Part shown: positions 1 to 50,870 of the stretch, in pieces
How positions within the stretch are numbered: position 1 is the stretch's first letter
Layout: the number at the start of each line of letters is the position of its first letter
Virus record (IMG/VR): IMGVR_UViG_3300042561_000324
Location: 1 to 50,870 of that record
Reading direction: 5' to 3' (one strand)
DNA: 50,870 bases
Origin: a virus
Taxonomy: Duplodnaviria > Caudoviricetes
Translations under genes and position numbers: made by a program
The notes under the pieces: generated by a model
Database searches by the model: none
Seen by the model: the letters and a program-made list of their open reading frames with translations, nothing else
Told to the model about the DNA's origin: nothing

Positions 1-142
1 CTTCACTCCAGTAATTGTCTGCGATACAATATCTTTCTTTGTCGAAAGACTCCCAGATCGTCAGGGCAGCGTCCATCAGCCTAGATGCTTTTGCGAATGC
101 TTGGTCAGTTGTCATCAGTATACCTCCTCTAGTTTGGAAATG
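1..142. repeat. Terminal direct repeat, copy 1 (circular assembly overlap)
   Basis: Identical to 50729-50870 except C127 vs T50855. The helicase stop and the next ORF run continuously across the join. Confidence 0.95.
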
Positions 143-1347
143 TCACCACGCATGATGATTTCCGTTGTGTAGTTCCTCGCGCCACGGCGGTTCTTCTTGA
201 TTGTTAACATACTCTTGGTCTTTAGGTGTTCGATATACACAACTTGGTCAGAGTGCATACCGATTGCCCGTGATTCGCGTAGTCTTCCCTCGTCGTTTAA
301 CTGGGAAGCTGTCAGCATAATCGAATTATTCTTGAGTGCAGCTACCTTTAACCGCCTTGCTATCTCGGAAATCTGCCCTTCTCGGCTGTCTGAACCATCA
401 TATGAGATGATTTGCAGGTAATCTACAACAATCACATCTGCCCGTTTTTCGCCTGTATATCGTGCGATATTGGCCTCAATTTCTGTGATATCTGCTATTC
501 CGTCCACGATTTCGATGGGTAACTGGTGTAATTTGAGGAGTGCCGCGCTGATGGCTTTCAGTTCTCCTTGGTTTACATTCTTGTAATCCTCTGGTTCGCG
601 GATTGGATAGCCTGCCAAGTTGCAAGCCATGCGGGTCAGGATGTCTTTAGCCTTCATCTCTAGGGAAAAGAACAGGACTGACTTTCCATCCAGTAGATTT
701 GCGAGTGCAGATTGGACTAGGTAGATGGATTTACCTCCGCCCGTCTCCGAAGCTACAGTCATCATCTCTCCTTTGTGCATACCACCCTTGAGCGCACGAT
801 CCACTTTTGTCAGTCCAGTAGTAAAGCATTCGTTTACCGCTTTACCTTCCATCTCATCAATGATCTCGATGATGATATCTTTGACTGGTTTTACTTTGAC
901 TGTCCGATCTTCGGCGCACTTCATTATCGTTTCCGATAACGAGCGAAGGTCAGCCTTGCCAAGCCGCAGGTCATTCTCGGTTTTCTCAATGATAGAGATG
1001 GCATCGCGGTAGCCCTTCATCTTGTGAAGATTCTTGCGGTAGTCATCGGCCATGTCTTGGCACACCTTACCGGATGCGATCTTCATCGTGCATAAAGTGT
1101 CGTGGACAGATTCTTCACCGCCGACTTCTTCTAGCTGTCCAGTTGCTTCAAGCTCTGCAATCGCGGAGAATTGACAGCAAGAGCCTGTCCGCTGGTGAAC
1201 CCCTTGGAGGGCGTTAAAGATGATTCTGTGGGCAGGTAGCGCGAAATAATCACTATCCCACGTTTGTTGGGAAAGGATATTTCGGTCTGTTGCTATCAGC
1301 GACAATGCCGCCGCTTCGCTCTTGTGTGCTATTGGGACTTTTTTCAT
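115..1347 (-). CDS. dnaB: Replicative DnaB-like helicase
   Basis: N-terminal DnaB domain (DYFALPAHRIIF), Walker A ASETGGGKS, FFSLEM, Walker B VIVVDYLQ, SQLN..LRESRAI and KNRRG arginine finger. Confidence 0.95.
   Translation of the reverse strand: MKKVPIAHKSEAAALSLIATDRNILSQQTWDSDYFALPAHRIIFNALQGVHQRTGSCCQFSAIAELEATGQLEEVGGEESVHDTLCTMKIASGKVCQDMADDYRKNLHKMKGYRDAISIIEKTENDLRLGKADLRSLSETIMKCAEDRTVKVKPVKDIIIEIIDEMEGKAVNECFTTGLTKVDRALKGGMHKGEMMTVASETGGGKSIYLVQSALANLLDGKSVLFFSLEMKAKDILTRMACNLAGYPIREPEDYKNVNQGELKAISAALLKLHQLPIEIVDGIADITEIEANIARYTGEKRADVIVVDYLQIISYDGSDSREGQISEIARRLKVAALKNNSIMLTASQLNDEGRLRESRAIGMHSDQVVYIEHLKTKSMLTIKKNRRGARNYTTEIIMRGDISKLEEVY
924..939. promoter_or_regulatory. Dispersed palindrome TTATCGTTTCCGATAA (inside dnaB)
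   Basis: Perfect TTATCG-N4-CGATAA. Confidence 0.85.
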
Positions 1348-2075
1348 TAGAACTTATTGTTGTTAAAAAACTCCGTTTGGTCTTCCTTTTCTTTGTAAGC
1401 GCGAGCTTTGTCTATCTCGCCAGCCCAGTTGTTAAGGAGCGTTTCCATTGAACGGCGAGTGTAAATGTCTTTTTCGTTTCGTCTGGAATAGAAATTTTCA
1501 AGTAACTTCCAGTCTTCTTCACAAGTATCGAGATTAGGTTTAGCTGCCTTTATCTCTTTTGGAGTCCAGCTTGTAGAATCGCGTCTTCCGAGAAGACGAT
1601 TTGCTCTTTGCTGAAAAGTTAAGAGATTAAGAGTTAATTCTCCCCTAGCATCTCCTTTAGAAACTTTACTAGTATCTATGTTCACCTGTGGGTTGAGTCT
1701 GACTTCACCTACAGGTTGAGTCTGATTGCACTTCTGGGTTGAGTCTGACTTCACCTGTGGGTGAACTCTGACTTCACTTGCAGATGAAGTCTGGTTTGGT
1801 AATACTGCAAGAATTTTCCTATTTCTTCCATCGTATGAAATCTGTTTAATCATCTTCAATGACCTTAATTTTGAGATCATGTTTGAGATACTTGATTCTG
1901 TGCTATGAAACATTCTTGCAAGGTAAGCATTACTTGCAAAACATGGTTTCTCTTCAGTTCCAAGAGAACTGATTTCTGCCCACAAGCATTTCTCCATCCA
2001 TGATAATGATTGAGATTCCCATATTTCTACAGGAACCCAAACACCGCGAAAAACTCTTTCGTTCTTCTCGCTCAT
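1347..2075 (-). CDS. Phage replication initiator (lambda O-like, N-terminal winged helix)
   Basis: N-terminal LSWMEKCLWAEI..CFASNAYLARMF..SISNMISKL wHTH pattern, central iteron repeats, directly upstream of dnaB. Confidence 0.85.
   Translation of the reverse strand: MSEKNERVFRGVWVPVEIWESQSLSWMEKCLWAEISSLGTEEKPCFASNAYLARMFHSTESSISNMISKLRSLKMIKQISYDGRNRKILAVLPNQTSSASEVRVHPQVKSDSTQKCNQTQPVGEVRLNPQVNIDTSKVSKGDARGELTLNLLTFQQRANRLLGRRDSTSWTPKEIKAAKPNLDTCEEDWKLLENFYSRRNEKDIYTRRSMETLLNNWAGEIDKARAYKEKEDQTEFFNNNKF
1681..1795. repeat. Five tandem 23-bp iterons, probable replication origin
   Basis: Units start at 1681, 1704, 1727, 1750 and 1773 (consensus TTCACCTGTGGGTTGAGTCTGAC). The period is not a multiple of 3, and an AT-rich tract lies at ~1600-1680. 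Confidence 0.85.
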
Positions 2076-2386
2076 AGTTCGATTCCCTCCCCATAAATAT
2101 CGTTAATCAAATTGATGTTGCAGAATATTTTTACTTCATCACGATTTTTTTGAACGTATATTAAATCCCATGCTGCCAAACAATCCAATGCTGAATTTAT
2201 ACTTCTTTTTGATACATTAAAAATAAATGCTAAATAATCTTTATCATTTACGCACCCTCTATCCCAATTTTCAATGTATGCTAATAATTCTCGTTGCAAT
2301 GGATTCAATCCACCAATGCGAATTATTTTGCGTTTAATCATTATCCCATTTTTTTTCCGTATTGGACAATCATCATATTTTTTCAT
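2072..2386 (-). CDS. Small winged-helix protein resembling the initiator N-terminus
   Basis: LNPLQRELLAYI..DYLAFIFNVSKRSINSALDCL. Likely start MKKYDD at 2386, since the upstream extension lies within a structured leader. Confidence 0.65.
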   Translation of the reverse strand: MKKYDDCPIRKKNGIMIKRKIIRIGGLNPLQRELLAYIENWDRGCVNDKDYLAFIFNVSKRSINSALDCLAAWDLIYVQKNRDEVKIFCNINLINDIYGEGIEL

Positions 2387-2544
2387 TTTAGAAAAAGGCG
2401 ACCCCTTGTGATGGCGACAGGAAGCGGCAACTGACGCATGAGAGTGGTTTACCACCACAAGGGATCATATAGTTTGTTTGTTAATTTAATTCCTGACTTT
2501 ACTTCGGCTCTCACCCCGAAGGCGTGATTTCTCACACGCGAAAG

Positions 2545-2573
2545 AAACTACTAGATGTTGTATTCAGTGTCAA
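2545..2573 (-). promoter_or_regulatory. Sigma70-like promoter for the replication operon
   Basis: Minus-strand TTGACA (2573-2568), 17-bp spacer, TAGTTT (2550-2545). Confidence 0.6.
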
Positions 2574-2582
2574 GCATCTTTT

Positions 2583-2598
2583 TTATCGGAACCGATAA
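2583..2598. promoter_or_regulatory. Dispersed palindrome TTATCGGAACCGATAA
   Basis: Perfect arms. Abuts the stop codon of ORF 2599-2967 and lies 9 bp upstream of a -35 box. Confidence 0.9.
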
Positions 2599-2967
2599 TT
2601 ACTCCAGTTCAATCGTCTCAATCACTCCAGCAGACCAGTCTTCTAGTTTGTCGGTCAGAACCTCCCAAACCTCATCAGCTTCATCTTTGGTTTTGCATTT
2701 GTAGATCGAGCGACGCTCTCCGACACCCTCGCCAGCGATAATGAAATCACACTTGATGACAGTAGTAGATTCAAGTCCGCAAGCAACGAGGATGCAGGTA
2801 TTGTTTGGCTTGAGAGCCATCATAAGAATGCCTTCATCATTTTCGTAGGTAGCAATGAAAGGTTTTTCTAGCGCGGTGGCTAAAGACATATTTGTGACAA
2901 GGACAGTCTTTCTGACAGTAGCCAGAAGTTCTTCTGCAAATGTATTGTTGTTGTTTGTGTTATCCAT
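2599..2967 (-). CDS. Hypothetical protein
   Basis: 122-aa ORF from likely start MDNT; no recognisable motif. Confidence 0.7.
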   Translation of the reverse strand: MDNTNNNNTFAEELLATVRKTVLVTNMSLATALEKPFIATYENDEGILMMALKPNNTCILVACGLESTTVIKCDFIIAGEGVGERRSIYKCKTKDEADEVWEVLTDKLEDWSAGVIETIELE

Positions 2968-3028
2968 AATAGATAAGGCTATCAAAAATGCCTTGACTTG
3001 TCAATAGTTCTGGTTTAATTTTATTCAA

Positions 3029-3436
3029 ATGAAACATCCATTAGAAGAAGCCTACGATAGTTGCATGATGGCTTACGAGCAATCACGCACTGTTCGTTCT
3101 ATTGGACGGAGGACTTTCGCCCAGCAACTGCGTGAGACTCGCAGGAAACTGAACATGACTGTCAGGGAGCTGGGCGAAAGGATCGGAGTGACTGGATCGC
3201 TCATCAACCAGATTGAAGTAAACTCCAAGAGCATTCTGAAAAAAGAACAAGTAGAAAAGATTATCGAACTATGCGTGTCTTCCTTGAAATCGAAGAGGGG
3301 AAATACAAGCTCCGAGTCAGTCCATACGCCGCAGAAACCCCAAGTCCCATGCACCAGCGAGGGAAGCCCTTCCCCGATAGCTACAGTCCAGAATACGAAA
3401 GCATGGAGCTGGCCTCCATCGGACTTCAAGAACTAA
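3029..3436 (+). CDS. XRE/Cro-family HTH regulator
   Basis: LRETRRKLNMTVRELGERIGVTGSLINQIE is a typical HTH_3 signature. Divergent -35-like boxes lie at ~2993-3004. Confidence 0.8.
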   Translation: MKHPLEEAYDSCMMAYEQSRTVRSIGRRTFAQQLRETRRKLNMTVRELGERIGVTGSLINQIEVNSKSILKKEQVEKIIELCVSSLKSKRGNTSSESVHTPQKPQVPCTSEGSPSPIATVQNTKAWSWPPSDFKN

Positions 3437-3513
3437 CGGAATACTTTCAATGCTACGAAGAAACACGCCACTTAAAGCCAAAACGGGGTTCAAAAAAAGG
3501 GGCGGCAAGTTAA
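3271..3513 (+). CDS. Hypothetical protein (overlaps the HTH gene tail)
   Basis: 80-aa ATG-started ORF with protein-like composition bridging the HTH and HNH genes. Confidence 0.5.
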   Translation: MRVFLEIEEGKYKLRVSPYAAETPSPMHQRGKPFPDSYSPEYESMELASIGLQELTEYFQCYEETRHLKPKRGSKKGAAS

Positions 3514-3764
3514 AGGCATATAGTGACCGAAGGCGCGAAGAGAATGAAAAGTATAAAGTAGCTAGAAACCTTTATTTCAAAATGAAACCAAACTGCGAAG
3601 TATGCGGTTGTCCTGCTACCGATATTCACCACAAAGCAAAACGTGGGAAGAATCTTTACAATATGGAGACATTTATGGCAACATGCCGTTTGTGCCACAA
3701 TAAAATTCACGACAACCCTGCATGGGCTAGAGAGTTAGGCTATTTAATTTATGATCACAAATAA
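3450..3764 (+). CDS. HNH endonuclease
   Basis: CEVCG..DIHH..N..CRLCHNKIH. Confidence 0.85.
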   Translation: MLRRNTPLKAKTGFKKRGGKLKAYSDRRREENEKYKVARNLYFKMKPNCEVCGCPATDIHHKAKRGKNLYNMETFMATCRLCHNKIHDNPAWARELGYLIYDHK

Positions 3765-3978
3765 TACGTTTGAGCCTCGCGTCATCTGCGAGGGAACTGA
3801 AGTAGAAGAGAACCAATACAAGATTCTTTTCCAGCAGAAGTTTAACCAGTGCTGGGTTCCAAAGAAGGACATCCGCCTCAAGGAAACGCTAGGACATATC
3901 GGCGGAGAAAAAGTTATCCGTATCGTAGTTCCAGAAGAGGTAGCGAATATTCTGGAACTTGAAGGGATAATGGATTAA
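3751..3978 (+). CDS. Hypothetical protein
   Basis: 75-aa ORF in the same operon; converges on terL. Confidence 0.65.
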   Translation: MITNNTFEPRVICEGTEVEENQYKILFQQKFNQCWVPKKDIRLKETLGHIGGEKVIRIVVPEEVANILELEGIMD

Positions 3979-5832
3979 TTACCAATCTCCATTATCATCT
4001 GATGAGTAGGCATCGTCATCAGAGAATGATTCAACTGGCTTTTCCTCCCTAGACCAGAATCGGTTAGTAGGAACAACTTTATCGTTTCCGATAAATACTA
4101 GTCCATACCTCCGCGCCATCTCTAGGCAGTAAAGATAGCTATCCGCCAAGTCGGGCGAGAACCCAGTTCTTCCCTTAAAGTCATCTTTAGTCTCTACAGA
4201 AATCTTCTTGGACTTAATCGTGTATCGGCGGAGGCAAAGTTCCCGCGCCAGATCGGAGCTAGTATCTACACCATAGAGAACTCGACTCTTGAATCCATGA
4301 TAGGCTGAATACCAATATTCAGATACCAACCTATCATAAACATCCTTACACGGGCGTTTATCAACTTCGGCGGCGATACGCTCGGTAGGTTTACCCATAG
4401 AAGAGATGAGTGCGATTGCGGAGCCTGTAGCGTCAAATCGTAGCCACTCACGAATAATAGCCTGCCCGACTCGTCCACCATCACCGGAAACGTCCATTCC
4501 GAAGTTGGATGGCTTTACTCCAGCCGACCTACAATAGTTAACAACTTCAGTAGCCAATTGGATTTCAAACTCGGCAGCGGCATTGGCTGACAACTGAATG
4601 ACCTTCTGACTTTCCAGATACATGACACGATTGCGAGTCCCGCGAACGTATCCTAGCTTGGCGATGGTAAGAACGCATCGGTCTCCCCCTACAGTAAACG
4701 CGGTATCGAACCCAGCCACCTTGGTGAATCCTTCAGAATCCCATAATGGTTCTTCGTTGGTATTAGCATTACGGATCAGATCGGCGGTGAGAATTGTTTG
4801 AGCGAATCCAGACTTCGGCCACCAGCCAATAGCGTTACGAACATAGTCAACAGCATTCTCGTCGCCATAACACAGCTTGAGCATATCCTTCTGCTTCTCA
4901 CGATCCATTAAGAATGGAAATGGAGATGGTTCATCAGGTGGCGCGGCGAAGTTAGGAGAGCGCATACCATTGTAAAACAAACACACTCCAGTTCCTGTCT
5001 CCCATTTATCCATTTCTGGATTAACAGAATCAAAGTTAGAACAATCTTTAGGCATAGCCCAACGAGTGTGCGGGTTGTCACCAGCGGACGGGTTTCCAAT
5101 TCCAATGAATGTCTTATCATTGTTTGATGCTAGGTTTGTTCTTGCGGTAATCGCGCCCAACTCCATTTCTGGCAATTCATCAAGAGCAAGACGAACCCTG
5201 TCATTCTTACGACCACGGGTTGTATCAATAGCCTTTTGGCCTTCATTACCGGATTGGAATGCGAGAGCTTTTATCGCATTACGATAATCTTTATCCTCAT
5301 CGTTGGATGCGCCACCCCAAACAATCATGTGGCGATAGTCGATTAGTTTACCTATTTGAACGCGAGCGCACTTCCAGAGTTTAGAGATGATACCCCAGAT
5401 ACGATCTTCAGAAGCACCGAGAGTTGTAGTAGCAACCCAAGAAGAAGTGCAGTGCGGGGCGGCACACCAATCAAGATAAATCCAAAGACCAACAGGAAAA
5501 GATTTACCCATCGAAGCCGCACCAGCTAAACAAATATCTGTATTGTTGCAAAGCTCCTCAAGAGTTCTTAACAATTGGGTATTTGTATAGCCACGATTGT
5601 AGATAGAAACTTCAGTCGGCCATTGGAGTTTTACGGCATTGATGAAATGTTCGTGTGGCGATAGTAATTTAAATTCAGAAAGACTTATGTTATGCCTAGT
5701 GCAATAACTTCTGCCATATTGCCCTCTAGTGATAGCGTAGCAAAATAACTCAACGCCAAGATCGTCGAGGTTCTCTGGAAACTGCATCCCGTATCTACGA
5801 ATTCCTTTGTTTGAAGAAAAAGCTCTTGACAT
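3979..5832 (-). CDS. terL: Terminase large subunit
   Basis: Walker A GAASMGKS, Walker B LALDE, coupling motif GNP, nuclease acidic motifs AGFDTA and SPDLADS. Confidence 0.9.
   Translation of the reverse strand: MSRAFSSNKGIRRYGMQFPENLDDLGVELFCYAITRGQYGRSYCTRHNISLSEFKLLSPHEHFINAVKLQWPTEVSIYNRGYTNTQLLRTLEELCNNTDICLAGAASMGKSFPVGLWIYLDWCAAPHCTSSWVATTTLGASEDRIWGIISKLWKCARVQIGKLIDYRHMIVWGGASNDEDKDYRNAIKALAFQSGNEGQKAIDTTRGRKNDRVRLALDELPEMELGAITARTNLASNNDKTFIGIGNPSAGDNPHTRWAMPKDCSNFDSVNPEMDKWETGTGVCLFYNGMRSPNFAAPPDEPSPFPFLMDREKQKDMLKLCYGDENAVDYVRNAIGWWPKSGFAQTILTADLIRNANTNEEPLWDSEGFTKVAGFDTAFTVGGDRCVLTIAKLGYVRGTRNRVMYLESQKVIQLSANAAAEFEIQLATEVVNYCRSAGVKPSNFGMDVSGDGGRVGQAIIREWLRFDATGSAIALISSMGKPTERIAAEVDKRPCKDVYDRLVSEYWYSAYHGFKSRVLYGVDTSSDLARELCLRRYTIKSKKISVETKDDFKGRTGFSPDLADSYLYCLEMARRYGLVFIGNDKVVPTNRFWSREEKPVESFSDDDAYSSDDNGDW
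4079..4094. promoter_or_regulatory. Dispersed palindrome TTATCGTTTCCGATAA (inside terL)
   Basis: Perfect arms; read in a different frame (FIGNDK) from the dnaB copy (LSETI). Confidence 0.85.
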
Positions 5833-5868
5833 ATCAATAAGAAAATATATTTTGATTTCAAAAGCAAG

Positions 5869-6246
5869 ATGAAACTAAAAAACAAAAACCTAGCGCCAAT
5901 TGGGGGATGGTATTGGAAATACGAAATCAAACGCGATAAACTCACGTTTCCTGCAATTGTTCATGGAAGCACTTGGAATTCTTTAATCAAGAATATCGAA
6001 AAAGACTATCGCGCAAATAACATCGAAATTCCTGATAACATCGAAGAGATGGTAGAAGATCAAATCTGCCAACGCCAACCAAGTGATCGTTGCTGGTATA
6101 GCGATGGTCTTGGAGACAAGATTGCTCAAGCCATCCATACAGTTGCAGCGATAACTGACAAAGTTTTGAAAACTAAACTTGAACAGAAAGCTAAAATATG
6201 TCCTTCATGCAATAAACGTAGGGCCGTATTGAATAAATTATCGTAA
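5869..6246 (+). CDS. Hypothetical protein with C-terminal CxxC
   Basis: 125-aa ORF with CPSC; first gene of the structural operon. Confidence 0.75.
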   Translation: MKLKNKNLAPIGGWYWKYEIKRDKLTFPAIVHGSTWNSLIKNIEKDYRANNIEIPDNIEEMVEDQICQRQPSDRCWYSDGLGDKIAQAIHTVAAITDKVLKTKLEQKAKICPSCNKRRAVLNKLS

Positions 6247-6253
6247 ACGATAA
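6238..6253. promoter_or_regulatory. Dispersed palindrome TTATCGTAAACGATAA
   Basis: Contains the upstream gene's stop codon; 5 bp before the portal ATG. Confidence 0.9.
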
Positions 6254-6258
6254 AACAT

Positions 6259-8790
6259 ATGCTTTCCATCGGCCAAGACAACTTCTCACTTGCCACTCTA
6301 GACCAAGATGGCAAACCACCAGAAACACGAATCTCCAACGCTAATCATGCTTGGAACATCGCAAATCACTTGAGGTTGGCAAACATCGGGCGCGAGAACA
6401 AACGCTTGCGTATCTATAAGGCTTACAAAATGTTTCCGCCTACAGGATATAGCAAGCTCGCGGAGAAGCGTCTCCCTTGGCAATCTGATGTAAACTACGG
6501 ACAGCTTGGATTCATCGTAGATAACCAGAAGTCCAGTTACTACGATGTAATTACGGAACGTCAGGCTTGTTGCACGATCAAGACAAAGTATGGAAACGAA
6601 AAAGAACGACTCGTTAACTCCGAAAACATTTCCATCGCATTTGACCAAGCAATCCGCGAATGGCCCGGATACCTCTACAATACAGAGCAAGACCTTGAGG
6701 AAATGTTGCTGTATGGAAAGGGAATTGGAATGTGGGATTCACCTATGGGATGGATGCCAGAACACGTCTTCCTATCCGACCTTCTCTTTCCAGACGACAT
6801 TAGGATCGACTTCTGCAACCTTGAGGAGTTTGTTCGCCGTGTCCGTCTGACACCATACGAACTCTACAAGAAGATCGAGAATCGTGCGGCGGCAGAAGCA
6901 ATGGGATGGAATGTAGATGCGGCTATTGATGCGATCCGTTTCCACCGCGCATTCAGCAACCATCGCAAGACCCGCGAAGATTTCTTCCGCACGATCAGCG
7001 AGGCAGGATTCAACTGGTCATTGTCGGTTAACCAGAAGATTGACCTATACGAAGTATACTGGAGGGAGTTCGACGGCAAGATCAGCAAGGCGATTATCCT
7101 CCAAGACTACCAACCAATCTCTGACTACATCAACTCCAACATCAAAGGAGCAGGCAAGATCAGCGAAGATGACATCAGAACCCAGCACGGGTTTATGATG
7201 CTCAAGGTAGGACTCTTCAACTCATGGGATGAGATCATGTATATGCTCACCGATTCGGTTGGCAGCGGACTCTTCCAAGACATCAAGAGCCAAGCGGAGT
7301 CGGCGTTCGTAGCTTGCCGTCAGTATGACTTCACGATGAACTCGCTGGTTGATGCCGTGCGCCTCAACTCCATGTTGATGATCGAAGGCCAAGGGCCAGA
7401 CGCAACGAAGATGTTGAAGCAGATGGAATGGTTGCCAATCAGCGTCATGCCAGACGGAGCGAAGTTCATTCAGAACCGCTTCCAACTCCCAGTAGGAGAA
7501 AGCATGAGCTTCATGCAATTCTTCATGGGAGATATGTATAGGGGAATGGGGCAGTATCGCATCAATGCCCCTACCTCTGGAGGAAAGCAACGCACGAAAG
7601 GCGAGGCAGAGTTAGATGCGGCTGAATCAGCCAAACTCTCTGGAACGCAAATCCGCCGATTCAACGAGTGCCAGACGCTTTACTTTAAGCAACTCTACAA
7701 ACGTTTCGTTAACTCCAAGTCGAGCGATGATGGATACGAATTCGTGAAAAAGTTCTACGAAGTTCTTGAGGAACTTGGAACTCCGAAGGAAGCCGCGCAA
7801 TGGAAGAACATCACCAGCATCCGCTCCAACCTCATCAATGGTGCAGGTAGCCCATCGTTCAAACTGATTACCGCAGAGAAGTTGCTGAACATCACAGCAA
7901 TCACTCCAGCAAACGAAGGCCAAGAGAACGCAGTTAAAGACGCAATCGCGGCACTATCTGGACGAGACAACGTAGCTCGCTACCGGAATACCAAGGTAAG
8001 CAAGATCGACGATACCGCTCGCATCATTGGATTTGAAAATGCTGGAATGACTGATGCGTTCGTAAACCCAGCCAACTTCCCTGTGCTACCGACCGATCCG
8101 CACATTGAACACGCTCAAGGTCACTTCCAAGACATGGTGATGCAGTTGCAGATGAATATGCAGTCCGTGCAGGCTGGTCAGCCAAACATTGATGATCTTG
8201 CATTGGCGATGCGTTCCATCAAGTTCAAGGGTGGTCACATCATGGCGCACGTCGAGTATATCAGCAAAGACCAATCGAAGCAGGACTTCTTAAAGCAATT
8301 CATGCAAGGAATGAACGAGGCGCAGAAAATGGCCGACGATCTTCAGTCTGTATACGTGGAGATGGCTCAAGCCGAAGCTCAAAAGCAAGGTCAATCGAAC
8401 TCCGAGGAAGACATCAAACTGCAATACCTCGCTGCCAAGTCTGGTATCGAAATCGACACCAAGAAGAAACTCGCCGACATTGCGATTGGCAAGGCATCTA
8501 TCAGTCACGCCCAGCGCACCGAGCAACGCAGAGAACAGGGAATCACTCAACTCGCTCTCCAGAAAGCCAAGGCTCGCGCCGAGATTCAGAAGGCAAAAGG
8601 CAAGATGGCGGCAGAGAAGCCAATGCCAGCAGAGAAGCCAATGGAGGAAGAGGTAGAGATGGAAGAAGAAGAGACCGAAGAGCCAGAGGAGATGGAAACC
8701 GAAGAGGTAGAGACCGAAGAGGTCGAGACTCCAGAAGGAACTGAAGAAGTTGAGATGGAAACCACACAGACACCAATGCAACCACAATGA
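6259..8790 (+). CDS. Portal protein (podovirus/P22-like size, acidic C-terminal tail)
   Basis: 843 aa, position ahead of scaffold and capsid, LLYGKGIGM and RTKGEA portal-like motifs, Q-rich helical C-terminus. Confidence 0.75.
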   Translation: MLSIGQDNFSLATLDQDGKPPETRISNANHAWNIANHLRLANIGRENKRLRIYKAYKMFPPTGYSKLAEKRLPWQSDVNYGQLGFIVDNQKSSYYDVITERQACCTIKTKYGNEKERLVNSENISIAFDQAIREWPGYLYNTEQDLEEMLLYGKGIGMWDSPMGWMPEHVFLSDLLFPDDIRIDFCNLEEFVRRVRLTPYELYKKIENRAAAEAMGWNVDAAIDAIRFHRAFSNHRKTREDFFRTISEAGFNWSLSVNQKIDLYEVYWREFDGKISKAIILQDYQPISDYINSNIKGAGKISEDDIRTQHGFMMLKVGLFNSWDEIMYMLTDSVGSGLFQDIKSQAESAFVACRQYDFTMNSLVDAVRLNSMLMIEGQGPDATKMLKQMEWLPISVMPDGAKFIQNRFQLPVGESMSFMQFFMGDMYRGMGQYRINAPTSGGKQRTKGEAELDAAESAKLSGTQIRRFNECQTLYFKQLYKRFVNSKSSDDGYEFVKKFYEVLEELGTPKEAAQWKNITSIRSNLINGAGSPSFKLITAEKLLNITAITPANEGQENAVKDAIAALSGRDNVARYRNTKVSKIDDTARIIGFENAGMTDAFVNPANFPVLPTDPHIEHAQGHFQDMVMQLQMNMQSVQAGQPNIDDLALAMRSIKFKGGHIMAHVEYISKDQSKQDFLKQFMQGMNEAQKMADDLQSVYVEMAQAEAQKQGQSNSEEDIKLQYLAAKSGIEIDTKKKLADIAIGKASISHAQRTEQRREQGITQLALQKAKARAEIQKAKGKMAAEKPMPAEKPMEEEVEMEEEETEEPEEMETEEVETEEVETPEGTEEVEMETTQTPMQPQ

Positions 8791-9032
8791 CAACCGAAAA
8801 AGTAAAATCCTTATGCGCGGCAATAACAGCACACGAAGATTGGAACAAGCTACAGGCATACCTGTTGCTTAACGTAAGCCCACCCGAAGGAGTAACCACG
8901 CTTATCCATGCAATCAAAGCTATTGATGCTATTGGAACAGAGGAACAAGGAGCATTCAAAAAAACCAAGCCTTCTTCAAGAACTAAAGAACTTAAAGAAA
9001 GCACGATTGATCCAGACCTCGACGAAATCTAA
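8787..9032 (+). CDS. Hypothetical protein
   Basis: ATGA overlap with the portal stop. Confidence 0.7.
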   Translation: MTTEKVKSLCAAITAHEDWNKLQAYLLLNVSPPEGVTTLIHAIKAIDAIGTEEQGAFKKTKPSSRTKELKESTIDPDLDEI

Positions 9033-9035
9033 TTT

Positions 9036-10319
9036 ATGGCAGACACCGACAACACAGCAGAAGTAATCGCAGAACTGAAGTCTAAACCTCAAGTTCCGAT
9101 TAAGGGCAATACATCTGACTTCCTCAAGAAGTTCAGCAAACAACAAGCCGACGATGGCAAGCCAAGCGCGACCAATGTTGGAGACCCGAATCTCGGAATA
9201 CCTAAATACAATGAAGAAGAACCACCCGAAGAACCAACCGGAGTTACTGAAGCTGAAATCACGTCTGAACGGACAGGAAAGAAAAAAGGATTCGTTGAGC
9301 GACAAATCGAAGAAAACCGAAAGCTCAAAGAAGAACTGGAGAAATACAAGAAGGAAGAAGTTCCAAAGTTTGAAACCAAAATCCAAGAACTTGAGCGATT
9401 GGTATCCGAGTCAAAATCGACAGCAGAAACCAACCACTACCAAGAACAACTCAACAAAGCCAACCAAGAGAAGTTGGAAGTTGAGCAACAACTATCCGAG
9501 CAGATTAAAGAATTGCGAAGCAAACTGGATTTCCACGATATCGCAAGCAATCCTGACTTTAAAAAGAATTACCTCGATCCCATCAAAAGCACTTACGACA
9601 CTGCGCGGCAGTTGCTGGCGAATGATCCAACGCTTCTTTCAACATTCTCCCGTGCTGTCAATGCAAACGCCTCCATCTTCAATGCGGCATCCGAAGAAGA
9701 TCGTCGAGCGGCAGAAGTTGACCGCGACCAAGCGTTCGAGGAAATCACGAACTCGCTATCGCAATTCAAGCAATACCAGTTCGCGGAGCAAGTCAACAGT
9801 TTCATCAAAGCAACTCAAAACCACCACTCGGCTCTAGTTAACTTTGAAGAGACTAAGCAGGACATCCTTCAAACTGCAAAACAACGCGAGCAAGAAGGGC
9901 GAAACAGGTATCTGAACCAGTGGCGCGAAGGGTATAAAACTACCCAGCAAGAAATTGATAACGCTACCGCGATTCCTGACTCGCTGGCTGAATACATGAA
10001 GGAAAAGGGAATCAAGTATGACTTGTCCCGTGACGAAGCTATCGCTCTTGCCGCGACCCAACAGAGTAATGAGCAGGCATCGGTAGAAGATATGAACCGC
10101 CTCATCAACCAAGGCCGGGCGTATCAGAAACTACAAGCCCAACTAAAAGCATTGCATGAAATGGTGAAAGAGAAAGACGAGTATATCTCACAACTGAAAG
10201 GATCGTCACGGATCACATCATCGCCAAGTGCATCGGATTCCCAGAAGCCAAGAATGAGTCTTTCGGAGGGACTGGCCGCGAAGATCGCAAGATTCTCGCC
10301 GCAAGCAAGAACTGCATAG
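9036..10319 (+). CDS. Probable scaffolding protein
   Basis: Charged coiled-coil protein between portal and capsid. Confidence 0.65.
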   Translation: MADTDNTAEVIAELKSKPQVPIKGNTSDFLKKFSKQQADDGKPSATNVGDPNLGIPKYNEEEPPEEPTGVTEAEITSERTGKKKGFVERQIEENRKLKEELEKYKKEEVPKFETKIQELERLVSESKSTAETNHYQEQLNKANQEKLEVEQQLSEQIKELRSKLDFHDIASNPDFKKNYLDPIKSTYDTARQLLANDPTLLSTFSRAVNANASIFNAASEEDRRAAEVDRDQAFEEITNSLSQFKQYQFAEQVNSFIKATQNHHSALVNFEETKQDILQTAKQREQEGRNRYLNQWREGYKTTQQEIDNATAIPDSLAEYMKEKGIKYDLSRDEAIALAATQQSNEQASVEDMNRLINQGRAYQKLQAQLKALHEMVKEKDEYISQLKGSSRITSSPSASDSQKPRMSLSEGLAAKIARFSPQARTA

Positions 10320-10349
10320 CCCATCATTCCTAATTCTGGTTGTCATGGA

Positions 10350-10391
10350 GGGGGAGGTAGAGTCGATTGCTACCTCCCCCTAACTTTTTTT
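10350..10391 (+). terminator. Rho-independent terminator
   Basis: GGGGGAGGTAG/CTACCTCCCCC stem followed by TAACTTTTTTT. Confidence 0.8.
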
Positions 10392-10453
10392 AAAAATATC
10401 GCTTGACATAATAAATAGGCGATTGCAATGTGGCGCACAAGAGATAGCCGAAA

Positions 10454-10469
10454 TTATCGTTTACGATAA
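10454..10469. promoter_or_regulatory. Dispersed palindrome TTATCGTTTACGATAA
   Basis: Perfect arms; downstream of TTGACA (10403-10408) at the start of the capsid leader. Confidence 0.9.
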
Positions 10470-10646
10470 AATTAGGGATTCAGCCGCACTCTGGCTGGCG
10501 AGTTTTCGACCTCGCATGAAAAACGATTTCTGGACAGAATAAACTCTGGGTTGAGTCCAGCAGAGGAAACCAAGCACTCGCTTGCTATTCCTCTGTGGTA
10601 TAGTTTAGCAGTGCAAAACTAAACTAAACAAAAATCAAATAAATCA

Positions 10647-12056
10647 ATGAGCGATCAACTCTACTTCAATAGTTGTGCTGAAATTGACAGTTTCTTCCGC
10701 GAGGGCCGCGAGTATTTCAACGACCTCTATGTTAAGAAACTCGTCACCAACAGTGCATATTTCACCCGTTTCGAGGAGCAATCTTGGCCCTTGAATCACA
10801 CAACCGAGCAGAAGGCTTTCCGCTTTGGCCGTGGATTCCACGATCCTTGCAGCCCCTTCCGCACGATCACCGACACCTACTGCGAGACTGATTCTTGCGA
10901 TAGCAAACCCGAAGTCATCCAACGTCCCGGCACGGAGAGCTACACTTTCGAGCTTCTCCGCAAAGAGATGACCACTGACTGGATTTGCGTCGAGAGCCTT
11001 CTCTATCGCCTTTTCCCTGCTGAAGAGATTCTTCAGTTCGAGGAGTCCAATGCCCGTATCACCAAGAACGTTCACGAAGAGTTCCTTCGTAGCAACTATA
11101 TCGGTGGTGCTGGACACAAATGGATGGGTATCACCACTGATGACGGAACCTACTGCGGTCTGGTCGATGACCAAGCATGGTTCGTTCCAGAACACACCCT
11201 CAACAACGAAGCTGGTTACGACCTCTGCGCACTTCGCGTTAAGCTCGCTCCCGCCGATCTCAACAAGATCGCTTACCTCTCGCTTGATATGCTCGACGAT
11301 GCTCTCGTTGACCTCCAAGACGAAGATGACGCTTTCCGCCTTGATCTGCAAGATGCGACTGGTCAGCCTCTGCTCGACATCGTTATCCCTGATCCTCAAG
11401 TTGGCCGTGCGCTTTACTTCCAAGCCAAGCGCAACAATGGCTACTGGGATGCTAACACGGACTTCGATGAGCGTCTTACCCGTCTGAAGCTCGGCATCAA
11501 TCGTATCATTGGCGACTACGCTTTTGGTTACGACATCAACGCCGCTCGCTTCAACGCTGACACTGCCTTCAACGCATCGCTCGCTCCGTTCAACGAAGCT
11601 GATCCTGCTACTTGGGCGCGTCTCGTTCGCGTTCCTCGCTACATCAAAGTTGTGATGGAACAAGGTTGCGCCTACGTCCCGAACAAAGCCTACCGCAATG
11701 CCGACTTCGGTATCTCGGTTGCTATGGTCAACAAAGCCATGTGCAAATGGACGATGCCTTCCTCGACTGGTTACGGCCAAGCCCAACAGATGACCCAGAA
11801 CTACGCTGGTGATTGGGAATGGAAGAACCCTGATTGGGAGTGCAACCGCTGGCGTAAATCGGGCTTCTATCAAGCCCAGTTCCGTCTGGCCGCACAGGTC
11901 AAAGACCCAACCATCATGCACACCTTCCTGCATCGTATGCCGAAGAGCAAGAACCTCTATGGTTCCTGCTGCGAAGTTCAGAGCTACATCGTCCCTGAAA
12001 ACAATCAGGACTGCTATAGCTGCGCTGGCGTTGGTGACATCGTTGTGCCTTCCTAA
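10647..12056 (+). CDS. Major capsid protein
   Basis: 469 aa after the scaffold, strong high-expression codon bias, own upstream promoter/leader and downstream hairpin. Confidence 0.75.
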   Translation: MSDQLYFNSCAEIDSFFREGREYFNDLYVKKLVTNSAYFTRFEEQSWPLNHTTEQKAFRFGRGFHDPCSPFRTITDTYCETDSCDSKPEVIQRPGTESYTFELLRKEMTTDWICVESLLYRLFPAEEILQFEESNARITKNVHEEFLRSNYIGGAGHKWMGITTDDGTYCGLVDDQAWFVPEHTLNNEAGYDLCALRVKLAPADLNKIAYLSLDMLDDALVDLQDEDDAFRLDLQDATGQPLLDIVIPDPQVGRALYFQAKRNNGYWDANTDFDERLTRLKLGINRIIGDYAFGYDINAARFNADTAFNASLAPFNEADPATWARLVRVPRYIKVVMEQGCAYVPNKAYRNADFGISVAMVNKAMCKWTMPSSTGYGQAQQMTQNYAGDWEWKNPDWECNRWRKSGFYQAQFRLAAQVKDPTIMHTFLHRMPKSKNLYGSCCEVQSYIVPENNQDCYSCAGVGDIVVPS

Positions 12057-12066
12057 AGTTAAATAA

Positions 12067-12093
12067 GGGGAGGGGCTATTAAAGCCTCTCCCC
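12067..12093 (+). terminator. Hairpin after the capsid gene (terminator or stabiliser)
   Basis: GGGGAGGGGCT/AGCCTCTCCCC; weak U-tract. Confidence 0.55.
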
Positions 12094-12118
12094 GTAACCT
12101 TAAACAAAATCAAAATAT

Positions 12119-12733
12119 ATGTCTAATTCTCGACCACTCGCTTATGATCGTGTCAACCTGTTTGGCCCGACCGCCGTTAACCTCCTCGCTGCTGGAGACG
12201 CTGATCTCTTGGTTCTCAACGACCAAGACACCAAGTTCTTTCCAACTAGCATCGTTCTGGAAACCGCATACGCTCGCGGAACCACTGCCACCGATCCAGT
12301 TGTGATCGTTGACAACGGAACCACGGGTGAAAACATCACTTCCTCGCTGACCATCACGGACGGTCTTGATAACCAAGGACGCTACAATCCTCTTACGATT
12401 GCCGCCAATCCTTACGTCATCACTGGTGCTGGTAAACTCCGCTTGCTGAAAAGCACTGTGGGTGCTGGTCAAGCCACCGCTACTCGCTCCCGCACTTCGG
12501 GCGTTGCTACCATCGTTACTGCCGCTGCTCATGGATTCTCCACGGGCGATGTCATCACGATTGCCAGCATGACCGACACCTCGTTCAACGATGTGCAGGC
12601 GGAAGTTACTGTTGTTGACTCCACCACGTTCACCTATGCGAACGCTGGTGCTAATGTCGCTTCGGGCGCGGATACCGCTGGACGTGTTGGCGCACTCTAC
12701 GTGAATGCCTACGTTGTTGGTATCTACTACTAA
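12119..12733 (+). CDS. Virion structural protein (decoration/cement-like)
   Basis: Follows the capsid with similar codon bias; contains the AHGFSTGDVITI beta-module common in virion proteins. Confidence 0.6.
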   Translation: MSNSRPLAYDRVNLFGPTAVNLLAAGDADLLVLNDQDTKFFPTSIVLETAYARGTTATDPVVIVDNGTTGENITSSLTITDGLDNQGRYNPLTIAANPYVITGAGKLRLLKSTVGAGQATATRSRTSGVATIVTAAAHGFSTGDVITIASMTDTSFNDVQAEVTVVDSTTFTYANAGANVASGADTAGRVGALYVNAYVVGIYY

Positions 12734-12743
12734 TCATTAATCT

Positions 12744-12772
12744 GGGTGGGGGAGTTACATTCTCCCTCACCC
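12744..12772 (+). terminator. Hairpin / putative terminator
   Basis: GGGTGGGGGAG/CTCCCTCACCC. Confidence 0.55.
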
Positions 12773-12787
12773 TAACCATTTTCTATT

Positions 12788-13054
12788 ATGGCTTGCTTTA
12801 CCTCTCTACCCTACCGCGATAAAACCTATCCTTTCGTTCAGACGATTGCTACCGCCGCTGGCATTGAACCAATCTCTTTTGGTTGCTACGACTCGGCAAG
12901 CGATGCCGCCAAACTCTATCAGTTCTATGTTGGATTCGCAACCATTGGTGGCCTCACCCCAGTTACTCAAAATTGCTTTGTGCAAAAAACTGAAGACCAG
13001 CAATTCTTCCTTACTAATGAGGCTCTGTCTGCTGCTCTTAACCCTGTTACATAA
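12788..13054 (+). CDS. Small virion-associated protein
   Basis: 88-aa ORF with an internal C-F/Y repeat shared with the N-terminus of the next gene. Confidence 0.65.
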   Translation: MACFTSLPYRDKTYPFVQTIATAAGIEPISFGCYDSASDAAKLYQFYVGFATIGGLTPVTQNCFVQKTEDQQFFLTNEALSAALNPVT

Positions 13055-13070
13055 TTATCGTAACCGATAA
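13055..13070. promoter_or_regulatory. Dispersed palindrome TTATCGTAACCGATAA
   Basis: Immediately after a stop; 6 bp before the next ATG. Confidence 0.9.
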
Positions 13071-13076
13071 AATATT

Positions 13077-15167
13077 ATGCCAACTGATTCACAGTTCTTG
13101 GATGGAACAAACGATATTCAACGTCTTGCTATTTTGCGAGCAGCAGAGGCGCAAGGGACATATATTAGTCCATTAACGGATACTTGTTTCAAAGATGCAA
13201 CTGAAGATGTTCAGAGGCTTGAAATCCTTCGCGCAATCGAAGGCATATCTGGCGGCGGTGGATCAGGAACCGTTACAAGCGTAACTGGTGGAACTGGTCT
13301 TACTGGTGGAACAATTACCACTTCTGGAACACTTGCTGTTAGCTATGGAACTTCCGCTGGAACAGCCGCCGAAGGCAATGATTCTCGACTTTCGGACGCT
13401 CGCATTCCGACTGGGTCTGCTGGCGGAGACTTGACTGGCACATACCCAAATCCAACTGTAGATGGATTGCAAGGAACTCCGGTAAGCAATGCAACACCAG
13501 TCAATGGACAAGTCTTGCAATACAATGGAACAAGTTGGGTTCCGGGGACTATTCCTCCCGGTGGTTCTGGTGGTGGTGGTGTAATTTATTATTTGAATTT
13601 CAACACAGCAGCAGACGCTCCTGTAACAAATATTCCGCAAACACCAAACGCATCGAAAGAACTTGGAATTATCGGAGAAACAACCGCAACAAGTTATCTT
13701 TCACCAATTCTTTCTACAGGAAGCTACGACTTTCTCGCATCGTTTGTTACTGATCTCAATATTCCATCTGCCACTGCAATCCCCGCTGGCATTTGGGATT
13801 TCAATATCTTTGTAGAATCAACGACTACAAATTCTTCAAACCAAATTCGTTTCAAAGTTGAAGTTTTGAAATACGATGGAGTAAACGCTCCAACGCTCAT
13901 TGCAACTTCTAACGATGTTTACATCTACGATCCCGCTGAAATTAACCAACAGGTTGCATCGGTGGTAATGCCGCAAACTACGATTCTTGCAACTGATCGA
14001 ATCCTTGTTTATTTGTATGGACGAGCGAATCAAAACAACAATCGTCTTACATTCCATTTTGGCGGTAACTATCCATCACATACTCACACAACAATGCCAT
14101 CCGTCACAGGAACTGGCGTTGTTAAAGTAGTCAATGGCGTATTCCAATCACCAGCATCCACGATTGTAAATGCTGACGTGTCTGCAACCGCAGCTATTGA
14201 AGTAAGCAAACTTTCTCAAGCAACCAATCGAATTCTTGGCAGAACAACTGCTGGAACTGGATCGGTTGAAGAATTGAGTGTTGCAGGCAATCTTACGCTT
14301 GCATCTGGAACACTAACTTCACTTTCTCCTCAAATTGATATTTATACTGCATCAGGAACTTGGACAAAACCAGTAGGCGCAAGGGAAGTTGTAGTTCAAT
14401 GTGTGGCTGGTGGTGGTGGTGGTGGATATGGTGGCAAGCAGACTGCTGGAACTGCAGTTTTTGGCGGTGCTGGTGGTGGTTCTGGTGGTTATTCTCATGC
14501 TTCAATTAACGCATCAGAACTTACAGATGCAAGTTATACAATAACTGTAGGTAGTGGAGGAACTGGAGGAGTTGGAACTACTTTAACAAACGCTACTCTC
14601 GGAACGCTTACATCATTTGCTGGTATCACTCAAGGAACACTCGTCAGAGCTTCTGCGGGTGGGACTGTTGCTGGCAATGGAGGCACAGTCGCACCAACAT
14701 CAGGTGGTGCTGGTGCGCCAGCAGGAAATGGTGGAGGCGCGGCAAACATAACTGGAACTGGAGGTGCTGGTAGTGGAACAAATTTTTCTCCATCAAGTGG
14801 CGGTGCTGGCGGCGGTATAACTGCGGCGGCAGTTGTGGGAAATATAACAGGTGTATTCAATGGAGGAACGGGCGGAACTAACCATTTTGTTGGTTTGATA
14901 AGCAACGGAGGCGTTGCAAGCGCAACAGCAAATGGAGGTTCTGCAACTCCAACTACTCCAAGAACACTATCTACATTGATGATTAATGGCTCTGGTGGTG
15001 GCGGCGGCGGAGCTTGCTCATTTGCAACTGGGTCTGGAGGAAATGGAGCAAATGGTTCAGCATATGGCTCTGGTGGCGGTGGTGGCGGATCAACTATTGG
15101 TTCTGGAGACCGAAGCAACGGAGGCAATGGCGCACCCGGAGCATTAATGATTACAACTTACTTTTAA
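13077..15167 (+). CDS. Glycine-rich tail/head fibre protein
   Basis: GTVTSV, GNDSRLSDAR, GQVLQYNGTSW, SGTWTKP..GGGGGG fibre motifs. Confidence 0.8.
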   Translation: MPTDSQFLDGTNDIQRLAILRAAEAQGTYISPLTDTCFKDATEDVQRLEILRAIEGISGGGGSGTVTSVTGGTGLTGGTITTSGTLAVSYGTSAGTAAEGNDSRLSDARIPTGSAGGDLTGTYPNPTVDGLQGTPVSNATPVNGQVLQYNGTSWVPGTIPPGGSGGGGVIYYLNFNTAADAPVTNIPQTPNASKELGIIGETTATSYLSPILSTGSYDFLASFVTDLNIPSATAIPAGIWDFNIFVESTTTNSSNQIRFKVEVLKYDGVNAPTLIATSNDVYIYDPAEINQQVASVVMPQTTILATDRILVYLYGRANQNNNRLTFHFGGNYPSHTHTTMPSVTGTGVVKVVNGVFQSPASTIVNADVSATAAIEVSKLSQATNRILGRTTAGTGSVEELSVAGNLTLASGTLTSLSPQIDIYTASGTWTKPVGAREVVVQCVAGGGGGGYGGKQTAGTAVFGGAGGGSGGYSHASINASELTDASYTITVGSGGTGGVGTTLTNATLGTLTSFAGITQGTLVRASAGGTVAGNGGTVAPTSGGAGAPAGNGGGAANITGTGGAGSGTNFSPSSGGAGGGITAAAVVGNITGVFNGGTGGTNHFVGLISNGGVASATANGGSATPTTPRTLSTLMINGSGGGGGGACSFATGSGGNGANGSAYGSGGGGGGSTIGSGDRSNGGNGAPGALMITTYF

Positions 15168-15169
15168 TT

Positions 15170-15385
15170 ATGGAAATTGACGATTGGGCAATAATCAATA
15201 CGGCAGGCGGATGGCTTGAAATGGTTGTGCGTTGGGACGGAAATACCGAAACTTGGCCACTTCCCGAAGGAACATACGCAGTTCGCCGTTCAGAAATAAA
15301 TTTAGATTCTCTTCCATTAAATCCAGAAATTTTAAACGATCCAGTCGAGATTTTCGTTGACATCGAAGAAGCTGGATCATATTAA
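15170..15385 (+). CDS. Small fibre-associated protein
   Basis: MEIDDWAII..VVRWDG..W.LPEG pattern typical of genes after Gly-rich fibres. Confidence 0.6.
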   Translation: MEIDDWAIINTAGGWLEMVVRWDGNTETWPLPEGTYAVRRSEINLDSLPLNPEILNDPVEIFVDIEEAGSY

Positions 15386-15457
15386 CACTTTTATTGTTGA
15401 GGAATCAACATTAAAAAACAAAACACATAAAACTAAACTAAACAAAACAAATTAATT

Positions 15458-17251
15458 ATGCCAAACAACGACATCAATCGCACACGCTTCAGCAATCGTC
15501 ACCGTCTTCTCGGTGATCCAGCGGGAGCAGGCGCACCACAATCCGCTCTCACAGCAGAGTTGGCTCACAACGAAAACGACCAAATCCTCTACATTGGAAC
15601 TGGTAATGACGGAGCAGGTAATGCTACCGCCATTGTGCCAATCGCTGGTGAGGGTCACTTCTCGACCAAGGCTTATGCCGAATCTTTGACTGGTGGAGTT
15701 CAATCCGCCCTCGACGCAGAAGTTACTGCTCGCCAATCTGCAATCAGCGACCTCTCTAGCCGAGTTGACGCGATCGTATCCAACACGGATGCGGCAGCCC
15801 TTGACTCTCTTTCAGAAATTGTTGACGCTTTTCAGACAGCTGACGGTGATCTCTCGGGAATGATTTCCGCTCTCGGCGCATCGGCGACATCCGCCCTTGG
15901 TGCTGAAGTTGCTCGCGCTCAAGCCGCCGAAGCTGCCCTTGCTTCGGATATTGCTGATGAAGAAACCGCTCGTATTGCTGCCGATAGCCTCATGGCTAGC
16001 GACATCAGCAATTTGGTTTCCCGCGCCAACACCAACGACACTCGTAGCACCGCTATTGAGACTGCCGCTGGTCTTCTTGAAGGCCGTGTGAGTGAAGTTG
16101 AAAGCGACATCGTTGCGATTGAAAACGCTGCTACTTCCTTGACTGGTCGTGTTAGCACTTTGGAGAGCGATCTTGCTAGTGAAGTTAGCCGCGCTGAAGC
16201 TGCGGAGGATGAACTTGCGAGCGATCTTGCTGACGAGATTACCCGTGCGCAATCTGCCGAAGCTCAACTGACCAGCGATCTCGCTGCTGAAGTTACTGCT
16301 CGCACCGCCGCTGTTGCCGCAGAGAAAACCCGCGCTGAAGCTACCGAGGCGGCCATTGCTGCTGATCTCGCTAGCGAAGTTTCGGCCCGTGAAGCCGCTG
16401 TTGCTGCTGAAGTAACCGCTCGCACTGCTGCCATTTCTGCCGAAGCGACCGCTCGCGCTGCCGCTATCGCCGCTGAAACGACCGCCCGTGAGTCCGCTAT
16501 CTCGGCTGTTAATACCCGCGTTGATAACGTTCTCTCGAACATCGACCCAGCCGCTCTTGATAGTTTGACGGAAGTTGTTGCCGCCTTTCAATCGGCTGAT
16601 AGCTCCATCACAGACGCAATCACAAACCTGACCGCTGGTTCTGCAGCTGCTGTTGCCGCTGAAGAGACCCGCGCTCTTGCTGCTGAAGCCGCGTTGCAAA
16701 CTGCAATCAACAACGAGGTTTCTGCTCGCCAAACGGCTATCAGTGATCTCGCTTCGGAAATTGCTAGTGATATTGCTGACGAAGTTTCCGCACGTGAAGC
16801 TGCCGTGTCTGCGCTCCAGACCTCGCTTAACAATGAAGTAACCCGCGCTCAAGCGGCTGAAGCCCAACTGACGACTGATCTCGCCAGTGAAGTTACTGCT
16901 CGCCAGAGCGACGTTCAGAGCGTCCGCGACGTTACCGACAACCATGAGACCCGCCTTTCGTCGGCTGAAGGCACGATTGCTGGTCTTGGCACAATGTCAA
17001 CCCAGAACGCCAACAATGTAAACATCACTGGTGGTTCTATCAGCGGTGTTAACCTCCAAGCCTCCAGCATGGAGATCAGCGGTGCAGGTTCTACTGCACT
17101 CTACGTTGGTTCTACTGGTAATGTTGGTATCGGAACCGAGACTCCTTCAACTGCGCTCGACGTTGTTGGATCGGTCACTGTTTCGCAAGACCTCATCGGT
17201 TCTGGAACAAGCGCTCTCCGTGGATTCGTCCTCGCTGGCGGCACGTTCTAA
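15458..17251 (+). CDS. Long coiled-coil fibre protein
   Basis: Ala/Glu heptad repeats (EVTAR), two ALDSL.E anchor motifs, LGTMSTQNANNVNITGG, GNVGIGT. Confidence 0.8.
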   Translation: MPNNDINRTRFSNRHRLLGDPAGAGAPQSALTAELAHNENDQILYIGTGNDGAGNATAIVPIAGEGHFSTKAYAESLTGGVQSALDAEVTARQSAISDLSSRVDAIVSNTDAAALDSLSEIVDAFQTADGDLSGMISALGASATSALGAEVARAQAAEAALASDIADEETARIAADSLMASDISNLVSRANTNDTRSTAIETAAGLLEGRVSEVESDIVAIENAATSLTGRVSTLESDLASEVSRAEAAEDELASDLADEITRAQSAEAQLTSDLAAEVTARTAAVAAEKTRAEATEAAIAADLASEVSAREAAVAAEVTARTAAISAEATARAAAIAAETTARESAISAVNTRVDNVLSNIDPAALDSLTEVVAAFQSADSSITDAITNLTAGSAAAVAAEETRALAAEAALQTAINNEVSARQTAISDLASEIASDIADEVSAREAAVSALQTSLNNEVTRAQAAEAQLTTDLASEVTARQSDVQSVRDVTDNHETRLSSAEGTIAGLGTMSTQNANNVNITGGSISGVNLQASSMEISGAGSTALYVGSTGNVGIGTETPSTALDVVGSVTVSQDLIGSGTSALRGFVLAGGTF

Positions 17252-17273
17252 TCTGAACTAAAAACAAATAACA

Positions 17274-17309
17274 CCCTGCCGTTACAATGCGTAGCGGCAG
17301 GGTTATTTT
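17274..17309 (+). terminator. Rho-independent terminator
   Basis: CCCTGCCGTTAC/GTAGCGGCAGGG followed by TTATTTT. Confidence 0.75.
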
Positions 17310-17332
17310 GGCAATCTATTTTTAAAAATATT

Positions 17333-18046
17333 ATGGCACTTACAGACAACCTTCTCGCTTTTTATAAACTCTCCGACCTCTCCGACTCCTCCGGTAACAA
17401 CCACACCCTCACCAACAACGGCAACGTCACTTTTGCTTCTGGTAAGCTTGGAAATGCTGCTGTGTTTGATGGAAGTAATTATTTGTCACCAACTCCATTT
17501 TGGCAAAACGGAACATCTTTAACGGTTTCTTTGTGGGTTAAAACTACCGCTGAAAATTATTCTTATTTGATAGGCGGAAATGGGCCTAGTGATGGTTTTT
17601 ATGTTGTTATGAATGGTTCTGGATATGCTTCAGCATATGCTGGCGCAGAGTATTCAGAATTTGAAGGCCCATCTATTTTGGTAAATGATGGATCTTGGCA
17701 TCACATTGTTCTCAAGGCCAACAATGGATCTGCTACAATATATGTTGATGGCGTAGCAGGAACTTCTAATTCTATTCCAGAAACTATTCTTGAATCAGGA
17801 TACATGAGTATTGGTGTAAACGGAGAAGCTAACTTCGCGTTTTTAAACGGTGAAATGGACGCAGTTGGCATCTGGAACAGAGCTTTGAGTGATGCAGAAG
17901 TTGCTGAACTCTATAACAATGGCACGGGGCTGGAGATTGACAACAGCGGTGGTGGTGGCGGTGGTGGCGGCGGTGGTGGAAATCCAACGCTTGTCAAAAT
18001 GCAAGCTCCAGTTAAATTCTTCGGAAAAGTTAAATTTGGAGTCTAA
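17333..18046 (+). CDS. LamG/concanavalin A-like domain virion protein
   Basis: DSSGNNH, FDG, TVSLWVK, DGSWHHIV, YVDG, WNRALSDAEV. Confidence 0.85.
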   Translation: MALTDNLLAFYKLSDLSDSSGNNHTLTNNGNVTFASGKLGNAAVFDGSNYLSPTPFWQNGTSLTVSLWVKTTAENYSYLIGGNGPSDGFYVVMNGSGYASAYAGAEYSEFEGPSILVNDGSWHHIVLKANNGSATIYVDGVAGTSNSIPETILESGYMSIGVNGEANFAFLNGEMDAVGIWNRALSDAEVAELYNNGTGLEIDNSGGGGGGGGGGGNPTLVKMQAPVKFFGKVKFGV

Positions 18047-18052
18047 AATCAA

Positions 18053-18298
18053 ATGCCGTCCGAAACCGAAATCCCAACACGCATTCTCCCATTGCAGAGT
18101 TTAATCCCCGGTGCTAAACCAAGCACTGCTCAATGGATAGAACGCGAGATAGCGATCAACGTGACGGACGGCAAGATTTACATTCGGGTTGACGAGGCTC
18201 CAATCCTCGTCGCCGAACGTATGCCAACACCACCAAGCGACACAGGAACATTTGTTCTTAAAGTAGTAAACGGAGTTTACACTTGGGTTGAAGAATGA
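18053..18298 (+). CDS. Small fibre-type protein
   Basis: EIAINVTDGKIY resembles the fibre N-terminal GE.A.N..D..LY motif, also seen in 15458. Confidence 0.6.
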   Translation: MPSETEIPTRILPLQSLIPGAKPSTAQWIEREIAINVTDGKIYIRVDEAPILVAERMPTPPSDTGTFVLKVVNGVYTWVEE

Positions 18299-18333
18299 AT
18301 TGTTTGTTTTCTAAAATTTAGAAAATTAATTTT

Positions 18334-18555
18334 ATGATTGAGCAGGATGATATTCAAAGAACATTGGGAATTTTATCTGGAAAACTTGATCTTGTTTTAG
18401 AAAATCAAAAAGACTTTTGTAGCAAATTTGCTGATTTTGAAAAACGCTTGCGTTCTTTGGAATCTCATCGAGGATACGCATTTGGTATCATTGCGGCGGC
18501 AGCATTTGTTTGGACGATCTTTTTTGAATTTATTAAAAACAAAATCTCAAATTGA
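18334..18555 (+). CDS. Membrane protein (holin/XhlA-like)
   Basis: Short coiled coil plus C-terminal transmembrane helix, in the lysis region. Confidence 0.55.
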   Translation: MIEQDDIQRTLGILSGKLDLVLENQKDFCSKFADFEKRLRSLESHRGYAFGIIAAAAFVWTIFFEFIKNKISN

Positions 18556-18556
18556 A

Positions 18557-18715
18557 ATGAATAATAAAAAAATCGCACTTGGACTTATATTGATTTCGTT
18601 TGCTTTTTTCATAATGGCATTCTTGACCGGATGCGAAACTCTCGGAGTATCCCTAGAAACACAATATGGTCGGTTCACCTATGAGCTACCTCAACCAACA
18701 GGAACAAAGAAATGA
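18557..18715 (+). CDS. Small lipoprotein (spanin-like)
   Basis: MNNKK, hydrophobic stretch, then lipobox LTGC. Confidence 0.6.
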   Translation: MNNKKIALGLILISFAFFIMAFLTGCETLGVSLETQYGRFTYELPQPTGTKK

Positions 18716-18885
18716 AAATCGTAAACATACTACTTGAACGGCTATCAGAGAATAGCACATGGCGCGGATTGATCCTAATCGCTACGGCGGTAGGAGTTAA
18801 GCTGGAACCAGAACTTCAAGAGTCCATCATCGTCGCAGGGATAGGACTCGTGGGACTCATCAACGTTATCCGCAAAGGAAAATGA
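18712..18885 (+). CDS. Putative holin (57 aa, missing from the ORF track)
   Basis: MKIVNILLERLSENSTWRGLILIATAVGV..SIIVAGIGLVGLINVIRKGK; two hydrophobic segments; ATGA overlaps on both sides. Confidence 0.7.
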   Translation: MKIVNILLERLSENSTWRGLILIATAVGVKLEPELQESIIVAGIGLVGLINVIRKGK

Positions 18886-19424
18886 TTCCCAACTCCAGAC
18901 CACAGCAAGCCAAGGAAAAGACACTCGCAATGGTAATCAAAGCGGGTATCGAAGACTTGGTTTGTTTGGTCGGGATTCGTGGATACTACCTCGACTCGAT
19001 GGGGGCAAAAGGAAAGAACGACAGAGGTATCTACGACGATGCGATCATTCTTCTATCACCAAGCGTTCATGCTACGTTTAACGCTAATACTGATCCTTCA
19101 GTTTTCAAGAAAGGCATTGCTGTGCTTAAAACAGGCGTGCATCGCTTTCGTAAAGGCAATCATGGTATCTCTAAACCCGGAGGTGGCTACCCAGCGTTAC
19201 GACCTGCTAACGCAAAAGAACAACTCCCTGTTACGCGAGATGGTGAAGGTGATTCGATGGGGATTGCGATAAACATCCATAAAGGAGGATATAACACTAC
19301 GAGTTCGCTCGGCTGTCAGACGATCTACCCACCGCAATGGGACGGGTTCATAAATCTCGTCTACTCGGAGATGAGTAGATACAACCAGAAGACGATACCA
19401 TATTTATTAACGGAATTATCGTAA
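18882..19424 (+). CDS. Putative endolysin with L,D-transpeptidase-like His/Cys motif
   Basis: Directly after the holin; INIHKGG..SSLGCQ resembles the YkuD H..S.GC catalytic motif. Confidence 0.55.
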   Translation: MIPNSRPQQAKEKTLAMVIKAGIEDLVCLVGIRGYYLDSMGAKGKNDRGIYDDAIILLSPSVHATFNANTDPSVFKKGIAVLKTGVHRFRKGNHGISKPGGGYPALRPANAKEQLPVTRDGEGDSMGIAINIHKGGYNTTSSLGCQTIYPPQWDGFINLVYSEMSRYNQKTIPYLLTELS

Positions 19425-19431
19425 ACGATAA
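19416..19431. promoter_or_regulatory. Dispersed palindrome TTATCGTAAACGATAA
   Basis: Contains a stop codon; 7 bp before the next ATG. Confidence 0.9.
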
Positions 19432-19438
19432 AAAACAA

Positions 19439-20443
19439 ATGAATAAATGGCAACAAATCGAACGGGATGCTACAAAGAAATCCCATGAAGTAGAAATCGC
19501 GGATTACAAAAACCAGATTAAACGCTACCAACAAACAGTAGACGAGTTGGATAAGCAACTTGGAATTGTATCTGCATTGAAGGAAGATAAGTTTAAGAAA
19601 GACACATACAAGATAGAATCTGCGCGAGGTGTATCAAGCGCGGCGGTAGCTGTATTGTCTGATTGGCACGTTGAAGAACAAGTTGATCCAAGAACAGTTT
19701 CACACTTAAACGAATTCAATCTTGAAATTGCAGATCGTCGCATTGAAAAAGCTACCCAAGCTATTTTGCGACTAACAGAAATTGAACGAGTAGGACGCGA
19801 TATTCCTATCTTGGTTCTTGCACTTTTGGGAGATTTAATGACGGGATACATTCACGAAGAACTTCGCGAGGAAAACGAATTGTCACCTACTCAAACAATT
19901 CTTTGGTTGCGTCAAAAGCTATCCAAGCTAATCAACACAATTAAAAAAGAAGGGAACTTTGAACGGATTATTATTCCATGTTCAATCGGCAATCACGGCA
20001 GAACTACAATCAAGCCTCGACATAGCACGGCTTACAAGAACAGCTACGAGTGGCTTCTATACAAATTGCTAGAGCAAGAGATTGAAGGTGTGGAATGGAT
20101 TGTAGGAGAAAGCTACCACACATACCTTGAAGTGTTTGGAAAAACATTCCGACTGCATCATGGTGATGGATTGAAATATCAAGGGGGTATCGGAGGGTTG
20201 ACCATACCCGTAGAGAAAGCAATTTCAAGTTGGAATAAAGGAAGGTCAGCGGACATTGACATTTTCGGTCACTGGCATACTTCCCAACAAAACCCTAAAT
20301 GGGTTAGCAACGGAAGTCTCGTAGGACACAACGCATATAGCATTGCTATCAAAGCAGCGTTCGAGCCACCACAACAAACTTACTTTTTGTTCGACGCAAA
20401 ACGCGGAAGAACTGGAACTTGGCCGATATTCTTGGAGGACTAA
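19439..20443 (+). CDS. Calcineurin-like metallophosphoesterase
   Basis: SDWH, LGD, GNHG, HHGD, GHWH motifs. Confidence 0.85.
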   Translation: MNKWQQIERDATKKSHEVEIADYKNQIKRYQQTVDELDKQLGIVSALKEDKFKKDTYKIESARGVSSAAVAVLSDWHVEEQVDPRTVSHLNEFNLEIADRRIEKATQAILRLTEIERVGRDIPILVLALLGDLMTGYIHEELREENELSPTQTILWLRQKLSKLINTIKKEGNFERIIIPCSIGNHGRTTIKPRHSTAYKNSYEWLLYKLLEQEIEGVEWIVGESYHTYLEVFGKTFRLHHGDGLKYQGGIGGLTIPVEKAISSWNKGRSADIDIFGHWHTSQQNPKWVSNGSLVGHNAYSIAIKAAFEPPQQTYFLFDAKRGRTGTWPIFLED

Positions 20444-20446
20444 CCA

Positions 20447-20866
20447 ATGGCAAACTGGAACAAAATAGTAGAGGCTCACAACAAGGAGCATTACAAATGG
20501 CCGAGCGGTTGGGATTCCCGCGAAACAATTGCTGAACAATTGGAGTGCAGTCCAGAAAGAGTTGCAGAACAATTGTCATCTGCCATTAAAGGTGGACAAG
20601 TAGAAAAGAAAGCTATCACTTATTGGAACGAAGAACTGAAAAGAAAGGTTACTGTCTTCGGTTATCGACCAGTTCAAAAAGACAAGCCGACCAAAGAGAA
20701 AGTATCGTTAACGATAAAATGGCCGCCAGCAGAAGGAATACGAGTATCGCGTAGAGACAATCCTAAGAGCAAAGGAACACATATTGGCAAAGGAAAAATA
20801 GCTTGGGATAATGGTCATGTTACAGAACCCAAGGGAAGCACAATCCAAAAAATAATTCTTGCTTAA
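20447..20866 (+). CDS. Hypothetical protein (possible N-terminal HTH)
   Basis: SRETIAEQLECSPERVAEQL; contains palindrome variant GTATCGTTAACGATAA at 20702-20717. Confidence 0.65.
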   Translation: MANWNKIVEAHNKEHYKWPSGWDSRETIAEQLECSPERVAEQLSSAIKGGQVEKKAITYWNEELKRKVTVFGYRPVQKDKPTKEKVSLTIKWPPAEGIRVSRRDNPKSKGTHIGKGKIAWDNGHVTEPKGSTIQKIILA

Positions 20867-20896
20867 AGAATAAAAAACAATCAATATATTAAAAAT

Positions 20897-23185
20897 ATGA
20901 GTTGCGGAAATTCCAGAAGTTCTAAATGCAATCCGTGCGGCCCAAGTGAGGCGGCAATGAATGAGATTGCCAACAAGGCTGCATACTACGCAAGAATCGC
21001 TCAATATGCTTCAGATGGATTCAGCCAAGTTTATCTTGGTGCAAAAGATATCGCTCCAACTACAGACAATAATGGGAATCCATTAATTGTTGGAGCATTG
21101 TATTTTAATACAGTAAGTGACATATTGTATGTTTGGGATGGGGCGGCATGGGATATTGCAACTAATTTTAACGAAACAACTCCATTTATTGCAAATGGAA
21201 CAACGACTTCCAGAAACCTTGTAACAAGGATGTCTGATATTATCAATGTAAAGGACTTCGGTGCAGTTGGTGATGGAGTTGCGGACGATACTGCCGCGAT
21301 TAATGCAGCATTTCTATATGCGCAGAACAAAGGATATGGATCAATTTATTTTCCTTATGGAACATATTATATTACAGAAGGAGCGTGCATAGAAAGTCCT
21401 GATGCCTACGATGCTTCTCAAAATATTGGGCCATTCAGTATTGAAGGATATGGTGCAACAATTAAAATGACAAACGCTTTTGTAACTAGCGTTTCTCCTA
21501 TTAATGGGATTGTAAAAAGTGCCATTTTAATTGCTGGAGTAACAAATATAACTATTAGTGGATTATCGTTTCAAGGAACAGGAACATCTTTATCTACCGC
21601 AACAACTGCGACAAGATATAATACAGCCGATCCGGGTCATAAAGGAGATGGAATAAGGATTCAAGGATATAAAAAAGCCATTGTGCAAGATTGTGTATTT
21701 AACGGATTAAACCTTGGAATCATCATTAACGATGATGACCCCAGAAGTCCATTGCCTATCCCTCCAACCAAACCAATTGAAAGTGGAATTTATAGCATTT
21801 GCAATAATAGATTCTTTGCAAACTGGCAATCTTTATCATTTACATATGGTGGAAATTCAAATGGAACAATCTATGGTAATTATTTTGAACAAACTGTTAC
21901 AAAATTAATTAGCCATTATGGAGATTCACAAACAACAGATCAATTGTCAGGCCCAAGTCATATTATTACAAATAATAACTGGAAAAATTGTCCATCTGTC
22001 ATTATTGGACTAGATAATTGTATTATTGCAAATAATATTTTTGATACTGTAATAGGTGGAATTTGGACAAATGTTGGAAGTGATTATCCAAATACAAACT
22101 TTAATTATAATATTGTAAATTACGCTATTAATAACAATGTATTTACATACACAAACAAATGGACAACAGCATCTGAAGCAAACATGGTTCCAGTCTGTTC
22201 ATGGCTTGTTGGAATTGATACAATTTATACAGCAGGGCAAACAAGTCTCTATAAAAATATCAATTTTATGGATAATTATATTAGAACAGATGCTTCTAAT
22301 TCTAGTACTGCTGGCATTATTCAATTAACAACAACAAATGCTAAAACAGTTTTTGAAAATTTAAATATTTCAAATAACGAAATTACAATTACTTCAAATC
22401 AAGGAGTATTTATTTATAGTGAAATCGCAGCGTCTGATGTGCAATTTAATTTCTCTACAAAAATCATAGGAAATACATTTAGGCGCGGAGAAGGAGCTAC
22501 ATCGGGGGGAACGGCGAATTTTGAATTTACACTTGTTAATAATACATTTATTGGAGGAAGCACAACATCCACATTGCAAGTGATTAATAATGCATATTAT
22601 GGATCATTGGCTACAAATAGCATTTTCAATATATCAAGATTTGCTCAATGCATTTTAAGTGATAACCAACTTTATCTTGGTGAATCCGCTGCCACTTTTG
22701 CTCCTATATTTAGAACATTGGGATGTCCTCGTATAACTGCAAACTCAAATTATGTTGTTAGAAATGGTTCAGCAAATAATGGAGTATTAATTGGGTTTGG
22801 AGTTGTCGATGTAAACGATCAGCCACTAATGGAAAAAGTTCGCATTAAAACAAGCCAAAATTCTATGTCAAGGGGAGCCGCTGGTATTTATCCAATTACA
22901 CCTTTTACATTTGCATCTGGTTATGGATTGATTGAAAGCGTAAATGATGAAATCACTGTTGATCCAACTATTCAATGGATGCCAGCAATTGCAAATGTGG
23001 ACGCATTTTGTGTTGTTAATCCGACAACAAGGAATCTAGCAACAACAGGAGGGATTACAGCTGCAAATGCATTAACGGTTGTTCCACAAGGATATTCTTG
23101 CAAAACACGATTGGCTACAGCAGGAAGCGCATCTGCATATAGACTCGGAAGTGCATCATGGCTTAACGAGGGAGCATTGTCGTAA
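20897..23185 (+). CDS. Tailspike / beta-helix depolymerase
   Basis: INVKDFGAVGDGVADDTAAINAA..IYFPYGTY pectate-lyase-3-like start, followed by Asn/Ile-rich beta-helix repeats. Confidence 0.85.
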   Translation: MSCGNSRSSKCNPCGPSEAAMNEIANKAAYYARIAQYASDGFSQVYLGAKDIAPTTDNNGNPLIVGALYFNTVSDILYVWDGAAWDIATNFNETTPFIANGTTTSRNLVTRMSDIINVKDFGAVGDGVADDTAAINAAFLYAQNKGYGSIYFPYGTYYITEGACIESPDAYDASQNIGPFSIEGYGATIKMTNAFVTSVSPINGIVKSAILIAGVTNITISGLSFQGTGTSLSTATTATRYNTADPGHKGDGIRIQGYKKAIVQDCVFNGLNLGIIINDDDPRSPLPIPPTKPIESGIYSICNNRFFANWQSLSFTYGGNSNGTIYGNYFEQTVTKLISHYGDSQTTDQLSGPSHIITNNNWKNCPSVIIGLDNCIIANNIFDTVIGGIWTNVGSDYPNTNFNYNIVNYAINNNVFTYTNKWTTASEANMVPVCSWLVGIDTIYTAGQTSLYKNINFMDNYIRTDASNSSTAGIIQLTTTNAKTVFENLNISNNEITITSNQGVFIYSEIAASDVQFNFSTKIIGNTFRRGEGATSGGTANFEFTLVNNTFIGGSTTSTLQVINNAYYGSLATNSIFNISRFAQCILSDNQLYLGESAATFAPIFRTLGCPRITANSNYVVRNGSANNGVLIGFGVVDVNDQPLMEKVRIKTSQNSMSRGAAGIYPITPFTFASGYGLIESVNDEITVDPTIQWMPAIANVDAFCVVNPTTRNLATTGGITAANALTVVPQGYSCKTRLATAGSASAYRLGSASWLNEGALS

Positions 23186-23253
23186 ATTACGATTGCATAT
23201 TAAAAATTTAATAATAATCTTACAATTATGAGCGTAAACATTAAAGCATCACT

Positions 23254-24036
23254 ATGAGCCTCTGCACACCTTGCACACCATGCCCACCATGCGACTCGGA
23301 ATATCCGTTGTTGTGTGAGCCGCTAGAAACAACCGCCAATGGGAAACGATTGGTAGTAGAAGACTCCGCTGCTTGTCAGAAGACGATTCAGACTCCAGTT
23401 GCCCAGCAAGTCTTGAAGACTGATGGTGCTGGAAATTTGACTTGGACAAATGGAGCGAGCGGAACTGTATTGAGAAAAGATTCTACAGGTCTTGTAGAGT
23501 TTGATACACTTAATAGTGTTCTGCAAGCAGGCCCAGTTGATCTTGGTAGCCAACCATTGACTACTACCGGAGCATTGACTGTAGGTTCACTTTCTCCAAC
23601 GCTTGCTATTACAGCATCGTCGCTGACTGTTTCTGGTGCGACATCTACTGCCGCAATTACTTCCAGCAGCACTATCCTTGCCAATGGTAACTCATCCAAG
23701 ATTGGATACAATACTGGTGCAGGTGGAACTATTACCCAAGGTGCAGGAGCAAAGACAAACTCTGTTACGCTGAATCGTCCTACTGGAATTATCGTAAGCG
23801 ATAACGCTGCCCTCGCGTCCGCTACTGCTGTTACCTTTAACTTGAGTAATTCGGTGATCGAGGCTACGGACATTGTTGTTGTAAGTCATATCTCTGGAGG
23901 AACGCTTGGTGCATACAACTTTGCGGTAGCTCCAGCGGCAGGCAATGCTAACATCGTGATCCGTAATATCACCGCAGGAAGTTTGTCTGAAGCACTGACA
24001 TTGCGCTTTATCGTAATCAAGAGTGTCAACGCCTAA
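23254..24036 (+). CDS. Virion structural protein with Cys-rich N-terminus
   Basis: CTPCTPCPPC, QVLKTDGAGNLTW fibre motif; contains palindrome TTATCGTAAGCGATAA at 23789-23804. Confidence 0.7.
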   Translation: MSLCTPCTPCPPCDSEYPLLCEPLETTANGKRLVVEDSAACQKTIQTPVAQQVLKTDGAGNLTWTNGASGTVLRKDSTGLVEFDTLNSVLQAGPVDLGSQPLTTTGALTVGSLSPTLAITASSLTVSGATSTAAITSSSTILANGNSSKIGYNTGAGGTITQGAGAKTNSVTLNRPTGIIVSDNAALASATAVTFNLSNSVIEATDIVVVSHISGGTLGAYNFAVAPAAGNANIVIRNITAGSLSEALTLRFIVIKSVNA

Positions 24037-26042
24037 TGCCAGCAGAAGGATCAGTCTTTGATGGATTCACAAGTATCATCGCGCAAGACGCAGATACTCA
24101 TCCATCGTATTTACCAGAGTCTGTAGTATCAGAGTCGGTAAATAGGACATTCCGAGGTGGCATTAACCGGACAAGACCGAGCATTCGGAACATCCCGATT
24201 CTCGCTGGAGATGGAGAAGCCGAGACTATCGTTAACGATATTCTTGGTGGTAGCTTCCAAGGTGCGTATCCATATCGTTCGACTAACTTGAGAACCAGCG
24301 ATGGTATCCTGTTATCGGTATCTGGGATTATTTACTTTCTGAAGATCATAAACAACCGAGCATTCGCCTACAAGATTATCGAAGGCAACGATCCGGGCAT
24401 GATGCACACATGGTTCGTGCAAGCTGAAGATCGGGCATATATTCAAAATGGCTACCAGAATGCGATAGCATGGGATGGGGTATTAGGAACGCTGACAGCA
24501 AGTGAAATTCAAAACGGAGACTACTGCGAGATTGTATCAGTTGGGACTACCAACTTCACTTTGATCGGCGCACCATCCAATACGATTGGAGTTAAGTTCA
24601 CGGCAGTTATTACAGACACTCAAAGAGGAACCGGAACAGGAACAGTCAAGCTACCTGCTTACCGACTGAACCCATACTTGGCAAAGATGCCGATTGGAAC
24701 GATCATGGAGTATGCCTTCGGTCGAGTCTTTGTTTCTGATAGGTTCAATCAAATCTACGCTTCTGACATCATCTATGGTGGCGGGTTCACCGATACCAAG
24801 AATACAGAGAACTTCACGGAGATAGGATACTGGGCAGAAGGCGGCGCGTTCTCGACTCCAGCCATGATGGGTAATATCACAGGGATGAAGGCGATGCCAG
24901 AGTTGGGATACAACCTTCGCGGCCAAGGTCAGCTAGTAGTCCTTACAGGAAACGGAGCATTCTCAATGGATGTCTCTCTACCAAGGTCACAATGGAACAC
25001 ATCGAACATCCAGCGTATCTCACTACTTGGGCGCGGATGCACTAGCCCATATCTAGCTTTAGTTAATAGTGAGCTTTGGTTCCGCTCGCACGATGGTTGG
25101 GCATTCTATTCCAATACCCAGTCCGAGTTCAATAGATACTTCTCACTCCGCAAACTATCTAGGGACGTGAACAAGTGGGTATCAAATGATACTCCGTGGA
25201 TGAAGCAATTCGCTTCTACTATCTTTTTCAACAACTACCTCATCAATACTGTCTCTCCACAGACCTACCGAGCAGAAGGAGTGGAAGGACTGAATAGGTA
25301 TCATCGGGGCATGGTTGTTCTAGACCTAGACCAATCCTCAACTCCTGCCCCAGATGCAGAATTATCATTCCGTTGGAATGGAGTATGGACAGGCATCAGA
25401 CCAACCCAACTTCTGACTGCACTAATCCAAGGTGAAAAGCGTGGGTTTGGATTCTCGTTTGATAAAGACAACAAGAACCGCCTATATGAGTTCACCATAG
25501 CCCAAGGCGATGACTACGGCCCGAATGGAAGCAGACAGATTGAATCCTTCTTCACAACTGGAAGGTATGACTTCAACCGAAGTGGGGCTACAAACAAGTT
25601 CCTACGTAAAAAGATTACTGGTGGAGAAATGTGGATGAGTGAGATTAAGGGGCAGGTAGAAAGCGATGTTGATTTTCGCGCTGATTCCAATCCATGTTGG
25701 TCACAACTAAAAGTTCCTACAACATATGGGTGTGATCCATGCTCGCCTAAAGTAACTGAATGCTTTCCACAACAAGGCGGCAATCGCTACAAACGCTACA
25801 AGTTTAACACGCCAGACCCAAGCGAGTGCAATGACTTGGCAGGCATCCCAGCGGTAGAGGGAAGCGAGTTCCAGATCAAAGTGAACCTAACCGGAGCAGC
25901 TACGATTGATAGAGTAAGGTTAATGGCAAACATCAAGAACAATGATGATTCTCCGATTGGCGATTGCCCAGAAGAAAATCAAGAATGCGAACCATTTTTG
26001 TGTTGCCAAGAGAAATATTGGAACTACAATATCGTAAATTAA
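24036..26042 (+). CDS. Tail nozzle / DNA-stabilisation protein (P22 gp10 / T7 gp12-like)
   Basis: 668 aa, beta-propeller-like composition, podovirus gene order; contains palindrome variant CTATCGTTAACGATAT at 24226-24241. Confidence 0.6.
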   Translation: MPAEGSVFDGFTSIIAQDADTHPSYLPESVVSESVNRTFRGGINRTRPSIRNIPILAGDGEAETIVNDILGGSFQGAYPYRSTNLRTSDGILLSVSGIIYFLKIINNRAFAYKIIEGNDPGMMHTWFVQAEDRAYIQNGYQNAIAWDGVLGTLTASEIQNGDYCEIVSVGTTNFTLIGAPSNTIGVKFTAVITDTQRGTGTGTVKLPAYRLNPYLAKMPIGTIMEYAFGRVFVSDRFNQIYASDIIYGGGFTDTKNTENFTEIGYWAEGGAFSTPAMMGNITGMKAMPELGYNLRGQGQLVVLTGNGAFSMDVSLPRSQWNTSNIQRISLLGRGCTSPYLALVNSELWFRSHDGWAFYSNTQSEFNRYFSLRKLSRDVNKWVSNDTPWMKQFASTIFFNNYLINTVSPQTYRAEGVEGLNRYHRGMVVLDLDQSSTPAPDAELSFRWNGVWTGIRPTQLLTALIQGEKRGFGFSFDKDNKNRLYEFTIAQGDDYGPNGSRQIESFFTTGRYDFNRSGATNKFLRKKITGGEMWMSEIKGQVESDVDFRADSNPCWSQLKVPTTYGCDPCSPKVTECFPQQGGNRYKRYKFNTPDPSECNDLAGIPAVEGSEFQIKVNLTGAATIDRVRLMANIKNNDDSPIGDCPEENQECEPFLCCQEKYWNYNIVN

Positions 26043-26045
26043 TCT

Positions 26046-26573
26046 ATGGACAATCAGTCTTCATCGCCAGCACTTACATTTCCAAATGTTCCAGATGATT
26101 TCTGTCCAACTGGTAACTGGCAGAATGTCTTCCAAGTATTCATTGATGAGGTTCTTGCCAATGGAACGATCAATGTTCCGGGGCTTGGCGATGTAACTCC
26201 AGCGCAGATTAACCAAATCAACGAAGACCTTGCTGACCAGCAGAATCAGATTGATGCTTTAGTAACAGATGTAAACGCGCTTGATGTTAGGATTGATACG
26301 CTAGAAGCAAGGCCAGTAATTAATGCTCGTTACGGAAATATTGGCAGCGTTCCTACTGGAGATTCTATCCAAACCGCATCGTTTGCTGCACTTCCTTCTG
26401 CAAACTACGGCATTTCAATTACACCAAACTGCAATGCAACGATTGGAGCTTCTGCTACTCCATTGTTCGCGTTGGTAGCTGGCAGTAAAACAACTACAGG
26501 ATTCTCTATCCGCGTAGAAAATAATCTTTCTCAAATAACAAGTGTGGACTGGATGGCGGTTCACACTTCGTAA
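26046..26573 (+). CDS. Short fibre/needle protein
   Basis: Coiled coil followed by a KTTTGFSIR..VDWMAV lectin-like C-terminus. Confidence 0.6.
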   Translation: MDNQSSSPALTFPNVPDDFCPTGNWQNVFQVFIDEVLANGTINVPGLGDVTPAQINQINEDLADQQNQIDALVTDVNALDVRIDTLEARPVINARYGNIGSVPTGDSIQTASFAALPSANYGISITPNCNATIGASATPLFALVAGSKTTTGFSIRVENNLSQITSVDWMAVHTS

Positions 26574-26601
26574 TAAACAAGCCATAAGAAAAACTAAACA
26601 T

Positions 26602-26766
26602 ATGACACCACTAAAAGGAACTGATCCTAAACTCGTTAGCGGCGGCGCACCTACTCGCGGCATGATCCGTGAAGGCATGGGCAACATGAACCCACCTAAC
26701 ACTGGCAAGAACCCATACTCCAGCGCACCACTTCCTAAATCTGGAAAGCCCGTTGGCTCGAAATAA
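26602..26766 (+). CDS. Small hypothetical protein
   Basis: ATG after an A-rich leader; 54 aa. Confidence 0.55.
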   Translation: MTPLKGTDPKLVSGGAPTRGMIREGMGNMNPPNTGKNPYSSAPLPKSGKPVGSK

Positions 26767-26782
26767 TTATCGGAAACGATAA
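26767..26782. promoter_or_regulatory. Dispersed palindrome TTATCGGAAACGATAA
   Basis: Immediately after a stop; 5 bp before the next ATG. Confidence 0.9.
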
Positions 26783-26787
26783 TCCCT

Positions 26788-27750
26788 ATGGCTGATACCC
26801 TCGAAGAGATGGTAGAGCTTGTTAAGGGTTTTGTCGGCGACTCTGGCACTTGTTCATACGAGCGCGGAGTCAAAGCCGTAAACCAAGCAAGGCGACTGCT
26901 ATGGAATAAGCGAGCATGGACTTCTCAAGAAGAGTATGTCCAAATCTGCTGCGTGAACGATTGCTTCACGCTGCCAGCCCGATATGAGCAAATCAAACTA
27001 GCTTGGATCGGGAATGAATCTGCATCTCTAGCAGACGAATGGTTCAATGCTACCAACGCTTTTGCTCTCCATGCAGATCAATCATGCCATAGAGGAATCG
27101 TAGAAGTAGGGGGACTCCATGTCCTATTCCGCGATTACACAACGCATCCATACCAAATTGGAGTAATGGCCGAGGAAGCTGAAGACATTGGCGTAGAGTT
27201 GATGTTTGAAGCGCAAGACCAGTATGACACCTACCACAAGGTTAAGGTAACTACTGCAAATCCTCCAACGCTGGCGAAGTCTGATCTTATTGTGAAAGGA
27301 ATTCGCGCAGTAACCAAGCCAATTACAAAAGGTAGGATTCGGGTGTATGCCTACGATACGGCATTGGAAGCAAAGACGCTGATAGCAATCTATCAACCGA
27401 ACGATGCTAACCCAACCTTCCGCCGATTCAAAGCACCAAAGACCTGCGAGTGTATCACGCTTTACGCATCGAAGAAATACTTCGATCTGACCGATCCGAA
27501 AGAGTTGGTTGAGTTCATTCCAGATGCGATGATCTATGCTGTCCTTGCTCTGAACTCCAGAGACAATAGGAAGGCGCAAGAATTCTTGATGAACCTAGAC
27601 CTTGCCATCAAAGAGCAAGAGAAGGAAATGGAAAATACGGAAATTCCAACAGCAGCACCTATCCGCTTTGCAAACTATAGCAGGGCAGATAATCTAATTG
27701 GTTCTGATCTACTTTCTCCATCACCCAACGATTACTTCTTGTATAGATGA
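26788..27750 (+). CDS. Probable head-tail adaptor / tail tubular protein
   Basis: Size, position, and an N-terminal helices / beta core / C-terminal helix layout like gp11/gp4 adaptors. Confidence 0.5.
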   Translation: MADTLEEMVELVKGFVGDSGTCSYERGVKAVNQARRLLWNKRAWTSQEEYVQICCVNDCFTLPARYEQIKLAWIGNESASLADEWFNATNAFALHADQSCHRGIVEVGGLHVLFRDYTTHPYQIGVMAEEAEDIGVELMFEAQDQYDTYHKVKVTTANPPTLAKSDLIVKGIRAVTKPITKGRIRVYAYDTALEAKTLIAIYQPNDANPTFRRFKAPKTCECITLYASKKYFDLTDPKELVEFIPDAMIYAVLALNSRDNRKAQEFLMNLDLAIKEQEKEMENTEIPTAAPIRFANYSRADNLIGSDLLSPSPNDYFLYR

Positions 27751-28256
27751 AACTAGAGATTCAAGAAAGATGCCCAATTGAATTGGTCAAAAATCGTATT
27801 GATCCAATGGATGTTGCTGGATACAAGAATCCTGATGACGTTCTAAATCTTGCTGAATTGGATATTGCAGAATTGCCTCCAGTAGATTGTCCAGTAACGC
27901 ACAAATTTACACCTAATTTATACACAAGGGAAATTTTTATTCCAAAAAATACAATTCTTACATCCTTGTTGCATCTTACAACACATCCATTTTTTATCCT
28001 TCAAGGAGATGTGTCGGTATGGTATCACGATACACCAGTCCAAAGATACAAAGCTCCATATAGTGGAATAACAAAAGCTGGAACACGCAGACTTCTTTAC
28101 ACACATGAAGATACAATTTGGTCAGCTTGCTTTGTAACTACATTGACAGACCCAGAAGCTATTGCAGATGAAATAATGGCAAGAGACTTTAACCCGCATA
28201 TTGACAAAAACAATCCAAGGATGCAAACTTGGCGGTGTAATAGAATAGAATCCTAA
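27747..28256 (+). CDS. Cupin-like phage protein
   Basis: HKFTPNLYTREIFIPK..LH.T.H.FFILQG..KAGTRR. Confidence 0.6.
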   Translation: MKLEIQERCPIELVKNRIDPMDVAGYKNPDDVLNLAELDIAELPPVDCPVTHKFTPNLYTREIFIPKNTILTSLLHLTTHPFFILQGDVSVWYHDTPVQRYKAPYSGITKAGTRRLLYTHEDTIWSACFVTTLTDPEAIADEIMARDFNPHIDKNNPRMQTWRCNRIES

Positions 28257-28257
28257 T

Positions 28258-29073
28258 ATGATTGACGAGCCAATAGAACAACGATATTCAAAAAATAAAA
28301 GGTGTTTCCATGTTTGGGCAGCAGTTGCTGGTGGAACAATTGCCGCAGTAGGAGCGGTGGCTGGAGGCGTTATGTCTAGTCAAGCTGCTGGAAAACAAGC
28401 TGGTGCTTCTAAAAAGGCTCAAAAGAATTTCGAGGCAAGGGTAAAAGAAGCAAATATCGAAACTCCTCAACAACTAATTCAGAATATTGAGCAGTATTAT
28501 CCGGGCGCAACCAGCCAAAGGCAACAAGCTGCAAATATCATCCAGCAAAGAATGAGCGGACAACCACTCACTCAAGAGCAAATTGATTTTGTTCAGAGGC
28601 AAACCGCCGAAGCATTTGGTGGTGGATACAGACCAATGCTTGGGAAAACGCCGGGAATGTCAGTAGCTCAATCGCAGTTCGCTCGTAACCTTAGCCTTTT
28701 ATCCACAGATGTTGCAACTCAAGGAGTGAACATGGCATATGATTGGAACAACCTAGCACAAAGTTTTATGCAAAGAGCAGGAGAAATAAACCTCGGAGCC
28801 GCTGGAGGTCAATATCAAGCGGCATCAAACGCAGCAGCGGCAAGATACGCGGCTGACTTGGCTCCAGCCCAAGCGATCATGGGAACCACTCAAGCGATTG
28901 GTGGAGGACTAATGTCTTACGGGACATCAGCAATGATGGCTAACGCAATTGGCGGTGGAGCAGGTGGAGCCAAGGGTGCTATTACTGGAGCTGGAGGTCA
29001 GCAATATGTGCCAGCGACCAGCGCAACTGGTGGACAATTCTATCGTCCACTTACTGGATCAATTTACGGATAG
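28258..29073 (+). CDS. Ejection (internal virion) protein
   Basis: Gly/Ala hydrophobic N-terminus, Q-rich helices; first of three genes of increasing size. Confidence 0.6.
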   Translation: MIDEPIEQRYSKNKRCFHVWAAVAGGTIAAVGAVAGGVMSSQAAGKQAGASKKAQKNFEARVKEANIETPQQLIQNIEQYYPGATSQRQQAANIIQQRMSGQPLTQEQIDFVQRQTAEAFGGGYRPMLGKTPGMSVAQSQFARNLSLLSTDVATQGVNMAYDWNNLAQSFMQRAGEINLGAAGGQYQAASNAAAARYAADLAPAQAIMGTTQAIGGGLMSYGTSAMMANAIGGGAGGAKGAITGAGGQQYVPATSATGGQFYRPLTGSIYG

Positions 29074-29098
29074 TGGATTAATTTACGAAAGGTAATAT

Positions 29099-30454
29099 AT
29101 GGCAGTCATCCCACAAATCAGCTATGGAATCCCCGCTATGGATTATGGCGCGTTGACAAAAAGTCTTTCTGATCTTGGTCAACAAGTGGGTCAAGCACTT
29201 GCTGCAAAAGAATACCAGAAGCAAGCGCAAGCTGCTCTTCCAGCATTTCAAGAAGCCATGAAGTCATTTGAATCGGGGGATAGCAGTGGTGGGTATTCAG
29301 CAATCGTATCGCTTGCAGCGCAAAATCAATCTAACCCATACGTTCAAAACCTAGCAAATCTGGCAATGATGGGCGGTAAGGCTATTGATGATAATAGGTA
29401 TAAAACAATGCGGGTAGCAGCATCAGCTCTGCGGGCTGGCGGTGGATTGCCATCTATGAGTTCACAAGAAGATGTATTACTTGGAGGAGAAGATGGCGGC
29501 GGATACCAAGTCCCAGATGAAGCCACGCCAATTAGCGGTGGAGCAGGAACAGAAATGGATGCTATAATAGTTGATGGTGAGCAATTGCCAACCAAACAGC
29601 CTCAAGCAACAGAAGAAGAAGAAATCGGAAATCTAACTGACATCTTGAAGAAAAAGGCTGCTGAAATTTCAAATCCATCATATAGGAAAGCGATTGAAGA
29701 TTCTGCTGAAAATCCCCCTACAGTAACTGAATTTAAAGATTTACGTAGATTGGCTGAACAATATTTGGCTCAAGACGAAAATCAGAAGAAGAACTATCTA
29801 CAAAAAAACACGGTAGATATTGCAAGCAATCAAGATGTTATAGCAAACTCTCCTCGCCTTGCAAAATTCTATGAGTTTCCAAATGCTGAAAGGATTCTAG
29901 GACAAGGCATCCGTGGAATGTATCTAAAGCCACCAGTTGAAGCTGAATCAATTGATAAAAAAACTGGTAAGCCAATAATGAAAGCTAAACGAGATGTTGT
30001 TGAGAACTTAAATAAAGTAACAGGAGCCGCAATCAATGTGCTAAATGAAGGAAAAGTTGGAGACTTCATTGCAAATACAGGCGGAGTGTTTAATGCCGAT
30101 TTAACCACAGTAGATGAGCCTGTGCTTGATGAAGATGGTGATGAAATTGGTGAATCAAGATCAGTAACATATATCTTCGACAAGCGAAACCAAAATCGCA
30201 GAATCAAGATTCCAGCAGGCTCGCAAGGAAATGATATTATCGCGGCATTTAGGCAAGTAGCATTGTCTCCGGTTTCAATTCAAGATATTAATAATCGAAA
30301 CGGCATTGCGCAGCTTGTAAGGGTTCCTGTTAAAACACCAGAAGGCCCGACAAGAGAAGGAGCTAAAATGATTCCGCAAGCAGCGCAAGCATCGCAACCA
30401 GTAGATAGAAAGTCTTTACTTGAACAAGCATCCGCTATATTGAATAGGCGATGA
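29099..30454 (+). CDS. Ejection (internal virion) protein
   Basis: Position and composition. Confidence 0.55.
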   Translation: MAVIPQISYGIPAMDYGALTKSLSDLGQQVGQALAAKEYQKQAQAALPAFQEAMKSFESGDSSGGYSAIVSLAAQNQSNPYVQNLANLAMMGGKAIDDNRYKTMRVAASALRAGGGLPSMSSQEDVLLGGEDGGGYQVPDEATPISGGAGTEMDAIIVDGEQLPTKQPQATEEEEIGNLTDILKKKAAEISNPSYRKAIEDSAENPPTVTEFKDLRRLAEQYLAQDENQKKNYLQKNTVDIASNQDVIANSPRLAKFYEFPNAERILGQGIRGMYLKPPVEAESIDKKTGKPIMKAKRDVVENLNKVTGAAINVLNEGKVGDFIANTGGVFNADLTTVDEPVLDEDGDEIGESRSVTYIFDKRNQNRRIKIPAGSQGNDIIAAFRQVALSPVSIQDINNRNGIAQLVRVPVKTPEGPTREGAKMIPQAAQASQPVDRKSLLEQASAILNRR

Positions 30455-33400
30455 ATCTGTCTCTTGAAAAACTCAAAGAGGCGCGAGATGCTGGAATCCC
30501 AGATGATGTTATTTGGGAGGCAGCGGCTAGTGCTGAACCGAAGTTCAATGAACTGAAAAATAATAACATACCTCTTGATGTAGCATTTGAAGCATTTCAA
30601 GGATTTAAACCAGTAGGCACTTCTTTTACTGACAAGCTACAGACAGCTACAGAAGAACTGGAGATGACTATTGCGGATATTCCGCTTGCTCTGGGCGAAG
30701 CATTTTCTGGATTAACAAAAACTGCTCCAGCATCTTTCTATGCAGCCAAAGAAGGACTCGCAAGACCAGACCAATACTCAAAAGAAGCCCTTGCTGCATT
30801 TGATACTCAACGCGAATACTTCAAGCAATTAGAACAACAAGCTAAAACAAGAGAAGCTGAAGGTAAGTCAACTGCTGTTGGTGAAGCGATTCGCGGAGCG
30901 GGGCAAAGCCTTGGGTTTACTGTTGCTGGCATGGCTCCCGCTATTGCTGGTGGAGCGATAACAGGCGCGGCGGCGAGCGCACTATTTCCCCCTGCTGCAT
31001 CTGCAACTATTCCTATTGGTGCTATTGCTGGAGGTATCGGATCAATGGTTGCGTCTGCACCAGTTTCATATCGAATGGCAGGCGGACAATTCCTGTATGA
31101 TGCTTTTAAATCTTTAGAAGAAAGCAAAGGAAGTCCACTTACTGAAGAAGAGAAAACAAAAGCATACAATGAACTTCTTCCTATCGCGCAGAATACAGCA
31201 TTGTGGGAAGCCGGGCCAGAGGCTATCGGAAATGCAGTTCAACTTGGCGCATTGAAATATGCCTTTGGATTTGGAAAGAAAGCGGCAACAAATGTAGCAG
31301 GCCAAGCAATTCAAAAAGCAAATGATACTTTGTTGAAAAAAGTAGGGGCAGTTGCTGGAGGACAAGTAGTTGAACTTGCTGGTGAAACAATTACTCAAAC
31401 ACAGCAAGGCGCAGACCAAGCAAAGATGGAACAATATGTTAAGACTGGTTCTACCGCTGGTGCGCCTGACGAATACCAAGGTCTGGCTGGAGCGGTAAAA
31501 GCATTCAAGGAAGTTGCTCCTACTACATTGGCATTGGGTGCTATTACCGCAGGTGCGGGTGGGGCAGTAAAGGTTGTTGGCATGGGTGGAAAACAAGTTG
31601 GCAAAGTATTATTTTCCAAACCTAAAACTCCAGAGCAAATCGCTGAAGATCAAATAAACGATGCCGCTAATAGGGTAGCAAACGATCTTTCAATTTCACC
31701 AGACGATACGCAAGCCAACAATCTTAACCAACAGATTAAGGCATTGTCTGAAGTTCAAGAGATACGCAAGCAAACATTGGCCGCGATTGAACCCACAAGC
31801 AGAGAAGCACAAACGCTTAAACTTGATATTGCCGAAGGCGAGTCAATGCTTGGTGAGCTTAACCAAAATCTCACAAAGCTGACCGGATTATCGGAACCGA
31901 TAACAGAAGCCGAGCGTCAGCAAGCCGAGTTAGCCAAGGCGATAGTAGAAGAACCAGCCCCAACTGTTAAGGAATCCTTGACAGTTCAGCCTGCACAAGC
32001 TGCACCCGCGCCAGTAGAACAAGTAGTCACGCCACCAGTAGAAGATGTTAAAAAACCAAACATAGAAATCAAAGAAGTTGAAAATGGATTTCAAGTTCTT
32101 GTTGATGGAACTCCGCAATCTGACACGATTTGGGCTACACGCGAAGCCGCCTCACAAGTAGCAAAATCAGAGTATGAATACGAGATGCGGAAAGCAAAAA
32201 AGAAAGCACCCCGCGCAATATCGGAAATGATAATATCTACCTCGCCTGATGGAGATGTTATTTATGAACCTAAAATAAGTGGAGAAATTGGAGATATTAT
32301 ATCAATTAAAGGTGCAATATCTGCATCCAAAGAAGATGGAGAATTTCCTGCAAGAGAAACTCCAAAAGATTATTACAAGCAGGGTGATGTATATCGTCAT
32401 ATTGACGATCCAAGATTCAAAGTTTCTGATACCAATGAAGAAGGCATTGTAAAACTTGCCGAACAAGCAACTGAAAAACTTACAAATAAAGATAATTCAG
32501 CAGCAATTAACGGAATTGAACAACACATGGGAGCATTCAGCAATCCTCAAGCTGCTACAAAAGCTCTCAATCAATATTCTGAAGTTCTTAAACCAATTCA
32601 AGAAGCGCACCGCTCGCTTTTGAGACAGAAATACGGAGATACTGTTACTGTATATAGAGCAGTTGATCCAAACTTTACTCCAAGTCCAAATAGAAATGTT
32701 TCCAGTTGGACTCTTTCAAAAGAAAATGTTGATAAGTTATATTTTGGATTAAAGGATCGCGTGACTCTTACCAAGACAGTCAAGGTAGATGACATTCAAT
32801 TCATGCATAACTGGAGAGAGGCAGAAGTTCTACTGCGAGATGACGCTAAAGATATCGCAGAACCCGCGCCAGTTGAGCCAATCACTCCCGCGCCAGTCAC
32901 CGAGCAAGCTGCGCCAGCAGAAGCTCCCGCGCCAGAGGTTGCGAAACCAACTGGCGGTGTTGATTATTACAAGCAACTTGGTGAACAAGATGCGTTAGAC
33001 ACTAATCGCAAAAAGAAGCGTTCAGTTCCGCAGAACTTTAAACTGGCTTATGAAAATGGATGGTCAGCGGCAAAAAGAAAAGCCAGAGAAGAAGCTCCCA
33101 CCCCCGCAGTATCGGAAACGATAACGGAGCCAAAACTCGGAGAAAAAGGCGGTGTTCTAATCCCTACCAAAGAAGACGTTCGATACAACCCACTTGGATA
33201 CGACATCGCTGATGTTGTTGAAGATATTAAGCAGGGCAAGACAAGCACTCCGCTTAAAGCAGTAAACCAAGTAATCAAAGAATCTACTGATCTTCGCAAG
33301 CGTGTTGCTGCTGAATCTACTCGTCGCCAACAACCGAGAAAGATGGGCAAGGCCGCGATATTGGAGCGAATCGCAAGGGAACGCAGTGCTGGCAACATCA

Positions 33401-36400
33401 ACGAGAATACAGCAAAGGCACTCACAGACTTCATCAATAGGGTTAATGACGATGCGATATGGGATACAGCTATTTCCATCCGCGCAAAGGGAGTCAGCAA
33501 CTATGACTTCGCTGATAACCTCGTCACATTCTTTTTAAACCAAGACAAGGGTGACTTCGGCGCATCTGTAGGCATCCATGAGTTCTGGCACGGGCTGTCT
33601 CGCTTCCTGCCAGACGCTGAAGTTGAGAAGATCAACAATGATTATACCAAAGAACTGGCAGATTACCTTAAAAAGAATCCGTGGTTCTTGGCTTTTGTGG
33701 GAAGATACTCACTGACTCCAGAGCAGTTTGAGGCATACAAGAAGTTCAACCCTAAAGAGGCTGAAACCAAACTCATCCCAGTCAAGGACGAGCAGGGCAA
33801 CATTGTAAAATACAAGATTAAGTTCGATAAGGACAACTACCGCTACATCATGCTGGATGAGTTCATCGCAGAGAAGATGACTGACCTTGTTCTTGGTAAG
33901 CAACAAGAGCCTAATACATTTTTAGGAAAACTCGCCAAGGTATTACGCGAGTTCATGGCATTGATTAAAGCTCGCCTTGGGGTTGATCCATACGAGAAGT
34001 TCTACCAAGCAGTCACATCCACAAACGGCAAGCTCGTTCTTCAGAGACAATCTGGTGTCGCTCCAGCAATGCAGATTTACGATCCAGTTGAATACGATTA
34101 CTCAACTCGCAAGATGGCGGTAGAACCCGAACAGGGTGATGCCCCAATAAAACCAGAAGCAAAAACAATTACAGAAGGATTGGTTCAAGGAATTGATATT
34201 GGAAAAGAAACCAATATGCCAATCAACAATAAGATTGAGAGTCACATTAAGAACTTTGCTTTTGTCCGTGGTATCTTTGAATCTGCGAGCGATAGATTGC
34301 GTAGGGCAAAGTTCACTAAACTGGCTACAGCTATTGATGACTACTACGATCAAGCTCAACGCCGACTTGGTTTCGCCAACAAGATTCTCCTTCCAGCATT
34401 CGAGGAGTATTCCAAGCAATCAAAAGCAACCAAGGCAAAGATTGATGAAGAGGTCAAAATGTTCTTTGCGGCACAAGAAAACAAGCGAGATACCGCTGAA
34501 TTCTTTGATGACTTGAATCCAATTACGCAGAAGATCGTTACTGCTTGGCAGAAGTTTGGTGAAGAATCTGGAAAAGAAAACCAAAGGATCGGGATTAAAG
34601 TATATGATAAGGGTTTGCAGAGATGGAGACCAATTGGAAGAGTGGATAAGTTTTGGCCTCGCGTTCTAAAGCCAGAGTATAAACGAGCATTGATGGAACC
34701 GGACAAGTATCAGAAAGAATACAACGAGATTGTAGAAGCACTGATGAAGTCTGGGAGAATTGAGAATCCAGAAGAAGCTGAAGTATTTATTTCTGAATAT
34801 GAAGGAACAGGCAGTAAGAACGATTATTTCTCTGGTATAGAAACGGCTCGCGGACAAGCATTCCCAGAAGAACTATACGATTACTCAATGCAAGTGATGA
34901 CGGACTATGCCGCTAGATGGGCGCAGCATAGTAGCCGAATCGAACAATTCGGTCAGAAACTTGGAGAGAATTCAATGACTCTGTGGGATAAGTCAAGAGC
35001 ATCAACAAGAGATCGTAGGACGATTGACTACATTACGGCAGCACAAGAACGAGTCGAAGGATACTATCCGAATGATCCGATTGTAAAAGGCATGGCAACG
35101 CTGAACATTTGGTCAACTGGGCCGCAGCTTGGAAATCCCGCTTCATCCATGTTGAACTTCTTTGGTGGAACAACTCTCAACGCCATGGTTGGACAACCGG
35201 GAGCGTTTTCAAGTTATCTTTCATCTTTTGTGGAACTCCGCAAACTTGGCAAAGAACTCAAAGATGCGAGAGAAAAAGGTATCGTATCCCGTGATTTGAT
35301 GAATATAGTTGGAGATCATCAAGCTGTTCTTGAATACAACCGCATTGCTCAAGCGGGACAAAAAACTACTGACTTCTTGTTGAAGTGGTCTGGGTTTACA
35401 CCAGTAGAACAAATGGTGAGAACTCAAAGTATGATTATCGGAAAATCATTTTTGAGAAAAACACTTTCGAGCTTATCCAAGAATCCCAACAGTTCATTTT
35501 CTAAACGGGCATTAACATGGTTGAACCGAAACAACATTGACGCTGACAAGCTGATCGTTGAAAAAGGTTCTGGGCCAGAGACGGACAAACTGCTCCGTTA
35601 CTTTGCCAATATCTCACAGGGTAGTTACACGATTGCTCAAACTCCAATCTTCATAGATACACCTATCGGAAGATTCCTTTTCAAATATCAGAAGTTTTCT
35701 ACGCAAGTAATGCGTCAAAGCTGGAAGAATACATTTGAGCCAGCATGGAAGGCAGTCACAAACAAGAACGAGACGCTTCAGCTTCCAGACCCAACACGGC
35801 AATTGCTATATCGTTTAAGGTTGGCGGAGGCGAAGGAGCTTGGTGACAATCGTAAGATTACCTTGGACGAGATACCCAAGAAGGTAACGAAAGCGGAAGG
35901 AAAAGCACTCACTATTATTCCGGTGATGATGTGGCTTGGTGCTGCTTACGTTGGCGGCGAAGTTATCCTTCGTATGCGCGATATGCTCTTCGGCGTTCTG
36001 ATGAAAGGGCCAAGCTACGAAGATATCATTCGTGCCTTCGAGGATGACGAAGACGATGACGAGCTTTACCTAGCCCTTGAACGAGCATGGTATAATTTGA
36101 TTGGCATGGGTGCGCTTGGACTCATCGGAAACTACGCACAGTTCTTCATGGATTGGCAGGATCGTGAGCGAGTAAAAAACCCACTTGATCCACCAGCACT
36201 TTCCATATTCAAAGAAACCGCAACATTCATTCAGAATGCAGTAGACCAAGGCACGATTACAGCAGGAGATATTAACAACTACCTTAATCGGACGCTTTCT
36301 GGATACCGAGTTCTCCAGCGAGCATATCAAACAACTGCGAGTTGGCTTGGATATTCAAAAGCTCCAACTGTAGCAGAAGAGATGTTCAGAAGAGAGGCTG

Positions 36401-36807
36401 CTGTAATTAACAAGTATGCTCGTCGATGGGCTGAAAGCGCAGGATTGGAATACAGAACCAAGCGACCAATGGATATTGCGCCAAGCAAAATGACACCAAT
36501 CAATCGTGAGATTGCAAGCTACCTTCAGCGCGGAGAGCCGGGTGCAGCAGTGGCGTATGCAAAAGAGTATTTGAACTCGCTTCCAAAGAAAGAACGAGAA
36601 AACGCAATTCAAAGCATGGAGTCTGGAGCAAGGTTTCGCCAACCATTCCGATTGGGTAACGGGCCAATGGATAAATCAGAGAAGGAAGCATTCACGAAAT
36701 GGCTGAAAGAAAAAGTCAGCAAGGAAGATTTTGATAAATTCCAAAAGCTGGATAAGGACTACAAAAAATCATACAATATGTTTTTGAATGGTCTGCCAAA
36801 CAAATAA
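30451..36807 (+). CDS. Giant ejection / polyvalent protein with ART-like and zincin-like domains
   Basis: 2118 aa; VYR..SSWT..EAE (ADP-ribosyltransferase R-S-E pattern) and HEFWH..DEFIAE (zincin); palindromes at 31888, 32218 and 33109. Confidence 0.75.
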   Translation: MNLSLEKLKEARDAGIPDDVIWEAAASAEPKFNELKNNNIPLDVAFEAFQGFKPVGTSFTDKLQTATEELEMTIADIPLALGEAFSGLTKTAPASFYAAKEGLARPDQYSKEALAAFDTQREYFKQLEQQAKTREAEGKSTAVGEAIRGAGQSLGFTVAGMAPAIAGGAITGAAASALFPPAASATIPIGAIAGGIGSMVASAPVSYRMAGGQFLYDAFKSLEESKGSPLTEEEKTKAYNELLPIAQNTALWEAGPEAIGNAVQLGALKYAFGFGKKAATNVAGQAIQKANDTLLKKVGAVAGGQVVELAGETITQTQQGADQAKMEQYVKTGSTAGAPDEYQGLAGAVKAFKEVAPTTLALGAITAGAGGAVKVVGMGGKQVGKVLFSKPKTPEQIAEDQINDAANRVANDLSISPDDTQANNLNQQIKALSEVQEIRKQTLAAIEPTSREAQTLKLDIAEGESMLGELNQNLTKLTGLSEPITEAERQQAELAKAIVEEPAPTVKESLTVQPAQAAPAPVEQVVTPPVEDVKKPNIEIKEVENGFQVLVDGTPQSDTIWATREAASQVAKSEYEYEMRKAKKKAPRAISEMIISTSPDGDVIYEPKISGEIGDIISIKGAISASKEDGEFPARETPKDYYKQGDVYRHIDDPRFKVSDTNEEGIVKLAEQATEKLTNKDNSAAINGIEQHMGAFSNPQAATKALNQYSEVLKPIQEAHRSLLRQKYGDTVTVYRAVDPNFTPSPNRNVSSWTLSKENVDKLYFGLKDRVTLTKTVKVDDIQFMHNWREAEVLLRDDAKDIAEPAPVEPITPAPVTEQAAPAEAPAPEVAKPTGGVDYYKQLGEQDALDTNRKKKRSVPQNFKLAYENGWSAAKRKAREEAPTPAVSETITEPKLGEKGGVLIPTKEDVRYNPLGYDIADVVEDIKQGKTSTPLKAVNQVIKESTDLRKRVAAESTRRQQPRKMGKAAILERIARERSAGNINENTAKALTDFINRVNDDAIWDTAISIRAKGVSNYDFADNLVTFFLNQDKGDFGASVGIHEFWHGLSRFLPDAEVEKINNDYTKELADYLKKNPWFLAFVGRYSLTPEQFEAYKKFNPKEAETKLIPVKDEQGNIVKYKIKFDKDNYRYIMLDEFIAEKMTDLVLGKQQEPNTFLGKLAKVLREFMALIKARLGVDPYEKFYQAVTSTNGKLVLQRQSGVAPAMQIYDPVEYDYSTRKMAVEPEQGDAPIKPEAKTITEGLVQGIDIGKETNMPINNKIESHIKNFAFVRGIFESASDRLRRAKFTKLATAIDDYYDQAQRRLGFANKILLPAFEEYSKQSKATKAKIDEEVKMFFAAQENKRDTAEFFDDLNPITQKIVTAWQKFGEESGKENQRIGIKVYDKGLQRWRPIGRVDKFWPRVLKPEYKRALMEPDKYQKEYNEIVEALMKSGRIENPEEAEVFISEYEGTGSKNDYFSGIETARGQAFPEELYDYSMQVMTDYAARWAQHSSRIEQFGQKLGENSMTLWDKSRASTRDRRTIDYITAAQERVEGYYPNDPIVKGMATLNIWSTGPQLGNPASSMLNFFGGTTLNAMVGQPGAFSSYLSSFVELRKLGKELKDAREKGIVSRDLMNIVGDHQAVLEYNRIAQAGQKTTDFLLKWSGFTPVEQMVRTQSMIIGKSFLRKTLSSLSKNPNSSFSKRALTWLNRNNIDADKLIVEKGSGPETDKLLRYFANISQGSYTIAQTPIFIDTPIGRFLFKYQKFSTQVMRQSWKNTFEPAWKAVTNKNETLQLPDPTRQLLYRLRLAEAKELGDNRKITLDEIPKKVTKAEGKALTIIPVMMWLGAAYVGGEVILRMRDMLFGVLMKGPSYEDIIRAFEDDEDDDELYLALERAWYNLIGMGALGLIGNYAQFFMDWQDRERVKNPLDPPALSIFKETATFIQNAVDQGTITAGDINNYLNRTLSGYRVLQRAYQTTASWLGYSKAPTVAEEMFRREAAVINKYARRWAESAGLEYRTKRPMDIAPSKMTPINREIASYLQRGEPGAAVAYAKEYLNSLPKKERENAIQSMESGARFRQPFRLGNGPMDKSEKEAFTKWLKEKVSKEDFDKFQKLDKDYKKSYNMFLNGLPNK

Positions 36808-36809
36808 CC

Positions 36810-36837
36810 TTGACGCTCGCCGAGGCTGATGTATCCT
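36810..36837 (+). promoter_or_regulatory. Sigma70-like promoter for a short transcript
   Basis: TTGACG, 16-bp spacer, TATCCT. Confidence 0.45.
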
Positions 36838-36880
36838 AGCTCCGCAGGTTGATTCTGCATTCGTGTTATTCATAAGGTTG

Positions 36881-36915
36881 ACGCACCTCTGGAGAAATCT
36901 GGGGGTGCGTTTCTT
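36881..36915 (+). terminator. Rho-independent terminator ending the structural operon
   Basis: ACGCACCTCTGGA-GAAA-TCTGGGGGTGCGT followed by TTCTT. Confidence 0.75.
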
Positions 36916-36916
36916 G

Positions 36917-36932
36917 TTATCGGAACCGATAA
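36917..36932. promoter_or_regulatory. Dispersed palindrome TTATCGGAACCGATAA
   Basis: Perfect arms; between the terminator and the next promoter. Confidence 0.9.
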
Positions 36933-36962
36933 AAATATTTTCTAAAAAGTATTAAAAATCTA

Positions 36963-36990
36963 TTGACACGATTATCGTGGGATGTAGATT
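36963..36990 (+). promoter_or_regulatory. Sigma70-like promoter for the recombination operon
   Basis: AT-rich upstream tract, TTGACA, 16-bp spacer, TAGATT. Confidence 0.65.
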
Positions 36991-37026
36991 CGACCTCCGA
37001 CAGCACAACACCTGTCGAAAAACACA

Positions 37027-37242
37027 ATGAAAGAAACACCAAAAGTAAAAGCAGAATCAGCAGAGAAACCCGTAGTTCATAACATTGATCTTCAGCGTGA
37101 GATTTTTCTCCGCTTGATTTCGTCAGCGGCGGCAGACGGACGATTCCTTCTCGGAAATCTTCCAAATGCTAATGCAGTAGTAAAGCAAGGCGACCATCTT
37201 CGCGGAGTCTCGGAACTCCTCGCTAACTGCTTCGAGAAATGA
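37027..37242 (+). CDS. Hypothetical protein
   Basis: 71-aa ORF after the promoter. Confidence 0.65.
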   Translation: MKETPKVKAESAEKPVVHNIDLQREIFLRLISSAAADGRFLLGNLPNANAVVKQGDHLRGVSELLANCFEK

Positions 37243-37287
37243 GTGACGATATTTATCGAATCATTCGACCCTCTGACGAACCAGACA

Positions 37288-38160
37288 ATGACGATAACGA
37301 ATAACTACGATTTGCCAGCCCCCATGTATCGGGCGTTGGCACACGATGGGTATACACCCGGCACGAAGAAGGCAGACATCTCGGTGACTACCTTAATCGG
37401 GCCACCGAAGATCAACCAACTCAAGAAACGCTACTCTGACCAGATCGTAGAAGACGCATCCGACAGGGTGTGGGCATTGCTCGGTCAGTCGGTGCATAAG
37501 GTTCTTGAGTTAGCTGGAGGAGAGGAAGAGCTTACTGAAAAGCGTCTCTACTTGGATATCAATGACTGGACGCTGACCGGACAGACTGACCTCTACGAGA
37601 CTGGCAATCAGACTATCTCCGACTTCAAGGTAACATCGGTCTTTTCCTTCCTGCTCGGCGGCAAGTCTGAATGGGAGGCGCAGATCAATCTGAATGCCAT
37701 GCTCTGGAGAAGCTATGGATACAAAGTTAAGAAAGGTCAGATCGTCGCCATTCTCCGTGACTGGCAGGCAAGCAAGGCAGAGTTTGACAAAGAGTATCCT
37801 CAATGTGCAGTCCACATTGTTGACATTCCTCTTTGGGATAACGAAGAGTGCATCGCCTACGCTACGGAACGGATCAAACTCCACCAAGCGGCGGCTGAAA
37901 TGCCAGACGATACGATCCCGTGCTGTGATCCAAAGGAACGCTGGGCAAAACCAGATACCTTTGCCATCAAGAAGGACGGGAACAAACGAGCAGCCAAAGT
38001 GTGCGAGACCTTGGAGGAAGCAGAGAACCTGCTACCTACCTATGGGCCGAAGCACAGCATAGAGAAACGAAGCGGTGGGGATATGCGATGCGAGCGTTAT
38101 TGCTCCGTAGCCCCCTTCTGCCACTACTACAAATCAACCTATAACAAACCAAATGAGTAA
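37288..38160 (+). CDS. PD-(D/E)XK exonuclease (RecB/Cas4-like)
   Basis: GQSVH, TGQTDLY, ISDFK, Q.NLN, C-terminal RCERYCSVAPFC. Confidence 0.85.
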   Translation: MTITNNYDLPAPMYRALAHDGYTPGTKKADISVTTLIGPPKINQLKKRYSDQIVEDASDRVWALLGQSVHKVLELAGGEEELTEKRLYLDINDWTLTGQTDLYETGNQTISDFKVTSVFSFLLGGKSEWEAQINLNAMLWRSYGYKVKKGQIVAILRDWQASKAEFDKEYPQCAVHIVDIPLWDNEECIAYATERIKLHQAAAEMPDDTIPCCDPKERWAKPDTFAIKKDGNKRAAKVCETLEEAENLLPTYGPKHSIEKRSGGDMRCERYCSVAPFCHYYKSTYNKPNE

Positions 38161-38950
38161 CCAACTAGACGGAATCGAACAGAAAGACATCATCAAACGA
38201 GTGACTGGTAAGGTCACTAAATTGTGGGAAGCCAAGACCTTTACTGGCCCGAAGGGTGAGTTTGTCATCCAAGGCGGAGAGATTGAGATCGACGGGCAGA
38301 CATACGGCCTCAAGTTCTTCAACAACACACAGGAGCAATCCATCAAGGGCAATGTAGTCACGCTCTCTTCAGTCCGTGGAAAGCATGGTCTGACCGGAGT
38401 GTCGTTGGAGCATGAGTCCTACGAAGGCAAGAATGGGAAGGTAGATCGTGACATCATCAAGGTCACAGCTACTGGAAAGATTGAGTTCGACCAGCCCAGC
38501 GAAGAGCCTGCCCGTGTAGCAAAATCCGCTACACCTACCGATAATCCAGAGAGGGCGATTGATGAGATCGTAGACTTGCACCGCTTCATAAATAGTTTGG
38601 TGCGCCACACCTACAAAGATGTGGAGGATGAAGAGACCCTTCGATCCTATGTATCGTCGGTCTTCATCGAAGCTAACCGCAAAGGAATCCGATACGCAAA
38701 GTCTTCTCCCAAGGTAGAGGAACCTAAAGAGGAACCGAAGGAAGAACTCGATCCAGCGGACTGGGCATCAGCTATTGTCCCATCTGGATCACAGAAGGGC
38801 AAGAAGCTCGCCGAGATTGGCAAGCCTGCGCTCACTAAACTCTATGAGTATTACTTGGAGAAAGGGTTCACTACTCCATTCGCCAAGTGCGTTGAGCAAG
38901 CCGCCGAAGACCTTCAACTCGATAGTCCAGCAGACGATATCCCATACTAA
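38153..38950 (+). CDS. Probable ssDNA-binding protein
   Basis: OB-fold-like N-terminus and acidic DDIPY tail, next to the exonuclease. Confidence 0.6.
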   Translation: MSNQLDGIEQKDIIKRVTGKVTKLWEAKTFTGPKGEFVIQGGEIEIDGQTYGLKFFNNTQEQSIKGNVVTLSSVRGKHGLTGVSLEHESYEGKNGKVDRDIIKVTATGKIEFDQPSEEPARVAKSATPTDNPERAIDEIVDLHRFINSLVRHTYKDVEDEETLRSYVSSVFIEANRKGIRYAKSSPKVEEPKEEPKEELDPADWASAIVPSGSQKGKKLAEIGKPALTKLYEYYLEKGFTTPFAKCVEQAAEDLQLDSPADDIPY

Positions 38951-39002
38951 TTCCCCCACCCTGTTCCTCCCAGAACAATCAACCTAATAACATACAACCA
39001 AA

Positions 39003-39977
39003 ATGAAAAAGAAAGAACTAGAATTGTTTAGCCCAACTCAAGAGGGAGTCCTTGTCCCTCTGTCCACCTACCTCCGTCACATGGGGGAGTTCGTAAAAGA
39101 CGAATGGCCGGGGATCACGATCACCGAGACCCACATTAAGAAGGCGTGGAGCAAGCTCCAGAAGAACGAATATCTGGATGACGATGCGCCAGATGAAATG
39201 CTGGAGATGTATGAGCGTATGTCCGCCGACTGGGACATGGCTAAAGAGATGGAAGAAGAGCGTCAGAATGTAGATGAATACAAACCAGAGCCAATCACGG
39301 CCACACTGGAGCCAAAGAACGAATCCCTCGCCCTTGTGGAGAGCGTTAAAAACGGATTGGAATTGTCCTCCTTCACGCAGAAGTTCGACATCGGGCAGGG
39401 CATGACGCAATGCGTTCCCAAAGGTAAGGTAGAGATGAAAGACTGGGTGGCGGCATTCGCCTTCGGTCTGACTCTGGAAAGCGGAGCGCAATGGATCATC
39501 GGAGATTCGGTGGTAGCACTAGAGAATGGTGGGCATGAAGATGTAGTCAACCAACTCTGCTCCAACTTCAAGAAGTCCTACTCGACTGTCTCTGGATACG
39601 CTAGGGCTTGCCGAGCCTTCCCTACTGATAAGCGTGATCCAATGCTTCCGTTCACAGTCTACCGAGAGATTGGCAACGCTAACTTCGGGGATGATAAGAC
39701 CAACAAGAAGAAGCAAGACGAGCTTCTTGAGGCGGCGAAGACAGAGAAGCTATCCTCAACAGAGGTTCGCAACCGAGTTCGCCATGAGCAAGGTAAAGAC
39801 GATAAGCCATCCGGTCATCGTTACCTGCTCCTCAATGTCGGGAACTTCAGTAACTCCGAAGTCCTCCGCAATATGCCAGAGGAAGTCCAAGAACACCAAC
39901 TGCTGATCGACCTTGGAGACAAGTCATGGTTCGATCCAGCCGAAGGTGAGTGGCTGAAATTCTTGAAGGAACAATGA
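39003..39977 (+). CDS. LmbU-like DNA-binding protein
   Basis: AQWIIGD..KSYSTVSGYARACRAFP..R.PMLPFTVYREI..LLEAA..LSSTEVR follows the LmbU-family pattern as I recall it. Confidence 0.55.
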   Translation: MKKKELELFSPTQEGVLVPLSTYLRHMGEFVKDEWPGITITETHIKKAWSKLQKNEYLDDDAPDEMLEMYERMSADWDMAKEMEEERQNVDEYKPEPITATLEPKNESLALVESVKNGLELSSFTQKFDIGQGMTQCVPKGKVEMKDWVAAFAFGLTLESGAQWIIGDSVVALENGGHEDVVNQLCSNFKKSYSTVSGYARACRAFPTDKRDPMLPFTVYREIGNANFGDDKTNKKKQDELLEAAKTEKLSSTEVRNRVRHEQGKDDKPSGHRYLLLNVGNFSNSEVLRNMPEEVQEHQLLIDLGDKSWFDPAEGEWLKFLKEQ

Positions 39978-40228
39978 TTCAAAAAATCTTAACCAAGCTA
40001 TGCGTGTTCTCATCTGAACAACTCATAGGTATTGCAAACAAAGCGTTGAATGATAGGCAGGAAATCTTGGAGAGATCAGAGAAAGAGAAGGCGAGACTCC
40101 AGATAATCAACTCACGCTTGCTGGTAAGGCTTGCGATGACAGAGAGAGAACGCAACGAAGCTCAAGCAGAAGTGCAAAGATTAACTAATTTAGAAATAGC
40201 AAGACAACAAAACAAAGAAAACAAATAA
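39974..40228 (+). CDS. Hypothetical coiled-coil protein
   Basis: ATGA overlap; ERERNEA motif also seen in 50220-50432. Confidence 0.6.
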   Translation: MIQKILTKLCVFSSEQLIGIANKALNDRQEILERSEKEKARLQIINSRLLVRLAMTERERNEAQAEVQRLTNLEIARQQNKENK

Positions 40229-40230
40229 TC

Positions 40231-40509
40231 ATGTCAGAACCAACACAACAAAACGAAACCTCGAAAGCAGTTCTTGAAGCGTTCACGTTCATCAAGTCAG
40301 CCGACGAGACACTAAACGAACGAGTCCATGCAATGGCAAGCCTGTTGCACACGGCGGCAATGATGGTAATCAAATCAGAATCCCGCAAGGGTGAAGGGTT
40401 TGAGGCTATCCGCTACTTGGAAATGGCGTTCCTATACTACACCCAAGCACAATTCCGCAAACGCTTCGACAAGCAGGAGGAAGAGGAAGCTCCACGAATC
40501 ATCAGCTAA
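40231..40509 (+). CDS. Hypothetical protein
   Basis: 92-aa ORF closing the operon. Confidence 0.7.
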   Translation: MSEPTQQNETSKAVLEAFTFIKSADETLNERVHAMASLLHTAAMMVIKSESRKGEGFEAIRYLEMAFLYYTQAQFRKRFDKQEEEEAPRIIS

Positions 40510-40510
40510 A

Positions 40511-40526
40511 GTATCGTAACCGATAA
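40511..40526. promoter_or_regulatory. Dispersed palindrome GTATCGTAACCGATAA
   Basis: 1 bp after a stop; 7 bp before TTGACA (40534). Confidence 0.85.
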
Positions 40527-40533
40527 AAAGTAT

Positions 40534-40561
40534 TTGACATTAGCTTTCCATTCGCTAGAGT
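40534..40561 (+). promoter_or_regulatory. Sigma70-like promoter facing an ORF-free region
   Basis: TTGACA, 16-bp spacer, TAGAGT. Confidence 0.6.
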
Positions 40562-40565
40562 GCTT

Positions 40566-41062
40566 GTATCCAATCAAGTTCTAGCCGACTTGGGAGACTA
40601 ATTTTCAAACTGAAAAATGGGTCTGTTGTAGTCGGCTAGCTACGACAGGCCCAATTTCTTTGCCACCATTGGATCGTGTAATCGACGGGGATGCGTGAAG
40701 GACGCACCGAGACATAGGTCTGCAAATTTCGACGAAGGGATGGAGATAGAACGGCAATGACAATCCTGCTATCTTAATAGGCCAGCAATGGCGACTTCCG
40801 ATCAGGCTACGATAACAGCCAAGTGTAGGCAAAGGACAGCCATCGCACGAGGATCGGTTAAGCGAAAGGTGACTACGCTCAGACGAAACGTATGATTCAT
40901 TCGGCAAGTTTTCCCAAATTTTCTTGGGAGACTTGTCGCTCTGGTTCGGTCTCACCGAAACGCAGGAGATTCATTGATCTCCGAGTAGAATATATTCTGA
41001 ATAGTTTCAGATTGGTTTAGATAACAAAAAAACCAGAAAGGAATTTCTTCCAATCTGGTTTT
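40566..41062 (+). ncRNA. Candidate large structured ncRNA
   Basis: Lies between promoter and terminator, no convincing ORF, many stems with G-U pairs on the plus strand. Confidence 0.45.
41029..41062. terminator. Probable bidirectional terminator
   Basis: AAAACCAGA..TCTGGTTTT between convergent units. Confidence 0.6.
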
Positions 41063-41082
41063 AAGTTTAAGTGAAACTGGTT

Positions 41083-42711
41083 TTAAATCAGATTCTCTTC
41101 TTCATCTTTTGGAGCTAGTGAGATAGTCCCGTCAATTTCTCCATCGTTCAGCGTGTCCATACGCTTTAGCTTCTCGTCTAGCTTTTCGCAGATGGATTCC
41201 TCGATAGGAACACCCGCCGCGTAGATGAGATACTGGATCGACTTGGACTTACCGCCTGCCCTGTGGACTCGACCCAATACTTGTTTGAGATCGAACACGC
41301 TAGGCGAAGGCATGATTAGCGCAACCCGTGAGTGATTGCCATTGAGATCGTGGAGGTTCAAACCTTCCCGCGATGCCTGTATAATCCCAATAATGACTCT
41401 CGACTTATCATTCTGGAACGAATCAATCTTGCCTCTACGCTCAATCTCGTTCTGTCCTCCGTAGATGGCGCAATCGGTCTTGAGTTCTTCCATGAGCCAT
41501 TCACGGGTCTCGGTGTAGTTCACCGCGATGAAGACAGAGTTACCTTCTTCGATTAGATCACGCGCCATTGCCGCCACCGCTGGAGCCTTGAGCATTTCGA
41601 TTCTCTGTCTTGCTCTAGTCTGTTCTGCTAGGACATTTGCCGAGAAATTTTCCTGCATCCGCAACTCTTCGATTCGGTTGCAAAGGTCTTCATACTCATT
41701 GGCAATCTTCTTTGCGTTATCCATGTCGAAGGCTTTCGCCTTGATGAGCGTTTCGGGGAACGCATCGCCAAGGTCAGAGTGCCTCAACCGATTACCCTTT
41801 TCGGGGTAGATTCGGCTATGGAGTTTCTTCAATACTGAATTGCCTCCTGTGAACTGCATTCCGAAGCGGGTCTTCCTGCACCCGTTCTGTGATAGGAATC
41901 GGAAGTAGTCCTTCCCACCTTGGTGAAGGCCGAGGAACTGCCCGATTGCCCACAACTTTGTAGGATCGTCGGCAATGGTAGCAGAGAGAGCAATCGCAGG
42001 GATGTTCTGGATAACCGAATCACGGACTAGGAAAGCGTTCTGGGTAGCTTCACCTTTGCCTCTGTGAACTTCATCGAACACTAGCAGAACATCTTCGGGC
42101 AGCATGAAGCGGAAGGACTTTTTATTATCATCCGTCCAGCGTCCCATCTGACTCTTGCCAGTTTTGGCCCATTCCCATCCGCAGATTTCAAACACCTCGA
42201 CGCCCATCATTTTCGCGGCGCGATGCCAGTCTGTTGTGATAGGTTTGGGGCAGACTACCGCAACCCGCTTGCCAAGCTCACGGGCGATGCCGAGGGCGCA
42301 GAAGGTTTTTCCTACACCTGTGGAATGTCCGAGCAAGACTCGATTGTATTTATTCATCGAAGCAACACCCATCTGGACGGAGGTTTGCTGGTATTCAAAC
42401 AAACCTTCGGGGTGGAGAAGCGGAATCAGATCAAGCTCGGCGACCGCTTCGACTTGGTTATCGGAAACGATTATCTGCTTGAACTTGAGGTCTTCCGTTG
42501 ACCACCAAGACAAACCCCACTCTTCGCGGAACTTGCCTAGGGTGATCCCGGCTTTAGACATCTGCTCTTTGAAAAGTTCTTTGTCCTCGCGGTAGACCTT
42601 CCAAAACTGGTCGGTGATCGGAGCCTTCTTTAGAAGCCGAACTCCGCGTTTAGTGTTTAGCTGAATGGGATGCGACCATTCAACTGTTGCCATCAAATCG
42701 TGGATGTTCAT
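41083..42711 (-). CDS. SF2 helicase (SNF2/DEAH-like)
   Basis: STGVGKT, FDEVH, LSAT, EGLNL, QVLGRVHRAG; contains palindrome variant TTATCGGAAACGATTA at 42458-42473. Confidence 0.9.
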   Translation of the reverse strand: MNIHDLMATVEWSHPIQLNTKRGVRLLKKAPITDQFWKVYREDKELFKEQMSKAGITLGKFREEWGLSWWSTEDLKFKQIIVSDNQVEAVAELDLIPLLHPEGLFEYQQTSVQMGVASMNKYNRVLLGHSTGVGKTFCALGIARELGKRVAVVCPKPITTDWHRAAKMMGVEVFEICGWEWAKTGKSQMGRWTDDNKKSFRFMLPEDVLLVFDEVHRGKGEATQNAFLVRDSVIQNIPAIALSATIADDPTKLWAIGQFLGLHQGGKDYFRFLSQNGCRKTRFGMQFTGGNSVLKKLHSRIYPEKGNRLRHSDLGDAFPETLIKAKAFDMDNAKKIANEYEDLCNRIEELRMQENFSANVLAEQTRARQRIEMLKAPAVAAMARDLIEEGNSVFIAVNYTETREWLMEELKTDCAIYGGQNEIERRGKIDSFQNDKSRVIIGIIQASREGLNLHDLNGNHSRVALIMPSPSVFDLKQVLGRVHRAGGKSKSIQYLIYAAGVPIEESICEKLDEKLKRMDTLNDGEIDGTISLAPKDEEENLI

Positions 42712-43286
42712 TTTTCGATTTCAGAAATGAGTTGAGCAAGTTGCCCTGCTGTCAATTCACAAGGGCGACGAATGATAACCTTCTTACCTCTCACTTGGTA
42801 GAGAGCAGAAGGCGATTGAAGAACATCTTTTATTTCAGCAATGCTACGCTTGTCTTCAAGGTAAGCTCTTTGCGCTCCAATAGACCTGACTTGATCGCCG
42901 TCGAATGCTTGCTTGCATTGTGCGGTTGTCATGTTTTCTGGCTTAACCATGAGAGTTGAGGATTCCTTTCCTTGAATGACAAGCAACTCAACAGAACCCT
43001 CAATGATTCGTTTTTGCTCGGAGTATGGCAAACGAATTAGATGACGGGCCGCTGGATAGTCTGCCACCAATAGGCGAGGGAATAATTGCTTACGGCCTAA
43101 TTGCTCAAAGCGCGTCACAATATCTTCAGTCAGAAATTCCGAGGCTTCTGCAATTTCTTGAATCGTCATGTTCTGGTTATCCAAAAGGTTGACGATGATT
43201 TCTCCTGCTTTTGACCAGCACTCAATGCCTTGAGCAACGAGGCTGACGAATTCATTTACTTGGTTGTTTTGTATTTCGGTATTCAT
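42708..43286 (-). CDS. Hypothetical protein (possible DNA-binding)
   Basis: 192 aa; MTIQEIAEASEFLTEDIVTRFEQLG HTH-like segment. Confidence 0.7.
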   Translation of the reverse strand: MNTEIQNNQVNEFVSLVAQGIECWSKAGEIIVNLLDNQNMTIQEIAEASEFLTEDIVTRFEQLGRKQLFPRLLVADYPAARHLIRLPYSEQKRIIEGSVELLVIQGKESSTLMVKPENMTTAQCKQAFDGDQVRSIGAQRAYLEDKRSIAEIKDVLQSPSALYQVRGKKVIIRRPCELTAGQLAQLISEIEK

Positions 43287-43291
43287 TTTAT

Positions 43292-43963
43292 TTATTTGGT
43301 TTTGGTTTTATTCAGATGCGCTATTGCACCTAAAGTTTTGAAGAAAAGAATCGTTGATTCTTTAATTGGTTTAAGTTTTTTCAGTTTTCTGGCGGCGGAT
43401 TTTACGATTGATAATTTTGATATGAAATTATCTGAATCCATAAACTCGCGGTGATCTTTAATCCTATAAATTTCTGCAATTTGACCAGAAATAAATGCGG
43501 TTTTTAACTTTGCTGTAAATAGCTGATGATTCGGCCCGTCTCCCGCAATAAATATCCCATCTTTATTTTTTGGAATACGGCGAAAAATCCATGGACGAGT
43601 TGAATATGTAGATTCTTTAACCTCCCTCCATTGCCACACTAATCCGGTAGATGGACAGATGTATGGAGGATTGCAAACTTGAACTTCTGTAATCTCGCCA
43701 AGAAGTCTATTGTAATGGTCAACTGGCTCCTCAAAATCAGATGGCTCAACGCTTTTATCAAAAGCATAGTTAGACCTTCGATAAACCTTTTTATCTGGTG
43801 CGTTGATATAAGGCACAACCTCACTTGCTCGGAATGACGGGTATGGTGCGTCACCCCAATCTGATCTTGATCGTTGAGAGGCTACGCGCTCACCATCTTT
43901 GAATATTACCCTATCGTAATGAACATATGTGTTGGCAAACCTTGGGAATAGAATCAACTTCAT
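43292..43963 (-). CDS. Hypothetical protein
   Basis: 223-aa ORF in the operon. Confidence 0.7.
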   Translation of the reverse strand: MKLILFPRFANTYVHYDRVIFKDGERVASQRSRSDWGDAPYPSFRASEVVPYINAPDKKVYRRSNYAFDKSVEPSDFEEPVDHYNRLLGEITEVQVCNPPYICPSTGLVWQWREVKESTYSTRPWIFRRIPKNKDGIFIAGDGPNHQLFTAKLKTAFISGQIAEIYRIKDHREFMDSDNFISKLSIVKSAARKLKKLKPIKESTILFFKTLGAIAHLNKTKTK

Positions 43964-44142
43964 TTGATCTTCTTCGCCTCCTTAAGAGCATCCCTGCATT
44001 GCGCGGCCAGAAGCGAATCTGTGGAACCATAGGCATCGACTACGGCTTGGAGGGCTTGGACGCATTTAGTAAGAGCAGGGTTAGCCAGATAGGTTTCATG
44101 CACACGGAAGGGTTTTTGTCTATGGATTGCGTAGGTTCTCAT
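43960..44142 (-). CDS. Hypothetical protein
   Basis: ATGA overlaps with neighbours. Confidence 0.6.
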   Translation of the reverse strand: MRTYAIHRQKPFRVHETYLANPALTKCVQALQAVVDAYGSTDSLLAAQCRDALKEAKKIK

Positions 44143-44279
44143 TTCTTGGATTTCTTGGGTTGCGGTTTAGGATAGACCGAAGAACGGAACTTCGGCACAT
44201 TGTTATCGCAGTTGCGAATGATTCTGATATAAGCCTCCGGTGGGAGGCAGGTTGGTTGGTCTTTTTCTGTTGCGCTCAT
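44139..44279 (-). CDS. Small hypothetical protein
   Basis: MSATEKDQP after an A/C-rich leader. Confidence 0.5.
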   Translation of the reverse strand: MSATEKDQPTCLPPEAYIRIIRNCDNNVPKFRSSVYPKPQPKKSKK

Positions 44280-44352
44280 TGGTTTGGTTTTGGTTGTTGT
44301 GTTGTGGAGGGAAATTGTTGACAAAATGGCTTGCGTTTGTAAATAGTCAGCT

Positions 44353-44937
44353 ATGAACAAAACACCCGAATTGAATAGCGAAACGCTAGGCCGTGGAAGG
44401 CGCAAGAAATGGGACATGGATAAGATTGAACAGTTATTCATGGGCGGCGCGGAGATGTCGGACATTCTGAAATTGCCAGAGTTTAGTAAGATGAGCAGGT
44501 TCTACCTCAAGAACTGCATGGTTAAAGGAAAGTGGATCGACAAACGAAAGAAGCTCCGCGAATCCGTTGCAAATATCGTCGCCCCGAAGATGGAGGACTT
44601 GATGGCCGTGGAAACATCTGCGCATTATCAGTTTATGCTCAAGCAGATCGCGGAGGAACGTGCGCAAATTGACAGCAGATACAAATCGGGAAACATTAAA
44701 GACCAGTCCGCAAGGTTGGATGTTCTGGCGCAATATGAGAAAATGGCGACCCGTGCGTTGGGGTTGGATGAGAATAATATGCACGATAGAAAAGGTTTAA
44801 GCGTAAACGCAATGATTTCGCTTCATGTGGAAGGGCCGCGAAAAGCCGTGGAAGGAACAGTTGTATCCGCTGAATATGTCAAAGTGGAAAATCATGGCGA
44901 AAAAGTGGAGGAATCGGAAACGGAGAAATCAGAGTAG
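44353..44937 (+). CDS. Putative terminase small subunit
   Basis: N-terminal WDMDKIEQLFMGG..KGKWIDKR HTH-like segment, helical middle and short beta C-terminal segment. Confidence 0.5.
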   Translation: MNKTPELNSETLGRGRRKKWDMDKIEQLFMGGAEMSDILKLPEFSKMSRFYLKNCMVKGKWIDKRKKLRESVANIVAPKMEDLMAVETSAHYQFMLKQIAEERAQIDSRYKSGNIKDQSARLDVLAQYEKMATRALGLDENNMHDRKGLSVNAMISLHVEGPRKAVEGTVVSAEYVKVENHGEKVEESETEKSE

Positions 44938-44948
44938 TGTGGAGGGAA

Positions 44949-44964
44949 TTATCGGAAACGATGA
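44949..44964. promoter_or_regulatory. Dispersed palindrome variant TTATCGGAAACGATGA
   Basis: One mismatch; 11 bp after a stop. Confidence 0.7.
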
Positions 44965-45093
44965 AAGCCGCAGGAATGCGCGGGAGTGGAAGGGAAGGGA
45001 AAGGGTAGGGACATGGAAAGAAAACGCAAATGCGGGGCGATTAGAGAGAAGCAGGGAGACGGATAGAACGAAACCCCGCTTTGTGTGGATGGA

Positions 45094-45444
45094 TTAGAAA
45101 CTCGAAACAATGATCCCGCCGGAAAACTCGATTAGTTGCCCATGGTCTTGAATATATTCGCGGATTTTGTCGTCGAGCGTATCATCGTCGGCGTCATAGT
45201 CACATTTCACATCGTCACGCCAATTGTCTCCCGAGAAATAATCCTCCGCCCAATCCGTCAGGGAATCATGTTCGGAAAAGTCACAACGAATTGCGACAGG
45301 ATCAAATTCCATTTCTTCCCCTGTGGAATCTTCAAGTTCCTCCAAGTATTCGACAAGGGCATAAGCCCCAAGGCGAGAGAAAGAGGAGTTTTCGTCATTG
45401 GCGAGGATTTCGGCGGCGTGTGAGGTTGTCAATGTGGTTTTCAT
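45094..45444 (-). CDS. Acidic hypothetical protein (early-gene type)
   Basis: 116 aa, strongly D/E-rich. Confidence 0.75.
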   Translation of the reverse strand: MKTTLTTSHAAEILANDENSSFSRLGAYALVEYLEELEDSTGEEMEFDPVAIRCDFSEHDSLTDWAEDYFSGDNWRDDVKCDYDADDDTLDDKIREYIQDHGQLIEFSGGIIVSSF

Positions 45445-45499
45445 TTTATGTGTATTCTATTGGTTTTTGGTTTGATGTTCTGGAGAGGAACAAAGGTTT

Positions 45500-45658
45500 T
45501 CAGAGTTCGGGGTTTAGGTAAACAGCAAGCGCACCCAAGGCAACAAAGCCAGCGAAGCCAAGCAAAGCCGGAATCGGGCCAAGGACAAGGGTAAACGCGC
45601 AGCCCATACCAAGAGAAGCAAGGGAGGCGAACGCGAGAAGTGATGAAAGGATTTTCAT
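45500..45658 (-). CDS. Small two-helix membrane protein
   Basis: MKILSSLLAFASLASLGMG..LLGFAGFVALGALAVYL. Confidence 0.55.
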   Translation of the reverse strand: MKILSSLLAFASLASLGMGCAFTLVLGPIPALLGFAGFVALGALAVYLNPEL

Positions 45659-45662
45659 GGGA

Positions 45663-46088
45663 TCAGGAAAGGATGGATTTCGCGGACTCCACAAGGGAAG
45701 AATAGAAAGATTCACAACAAGCATCTTCCCATGCTTGGCACAACTCATCTTGCGCCTCAACGAATTCGGGCGTGTCTTGCCAATCTTCACCGAATAACGA
45801 TTCCATGAGAGAAGCGGGAGTTTCAGAATCGGCCCATTCACCGGAAAGGTTGGGAGGCTCTGGCAACTCTCCGCCCTCATCATAAGCAGAAAGGAAGGAT
45901 TGCGCCGTTTCCTTCTCGCCTCTTGTCACTCGCCCGCCCCAATTATCTTGGGCGAACCATTCGGCGGAGTTTGACCCTGCTATTGCGCCAAGGCGTTCGG
46001 CTTCCTTCTCCGCAAGATGCAGGTCTTTCTCAATTGCGTTTGCCATGGAATTGGCGTTGATGATGTCGATTTGTGTTTGTGCTGTCAT
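45663..46088 (-). CDS. Acidic hypothetical protein
   Basis: MTAQTQ start; PNLSGEWAD; E/D-rich. Confidence 0.7.
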   Translation of the reverse strand: MTAQTQIDIINANSMANAIEKDLHLAEKEAERLGAIAGSNSAEWFAQDNWGGRVTRGEKETAQSFLSAYDEGGELPEPPNLSGEWADSETPASLMESLFGEDWQDTPEFVEAQDELCQAWEDACCESFYSSLVESAKSILS

Positions 46089-46149
46089 AGAATTATGTTG
46101 TTTAATTTTAATAGGTTGATGTTGATTCTGGTATTTTCTGCCTAGCTGC

Positions 46150-46317
46150 CTAGCGTGCATTTTCCATCTTGGTGATCTTTGACTTAAGCGCACGAATTTT
46201 CGCCTGTTGTTCGACAATGGTGACTGTGGGAGCTTCACTAAATACCAGAGTGTGCAAATCATCGCGCATTCCGGCCAGCTTGGTTTTTAAGGCATGGATT
46301 TGATTTAGGTTTTTCAT
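46150..46317 (-). CDS. Small coiled-coil protein
   Basis: MKNLNQ start after an A-rich leader. Confidence 0.55.
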   Translation of the reverse strand: MKNLNQIHALKTKLAGMRDDLHTLVFSEAPTVTIVEQQAKIRALKSKITKMENAR

Positions 46318-47229
46318 GTGTGTTTTTCTAGTTGTTCGACACATTCACATATTCAAATATGATGATGGGTCAGGTTTTTTTCGTGTATCCGCACACCGGA
46401 ATTTCTAGCGTGCGAAATTATTTTTTCTTCAAAGAGCGATTGTGAATTTACCCGCAGAGCCTCATTCAGAGCCGTTCCGCGAACATCACGGGACAAACAA
46501 TATCATTTTCCACTCGATTGTCCATATTTATTTTTCATTTATTTTCTAGCCATGCCTAGCAAGAATCGTGCCATGCTGTAAACACGCTATTGTTGACACA
46601 CACGCAAGCAAGACCCATGCCAAGCCATTTTGGGCGATGCAATGCCACTTTGCGCCAGTCTCAACAAGTGTCCGAAAACGCGGGAAAACACCGCAATTCC
46701 GGTTTTTTATTGAGACTAGGAAAAGCGTTCTATATATTCAAATAATCACCCAAAGCAATAGTTGCCAGCAATACCAGTTCCGCCAATCTCATCAGCAAAG
46801 CGAAACACGATTGCCAGCCAGCCAGCGCAATTGCGAATCCATCCAGGCACGATCCTGTCACACGATACCAGCAACGCCACACGATCCGGCACGCTCACCG
46901 ATCCGACATGATACAACGCCACACGCTCACGGATCACAGACATGGCAAGACATAGCACAGCACAGCGCACAGGCATGGCACGCATGGCGCAAAGGAATCT
47001 CTTTTATATAGGGAGGCCCGATGGCATCACCGGGCTGCCCCGCCATGCCCGACTCGCGCAGCTCCAAATGCGGAAAACCCCTCTTCCTAGAAAAACTGGT
47101 TATTTCCCTCTTTCTCCCTCTTTCGCCCTATGCAGCTACGCTGACCCATGCTTGTCTTCTGTTAATAAAATGTTGTAACCATCCTTTAGATTTTCCTGTG
47201 ATGGTTTTCTGTAATCTGGTTTCCTTTAA

Positions 47230-47245
47230 TTATCGGTTACGATAA
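47230..47245. promoter_or_regulatory. Dispersed palindrome TTATCGGTTACGATAA
   Basis: 7 bp past the stop of 47253-47801; identical to the 47801 copy. Confidence 0.9.
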
Positions 47246-47252
47246 CCATCCT

Positions 47253-47801
47253 TTATTTCTCACAGGAGTAGATGGTATCTTGGAGTTTGAGTTTAGGGAT
47301 GATGGGGGTGGTGTAGCTATTATCTTGGAATGCTACTTTGTTTGTTGGTTGGATGGTTAGTCTTCCGTTGTCGAGTTCTATGAAGATGAATTCTTTGTCT
47401 TGGTCTGGGCTATCTGACCAGCCGTCGTTTAAGTGGGCGGTTGAGAATAGGTATTTACCTTTGTAGATGTTTTGGTTGATCTTTGCTGTTACTGGTAGCC
47501 CGGTTAGGATTTGGTTTTGTAGTATGGTAAAGTTGTATGAGTAGCAGTCCCAGAGTTGGGATTCTTCTATTCTCCATCCTTCTAGGGCGTTTTCTTTGAA
47601 TCTAACTGCGTTTGGTGGGATATTTCTGTAGAGTGCGCCGCCGTCTTTTAGGATGACGTTTATTCCCCATGCTCTGCTTGGTATACTAGTTATACCTACC
47701 CACATGGCTTCTACTGGCCCGATTGGCTTTTCGTGGGTATATTCGCTATCTATGTAGATGTAGCGGTGGGTTGGCAGTGCGCCGATTTTTGTGTAGTTCA
47801 T
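47253..47801 (-). CDS. Conserved-looking phage hypothetical protein
   Basis: 182 aa (GALYRNIPP, QLWDCYSY, LDNGRLTIQPTN); flanked by identical palindromes. Confidence 0.8.
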   Translation of the reverse strand: MNYTKIGALPTHRYIYIDSEYTHEKPIGPVEAMWVGITSIPSRAWGINVILKDGGALYRNIPPNAVRFKENALEGWRIEESQLWDCYSYNFTILQNQILTGLPVTAKINQNIYKGKYLFSTAHLNDGWSDSPDQDKEFIFIELDNGRLTIQPTNKVAFQDNSYTTPIIPKLKLQDTIYSCEK

Positions 47802-47816
47802 TATCGGTTACGATAA
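47801..47816. promoter_or_regulatory. Dispersed palindrome TTATCGGTTACGATAA
   Basis: Overlaps the ATG of 47253-47801; 1 bp past the stop of 47818-47901. Confidence 0.9.
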
Positions 47817-47817
47817 T

Positions 47818-47901
47818 CTAGTCTCGGTTGATTTGGTTTAGTATGAAGCAGGCTGATACTATTGCCCAAGCTAGGGCTAGAGCTAGGAGTTGGTCATTCA
47901 T
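47818..47901 (-). CDS. 27-aa membrane peptide (missing from the ORF track)
   Basis: MNDQLLALALAWAIVSACFILNQINRD fills the gap exactly. Confidence 0.5.
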   Translation of the reverse strand: MNDQLLALALAWAIVSACFILNQINRD

Positions 47902-48223
47902 GGCTTTCGTCTATTCCTATATCTTTTGTGAAGTCTCGGTATTCTGGTATTACAGAGAGGGCTTCTTTCATGTATTGAATCGGTGCGCGGGAGGACAGGG
48001 CTATTTTATGGAGTTCTTTTATGAACATGACCGATCTGTTTTGAGGAGTTGCATTCCTCCACTCTCTATATGGTGCGCCAGTGGAGTATAAAAGATCGTG
48101 TTTAGTAAGAAGGTTGTTTTTGTCTGGCCAAGGCAGAACCATGAAATTTCCTACTTTGTTTGTTTCTTGATCGTAAGGGTTCCATGCTAGGATGGCGTCT
48201 TTGAGTTGTATATCTGTATTCAT
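47894..48223 (-). CDS. Hypothetical protein
   Basis: 109-aa ORF in the operon. Confidence 0.7.
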   Translation of the reverse strand: MNTDIQLKDAILAWNPYDQETNKVGNFMVLPWPDKNNLLTKHDLLYSTGAPYREWRNATPQNRSVMFIKELHKIALSSRAPIQYMKEALSVIPEYRDFTKDIGIDESHE

Positions 48224-48609
48224 AATTTGGATAGTGTGACTCCCATTTTTTCTGCTATTTCTAGGGCTATGGGGTCGGATTTGTAGATGTCTTTGTAGAG
48301 GACTCTCTTTATCTTATAGGCGGCTATGGTCTTTAGGCAGTCTCTACATGGGAGTAGGGTGGATACCAGTGTCTTTCCTTCTCCGGGTTTAGTATACCTC
48401 AGTGCGTTCTGTTCTGCGTGGATGACGTATTTCCTTCTCTCTTCTCTGTCTGACCAGTCTTCTTCTTGGCCTTGAGGGAATCCGTTGAATCCTACTGATG
48501 CTATGGAGTTGTCTTCTCGGAGGATGACTGCGCCGACTTTTTGCCACGGGTCTTTGCTCTTTTTAGCAACTACCTCGGCTATGCTCATAGCGTATTCGTC
48601 CCAGTTCAT
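48220..48609 (-). CDS. dCMP deaminase
   Basis: SKDP..KVGAVI, GFNGFP, HAEQNAL, PCRDC. Confidence 0.92.
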   Translation of the reverse strand: MNWDEYAMSIAEVVAKKSKDPWQKVGAVILREDNSIASVGFNGFPQGQEEDWSDREERRKYVIHAEQNALRYTKPGEGKTLVSTLLPCRDCLKTIAAYKIKRVLYKDIYKSDPIALEIAEKMGVTLSKL

Positions 48610-48914
48610 TGATGATTTTTAAGCATTTTGTTTAGCATCATTGCATATAGAAGATTATTTTCATATTGAACTTCCTGTAGGCTTGCTTCTGTATTCATTG
48701 GAACATCTCCAGTGCCTGTAATGTCATGATTGAATTCTTGGTGGATCACAGGTTCAGCCTTCCTGACCTCTGGGCCTTTGTGCATATACATATCCTTCAG
48801 ATGCGGCGTTGCACCTTTAGGGTAGTGAAACTCGCGGGTTTCTGTGTAGGTTTCCTTGGTCATCGACGAGCAGGCGCACAATGACATGGTTAGTAGTATT
48901 AGTGCTATTTTCAT
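48606..48914 (-). CDS. Putative lipoprotein
   Basis: MKIALILLTMSLCACSS signal peptide and lipobox. Confidence 0.6.
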   Translation of the reverse strand: MKIALILLTMSLCACSSMTKETYTETREFHYPKGATPHLKDMYMHKGPEVRKAEPVIHQEFNHDITGTGDVPMNTEASLQEVQYENNLLYAMMLNKMLKNHQ

Positions 48915-49150
48915 AGGTTTTTTAGTATTTTCTTTGCCCATTCTGGGGTGTCTTCTGTGACTGATCTCGTCCAGACAACATTGGGTTCTGTTTCTTTTTT
49001 CTTTAGGTAGTTTCGGTTGGATAAGACAACAAGGACTTCGTTGGTTGTGAATCGGAATCCACACTTACACGCTCTCCTCCGCATTACTGTCTTATTGATC
49101 TTCCTGCTGTTAACTACTGACGTTACTTTACCGCATTCTGGACAGGTCAT
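48911..49150 (-). CDS. NrdR-type zinc-ribbon protein
   Basis: CPECG..TSVVNSR..RRRACKCGFRFTTNE. Confidence 0.75.
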   Translation of the reverse strand: MTCPECGKVTSVVNSRKINKTVMRRRACKCGFRFTTNEVLVVLSNRNYLKKKETEPNVVWTRSVTEDTPEWAKKILKNL

Positions 49151-49314
49151 TTCTTATCAAATACAGGCATGAATTTATTCTTCTTCATTCCGCGTTTATC
49201 GAAGAACTTCTCACAGGCTTTGACGATTTCCTTGGAGTTAAGTGGGTATTTCCACCCTACCCGTCCATCGTCATTCGATAGGTTCTCTGTGTTATTCTTT
49301 CCGTTGATTTTCAT
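49147..49314 (-). CDS. Small hypothetical protein
   Basis: ATGA overlaps with neighbours. Confidence 0.55.
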   Translation of the reverse strand: MKINGKNNTENLSNDDGRVGWKYPLNSKEIVKACEKFFDKRGMKKNKFMPVFDKK

Positions 49315-49553
49315 TTCATTGACTTGCTTCCCTTGCACTTCCATTTGCGGCGACTTAAGTTATTGGGTGAATTGGGGTCACTCTTCCAATCGCCTTTGAT
49401 CTTTGCTGAACGGGCACAGTATGCGTCCGCTTTTTTTGTGAGTGGCTGAATACGATCCTTACCATCTTTAGCCTTACCGGCCTGCCCATACTTCACAGTC
49501 TTTGTCCTGCCAGTCTTGGGGTTCTTTACTACCTTTGTGAATCGCTTTTCCAT
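49311..49553 (-). CDS. Small basic phage protein
   Basis: KTVKYGQAG..AYCARS..SRRKWKC, a pattern familiar from freshwater/marine phage genes. Confidence 0.7.
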   Translation of the reverse strand: MEKRFTKVVKNPKTGRTKTVKYGQAGKAKDGKDRIQPLTKKADAYCARSAKIKGDWKSDPNSPNNLSRRKWKCKGSKSMK

Positions 49554-49554
49554 A

Positions 49555-49701
49555 TTATTTCTTCTTTGCTGTTTTCTTGGATTGAATGAACGCTTTAGCG
49601 GTAGGTGCGCCTTTCGAGCCAACCTTCCTCATCTTCTCACCACTACCAGCGGCGATGCGTTTTTTCTTTTGGTTAATGTTGTAGTAAAGTCCTTTATTCA
49701 T
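49555..49701 (-). CDS. Small basic protein (missing from the ORF track)
   Basis: MNKGLYYNINQKKKRIAAGSGEKMRKVGSKGAPTAKAF.. (48 aa). Confidence 0.7.
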   Translation of the reverse strand: MNKGLYYNINQKKKRIAAGSGEKMRKVGSKGAPTAKAFIQSKKTAKKK

Positions 49702-49703
49702 AA

Positions 49704-49892
49704 TTACTTTTTCTTTTTGGACATTCCAGCTTGTGAAAGTGCAATCGCCACGGCTTGGGCGCGGCTTTTAGCGAGTGGTGCTTTCTTTGGGCCTTTAGGG
49801 TCAATACCAGCCTTCAGTTTGCCAGCTTTGTATTCACGCATTGTTTTTGCCACTTTCGCGGCTTTACCTGCTTTAGTTGTTGGTTTTTTCAT
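49704..49892 (-). CDS. Small basic protein (DUF6496-like)
   Basis: KVAKTMREYKAGKL..SRAQAVAIALSQAG. Confidence 0.7.
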   Translation of the reverse strand: MKKPTTKAGKAAKVAKTMREYKAGKLKAGIDPKGPKKAPLAKSRAQAVAIALSQAGMSKKKK

Positions 49893-50218
49893 AATCCATC
49901 CATTCCATCTCTTAATAGTTTAAAGAACGTGGAGGCAGAGATTGTGACCTTCCAGTCTTTGTTGTTTTTCTTATGAGCGCAAGCCCACGCAATGCCTTTA
50001 GCATCCCGCTCGGCCTGCTCGCAAGCCTTATCTAAATTCAAGTTCTGAACGTGCTTCACCTCAAAGTGGAGTTTACCTTTCAGTTCTTCGCAGACTACAT
50101 CCGGTGAGTCTTGACCACCCGCGAATTGCTGTCCTCGTTTAGCGTTGAATCCTTGGGCGCGGAGTTCATCTCTCCACTGGCGTTCTGCTCTAGCTCCTTT
50201 AGCTCTTGAGTTGATCAT
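49889..50218 (-). CDS. Holliday junction resolvase (Hjc-like PD-(D/E)XK)
   Basis: SRAKGARAER, SPDV, HFEVK. Confidence 0.85.
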   Translation of the reverse strand: MINSRAKGARAERQWRDELRAQGFNAKRGQQFAGGQDSPDVVCEELKGKLHFEVKHVQNLNLDKACEQAERDAKGIAWACAHKKNNKDWKVTISASTFFKLLRDGMDGL

Positions 50219-50219
50219 A

Positions 50220-50432
50220 TTAGCAATTATAGCGAAGCATCCTAATGTATTCGTGGATGTATTCTGGTTCAGCCCCATACAATCGCAGTGTCTGCCATTG
50301 CTTCAGCTCATTCCTCGCTTCGTCGCGCTCACGTTCTAGTTTTCTAGCGAAATCTGAAGATACAACCTCGTTAAATATTCCTTCAGATGAATCAGACCAA
50401 GCATTCTTGTCGGTTTCTGGTGTGTTACTCAT
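50220..50432 (-). CDS. Hypothetical protein
   Basis: MSNTPETD..DFARKLERERDEAR. Confidence 0.65.
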   Translation of the reverse strand: MSNTPETDKNAWSDSSEGIFNEVVSSDFARKLERERDEARNELKQWQTLRLYGAEPEYIHEYIRMLRYNC

Positions 50433-50433
50433 A

Positions 50434-50637
50434 TTATCTATTGGCTAACAATTCGCGTTTTTTTCTTCGTGCTTCACAAGCAAGTTTGGCTTGCTCTACT
50501 CTTGATGCTTTTCCAGCTTCAATTAATTTCTGATCCAATTCATCTTGTCTTAAGATTTCAATAACTCCGATTGCTTTTATAAATGCTTCTTTTTCTTTTT
50601 TAGAAACATGATTTTCAAAAAACTTTTGTGAATCCAT
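50434..50637 (-). CDS. Hypothetical protein
   Basis: 67-aa ORF in the operon. Confidence 0.6.
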   Translation of the reverse strand: MDSQKFFENHVSKKEKEAFIKAIGVIEILRQDELDQKLIEAGKASRVEQAKLACEARRKKRELLANR

Positions 50638-50648
50638 TTGTTATCAGG

Positions 50649-50843
50649 TTAGGGCAACAAGCTATCTACATCTTGTAGTTCTGTCAATACTTTTGTTTCA
50701 GAGAAGTATTCATGGTAAATCTTCATTCCTTCACTCCAGTAATTGTCTGCGATACAATATCTTTCTTTGTCGAAAGACTCCCAGATCGTCAGGGCAGCGT
50801 CCATCAGCCTAGATGCTTTTGCGAATGCTTGGTCAGTTGTCAT
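50649..50843 (-). CDS. Hypothetical protein downstream of dnaB across the join
   Basis: Start overlaps the dnaB stop (TGATG). Confidence 0.65.
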   Translation of the reverse strand: MTTDQAFAKASRLMDAALTIWESFDKERYCIADNYWSEGMKIYHEYFSETKVLTELQDVDSLLP

Positions 50844-50870
50844 CAGTATACCTCTTCTAGTTTGGAAATG
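50729..50870. repeat. Terminal direct repeat, copy 2
   Basis: Matches 1-142 with one mismatch. Confidence 0.95.

Follow-up and report, generated by a model that had tools for sequence, protein, structure and literature searches.

A conserved array of palindromic sites and a candidate binding protein in an uncultured lake phage

Palindromic sites in the phage genome

The window, the whole 50,870-nt stretch of DNA that was analyzed (IMG/VR record IMGVR_UViG_3300042561_000324), is the complete virus record of an uncultured lake phage for which no cultured relative was found. An earlier note on this DNA had described about 20 copies of a 16-bp palindrome, TTATCG-KWWM-CGATAA, as an operator system spread over the phage. 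The 13 copies with perfect arms were each found where the note had placed them, and the seven copies with one or two mismatches (20702, 24226, 32218, 33109, 40511, 42458 and 44949) are all present. The 20 sites are as follows.

924..939: exact arms, within a DnaB-like gene, in the frame LSETI
2583..2598: exact, directly after the stop of 2599-2985 (minus strand), 9 nt upstream of a minus-strand TTGACA (2568-2573) with TAGTTT (2545-2550)
4079..4094: exact, in the 3' part of the large terminase gene, in the frame IGNDK
6238..6253: exact; the gene 5869-6246 has its stop codon within the spacer, and 6259-8790 starts with an ATG 5 nt downstream
10454..10469: exact; the site falls in the 327-nt gap that precedes the putative major capsid gene, and upstream of it lie a terminator-like hairpin and, at a distance of 45 nt, TTGACA (10403-10408)
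13055..13070: exact; follows the stop of 12788-13054 and precedes the ATG of 13077-15167 by 6 nt
19416..19431: exact; the spacer contains the stop of 18882-19424, and 7 nt separate the site from the start codon (ATG) of the exonuclease gene (19439) downstream
20702..20717: one mismatch (outermost base), intragenic
23789..23804: exact arms, spacer TAAG, intragenic
24226..24241: two mismatches (both outermost bases), intragenic
26767..26782: exact, after the stop of 26542-26766, with the ATG of 26788 5 nt downstream
31888..31903: exact, within a 2118-aa ORF
32218..32233: motif-like, two mismatches, within the 2118-aa ORF; the weakest member, with no relative aligned there
33109..33124: one mismatch (outermost base), within the 2118-aa ORF
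36917..36932: exact, between a terminator-like hairpin and a promoter-like TTGACA (36963-36968) with TAGATT (36985-36990) that heads the operon containing 39003
40511..40526: one mismatch, 1 nt past the stop of 40231-40509 at the end of the 39003 operon, with TTGACA (40534-40539) 7 nt downstream
42458..42473: one mismatch, within an SNF2-type helicase gene
44949..44964: one mismatch, 11 nt past the stop of 44353-44937 (plus strand)
47230..47245: exact, just downstream of the stop of 47253-47801 (minus strand)
47801..47816: exact; on the minus strand it ends in the A of the start codon (ATG) of 47253-47801 (minus strand)

Form and statistics of the motif

The motif is far above chance against a shuffled background, as the note had supposed. 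The exact form TTATCG-N4-CGATAA occurs 13 times in the window and 0 times in 100 dinucleotide-preserving shuffles. With up to two mismatches allowed, there are 22 matches compared to 2.14 expected, and the largest shuffle had 6. The two matches beyond the 20 sites, at 22002 and 43428, have odd spacers and look like chance. No other palindrome in the window is over-represented.

The consensus core is TATCG-KWWM-CGATA. Among 42 one-mismatch copies from six genomes, the changed base is the outermost in 33 and the second in 8. Because this variation falls almost wholly at the outermost two bases, the strict core is TATCG-N4-CGATA. The spacer fits K-W-W-M in 19 of the 20 sites, with 23789 as the sole exception, and the symmetry extends to its degenerate positions (K at 7, M at 10). 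Preferences for the spacer and outer bases vary by clade (KAAM, KTAM, YCAA, C...G); in the sister phage G006, both outer bases have changed jointly, to C...G. The proposal that the two halves vary independently holds in part, since the spacer centre is never AT (0 of 402 instances) and spacer orientation leans to the sense strand.

Conservation in the clade

Related loci hold 323 exact copies (80 loci, 899 kb in total), and all five near-complete relatives have 10-14 exact copies each. Eight genomes are motif-rich (G000-G007, 10-29 sites each), among them the complete sister phages G006 and G007 with 29 and 26 sites. The sisters G008-G010 are motif-poor, with 0, 0 and 1 site. One metagenome-assembled genome (MAG) holds a relative; its 20 copies are all confined to the 51.8-kb phage contig, with the other ~750 kb free of them, a distribution that supports a phage-borne motif. 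The bin is probably not the host.

The clade keeps the motif in position as well as in number. Sites 924, 4079, 6238, 10454, 13055, 26767, 36917 and 42458 are conserved islands in alignments of 70-89% identity, so sites are kept where flanks have diverged; the note had suggested checking relatives for this. The 16-mer at 924 is the same in four of four aligned relatives with differing flanks. The copy at 24226 is also the same in four of four, three of which have an overall identity of 93-94% and the fourth 81%, and G004 holds a copy at the place aligned with 20702. Spacer orientation is flipped in the orthologous sites of 2583 (G003 and G005), 26767, and 42458 (G001 and G002).

The terminase copy at 4079 was compared across 77 distinct genes from 99 loci by ranking 1836 sixteen-nt windows by entropy. 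It takes ranks 1-3 for low entropy, at 0.062 bits per column compared to a gene mean of 0.50 and 1.02 at third codon positions, and no stretch of this length in the gene varies less. All 12 arm positions are invariant, with zero entropy. Intragenic copies use two reading frames, one LSETI-type and one I(G/V)xD-type. Both results bear out the claim that selection acts on the nucleic acid.

Placement relative to genes and promoters

By our own gene list for the window, 11 of the 20 sites touch gene ends or intergenic gaps, which make up 10.2% of positions (binomial p about 9e-7). Across eight genomes, 20 TTGACA boxes are no more than 45 nt from a site compared to 4.2 expected, and these neighbours form three conserved promoter-like sets. 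We confirmed the reported TTGACA boxes that adjoin 2583 (on the minus strand), 36917 and 40511, as well as the one that precedes 10454. About 80% of sites have no promoter-like box nearby. About a fifth lie 2-14 nt ahead of a start codon, and placement 5-8 nt ahead recurs in three clades.

Candidate binding proteins

Four further features of the window bear on what might bind the sites.

39003..39977 (plus strand): candidate binder, 324 aa; central helical domain (about 140-265) ParB/Noc/KorB-like; predicted symmetric homodimer
3029..3436 (plus strand): XRE-family HTH protein, rival binder; recognition helix invariant in the clade
2993..3004 (no strand): a different palindrome, TTGACTTGTCAA, between the divergent genes 2599-2985 (minus strand) and 3029 (plus strand)
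44353..44937 (plus strand): 194-aa protein, an N-terminal three-helix bundle followed by long helices; presence and absence track the motif

The 39003 protein is present in all eight motif-rich genomes and absent from G008-G010 by tblastn and profile search. Every one of the 51 viral loci that encode a relative carries the motif, with 2-20 core motifs each. This co-occurrence, like the motif itself, its conservation and its placement, is a direct observation. The same phyletic pattern is seen for an SSB-like protein, DnaB, an HNH nuclease and the 44353 protein, and the pattern probably reflects one or two gain or loss events. The operon that holds 39003 (37027-40509) is bracketed by sites 36917 and 40511, an autoregulatory layout.

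The note had called this protein LmbU-like. That label is unsupported because Pfam finds 0 families, also at E<=10 on five diverse members; the gene is nevertheless the best candidate on other grounds. A PDB profile search gave 0 matches at E<=10. Pfam HTH_ParB has no match anywhere in the window at E<=10 and was found in 14 of 14 control genomes. In a Foldseek search with the AF2 model (pLDDT 78), Spo0J/Noc/ParB made up the whole top ten and the majority of the top twenty (E 0.06-0.7; prob 0.8-1.0 for the most part). VIA-align placed the model on Spo0J-parS 4umk (Z 8.8, rmsd 4.5, 113 aligned), ParB 6t1f (Z 8.4), the Noc DBD-NBS 6y93 (Z 8.2, 113/116) and the KorB DBD 1r71 (Z 5.1). In a fold search independent of Foldseek, the best ParB match (6s6h, Z 7.1) ties with the Rubisco factor Raf1 (Z 7.3); no chain reached Z 8, and this range is common for helical domains according to the tool. 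The resemblance to ParB thus has middling scores. An Atlas feature search independently gave the 'ParB HTH' cluster at 0.93.

Homodimer prediction with residues 106-324 scored 0.77 compared to 0.00 for the best control, a mark reached by 20 of 30 proteins solved as same-chain pairs and by 1 of 23 with single-chain structures. Contact agreement among the runs was at least 71%, partner pLDDT was at least 73, and the predicted interface lies in the most conserved helices (145-173). The homodimer model supports binding without showing it.

Other candidates from the note fared less well. The 2072 winged-helix product and the protein encoded next to it resemble replication initiators and lack conservation in the clade, the 42708 product has no match in any relative, and the 20447 product is matched in G004 only. 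The 44353 protein, which we infer to be small-terminase-like, is a minor rival; a fold search with it was uninformative.

Alternative explanations

The XRE-family protein at 3029-3436, a lead binder in the note, would be a classical dimeric repressor with many operators. It matches Pfam HTH_3/HTH_19 and the PHROG 'transcriptional regulator/repressor', its gene lies in a divergent-promoter region as is typical for genetic switches, and it occurs in 103 clade loci, where the recognition helix GVTGSLINQIE is essentially invariant even at 46-59% overall identity, in parallel with the invariant motif arms. However, no homologue was detected in G006 and G007 (tblastn E<=1e-3; profile E<=1, with G000, G001 and G004 found as positive controls). 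Its promoter region has no motif copy; instead, 6 of 6 genomes conserve another palindrome there, ATTGAC-YT-GTCAAT, which could be either overlapping -35-like boxes or the protein's own operator. Because it is absent from the 29- and 26-site sisters and has another palindrome at its own promoter, we regard this binder as distinctly improbable. Its patchy presence among motif-rich phages would also fit binding by a host transcription factor, with phages of one host group keeping the sites and thereby tying their programme to host physiology. Identical arms occur in phage lineages that share only 42-49% identity in their terminases and have a G+C content of 44 to 54.5%, and the motif-less lineages G008-G010 (41-44% G+C) could infect other hosts. 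The clade-specific spacer and outer-base preferences, however, fit a co-evolving phage protein better than a single host factor, the motif co-occurs perfectly with 39003, a phage gene whose product is a plausible DNA binder, and the only bin with a relative, although probably not the host's, holds no copy outside the phage contig. We know of no regulator with a TTATCG-N4-CGATAA box, and a literature search by motif sequence gave unrelated primer and CRISPR papers only. We consider a host factor unlikely.

Another possible explanation, which we also doubt, is that the transcribed motif forms a hairpin (5-6 bp, 4-nt loop) that punctuates polycistronic mRNAs, through processing just 5' of the hairpin, protection of 5' or 3' ends, or translation control of the gene 5-8 nt downstream. 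The recurrent placement ahead of start codons fits this, as does the orientation of asymmetric spacers, 63 of 68 of which in six genomes read K-AA-M along the sense strand compared to a 63% background, the sites not being independent (window alone, 14 of 16, p 0.03); the sense strand is strongly A-rich, which could account for this bias. In metatranscriptomes of two studies, contigs begin at 10450 and 10453, 1-4 nt ahead of the site at 10454, a weak hint; RNA depth rises 5-150-fold there, and one whole contig spans exactly 10450-13053, ending 2 nt before site 13055. However, RNA contig ends cannot show true RNA ends, a contig from a third run starts at 10421, and two runs read through 13055. 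In G006, three copies tip long hairpins (-45 to -50 kcal/mol) about 20 nt past stop codons, and the joint outer-base change from U-A to C-G preserves pairing, whereas bare hairpins of the window's type are weak (-3.1 to -4.6 kcal/mol). The inner stem shows neither G-U nor compensatory variation: none of the 42 one-mismatch copies differs at inner wobble-compatible positions, and in 41 the mismatch is uncompensated and in the two outer pairs (positions 1-2). Loops vary among sites and flip between orthologous ones (G007 is split 16 to 7, G006 is mixed), the symmetric constraint at positions 7 and 10 is needless for a loop, and Rfam has no match to the motif. Little RNA is expected at 36917 because that site sits between a terminator-like hairpin and a promoter. 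If the sites instead act as DNA, they could serve DNA transactions rather than gene expression, as recombination or module-exchange points, nicking sites of the HNH nuclease, or sites to which the 44353 or 39003 protein binds for packaging or genome organisation. ParB-fold proteins organise DNA in other systems, which we count for this reading, along with the shared phyletic pattern of the HNH nuclease, DnaB, SSB-like and 44353 proteins. Comparison of the window with five relatives gave 163 homology breakpoints, of which 20 are no more than 15 nt from a site compared to 2.8 expected from a uniform null. Gene junctions generally attract such breakpoints, however, and there is no clear motif-specific effect: 24 endpoints fall in 11 motif gaps and 87 in 48 motif-free gaps (2.2 and 1.8 per gap), with 10 of 11 and 31 of 48 gaps hit. 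Neither a ParA partner nor a CTPase domain was seen, and the junction enrichment and promoter proximity would be unexpected for purely structural sites. A role in DNA transactions is therefore very unlikely.

A proposed array of operators

The best reading, in agreement with the note, is a dispersed operator array; it accommodates the junction enrichment, the three conserved promoters adjoining sites, the selection on nucleotides and the phage-borne motif. We tentatively favor double-stranded DNA operators for a phage-encoded symmetric dimer, most likely the 39003 product. The dyad symmetry of the motif speaks for this reading, as seen in the symmetric K and M positions, the spacer flips at orthologous sites, the joint outer-base change of G006, and the one-mismatch copies, 41 of 42 of which vary at positions 1-2. 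Action of the motif as DNA, the identity of the binder and the effect of binding are what we infer here. Each subunit would read one half-site, (T/C)TATCG(K)(W), with half-site centres 10 bp apart. The protein would be made from the SSB/exonuclease operon, flanked by two sites, and would occupy 13-29 sites per genome. Some of these adjoin promoters, 7-30 bp upstream of three -35-like boxes and downstream of the capsid-operon promoter. Many sit in tiny gaps between co-directional genes, 5-8 nt ahead of the next start codon, and further ones within genes. Bound protein may hinder initiation or block elongating RNA polymerase, such that modules would be switched or silenced together. If this is correct, one phage-encoded dimer controls gene expression over the whole genome.

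Such an array of dispersed sites can be likened to the stoperators of phage L5 and to KorB operators. The central domain of the 39003 protein is predicted to resemble the HTH DNA-binding domain of ParB, Noc and KorB, but without the CTPase domain of those proteins.

A recurrent palindrome and its anatomy

The 16-bp palindrome TTATCG-N4-CGATAA was counted in the 50,870-bp window and in dinucleotide-preserving shuffles of the same sequence. The window holds 13 exact copies, against none in 100 shuffles. When up to two mismatches were allowed, 22 sites were observed against 2.14 expected, with 6 in the highest single shuffle. All 13 exact copies reported in the earlier note were recovered at their positions, and the seven degenerate copies it listed are all among the 22 sites. 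The two extra matches, at 22002 and 43428, look like chance hits. The 20 listed copies are named here by their start coordinates. No over-represented palindrome other than this motif was found.

Mismatches are unevenly distributed over the arms. Among 42 one-mismatch copies from six related genomes, the outermost base was altered in 33, the second base in 8 and position 5 in 1. Since single mismatches fall mostly on the outermost and second bases, the strict core is TATCG-N4-CGATA. The central four bases had been described as a KWWM spacer, and 19 of the 20 listed copies follow that pattern while one departs from it. A census of 402 non-redundant motif instances is given in the table below. 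Of these, 393 have AA/TT or TA at the spacer centre, and an AT centre occurs in 0/402. At spacer positions 7 (K) and 10 (M) the constraint is itself dyad-symmetric, and the half-site centres lie 10 bp apart. This geometry fits a symmetric dimer on B-DNA.

Table. Spacers in 402 non-redundant motif instances
Spacer: count
GAAA/TTTC: 127/402
TAAA/TTTA: 71/402
TAAC/GTTA: 62/402
GTAA/TTAC: 61/402
TTAA: 51/402
GAAC/GTTC: 21/402
Other: 9/402

Spacer preference differs between lineages: it is K-AA-M in the window's group, K-TA-M in the group of the motif-rich genome G004, and YCAA/TTGR in the motif-rich sister phage G007. In the other motif-rich sister, G006, the spacer is looser and both outer bases of the copies are now C...G, an arm-base change confined to this one lineage. 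That the two half-sites changed in parallel is consistent with a dimer of drifted specificity, and the change would equally preserve an RNA pair.

Genome content

The window is a complete or nearly complete virus genome (CheckV 96%, linear). Its recognisable genes include a dCMP deaminase and a pectate-lyase-like tail spike, in addition to the following.

115-1347, minus strand: DnaB-type helicase
1347-2458, minus strand: two replication-initiator-like genes
3029-3436: XRE HTH protein
3450-3764: HNH nuclease
3979-5832, minus strand: large terminase
Starts at 19439 and 37243: two exonucleases
30451-36807: 2118-aa ORF with three motif copies inside
41083-42711, minus strand: SNF2-type helicase

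No tRNA was found in the window, and none of the scanned ORFs was recognised as an integrase. The 2118-aa ORF is without a Pfam or PDB sequence match; it is almost entirely replaced in relatives, its first fifth alone being kept, in the motif-rich genome G001. Long ORFs occupy both strands across the capsid-like gene, at 10644-12113(-) and 10647-12056(+). The plus-strand ORF is 96-98% conserved in near relatives, and the region is well covered by RNA contigs, which are strand-blind; the opposite ORF is most likely its shadow. Between 46263 and 47252, about 990 nt are without a convincing ORF and are unconserved in five relatives. Short CA/CG repeats (cacgat, ccagc) are frequent in this stretch, and motif copy 47230 stands at its end. 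It may represent an origin, a decayed gene or a non-coding RNA.

Most window genes have A-rich leaders without a Shine-Dalgarno sequence, and three conserved promoter-like elements share the pattern TTGACA-N16/17-TAGnnT. Leaders of this kind and the promoter layout TTG...TAnnTT(T)G are typical of Bacteroidota. The style of leaders and promoters may point towards Bacteroidota, as a lead and not a result. A near-identical A-rich leader (aaactaaactaaacaaaa...) is present at 10617-10646 and 15428-15457, ahead of the capsid-like gene 10647 and gene 15458, and may act in translation or expression as a signal shared by late genes with high expression, in a system that does not use Shine-Dalgarno sequences.

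Conservation in relatives

Relatives were sought among 50,697 deposited phage genomes, by megablast of 25 kb and by tblastn with the terminase and capsid-like protein sequences as queries, and none was found. A terminase search returned 125 related viral contigs, the best 80 of which (899 kb) contain 323 exact motif copies. Five near-complete relatives, three of them with direct terminal repeats, are 70-89% identical to the window across about half its length, and all five carry 10-14 exact copies each. Homologues of one clade protein number 682 in the protein survey, and the lineage is common in lake metagenomes.

Positional conservation was evident at sites 924, 4079, 6238, 10454, 13055, 26767, 36917 and 42458, which are identical islands between diverged flanks. 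At three orthologous sites the spacer orientation is reversed between genomes. The intragenic copies do lie in two different reading frames, as the earlier note had pointed out, and constraint on such copies is visible in the terminase gene. There, across 77 distinct sequences from 99 loci, the motif copy has rank 1-3 among 1836 stretches of 16 nt ordered from the least variable, and 12/12 arm positions are invariant while third codon positions average 1.02 bits of entropy. The near-invariance of the terminase copy and the use of two reading frames by intragenic copies indicate that selection on the motif acts at the nucleic-acid level. The array is real, strongly selected and clade-wide.

Placement at gene junctions and promoters

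Eleven of the 20 sites touch a gene end or gap, compared with 10.2% of positions (p about 9e-7, using our own gene list). Four of the sites lie by promoter-like boxes, and nine are inside genes. Genes 6259, 13077, 19439, 26788 and 47801(-) begin 0-7 nt past a site, and a site-to-start distance of 5-11 nt is seen again in two sister lineages.

Three sites previously described as flanking promoters were found 7-30 nt upstream of conserved -35-like boxes.

Site 2583, minus strand: box heads the replication operon
Site 36917: box heads the SSB/exonuclease operon; the site lies between a terminator-like hairpin and the promoter
Site 40511: at the end of the SSB/exonuclease operon

Site 10454 is, as had been noted, downstream of a promoter-like box, which precedes the capsid operon. 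Over eight genomes, 20 occurrences of TTGACA fall no more than 45 nt from a site, where 4.2 would be expected, and about 80% of the sites have no TTGACA nearby. The motif was also considered as a sigma-70 promoter or a terminator and set aside; in a generic scan of 1-20 kb neither was in excess. Because RNA contigs show the motif to be transcribed at 10454, it is not the promoter core there.

Candidate binders

The XRE protein encoded at 3029-3436(+) was the lead candidate of the earlier note, and its recognition helix is essentially invariant in 103 clade loci. Sister phages were collected as terminase relatives at 40-50% identity through a representative search, which gave 80 loci. The core motif is absent from 67 of these, single in nine and present two or more times in four, two of which have 11 and 9 copies. 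The full records to which these last two loci belong, the sister genomes G006 (50,049 bp) and G007 (53,486 bp), are complete, with terminal repeats, and carry 29 and 26 core motifs; the complete sisters G008-G010 carry 0, 0 and 1. No XRE homologue was detected in G006 or G007 by tblastn or by profile at E<=1, and the same profile was positive in the motif-rich genomes G000, G001 and G004. In addition, the promoter region of the XRE gene has another palindrome, ATTGAC-YT-GTCAAT, in 6/6 genomes and no copy of the motif. The lack of the protein in two motif-rich phages and the different palindrome at its own promoter both count against the XRE protein, and we disfavour it as the binder. The wHTH product of 2072 had been put forward too, and it is not kept across the clade; the replication-initiator-like products of 2072 and 1347 were both set aside as unconserved.

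Further features of the XRE locus were observed. The palindrome at this promoter, TTGACTTGTCAA, lies at 2993-3004 between the divergent genes 2599-2985(-) and 3029(+) and is kept in 6/6 genomes. It may represent a pair of overlapping -35-like boxes or else a second operator. The mRNA of the HTH gene 3029 would have almost no leader. The C-terminal third of the protein (window 3275-3436), which comes after the HTH domain, is a variable S/T/P/Q-rich linker followed, in many clade members, by a conserved W(S/N)WPPSDF(K/R) peptide, which looks like a partner-docking motif.

All window proteins were then tabulated by presence or absence in motif-rich and motif-poor genomes, and five follow the motif: DnaB, the HNH nuclease, and the products of 38153, 44353 and 39003. 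The last of these, a 324-aa protein encoded at 39003-39977(+), is our candidate. Its profile is silent in G008-G010 at E<=1, and 51 of 51 viral loci encoding a relative of it (down to 21% identity) carry 2-20 core motifs, a phyletic pattern that rests on very few independent events. Genomes with 39003 have the 16-bp palindrome in 13-29 copies, and the cognate sites of ParB/Noc/KorB proteins are likewise palindromes, of 13-16 bp, that recur on one replicon.

The fold of the 39003 protein was compared by several methods. In a language-model atlas it adjoins a "ParB HTH" cluster (0.93). With its AlphaFold model (pLDDT 78), the ten top-ranked Foldseek matches and most of the top twenty were Spo0J, Noc or ParB (E 0.06-0.7). 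By VIA-align, residues ~140-265 matched Spo0J-parS (4umk, Z 8.8), ParB-parS (6t1f, Z 8.4) and Noc-NBS (6y93, Z 8.2) over 109-113 residues, which is 113/116 for Noc-NBS; values were lower for the KorB DNA-binding domain (Z 5.1, and 5.1-5.3 with the wide search included) and SopB (Z 5.0). In a wide search independent of Foldseek, the best ParB (Z 7.1, under the level that the tool calls safe for helical domains) tied with Raf1 (Z 7.3). Residues 106-324 were predicted to form a homodimer with a mark of 0.77, compared with 0.00 for the best control; this mark was reached by 20/30 proteins solved as homomeric pairs and by 1/23 single chains. The dimer runs had at least 71% contact agreement and pLDDT of at least 73, and the predicted interface is on the most conserved helices.

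Sequence searches did not place 39003 in a family. Pfam gave no family even at E<=10, a PDB profile search gave 0 hits, and the protein survey returned near relatives only, all called hypothetical. The HTH_ParB profile (PF17762) was silent in the window at E<=10 and detected 14/14 controls. For a ParB/Srx CTPase domain, there was no Pfam ParBc match in 39003 and, by eye, no GxxRxxA box in the alignment; model residues 1-94 had no consistent structural match. A ParA-type partition ATPase was absent from the Pfam hits of the ORFs scanned, a set that took in part of the small ORFs, and the DnaB-like helicase alone gave a Walker-type ATPase hit among them. The 39003 protein would work like a KorB/Noc-type site-specific binder, to which we liken it without filing it in that family.

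Two more of the proteins that track the motif were inspected. The 38153-38950 product, whose gene is always beside 39003, was blank in Pfam and PHROGs and has an acidic C-terminal tip, ...EADEIPY (DDIPW, DDFPL and TEPF in relatives). The acidic C-terminal tail of bacterial SSB is partner-binding, and by this likeness the 38153 protein is presumably SSB-like. The 44353 product (194 aa, 44353-44937(+)) gave a model with pLDDT 63 and nothing below E 2.7 in Foldseek; its HTH-plus-long-helix layout suggests a small-terminase-like protein.

DNA operator, RNA element or other role

It is rather likely that the motif is a protein-binding DNA site of some kind. The more specific reading, in which the sites are operators for a phage-encoded dimer, probably 39003 and not the XRE protein, that acts on transcription at promoters and gene junctions, is one that we favour tentatively, at a little less than an even chance. 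Under it, the dimer would occupy the palindromes and thereby control transcription at both kinds of place. A host factor is a less likely binder. One genome bin includes a relative: a terminase profile search of the genome collection had a single match, the 51.8-kb contig L210 (contig C3 of G011), in an 800-kb bin that bears the title Candidatus Woesearchaeota archaeon. The bin has 20 motif copies in total, every one of them on the phage contig. The contig is probably a mis-binned phage because the DnaB, lambda-O-like and XRE genes have a bacterial character; a DPANN host is the less probable alternative. The motif was also considered as a recombination hot spot and rejected: 20 of 163 homology breakpoints between relatives lie near sites, against 2.8 under a uniform null, and breakpoints are hardly commoner at motif junctions than at other gene junctions.

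A role as an RNA element is unlikely in our estimate, and much of the evidence can be taken in two ways. The distance from site to start codon is fixed, and the spacer centre has a sense-strand bias, as an RNA element might require. In six genomes, AA/TT-centred sites have AA on the sense strand in 63/68 cases, compared with 63% for the same tetramers in coding sequence, with two qualifications: the sites lack independence, and orientation can be read only from the central two bases. Counting the window by itself gives 14/16 (p 0.03), or 14/18 (p 0.14) when the weakest copies are included. The G006 (L366) copies 6401, 7264 and 7819, two of which are near-duplicates, cap long near-perfect hairpins of -45 to -50 kcal/mol about 20 nt past stop codons. 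Bare motif hairpins, however, are weak (-3 to -4.6 kcal/mol), their loops vary and flip, and the inner stem positions are without wobble or compensatory variation. Rfam gave 0 matches in the window. The motif is followed by A-rich sequence and no T runs, unlike an intrinsic terminator, and none of the terminator-like hairpins of the window contains it.

Transcript data are similarly two-sided. In four lake or freshwater RNA runs, read as Logan contigs (5-7% of words) in which uncovered stretches carry no meaning, RNA depth rises 5-150-fold at about 10450-10476. Metatranscriptome contigs from two studies start at 10450 and 10453, beside the site at 10454, and one RNA contig runs precisely from 10450 to 13053, just short of the next site, 13055. 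Yet contigs are unable to define RNA ends, in a third run the contig already begins at 10421, and in two runs the RNA continues across 13055. Assemblies can also break at such places when strains vary beside a conserved motif, and the same pattern would be produced by a DNA operator that occupies +1 to +16 of the capsid transcript. It is conceivable, if improbable, that these freshwater DTR phages, a large, abundant and wholly uncultured clade, use the palindrome as genome punctuation. It would then be read by a stripped-down, CTPase-less ParB-fold dimer and double as a genome-wide DNA roadblock or operator and as an RNA 5'-terminal hairpin that marks where module transcripts start and end.

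Significance and comparison with known systems

If this dual DNA/RNA reading is true, it would be a gene-junction "punctuation" system without a described phage counterpart. To our knowledge, few cultured systems have dispersed operator arrays, namely cluster A mycobacteriophages, SP-beta, P1 and IncP plasmids. The array logic now appears in a lineage with no cultured relative among 50,697 phage records; here the site is palindromic and the candidate binder differs in fold. The 16-bp motif can serve as a flag for members of the group. The candidate protein-DNA pair offers a testable route into the regulation of such uncultured phages and a possible compact, orthogonal repressor-operator pair for synthetic biology. 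The sister-phage comparison also illustrates how presence and absence can overturn an "obvious" HTH candidate. A literature search by motif sequence returned unrelated primer and CRISPR papers alone, and a search on "ParB-like" phage regulators returned nothing specific. No paper on this phage group or motif was found by these searches.

In the account of phage L5 and cluster A (PMC9283540), more than 20 stoperators for the repressor gp71 are spread over a genome of about 50 kb, in promoters and short intergenic gaps, and are proposed to stop both initiation and elongation. They are described there as 13-mers without symmetry, each bound by a repressor monomer that has two DNA-binding domains, and their orientation strictly tracks transcription, reversal abolishing repression (PMC9283540). 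Compared with that description, the window is similar in having about 20 sites, half at junctions and four by promoter-like boxes. It differs in that the site is a 16-bp palindrome, that a symmetric dimer with another fold is the predicted binder, and that nine sites are intragenic. Orientation, readable here from two central bases, shows as a bias and flips between orthologous sites. The L5 binder is the immunity repressor of a temperate phage; the window ORFs that were scanned revealed no integrase, and relatives of the window have direct terminal repeats.

The repeated element SPBRE of the Bacillus prophage SP-beta was predicted in silico in intergenic regions decades before its binder was found, and was then identified by ChAP-seq and EMSA as the site of the master repressor MrpR (PMC10516654). 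The same text describes a 15-bp motif at about ten promoter regions and a tyrosine-recombinase fold for MrpR (PMC10516654). SPBRE and MrpR are thus a precedent for an element foreseen long before its binder; unlike the window motif, SPBRE as portrayed there does not form a gene-junction or intragenic array. SP-beta is temperate, with a genome of 134 kb. The C1 operators of P1 and the conserved inverted repeats of phiC31 are also many repressor sites scattered genome-wide, several of them intergenic. Both phages are temperate, their repressors are known and belong to other families, and the P1 sites are asymmetric.

Similar sites are also found outside these phages. The IncP plasmid RK2 has 12 OB sites, the operators of KorB. 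This ParB-family global repressor is a ParB-fold HTH dimer with many palindromic operators, both promoter-proximal and distant, and controls its own operon (PMC11790492). KorB also has an N-terminal CTPase domain, a sliding clamp, a KorA lock and a role in partition with IncC/ParA, parts that were not found in the window, and its operator differs from the window motif in sequence and length. Noc-NBS and ParB-parS of bacterial chromosomes resemble the window motif in their dispersed multi-copy palindromes of 14-16 bp and their dimeric HTH reader, and the 39003 model has its best structural matches among these proteins. They depend on CTP, however, and act by spreading or as clamps in segregation and division-site control, not as gene-junction regulators; one study reportedly compares the specificity of ParB and Noc. 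Set against these systems as their sources describe them, the window follows the logic of L5 stoperators, while its type of site and the fold of its candidate binder recall KorB-OB, Noc-NBS and ParB-parS, minus the CTP switch.

Follow-up and report, generated by a model that had tools for sequence, protein, structure and literature searches.

A structured RNA gene with complementary 5' loops, optional among uncultured lake phages

The DNA analysed here, called the window below, is the full 50,870-bp IMG/VR virus record IMGVR_UViG_3300042561_000324, estimated to be 96% complete. It is the genome of a tailed phage, with genes for a DnaB-like helicase, a replication initiator, a large terminase, tail fibre proteins and two exonucleases, as well as a ferredoxin-like gene. 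Among the 20 open reading frames (ORFs) scanned against PHROGs there is no integrase or repressor. The cultured phages searched contain no relative of the window phage and no match for the 843-aa protein encoded at 6259-8790; the clade that carries the RNA gene described here is one of uncultured lake phages.

The convergent p92 and helicase genes are separated by a gap of 573 bp, and the RNA element is found in this gap (Table 1). A preliminary description, made from the sequence of the window, had proposed a structured non-coding RNA at 40534-41062, with its own promoter and terminator and a pseudoknot or switch at the 5' end. The stems, promoter and terminator that it listed (TTCGGT/ACCGAA included) are all present. 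In the following, the first part of the RNA is called the 5' module and the domain that follows it the cargo. No description of this RNA was found in the literature searched, and there is no match for the element of the window, here called type A, in the cultured phages searched.

Table 1. Features of the RNA element and its two flanking genes, with positions in the window.
Feature	Position	Strand	Description
p92 (name given here)	40231-40509	+	92 codons, no family match
-35 hexamer, TTGACA	40534-40539	+	TTGACA in 32/40 copies, TTGACT in 8/40
-10 hexamer, TAGAGT	40556-40561	+	family pattern TAnnnT in 40/40 copies
5' module	40568-40674	+	closed by P1; holds H1, the middle hairpin and H2
Stem P1, ATCCAAT/ATTGGAT	40568-40574 with 40668-40674	+	predicted 5' end paired to the segment just before the cargo
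Hairpin H1	40576-40591	+	stem 40576-40579/40588-40591 (4 bp, AAGU/ACUU), loop 40580-40587 (8 nt)
Loop-loop helix	40581-40587 with 40633-40639	+	7 pairs, H1 loop with H2 loop
Middle hairpin	40602-40616	+	TTTTCA/TGAAAA in the window, ATTTT/AAAAT in most copies; 98.4% paired
Hairpin H2	40619-40652	+	13 bp 40619-40631/40640-40652, loop 40632-40639 (8 nt)
U-rich tract after H2	40655-40661	+	with H2 resembles an intrinsic terminator
Cargo domain, type A	40675-40960	+	covariation per helix
P3	40682-40685/40729-40732	+	inner hairpin 40686-40709
Candidate pseudoknot	40739-40741 with 40842-40844	+	100% paired; 2 pairs changed on both sides, in one lineage only
P4	40743-40749/40769-40775	+	covariation
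P5	40780-40784/40789-40793	+	covariation
P6	40795-40803/40852-40862	+	encloses P6a 40805-40820 and P6b/c 40823-40848
P7	40902-40917/40924-40938	+	covariation
P8	40943-40945/40954-40956	+	cargo helix
Variable 3' tail	40961-41025	+	about 65 nt; lineage-specific hairpins GGAGAT/ATCTCC and TCTGAA/TTCAGA
Two-way terminator	41026-41062	.	A-run, stem CCAGA...TCTGG with inner GGAA/TTCC, T-run
Helicase, ResIII/Helicase_C	41083-42711	-	542 codons

With the helicase used as bait we collected 35 related viral loci, and pattern scans added two element-bearing viral contigs, 30 metagenome contigs and one MAG contig. The last is 51.8 kb long and comes from a MAG labelled Woesearchaeota; most likely it is a phage contig. 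A scan with the pattern of the 5' module matched 25 loci, and nine new loci from such scans (L082, L083, L084 and L087-L092) turned out to be unrelated coding sequence and were set aside. In total the element is present in 58 instances, which correspond to 38 distinct sequences, 65-86% identical to the window.

Not all relatives carry the element. Both flanking genes are visible in 33 related loci: type A is present in 12 of them, the site is empty in 14, a second kind of cassette (type B) is found in two, and the remaining five have protein-gene inserts. At the empty sites the gap is 63-112 bp long and holds a two-way terminator with a different hairpin, GCCCACCTTGG...TTGGTGGGC. The two type-B loci start with the same promoter and 5' module as type A, after which come about 430 nt of unrelated non-coding sequence. 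Four of the protein-gene inserts are an HNH endonuclease gene, each with its own promoter and folded leader, while the fifth is another reading frame, absent from the ORF list and apparently cut at the end of the insert. Since the 33 loci hold varied inserts or none, the site is a hotspot at which self-contained units are swapped. As is characteristic of a phage moron, the cassette is present or absent between conserved neighbours and is flanked by its own transcription signals.

The modules of the type-B cassettes are the same as those of the type-A copies L004 and L010. Apart from the terminator, the cargos of the two types have no common word longer than 9 nt, and at the level of such words they are unrelated. 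The fold of the type-B RNA is moderately stronger than expected by chance (z = -2.61), and its cargo has no match in the cultured phages searched. Further, a covariance model built from the 5' module (R1) was run over a search space of 1.02 Mb. It gave 10 matches of 106-130 bits, one per cassette-bearing genome, and none elsewhere in the 1.02 Mb; five complete or near-complete empty-site genomes, the genome with the HNH insert and the one with the other insert contain no match. When the 63 ORFs of the window are compared between genomes, none is present in all six type-A genomes and absent from all five empty-site genomes, and therefore no dedicated phage protein travels with the RNA.

The relatives also carry the case for a promoter. 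In all 40 copies examined (38 of type A and two of type B) the layout is the same: TTGAC[A/T], 16 nt, TAnnnT, 6 nt and ATCC. The 16-nt spacer is found in 22 different sequences over the 40 copies, and it is because the hexamers and their spacing are conserved around a free spacer that this looks like a working sigma-70-type promoter. A promoter scan of the sequence alone is not above chance (4 sites, compared with 2.6 +/- 1.7 expected), so this part of the earlier proposal stands through the comparison with relatives. The RNA is predicted to start at about 40568, which is the first base of stem P1, and to run on the + strand to the end of the terminator at 41062, a length of about 495 nt. The terminator had been correctly placed in the preliminary description, and the same one is common to the type-B cassettes and two of the HNH cassettes. 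The palindrome noted upstream of the promoter, TATCG-N4-CGATA, does exist; however, it is also present in L029, a relative without the cassette, and thus belongs to the flank.

In public data, at least half of the sampled words were found in 18 DNA runs, and small shares of them in two RNA libraries. In the two RNA libraries, contigs of relatives overlap 40390-40712, 40763-40836, 40857-40997 and 41023-41068 as well as both flanking genes; these are contigs, not reads, and may reflect carry-over of DNA.

Next, we studied the fold of the whole RNA. The 501-nt stretch folds beyond chance, with z-scores of -4.90 and -4.86 for the two strands and 0 of 100 shuffles as good. From 35 full copies RNAalifold predicted 90 pairs, with two-sided changes in 25 of them; after one doubtful long-range helix was dropped, 86 pairs were counted. 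These are 99.0% paired, against 93.9% when shuffled. Changes on both sides are seen in 24 of the 86 pairs, a number that 0 of 500 shuffles reached and that falls to 2-5 when the pairing is slid by 1-3 columns. The same holds for the compensated cells, 141 over the 86 pairs (0 of 500 shuffles). Compensated changes are found in the helices H2, P3, P4, P5, P6, P6a, P6b, P6c and P7. A scan for covariation of single columns was swamped by shared ancestry and is not used here.

Several of the stems that had been read from the single sequence of the window are also seen in the family. The stem CCGATC/GATCGG corresponds to P6 and CGGCAAGTTTTCCCAA/TTGGGAGACTTGTCG to P7, and both covary. The hairpins GGAGAT/ATCTCC and TCTGAA/TTCAGA are present but not conserved, as they lie in the lineage-specific 3' tail, which the 11 copies of the L017 group have lost and for which the L034 group has other sequence. 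Likewise CTTGGGAGACT does occur twice in the window, but its second copy is specific to the subtype of the window, and most copies read TTTGGAGATCA. A conserved alternative pairing through the repeated word TTGGGAGACT was rejected because the 5' copy of the word is not conserved.

The mismatches were said to resolve as G-U on the plus strand. This holds for all loop pairs that are not Watson-Crick, and several stem pairs are invariant G-U. On the other strand the invariant G-U pairs would be A-C mismatches, and for this reason we take the + strand to be the RNA. With covariation across 35-40 homologues backing the structure, a functional RNA is the reading that the comparison supports, and it is nearly certain that 40534-41062 is a genuine structured non-coding RNA gene on the + strand.

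As to its class, the earlier judgement of an RNA of unknown class agrees with what we find. No Rfam 15 model matches anywhere in the window at gathering threshold, and the families covered include ROOL, GOLLD, OLE, C4/CI, group I/II introns, RNase P, tmRNA and 6S. With E <= 10 there are five weak matches in 40300-41300, the best at 23.9 bits where 44 would be the threshold; none of the five is on the plus strand, and three of them overlap with the terminator. No Rfam matches were obtained in eight related loci, the type-B RNA has no family match, and ARAGORN reports no tRNA or tmRNA in the window. Judged by these models, the RNA is outside all curated RNA families.

In the 5' module, the segment CTAGCCGACT (40581-40590) had been described as exactly complementary to AGTCGGCTAG (40630-40639), and a pairing of 9-11 contiguous pairs is found at this place in 38 of 38 distinct copies. 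Among these copies the pairing is made by 15 different sequence combinations, and its exceptions are all G-U on the + strand. Stem P1 is 100% paired, and one of its pairs changes from A-U to G-C in 6 of 33 distinct rows. The stem of H1 is also 100% paired, with one-sided changes only. For the 13-bp hairpin, our H2, the value is 98.6%; its lower 7 bp are invariant, and the upper stem covaries, with 4 of the 13 pairs changing on both sides.

In the loop-loop helix 92% of the cells are paired, and two-sided changes are seen in 4 of the 7 pairs. What is left unpaired comes from six rows with a divergent allele, GGACGAGA/TCTCGTCC, that MAFFT has put in another register; these six rows do pair, over 11 bp. 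For the full model of the module, i.e. P1, H1, the middle hairpin, H2 and the 7-bp loop-loop helix, 97.7% of the cells are paired. Two-sided changes affect 10 pairs, a count reached by 1 of 500 shuffles, and compensation is seen in 70 cells, which none of the 500 reached. With the loop helix one column off, the pairing in it is 36%, which can serve as an accidental control.

The 10-bp pairing and the top of H2 are in conflict. Where this matters, in L021, L024 and L059, compensation is kept in the hairpin and the outer pairs are lost, and we therefore take two hairpins whose loops kiss to be the core. Because the outer pairs of the long hairpin lose to H2 in these copies, only about seven loop-loop pairs are clearly under selection. 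The pairing behind the proposed pseudoknot or switch is real. A better description of it is a pair of hairpins whose loops are complementary and which can also fold as one long hairpin. Such an anatomy of the 5' end, with kissing loops or an alternative hairpin, is very probable.

H2 is followed by the U-rich tract, and a terminator scan flags the two (40618-40653 plus tail). A G+C-rich hairpin followed by a U-tract is what defines an intrinsic terminator, and this is what the module contains. The T-rich tail is present in 40 of 40 copies, for example as TATTTTTTGCCA in 16 and as AATTTTTTTGCC in 11, with one or two non-U bases (AA or TA) between the H2 stem and the T run.

The alternative long hairpin is formed by the H1 region and the H2 loop, together with an inner helix of AGAUC or AGACU with GGUCU in the 5' arm of H2. 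Across the family it is 95.7% paired, and the inner helix 96.9% with one-sided changes only. If the chain is folded up to the H2 loop, the long hairpin comes out best in each of five diverged copies, at -23.5 to -27.3 kcal/mol. The order reverses when the 3' arm of H2 is present, with an advantage of 5-10 kcal/mol for H2. On these predicted folds the module is laid out like an attenuator, in which an early structure would compete with a terminator.

The loops are also the most variable part of the module. The nucleotide diversity is 0.249 in the loop columns, more than in the other unpaired columns (0.157) or in the stems (0.068). Module backbones are identical in 13 pairs of copies, and in 7 of these pairs the loops differ, by 2 or 4 bases and always in a compensated way; this count is based on 32 of the 40 rows, with the 8 rows of the shifted allele left out. 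When the loop allele is mapped on the tree of the cargo, 24 changes are needed (17 states, 35 rows), where shuffled labels need 27.6 on average and never fewer than 23. By this sequence comparison there is hardly any coupling between loop allele and cargo tree. Identical cargos are found with different loop alleles in five pairs of copies (L024/L035, L017/L078, L018/L060, L059/L075 and L006/L079). Promoter spacers differ too, so a part of this uncoupling is due to recombination of whole modules. No second target of the H2 loop was found beyond chance in the window or in the eight other cassette genomes.

The mechanism that we favour, with a probability of roughly 35%, is that the module is a loop-coded attenuation and feedback switch that controls read-through into the cargo. 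Pairing between the loops would be a recognition step coded in the sequence, and it would set the fold of the leader. In the nascent chain the H1 region would pair with the loop and the 5' arm of H2, forming the long alternative hairpin. This would delay the terminator-like H2, and the polymerase would continue into the cargo. Finished RNA of the same allele could then compete for H1 in trans, which would favour termination and give an allele-specific feedback with the logic of the P4 CI RNA or of plasmid antisense attenuation. The cargo would subsequently act as an RNA, without a dedicated phage protein. Transcription, termination at H2, action in trans and activity of the cargo are the steps that we infer here.

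Several points count against this mechanism. A static kissing complex would explain the about seven selected loop-loop pairs equally well. Against attenuation, P1 encloses both H2 and the U-tract, which would also fit a stable folded domain, and much of the uncoupling between loop and cargo could stem from recombination of whole modules. Further, the H1 stem and the inner helix of the alternative hairpin change one-sidedly only, and a second loop target was not found in nine phage genomes. Finally, compensation could be accelerated in the absence of selection if the template were switched from one inverted segment to the other.

Nearly as likely as the switch is that the kiss between H1 and H2 is a static tertiary contact within the molecule, which would compact and stabilise the 5' end of a long-lived RNA with no switch and no action in trans. 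The loops would then vary since only their complementarity matters. The fit of the model with P1, H1, H2 and the seven loop-loop pairs to 97.7% of the cells agrees with this, and so does the fact that the H2 stem beats the outer pairs of the long hairpin where they conflict. P1 pairs the predicted 5' end, and a paired 5' end is a common feature of stable RNAs. Loop-loop contacts, moreover, are described as common in large bacterial RNAs in excerpts of PMC12286853. However, of all column classes the loop columns vary the most and yet stay compensated, and the fold of the nascent chain favours the alternative hairpin. Further, a mere strut would not need the invariance or strong conservation that is seen in the lower half of H2 and in the U-tract.

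An improbable alternative is self-assembly, in which the loops would pair between molecules, that of H1 in one with that of H2 in the next, and so build dimers or rings. Different loop alleles would then prevent mixed assemblies between co-infecting relatives. The complementary loops on two hairpins with their 15 pairs of alleles, the uncoupling of alleles from cargo and the lack of a co-inherited protein partner would all fit, and there are precedents in the pRNA multimers (excerpts of PMC4201828) and in the bridges of ROOL and GOLLD (excerpts of PMC12286853). However, the sequence permits pairing within one molecule, with a 16-nt linker that lets H2 reach H1, and self-assembly gives the U-tract no role. 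The RNA is also dispensable: 14 of 33 related loci are without any cassette, and it is therefore not an essential part of the motor as pRNA is.

It is very improbable that the inverted repeats are a DNA-level element read by proteins, such as a replication origin or a packaging or recombination site, and not folds of an RNA. The element does adjoin replication genes (helicase, exonuclease), the site is a hotspot for insertions, and the z-score of the fold is equally strong on either strand. However, wherever the loop pairing has a mismatch it is G-U on the + strand, which would be A-C on the other strand or in DNA, and several invariant G-U pairs likewise favour an RNA from the + strand. Relatives keep the geometry of the promoter, with a terminator downstream, and close relatives exist without the element. 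Further, the composition and skew profile of the window is uninformative and shows no origin-like signal.

Hardly credible, finally, is a small protein gene or type I toxin-antitoxin locus within a structured mRNA: the window does have ORFs of 35 and 42 codons (+ strand) and 116 codons (- strand, 40605-40955) that overlap the element, but these are intact in just 1, 5 and 1 of 35 copies, respectively, with frame-breaking length differences and internal stops in the remaining ones, there are no Pfam matches (the 116-codon ORF included), and the translation of the latter is 38-51% identical in relatives compared with 70-95% for real genes. For ORFs of at least 30 codons a coding function is rejected on these grounds, i.e. 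frames broken in relatives and a low translated identity. The 116-codon ORF is also the one that the preliminary description had named as a possible objection, and it shows no sign of being conserved. In the about 400 nt downstream of the 5' module there is no conserved ORF.

The proposed attenuation can be compared with known systems. In P4 CI and the P1/P7 c4 RNA the specificity differs between related elements through compensated changes, and these RNAs, which are released by RNase P processing, control protein genes of a temperate immunity region. The processed CI RNA of P4 pairs with sites in its own transcript, which leads to premature termination, according to excerpts of PMC4825925. 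By analogy, the loop of a small RNA would here too pair with a segment of a transcript from the same promoter and control its termination. The differences are several. The region has no match of note to any Rfam model, also with E <= 10. There is one partner site, which lies upstream and covaries, while a downstream seqC-like site was not found in the window and eight cassette genomes. Further, a non-coding cargo follows here, not replication or antirepressor genes; in place of the immunity protein genes there are 400 nt downstream without a conserved ORF.

The pRNA of phi29 is essential for packaging and present throughout its phage group. Like the RNA described here, it is a phage-encoded non-coding RNA with complementary loops on separate hairpins. 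It forms multimers by intermolecular kissing of two complementary loops on different hairpins, as given in excerpts of PMC4201828. However, there is no sequence relation between the two (the cultured phages had no match), and with a pRNA length of 174 nt (excerpts of PMC2241910) the window RNA is about three times longer. It is also optional among close relatives and not present in every member: in addition to the 14 of 33 empty loci, R1 has 0 copies in the five empty-site genomes.

ROOL, GOLLD and OLE are large RNAs with many helices that are held by kissing loops, and in ROOL and GOLLD covarying loop pairs turned out to be intermolecular bridges (both according to excerpts of PMC12286853). 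Their Rfam models have no match here, and the RNA of the window is smaller and limited to one phage clade. Unlike them it also has a detachable 5' module, which is found in front of a second, unrelated cargo as well.

In plasmid systems such as pT181 and ColE1 RNA I/II, loop-loop recognition chooses between terminator and read-through, and changes in the loops create new specificity groups. The antisense partners of plasmids are opposite strands of one DNA segment, and complementarity is therefore automatic. In contrast, both loops are here on the same strand and must change together. In its proposed working the RNA is somewhat similar to the same-strand antisense immunity RNAs and to control circuits with kissing loops, and in its appearance to the large ornate RNAs. 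It is apart from all the systems compared: both loops are on one strand of one RNA, a detachable leader stands before alternative cargos, and the whole is optional among sister phages.

To our knowledge, large structured phage RNAs are few and almost none has a known job. For this one a comparative set is at hand, with some 40 natural variants, one leader in front of either of two exchangeable cargos, natural knock-outs in the form of the empty sites of sister phages, and 15 alleles that are natural loop swaps. A tentative and rather unlikely reading is that the loops are a self-recognition code, with which an RNA of a lytic phage would regulate its own synthesis or form an RNA-only multimer with its own allele only; it would then be a one-strand incompatibility system in front of exchangeable effector RNAs, of a kind that has not been described. 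If the loop pair is such a specificity code, it would be a new viral way to tell the own RNA from that of a relative, and also a compact, programmable module for RNA-RNA recognition. Should the cargo need no dedicated phage protein for its action, it could be a ribozyme, decoy or scaffold of a new kind.

Besides the type-A element, a non-coding RNA cassette, the hotspot between the convergent p92 and helicase genes can hold other cargo (see the table). The type-B cassette carries the same promoter and 5' module as type A, followed by a different non-coding cargo, which contains several GAAA-capped hairpins and has a fold z of -2.61. By eye, its copies in L005 and L031 are closely alike, with a few compensated differences.

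At other related loci the same site is occupied by free-standing HNH endonuclease genes, found in both orientations. Every one of these genes comes with a promoter-like TTGACC/TTGACA and with a conserved leader, about 170 nt in length. Within it, the loop of one hairpin, GUGAAACC, has its complement, GGUUUCAC, further downstream. A comparison of this leader with Rfam gave no family match. The genes are 206-308 codons long.

Coordinates of the additional features at the hotspot and in the window.
Feature	Location	Strand	Remark
Type-B cargo, about 430 nt	L005:5690-6125; L031, same site; also L086, L093		behind the type-A 5' module
HNH gene	L002:5630-6560	minus strand of locus	hotspot site
HNH gene	L032:5633-6567	minus strand of locus	hotspot site
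HNH genes	L026, L030	opposite to L002/L032	hotspot site
Small flanking gene	window 39950-40228		in 1 of 15 related genomes (G004)
Small flanking gene	window 42708-43286		in 1 of 15 (G004)
Small flanking gene	window 43292-43963		in 1 of 15 (G004)
Ferredoxin-like auxiliary gene	window 47253-47801	-	PHROG 3704, E = 1.7e-27

In one type-A carrier, L024, p92 and the cassette are separated by 1.17 kb with three additional ORFs of 196, 80 and 115 codons. The last presumably resembles QueD-type 6-carboxytetrahydropterin synthases, judging by a motif, and hints at a 7-deazaguanine DNA-modification module. The type-A element is also borne by L094, a 51,842-bp contig assigned to a Woesearchaeota MAG. In size this contig matches a complete genome of a phage from the clade, and it probably belongs to a phage and was binned together with the archaeal sequences.

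Gene content was compared with 15 related genomes. The tail-fibre and tail-spike genes at 13077-23185 and 28258-36807 of the window have at most one counterpart each, as does the 2118-codon ORF at 30451-36807, and these two stretches are probably the host-range region. The rest of the window genome is common to the relatives; the ferredoxin-like gene is found in eight of them. The three small flanking genes are more optional genes around the hotspot junction.
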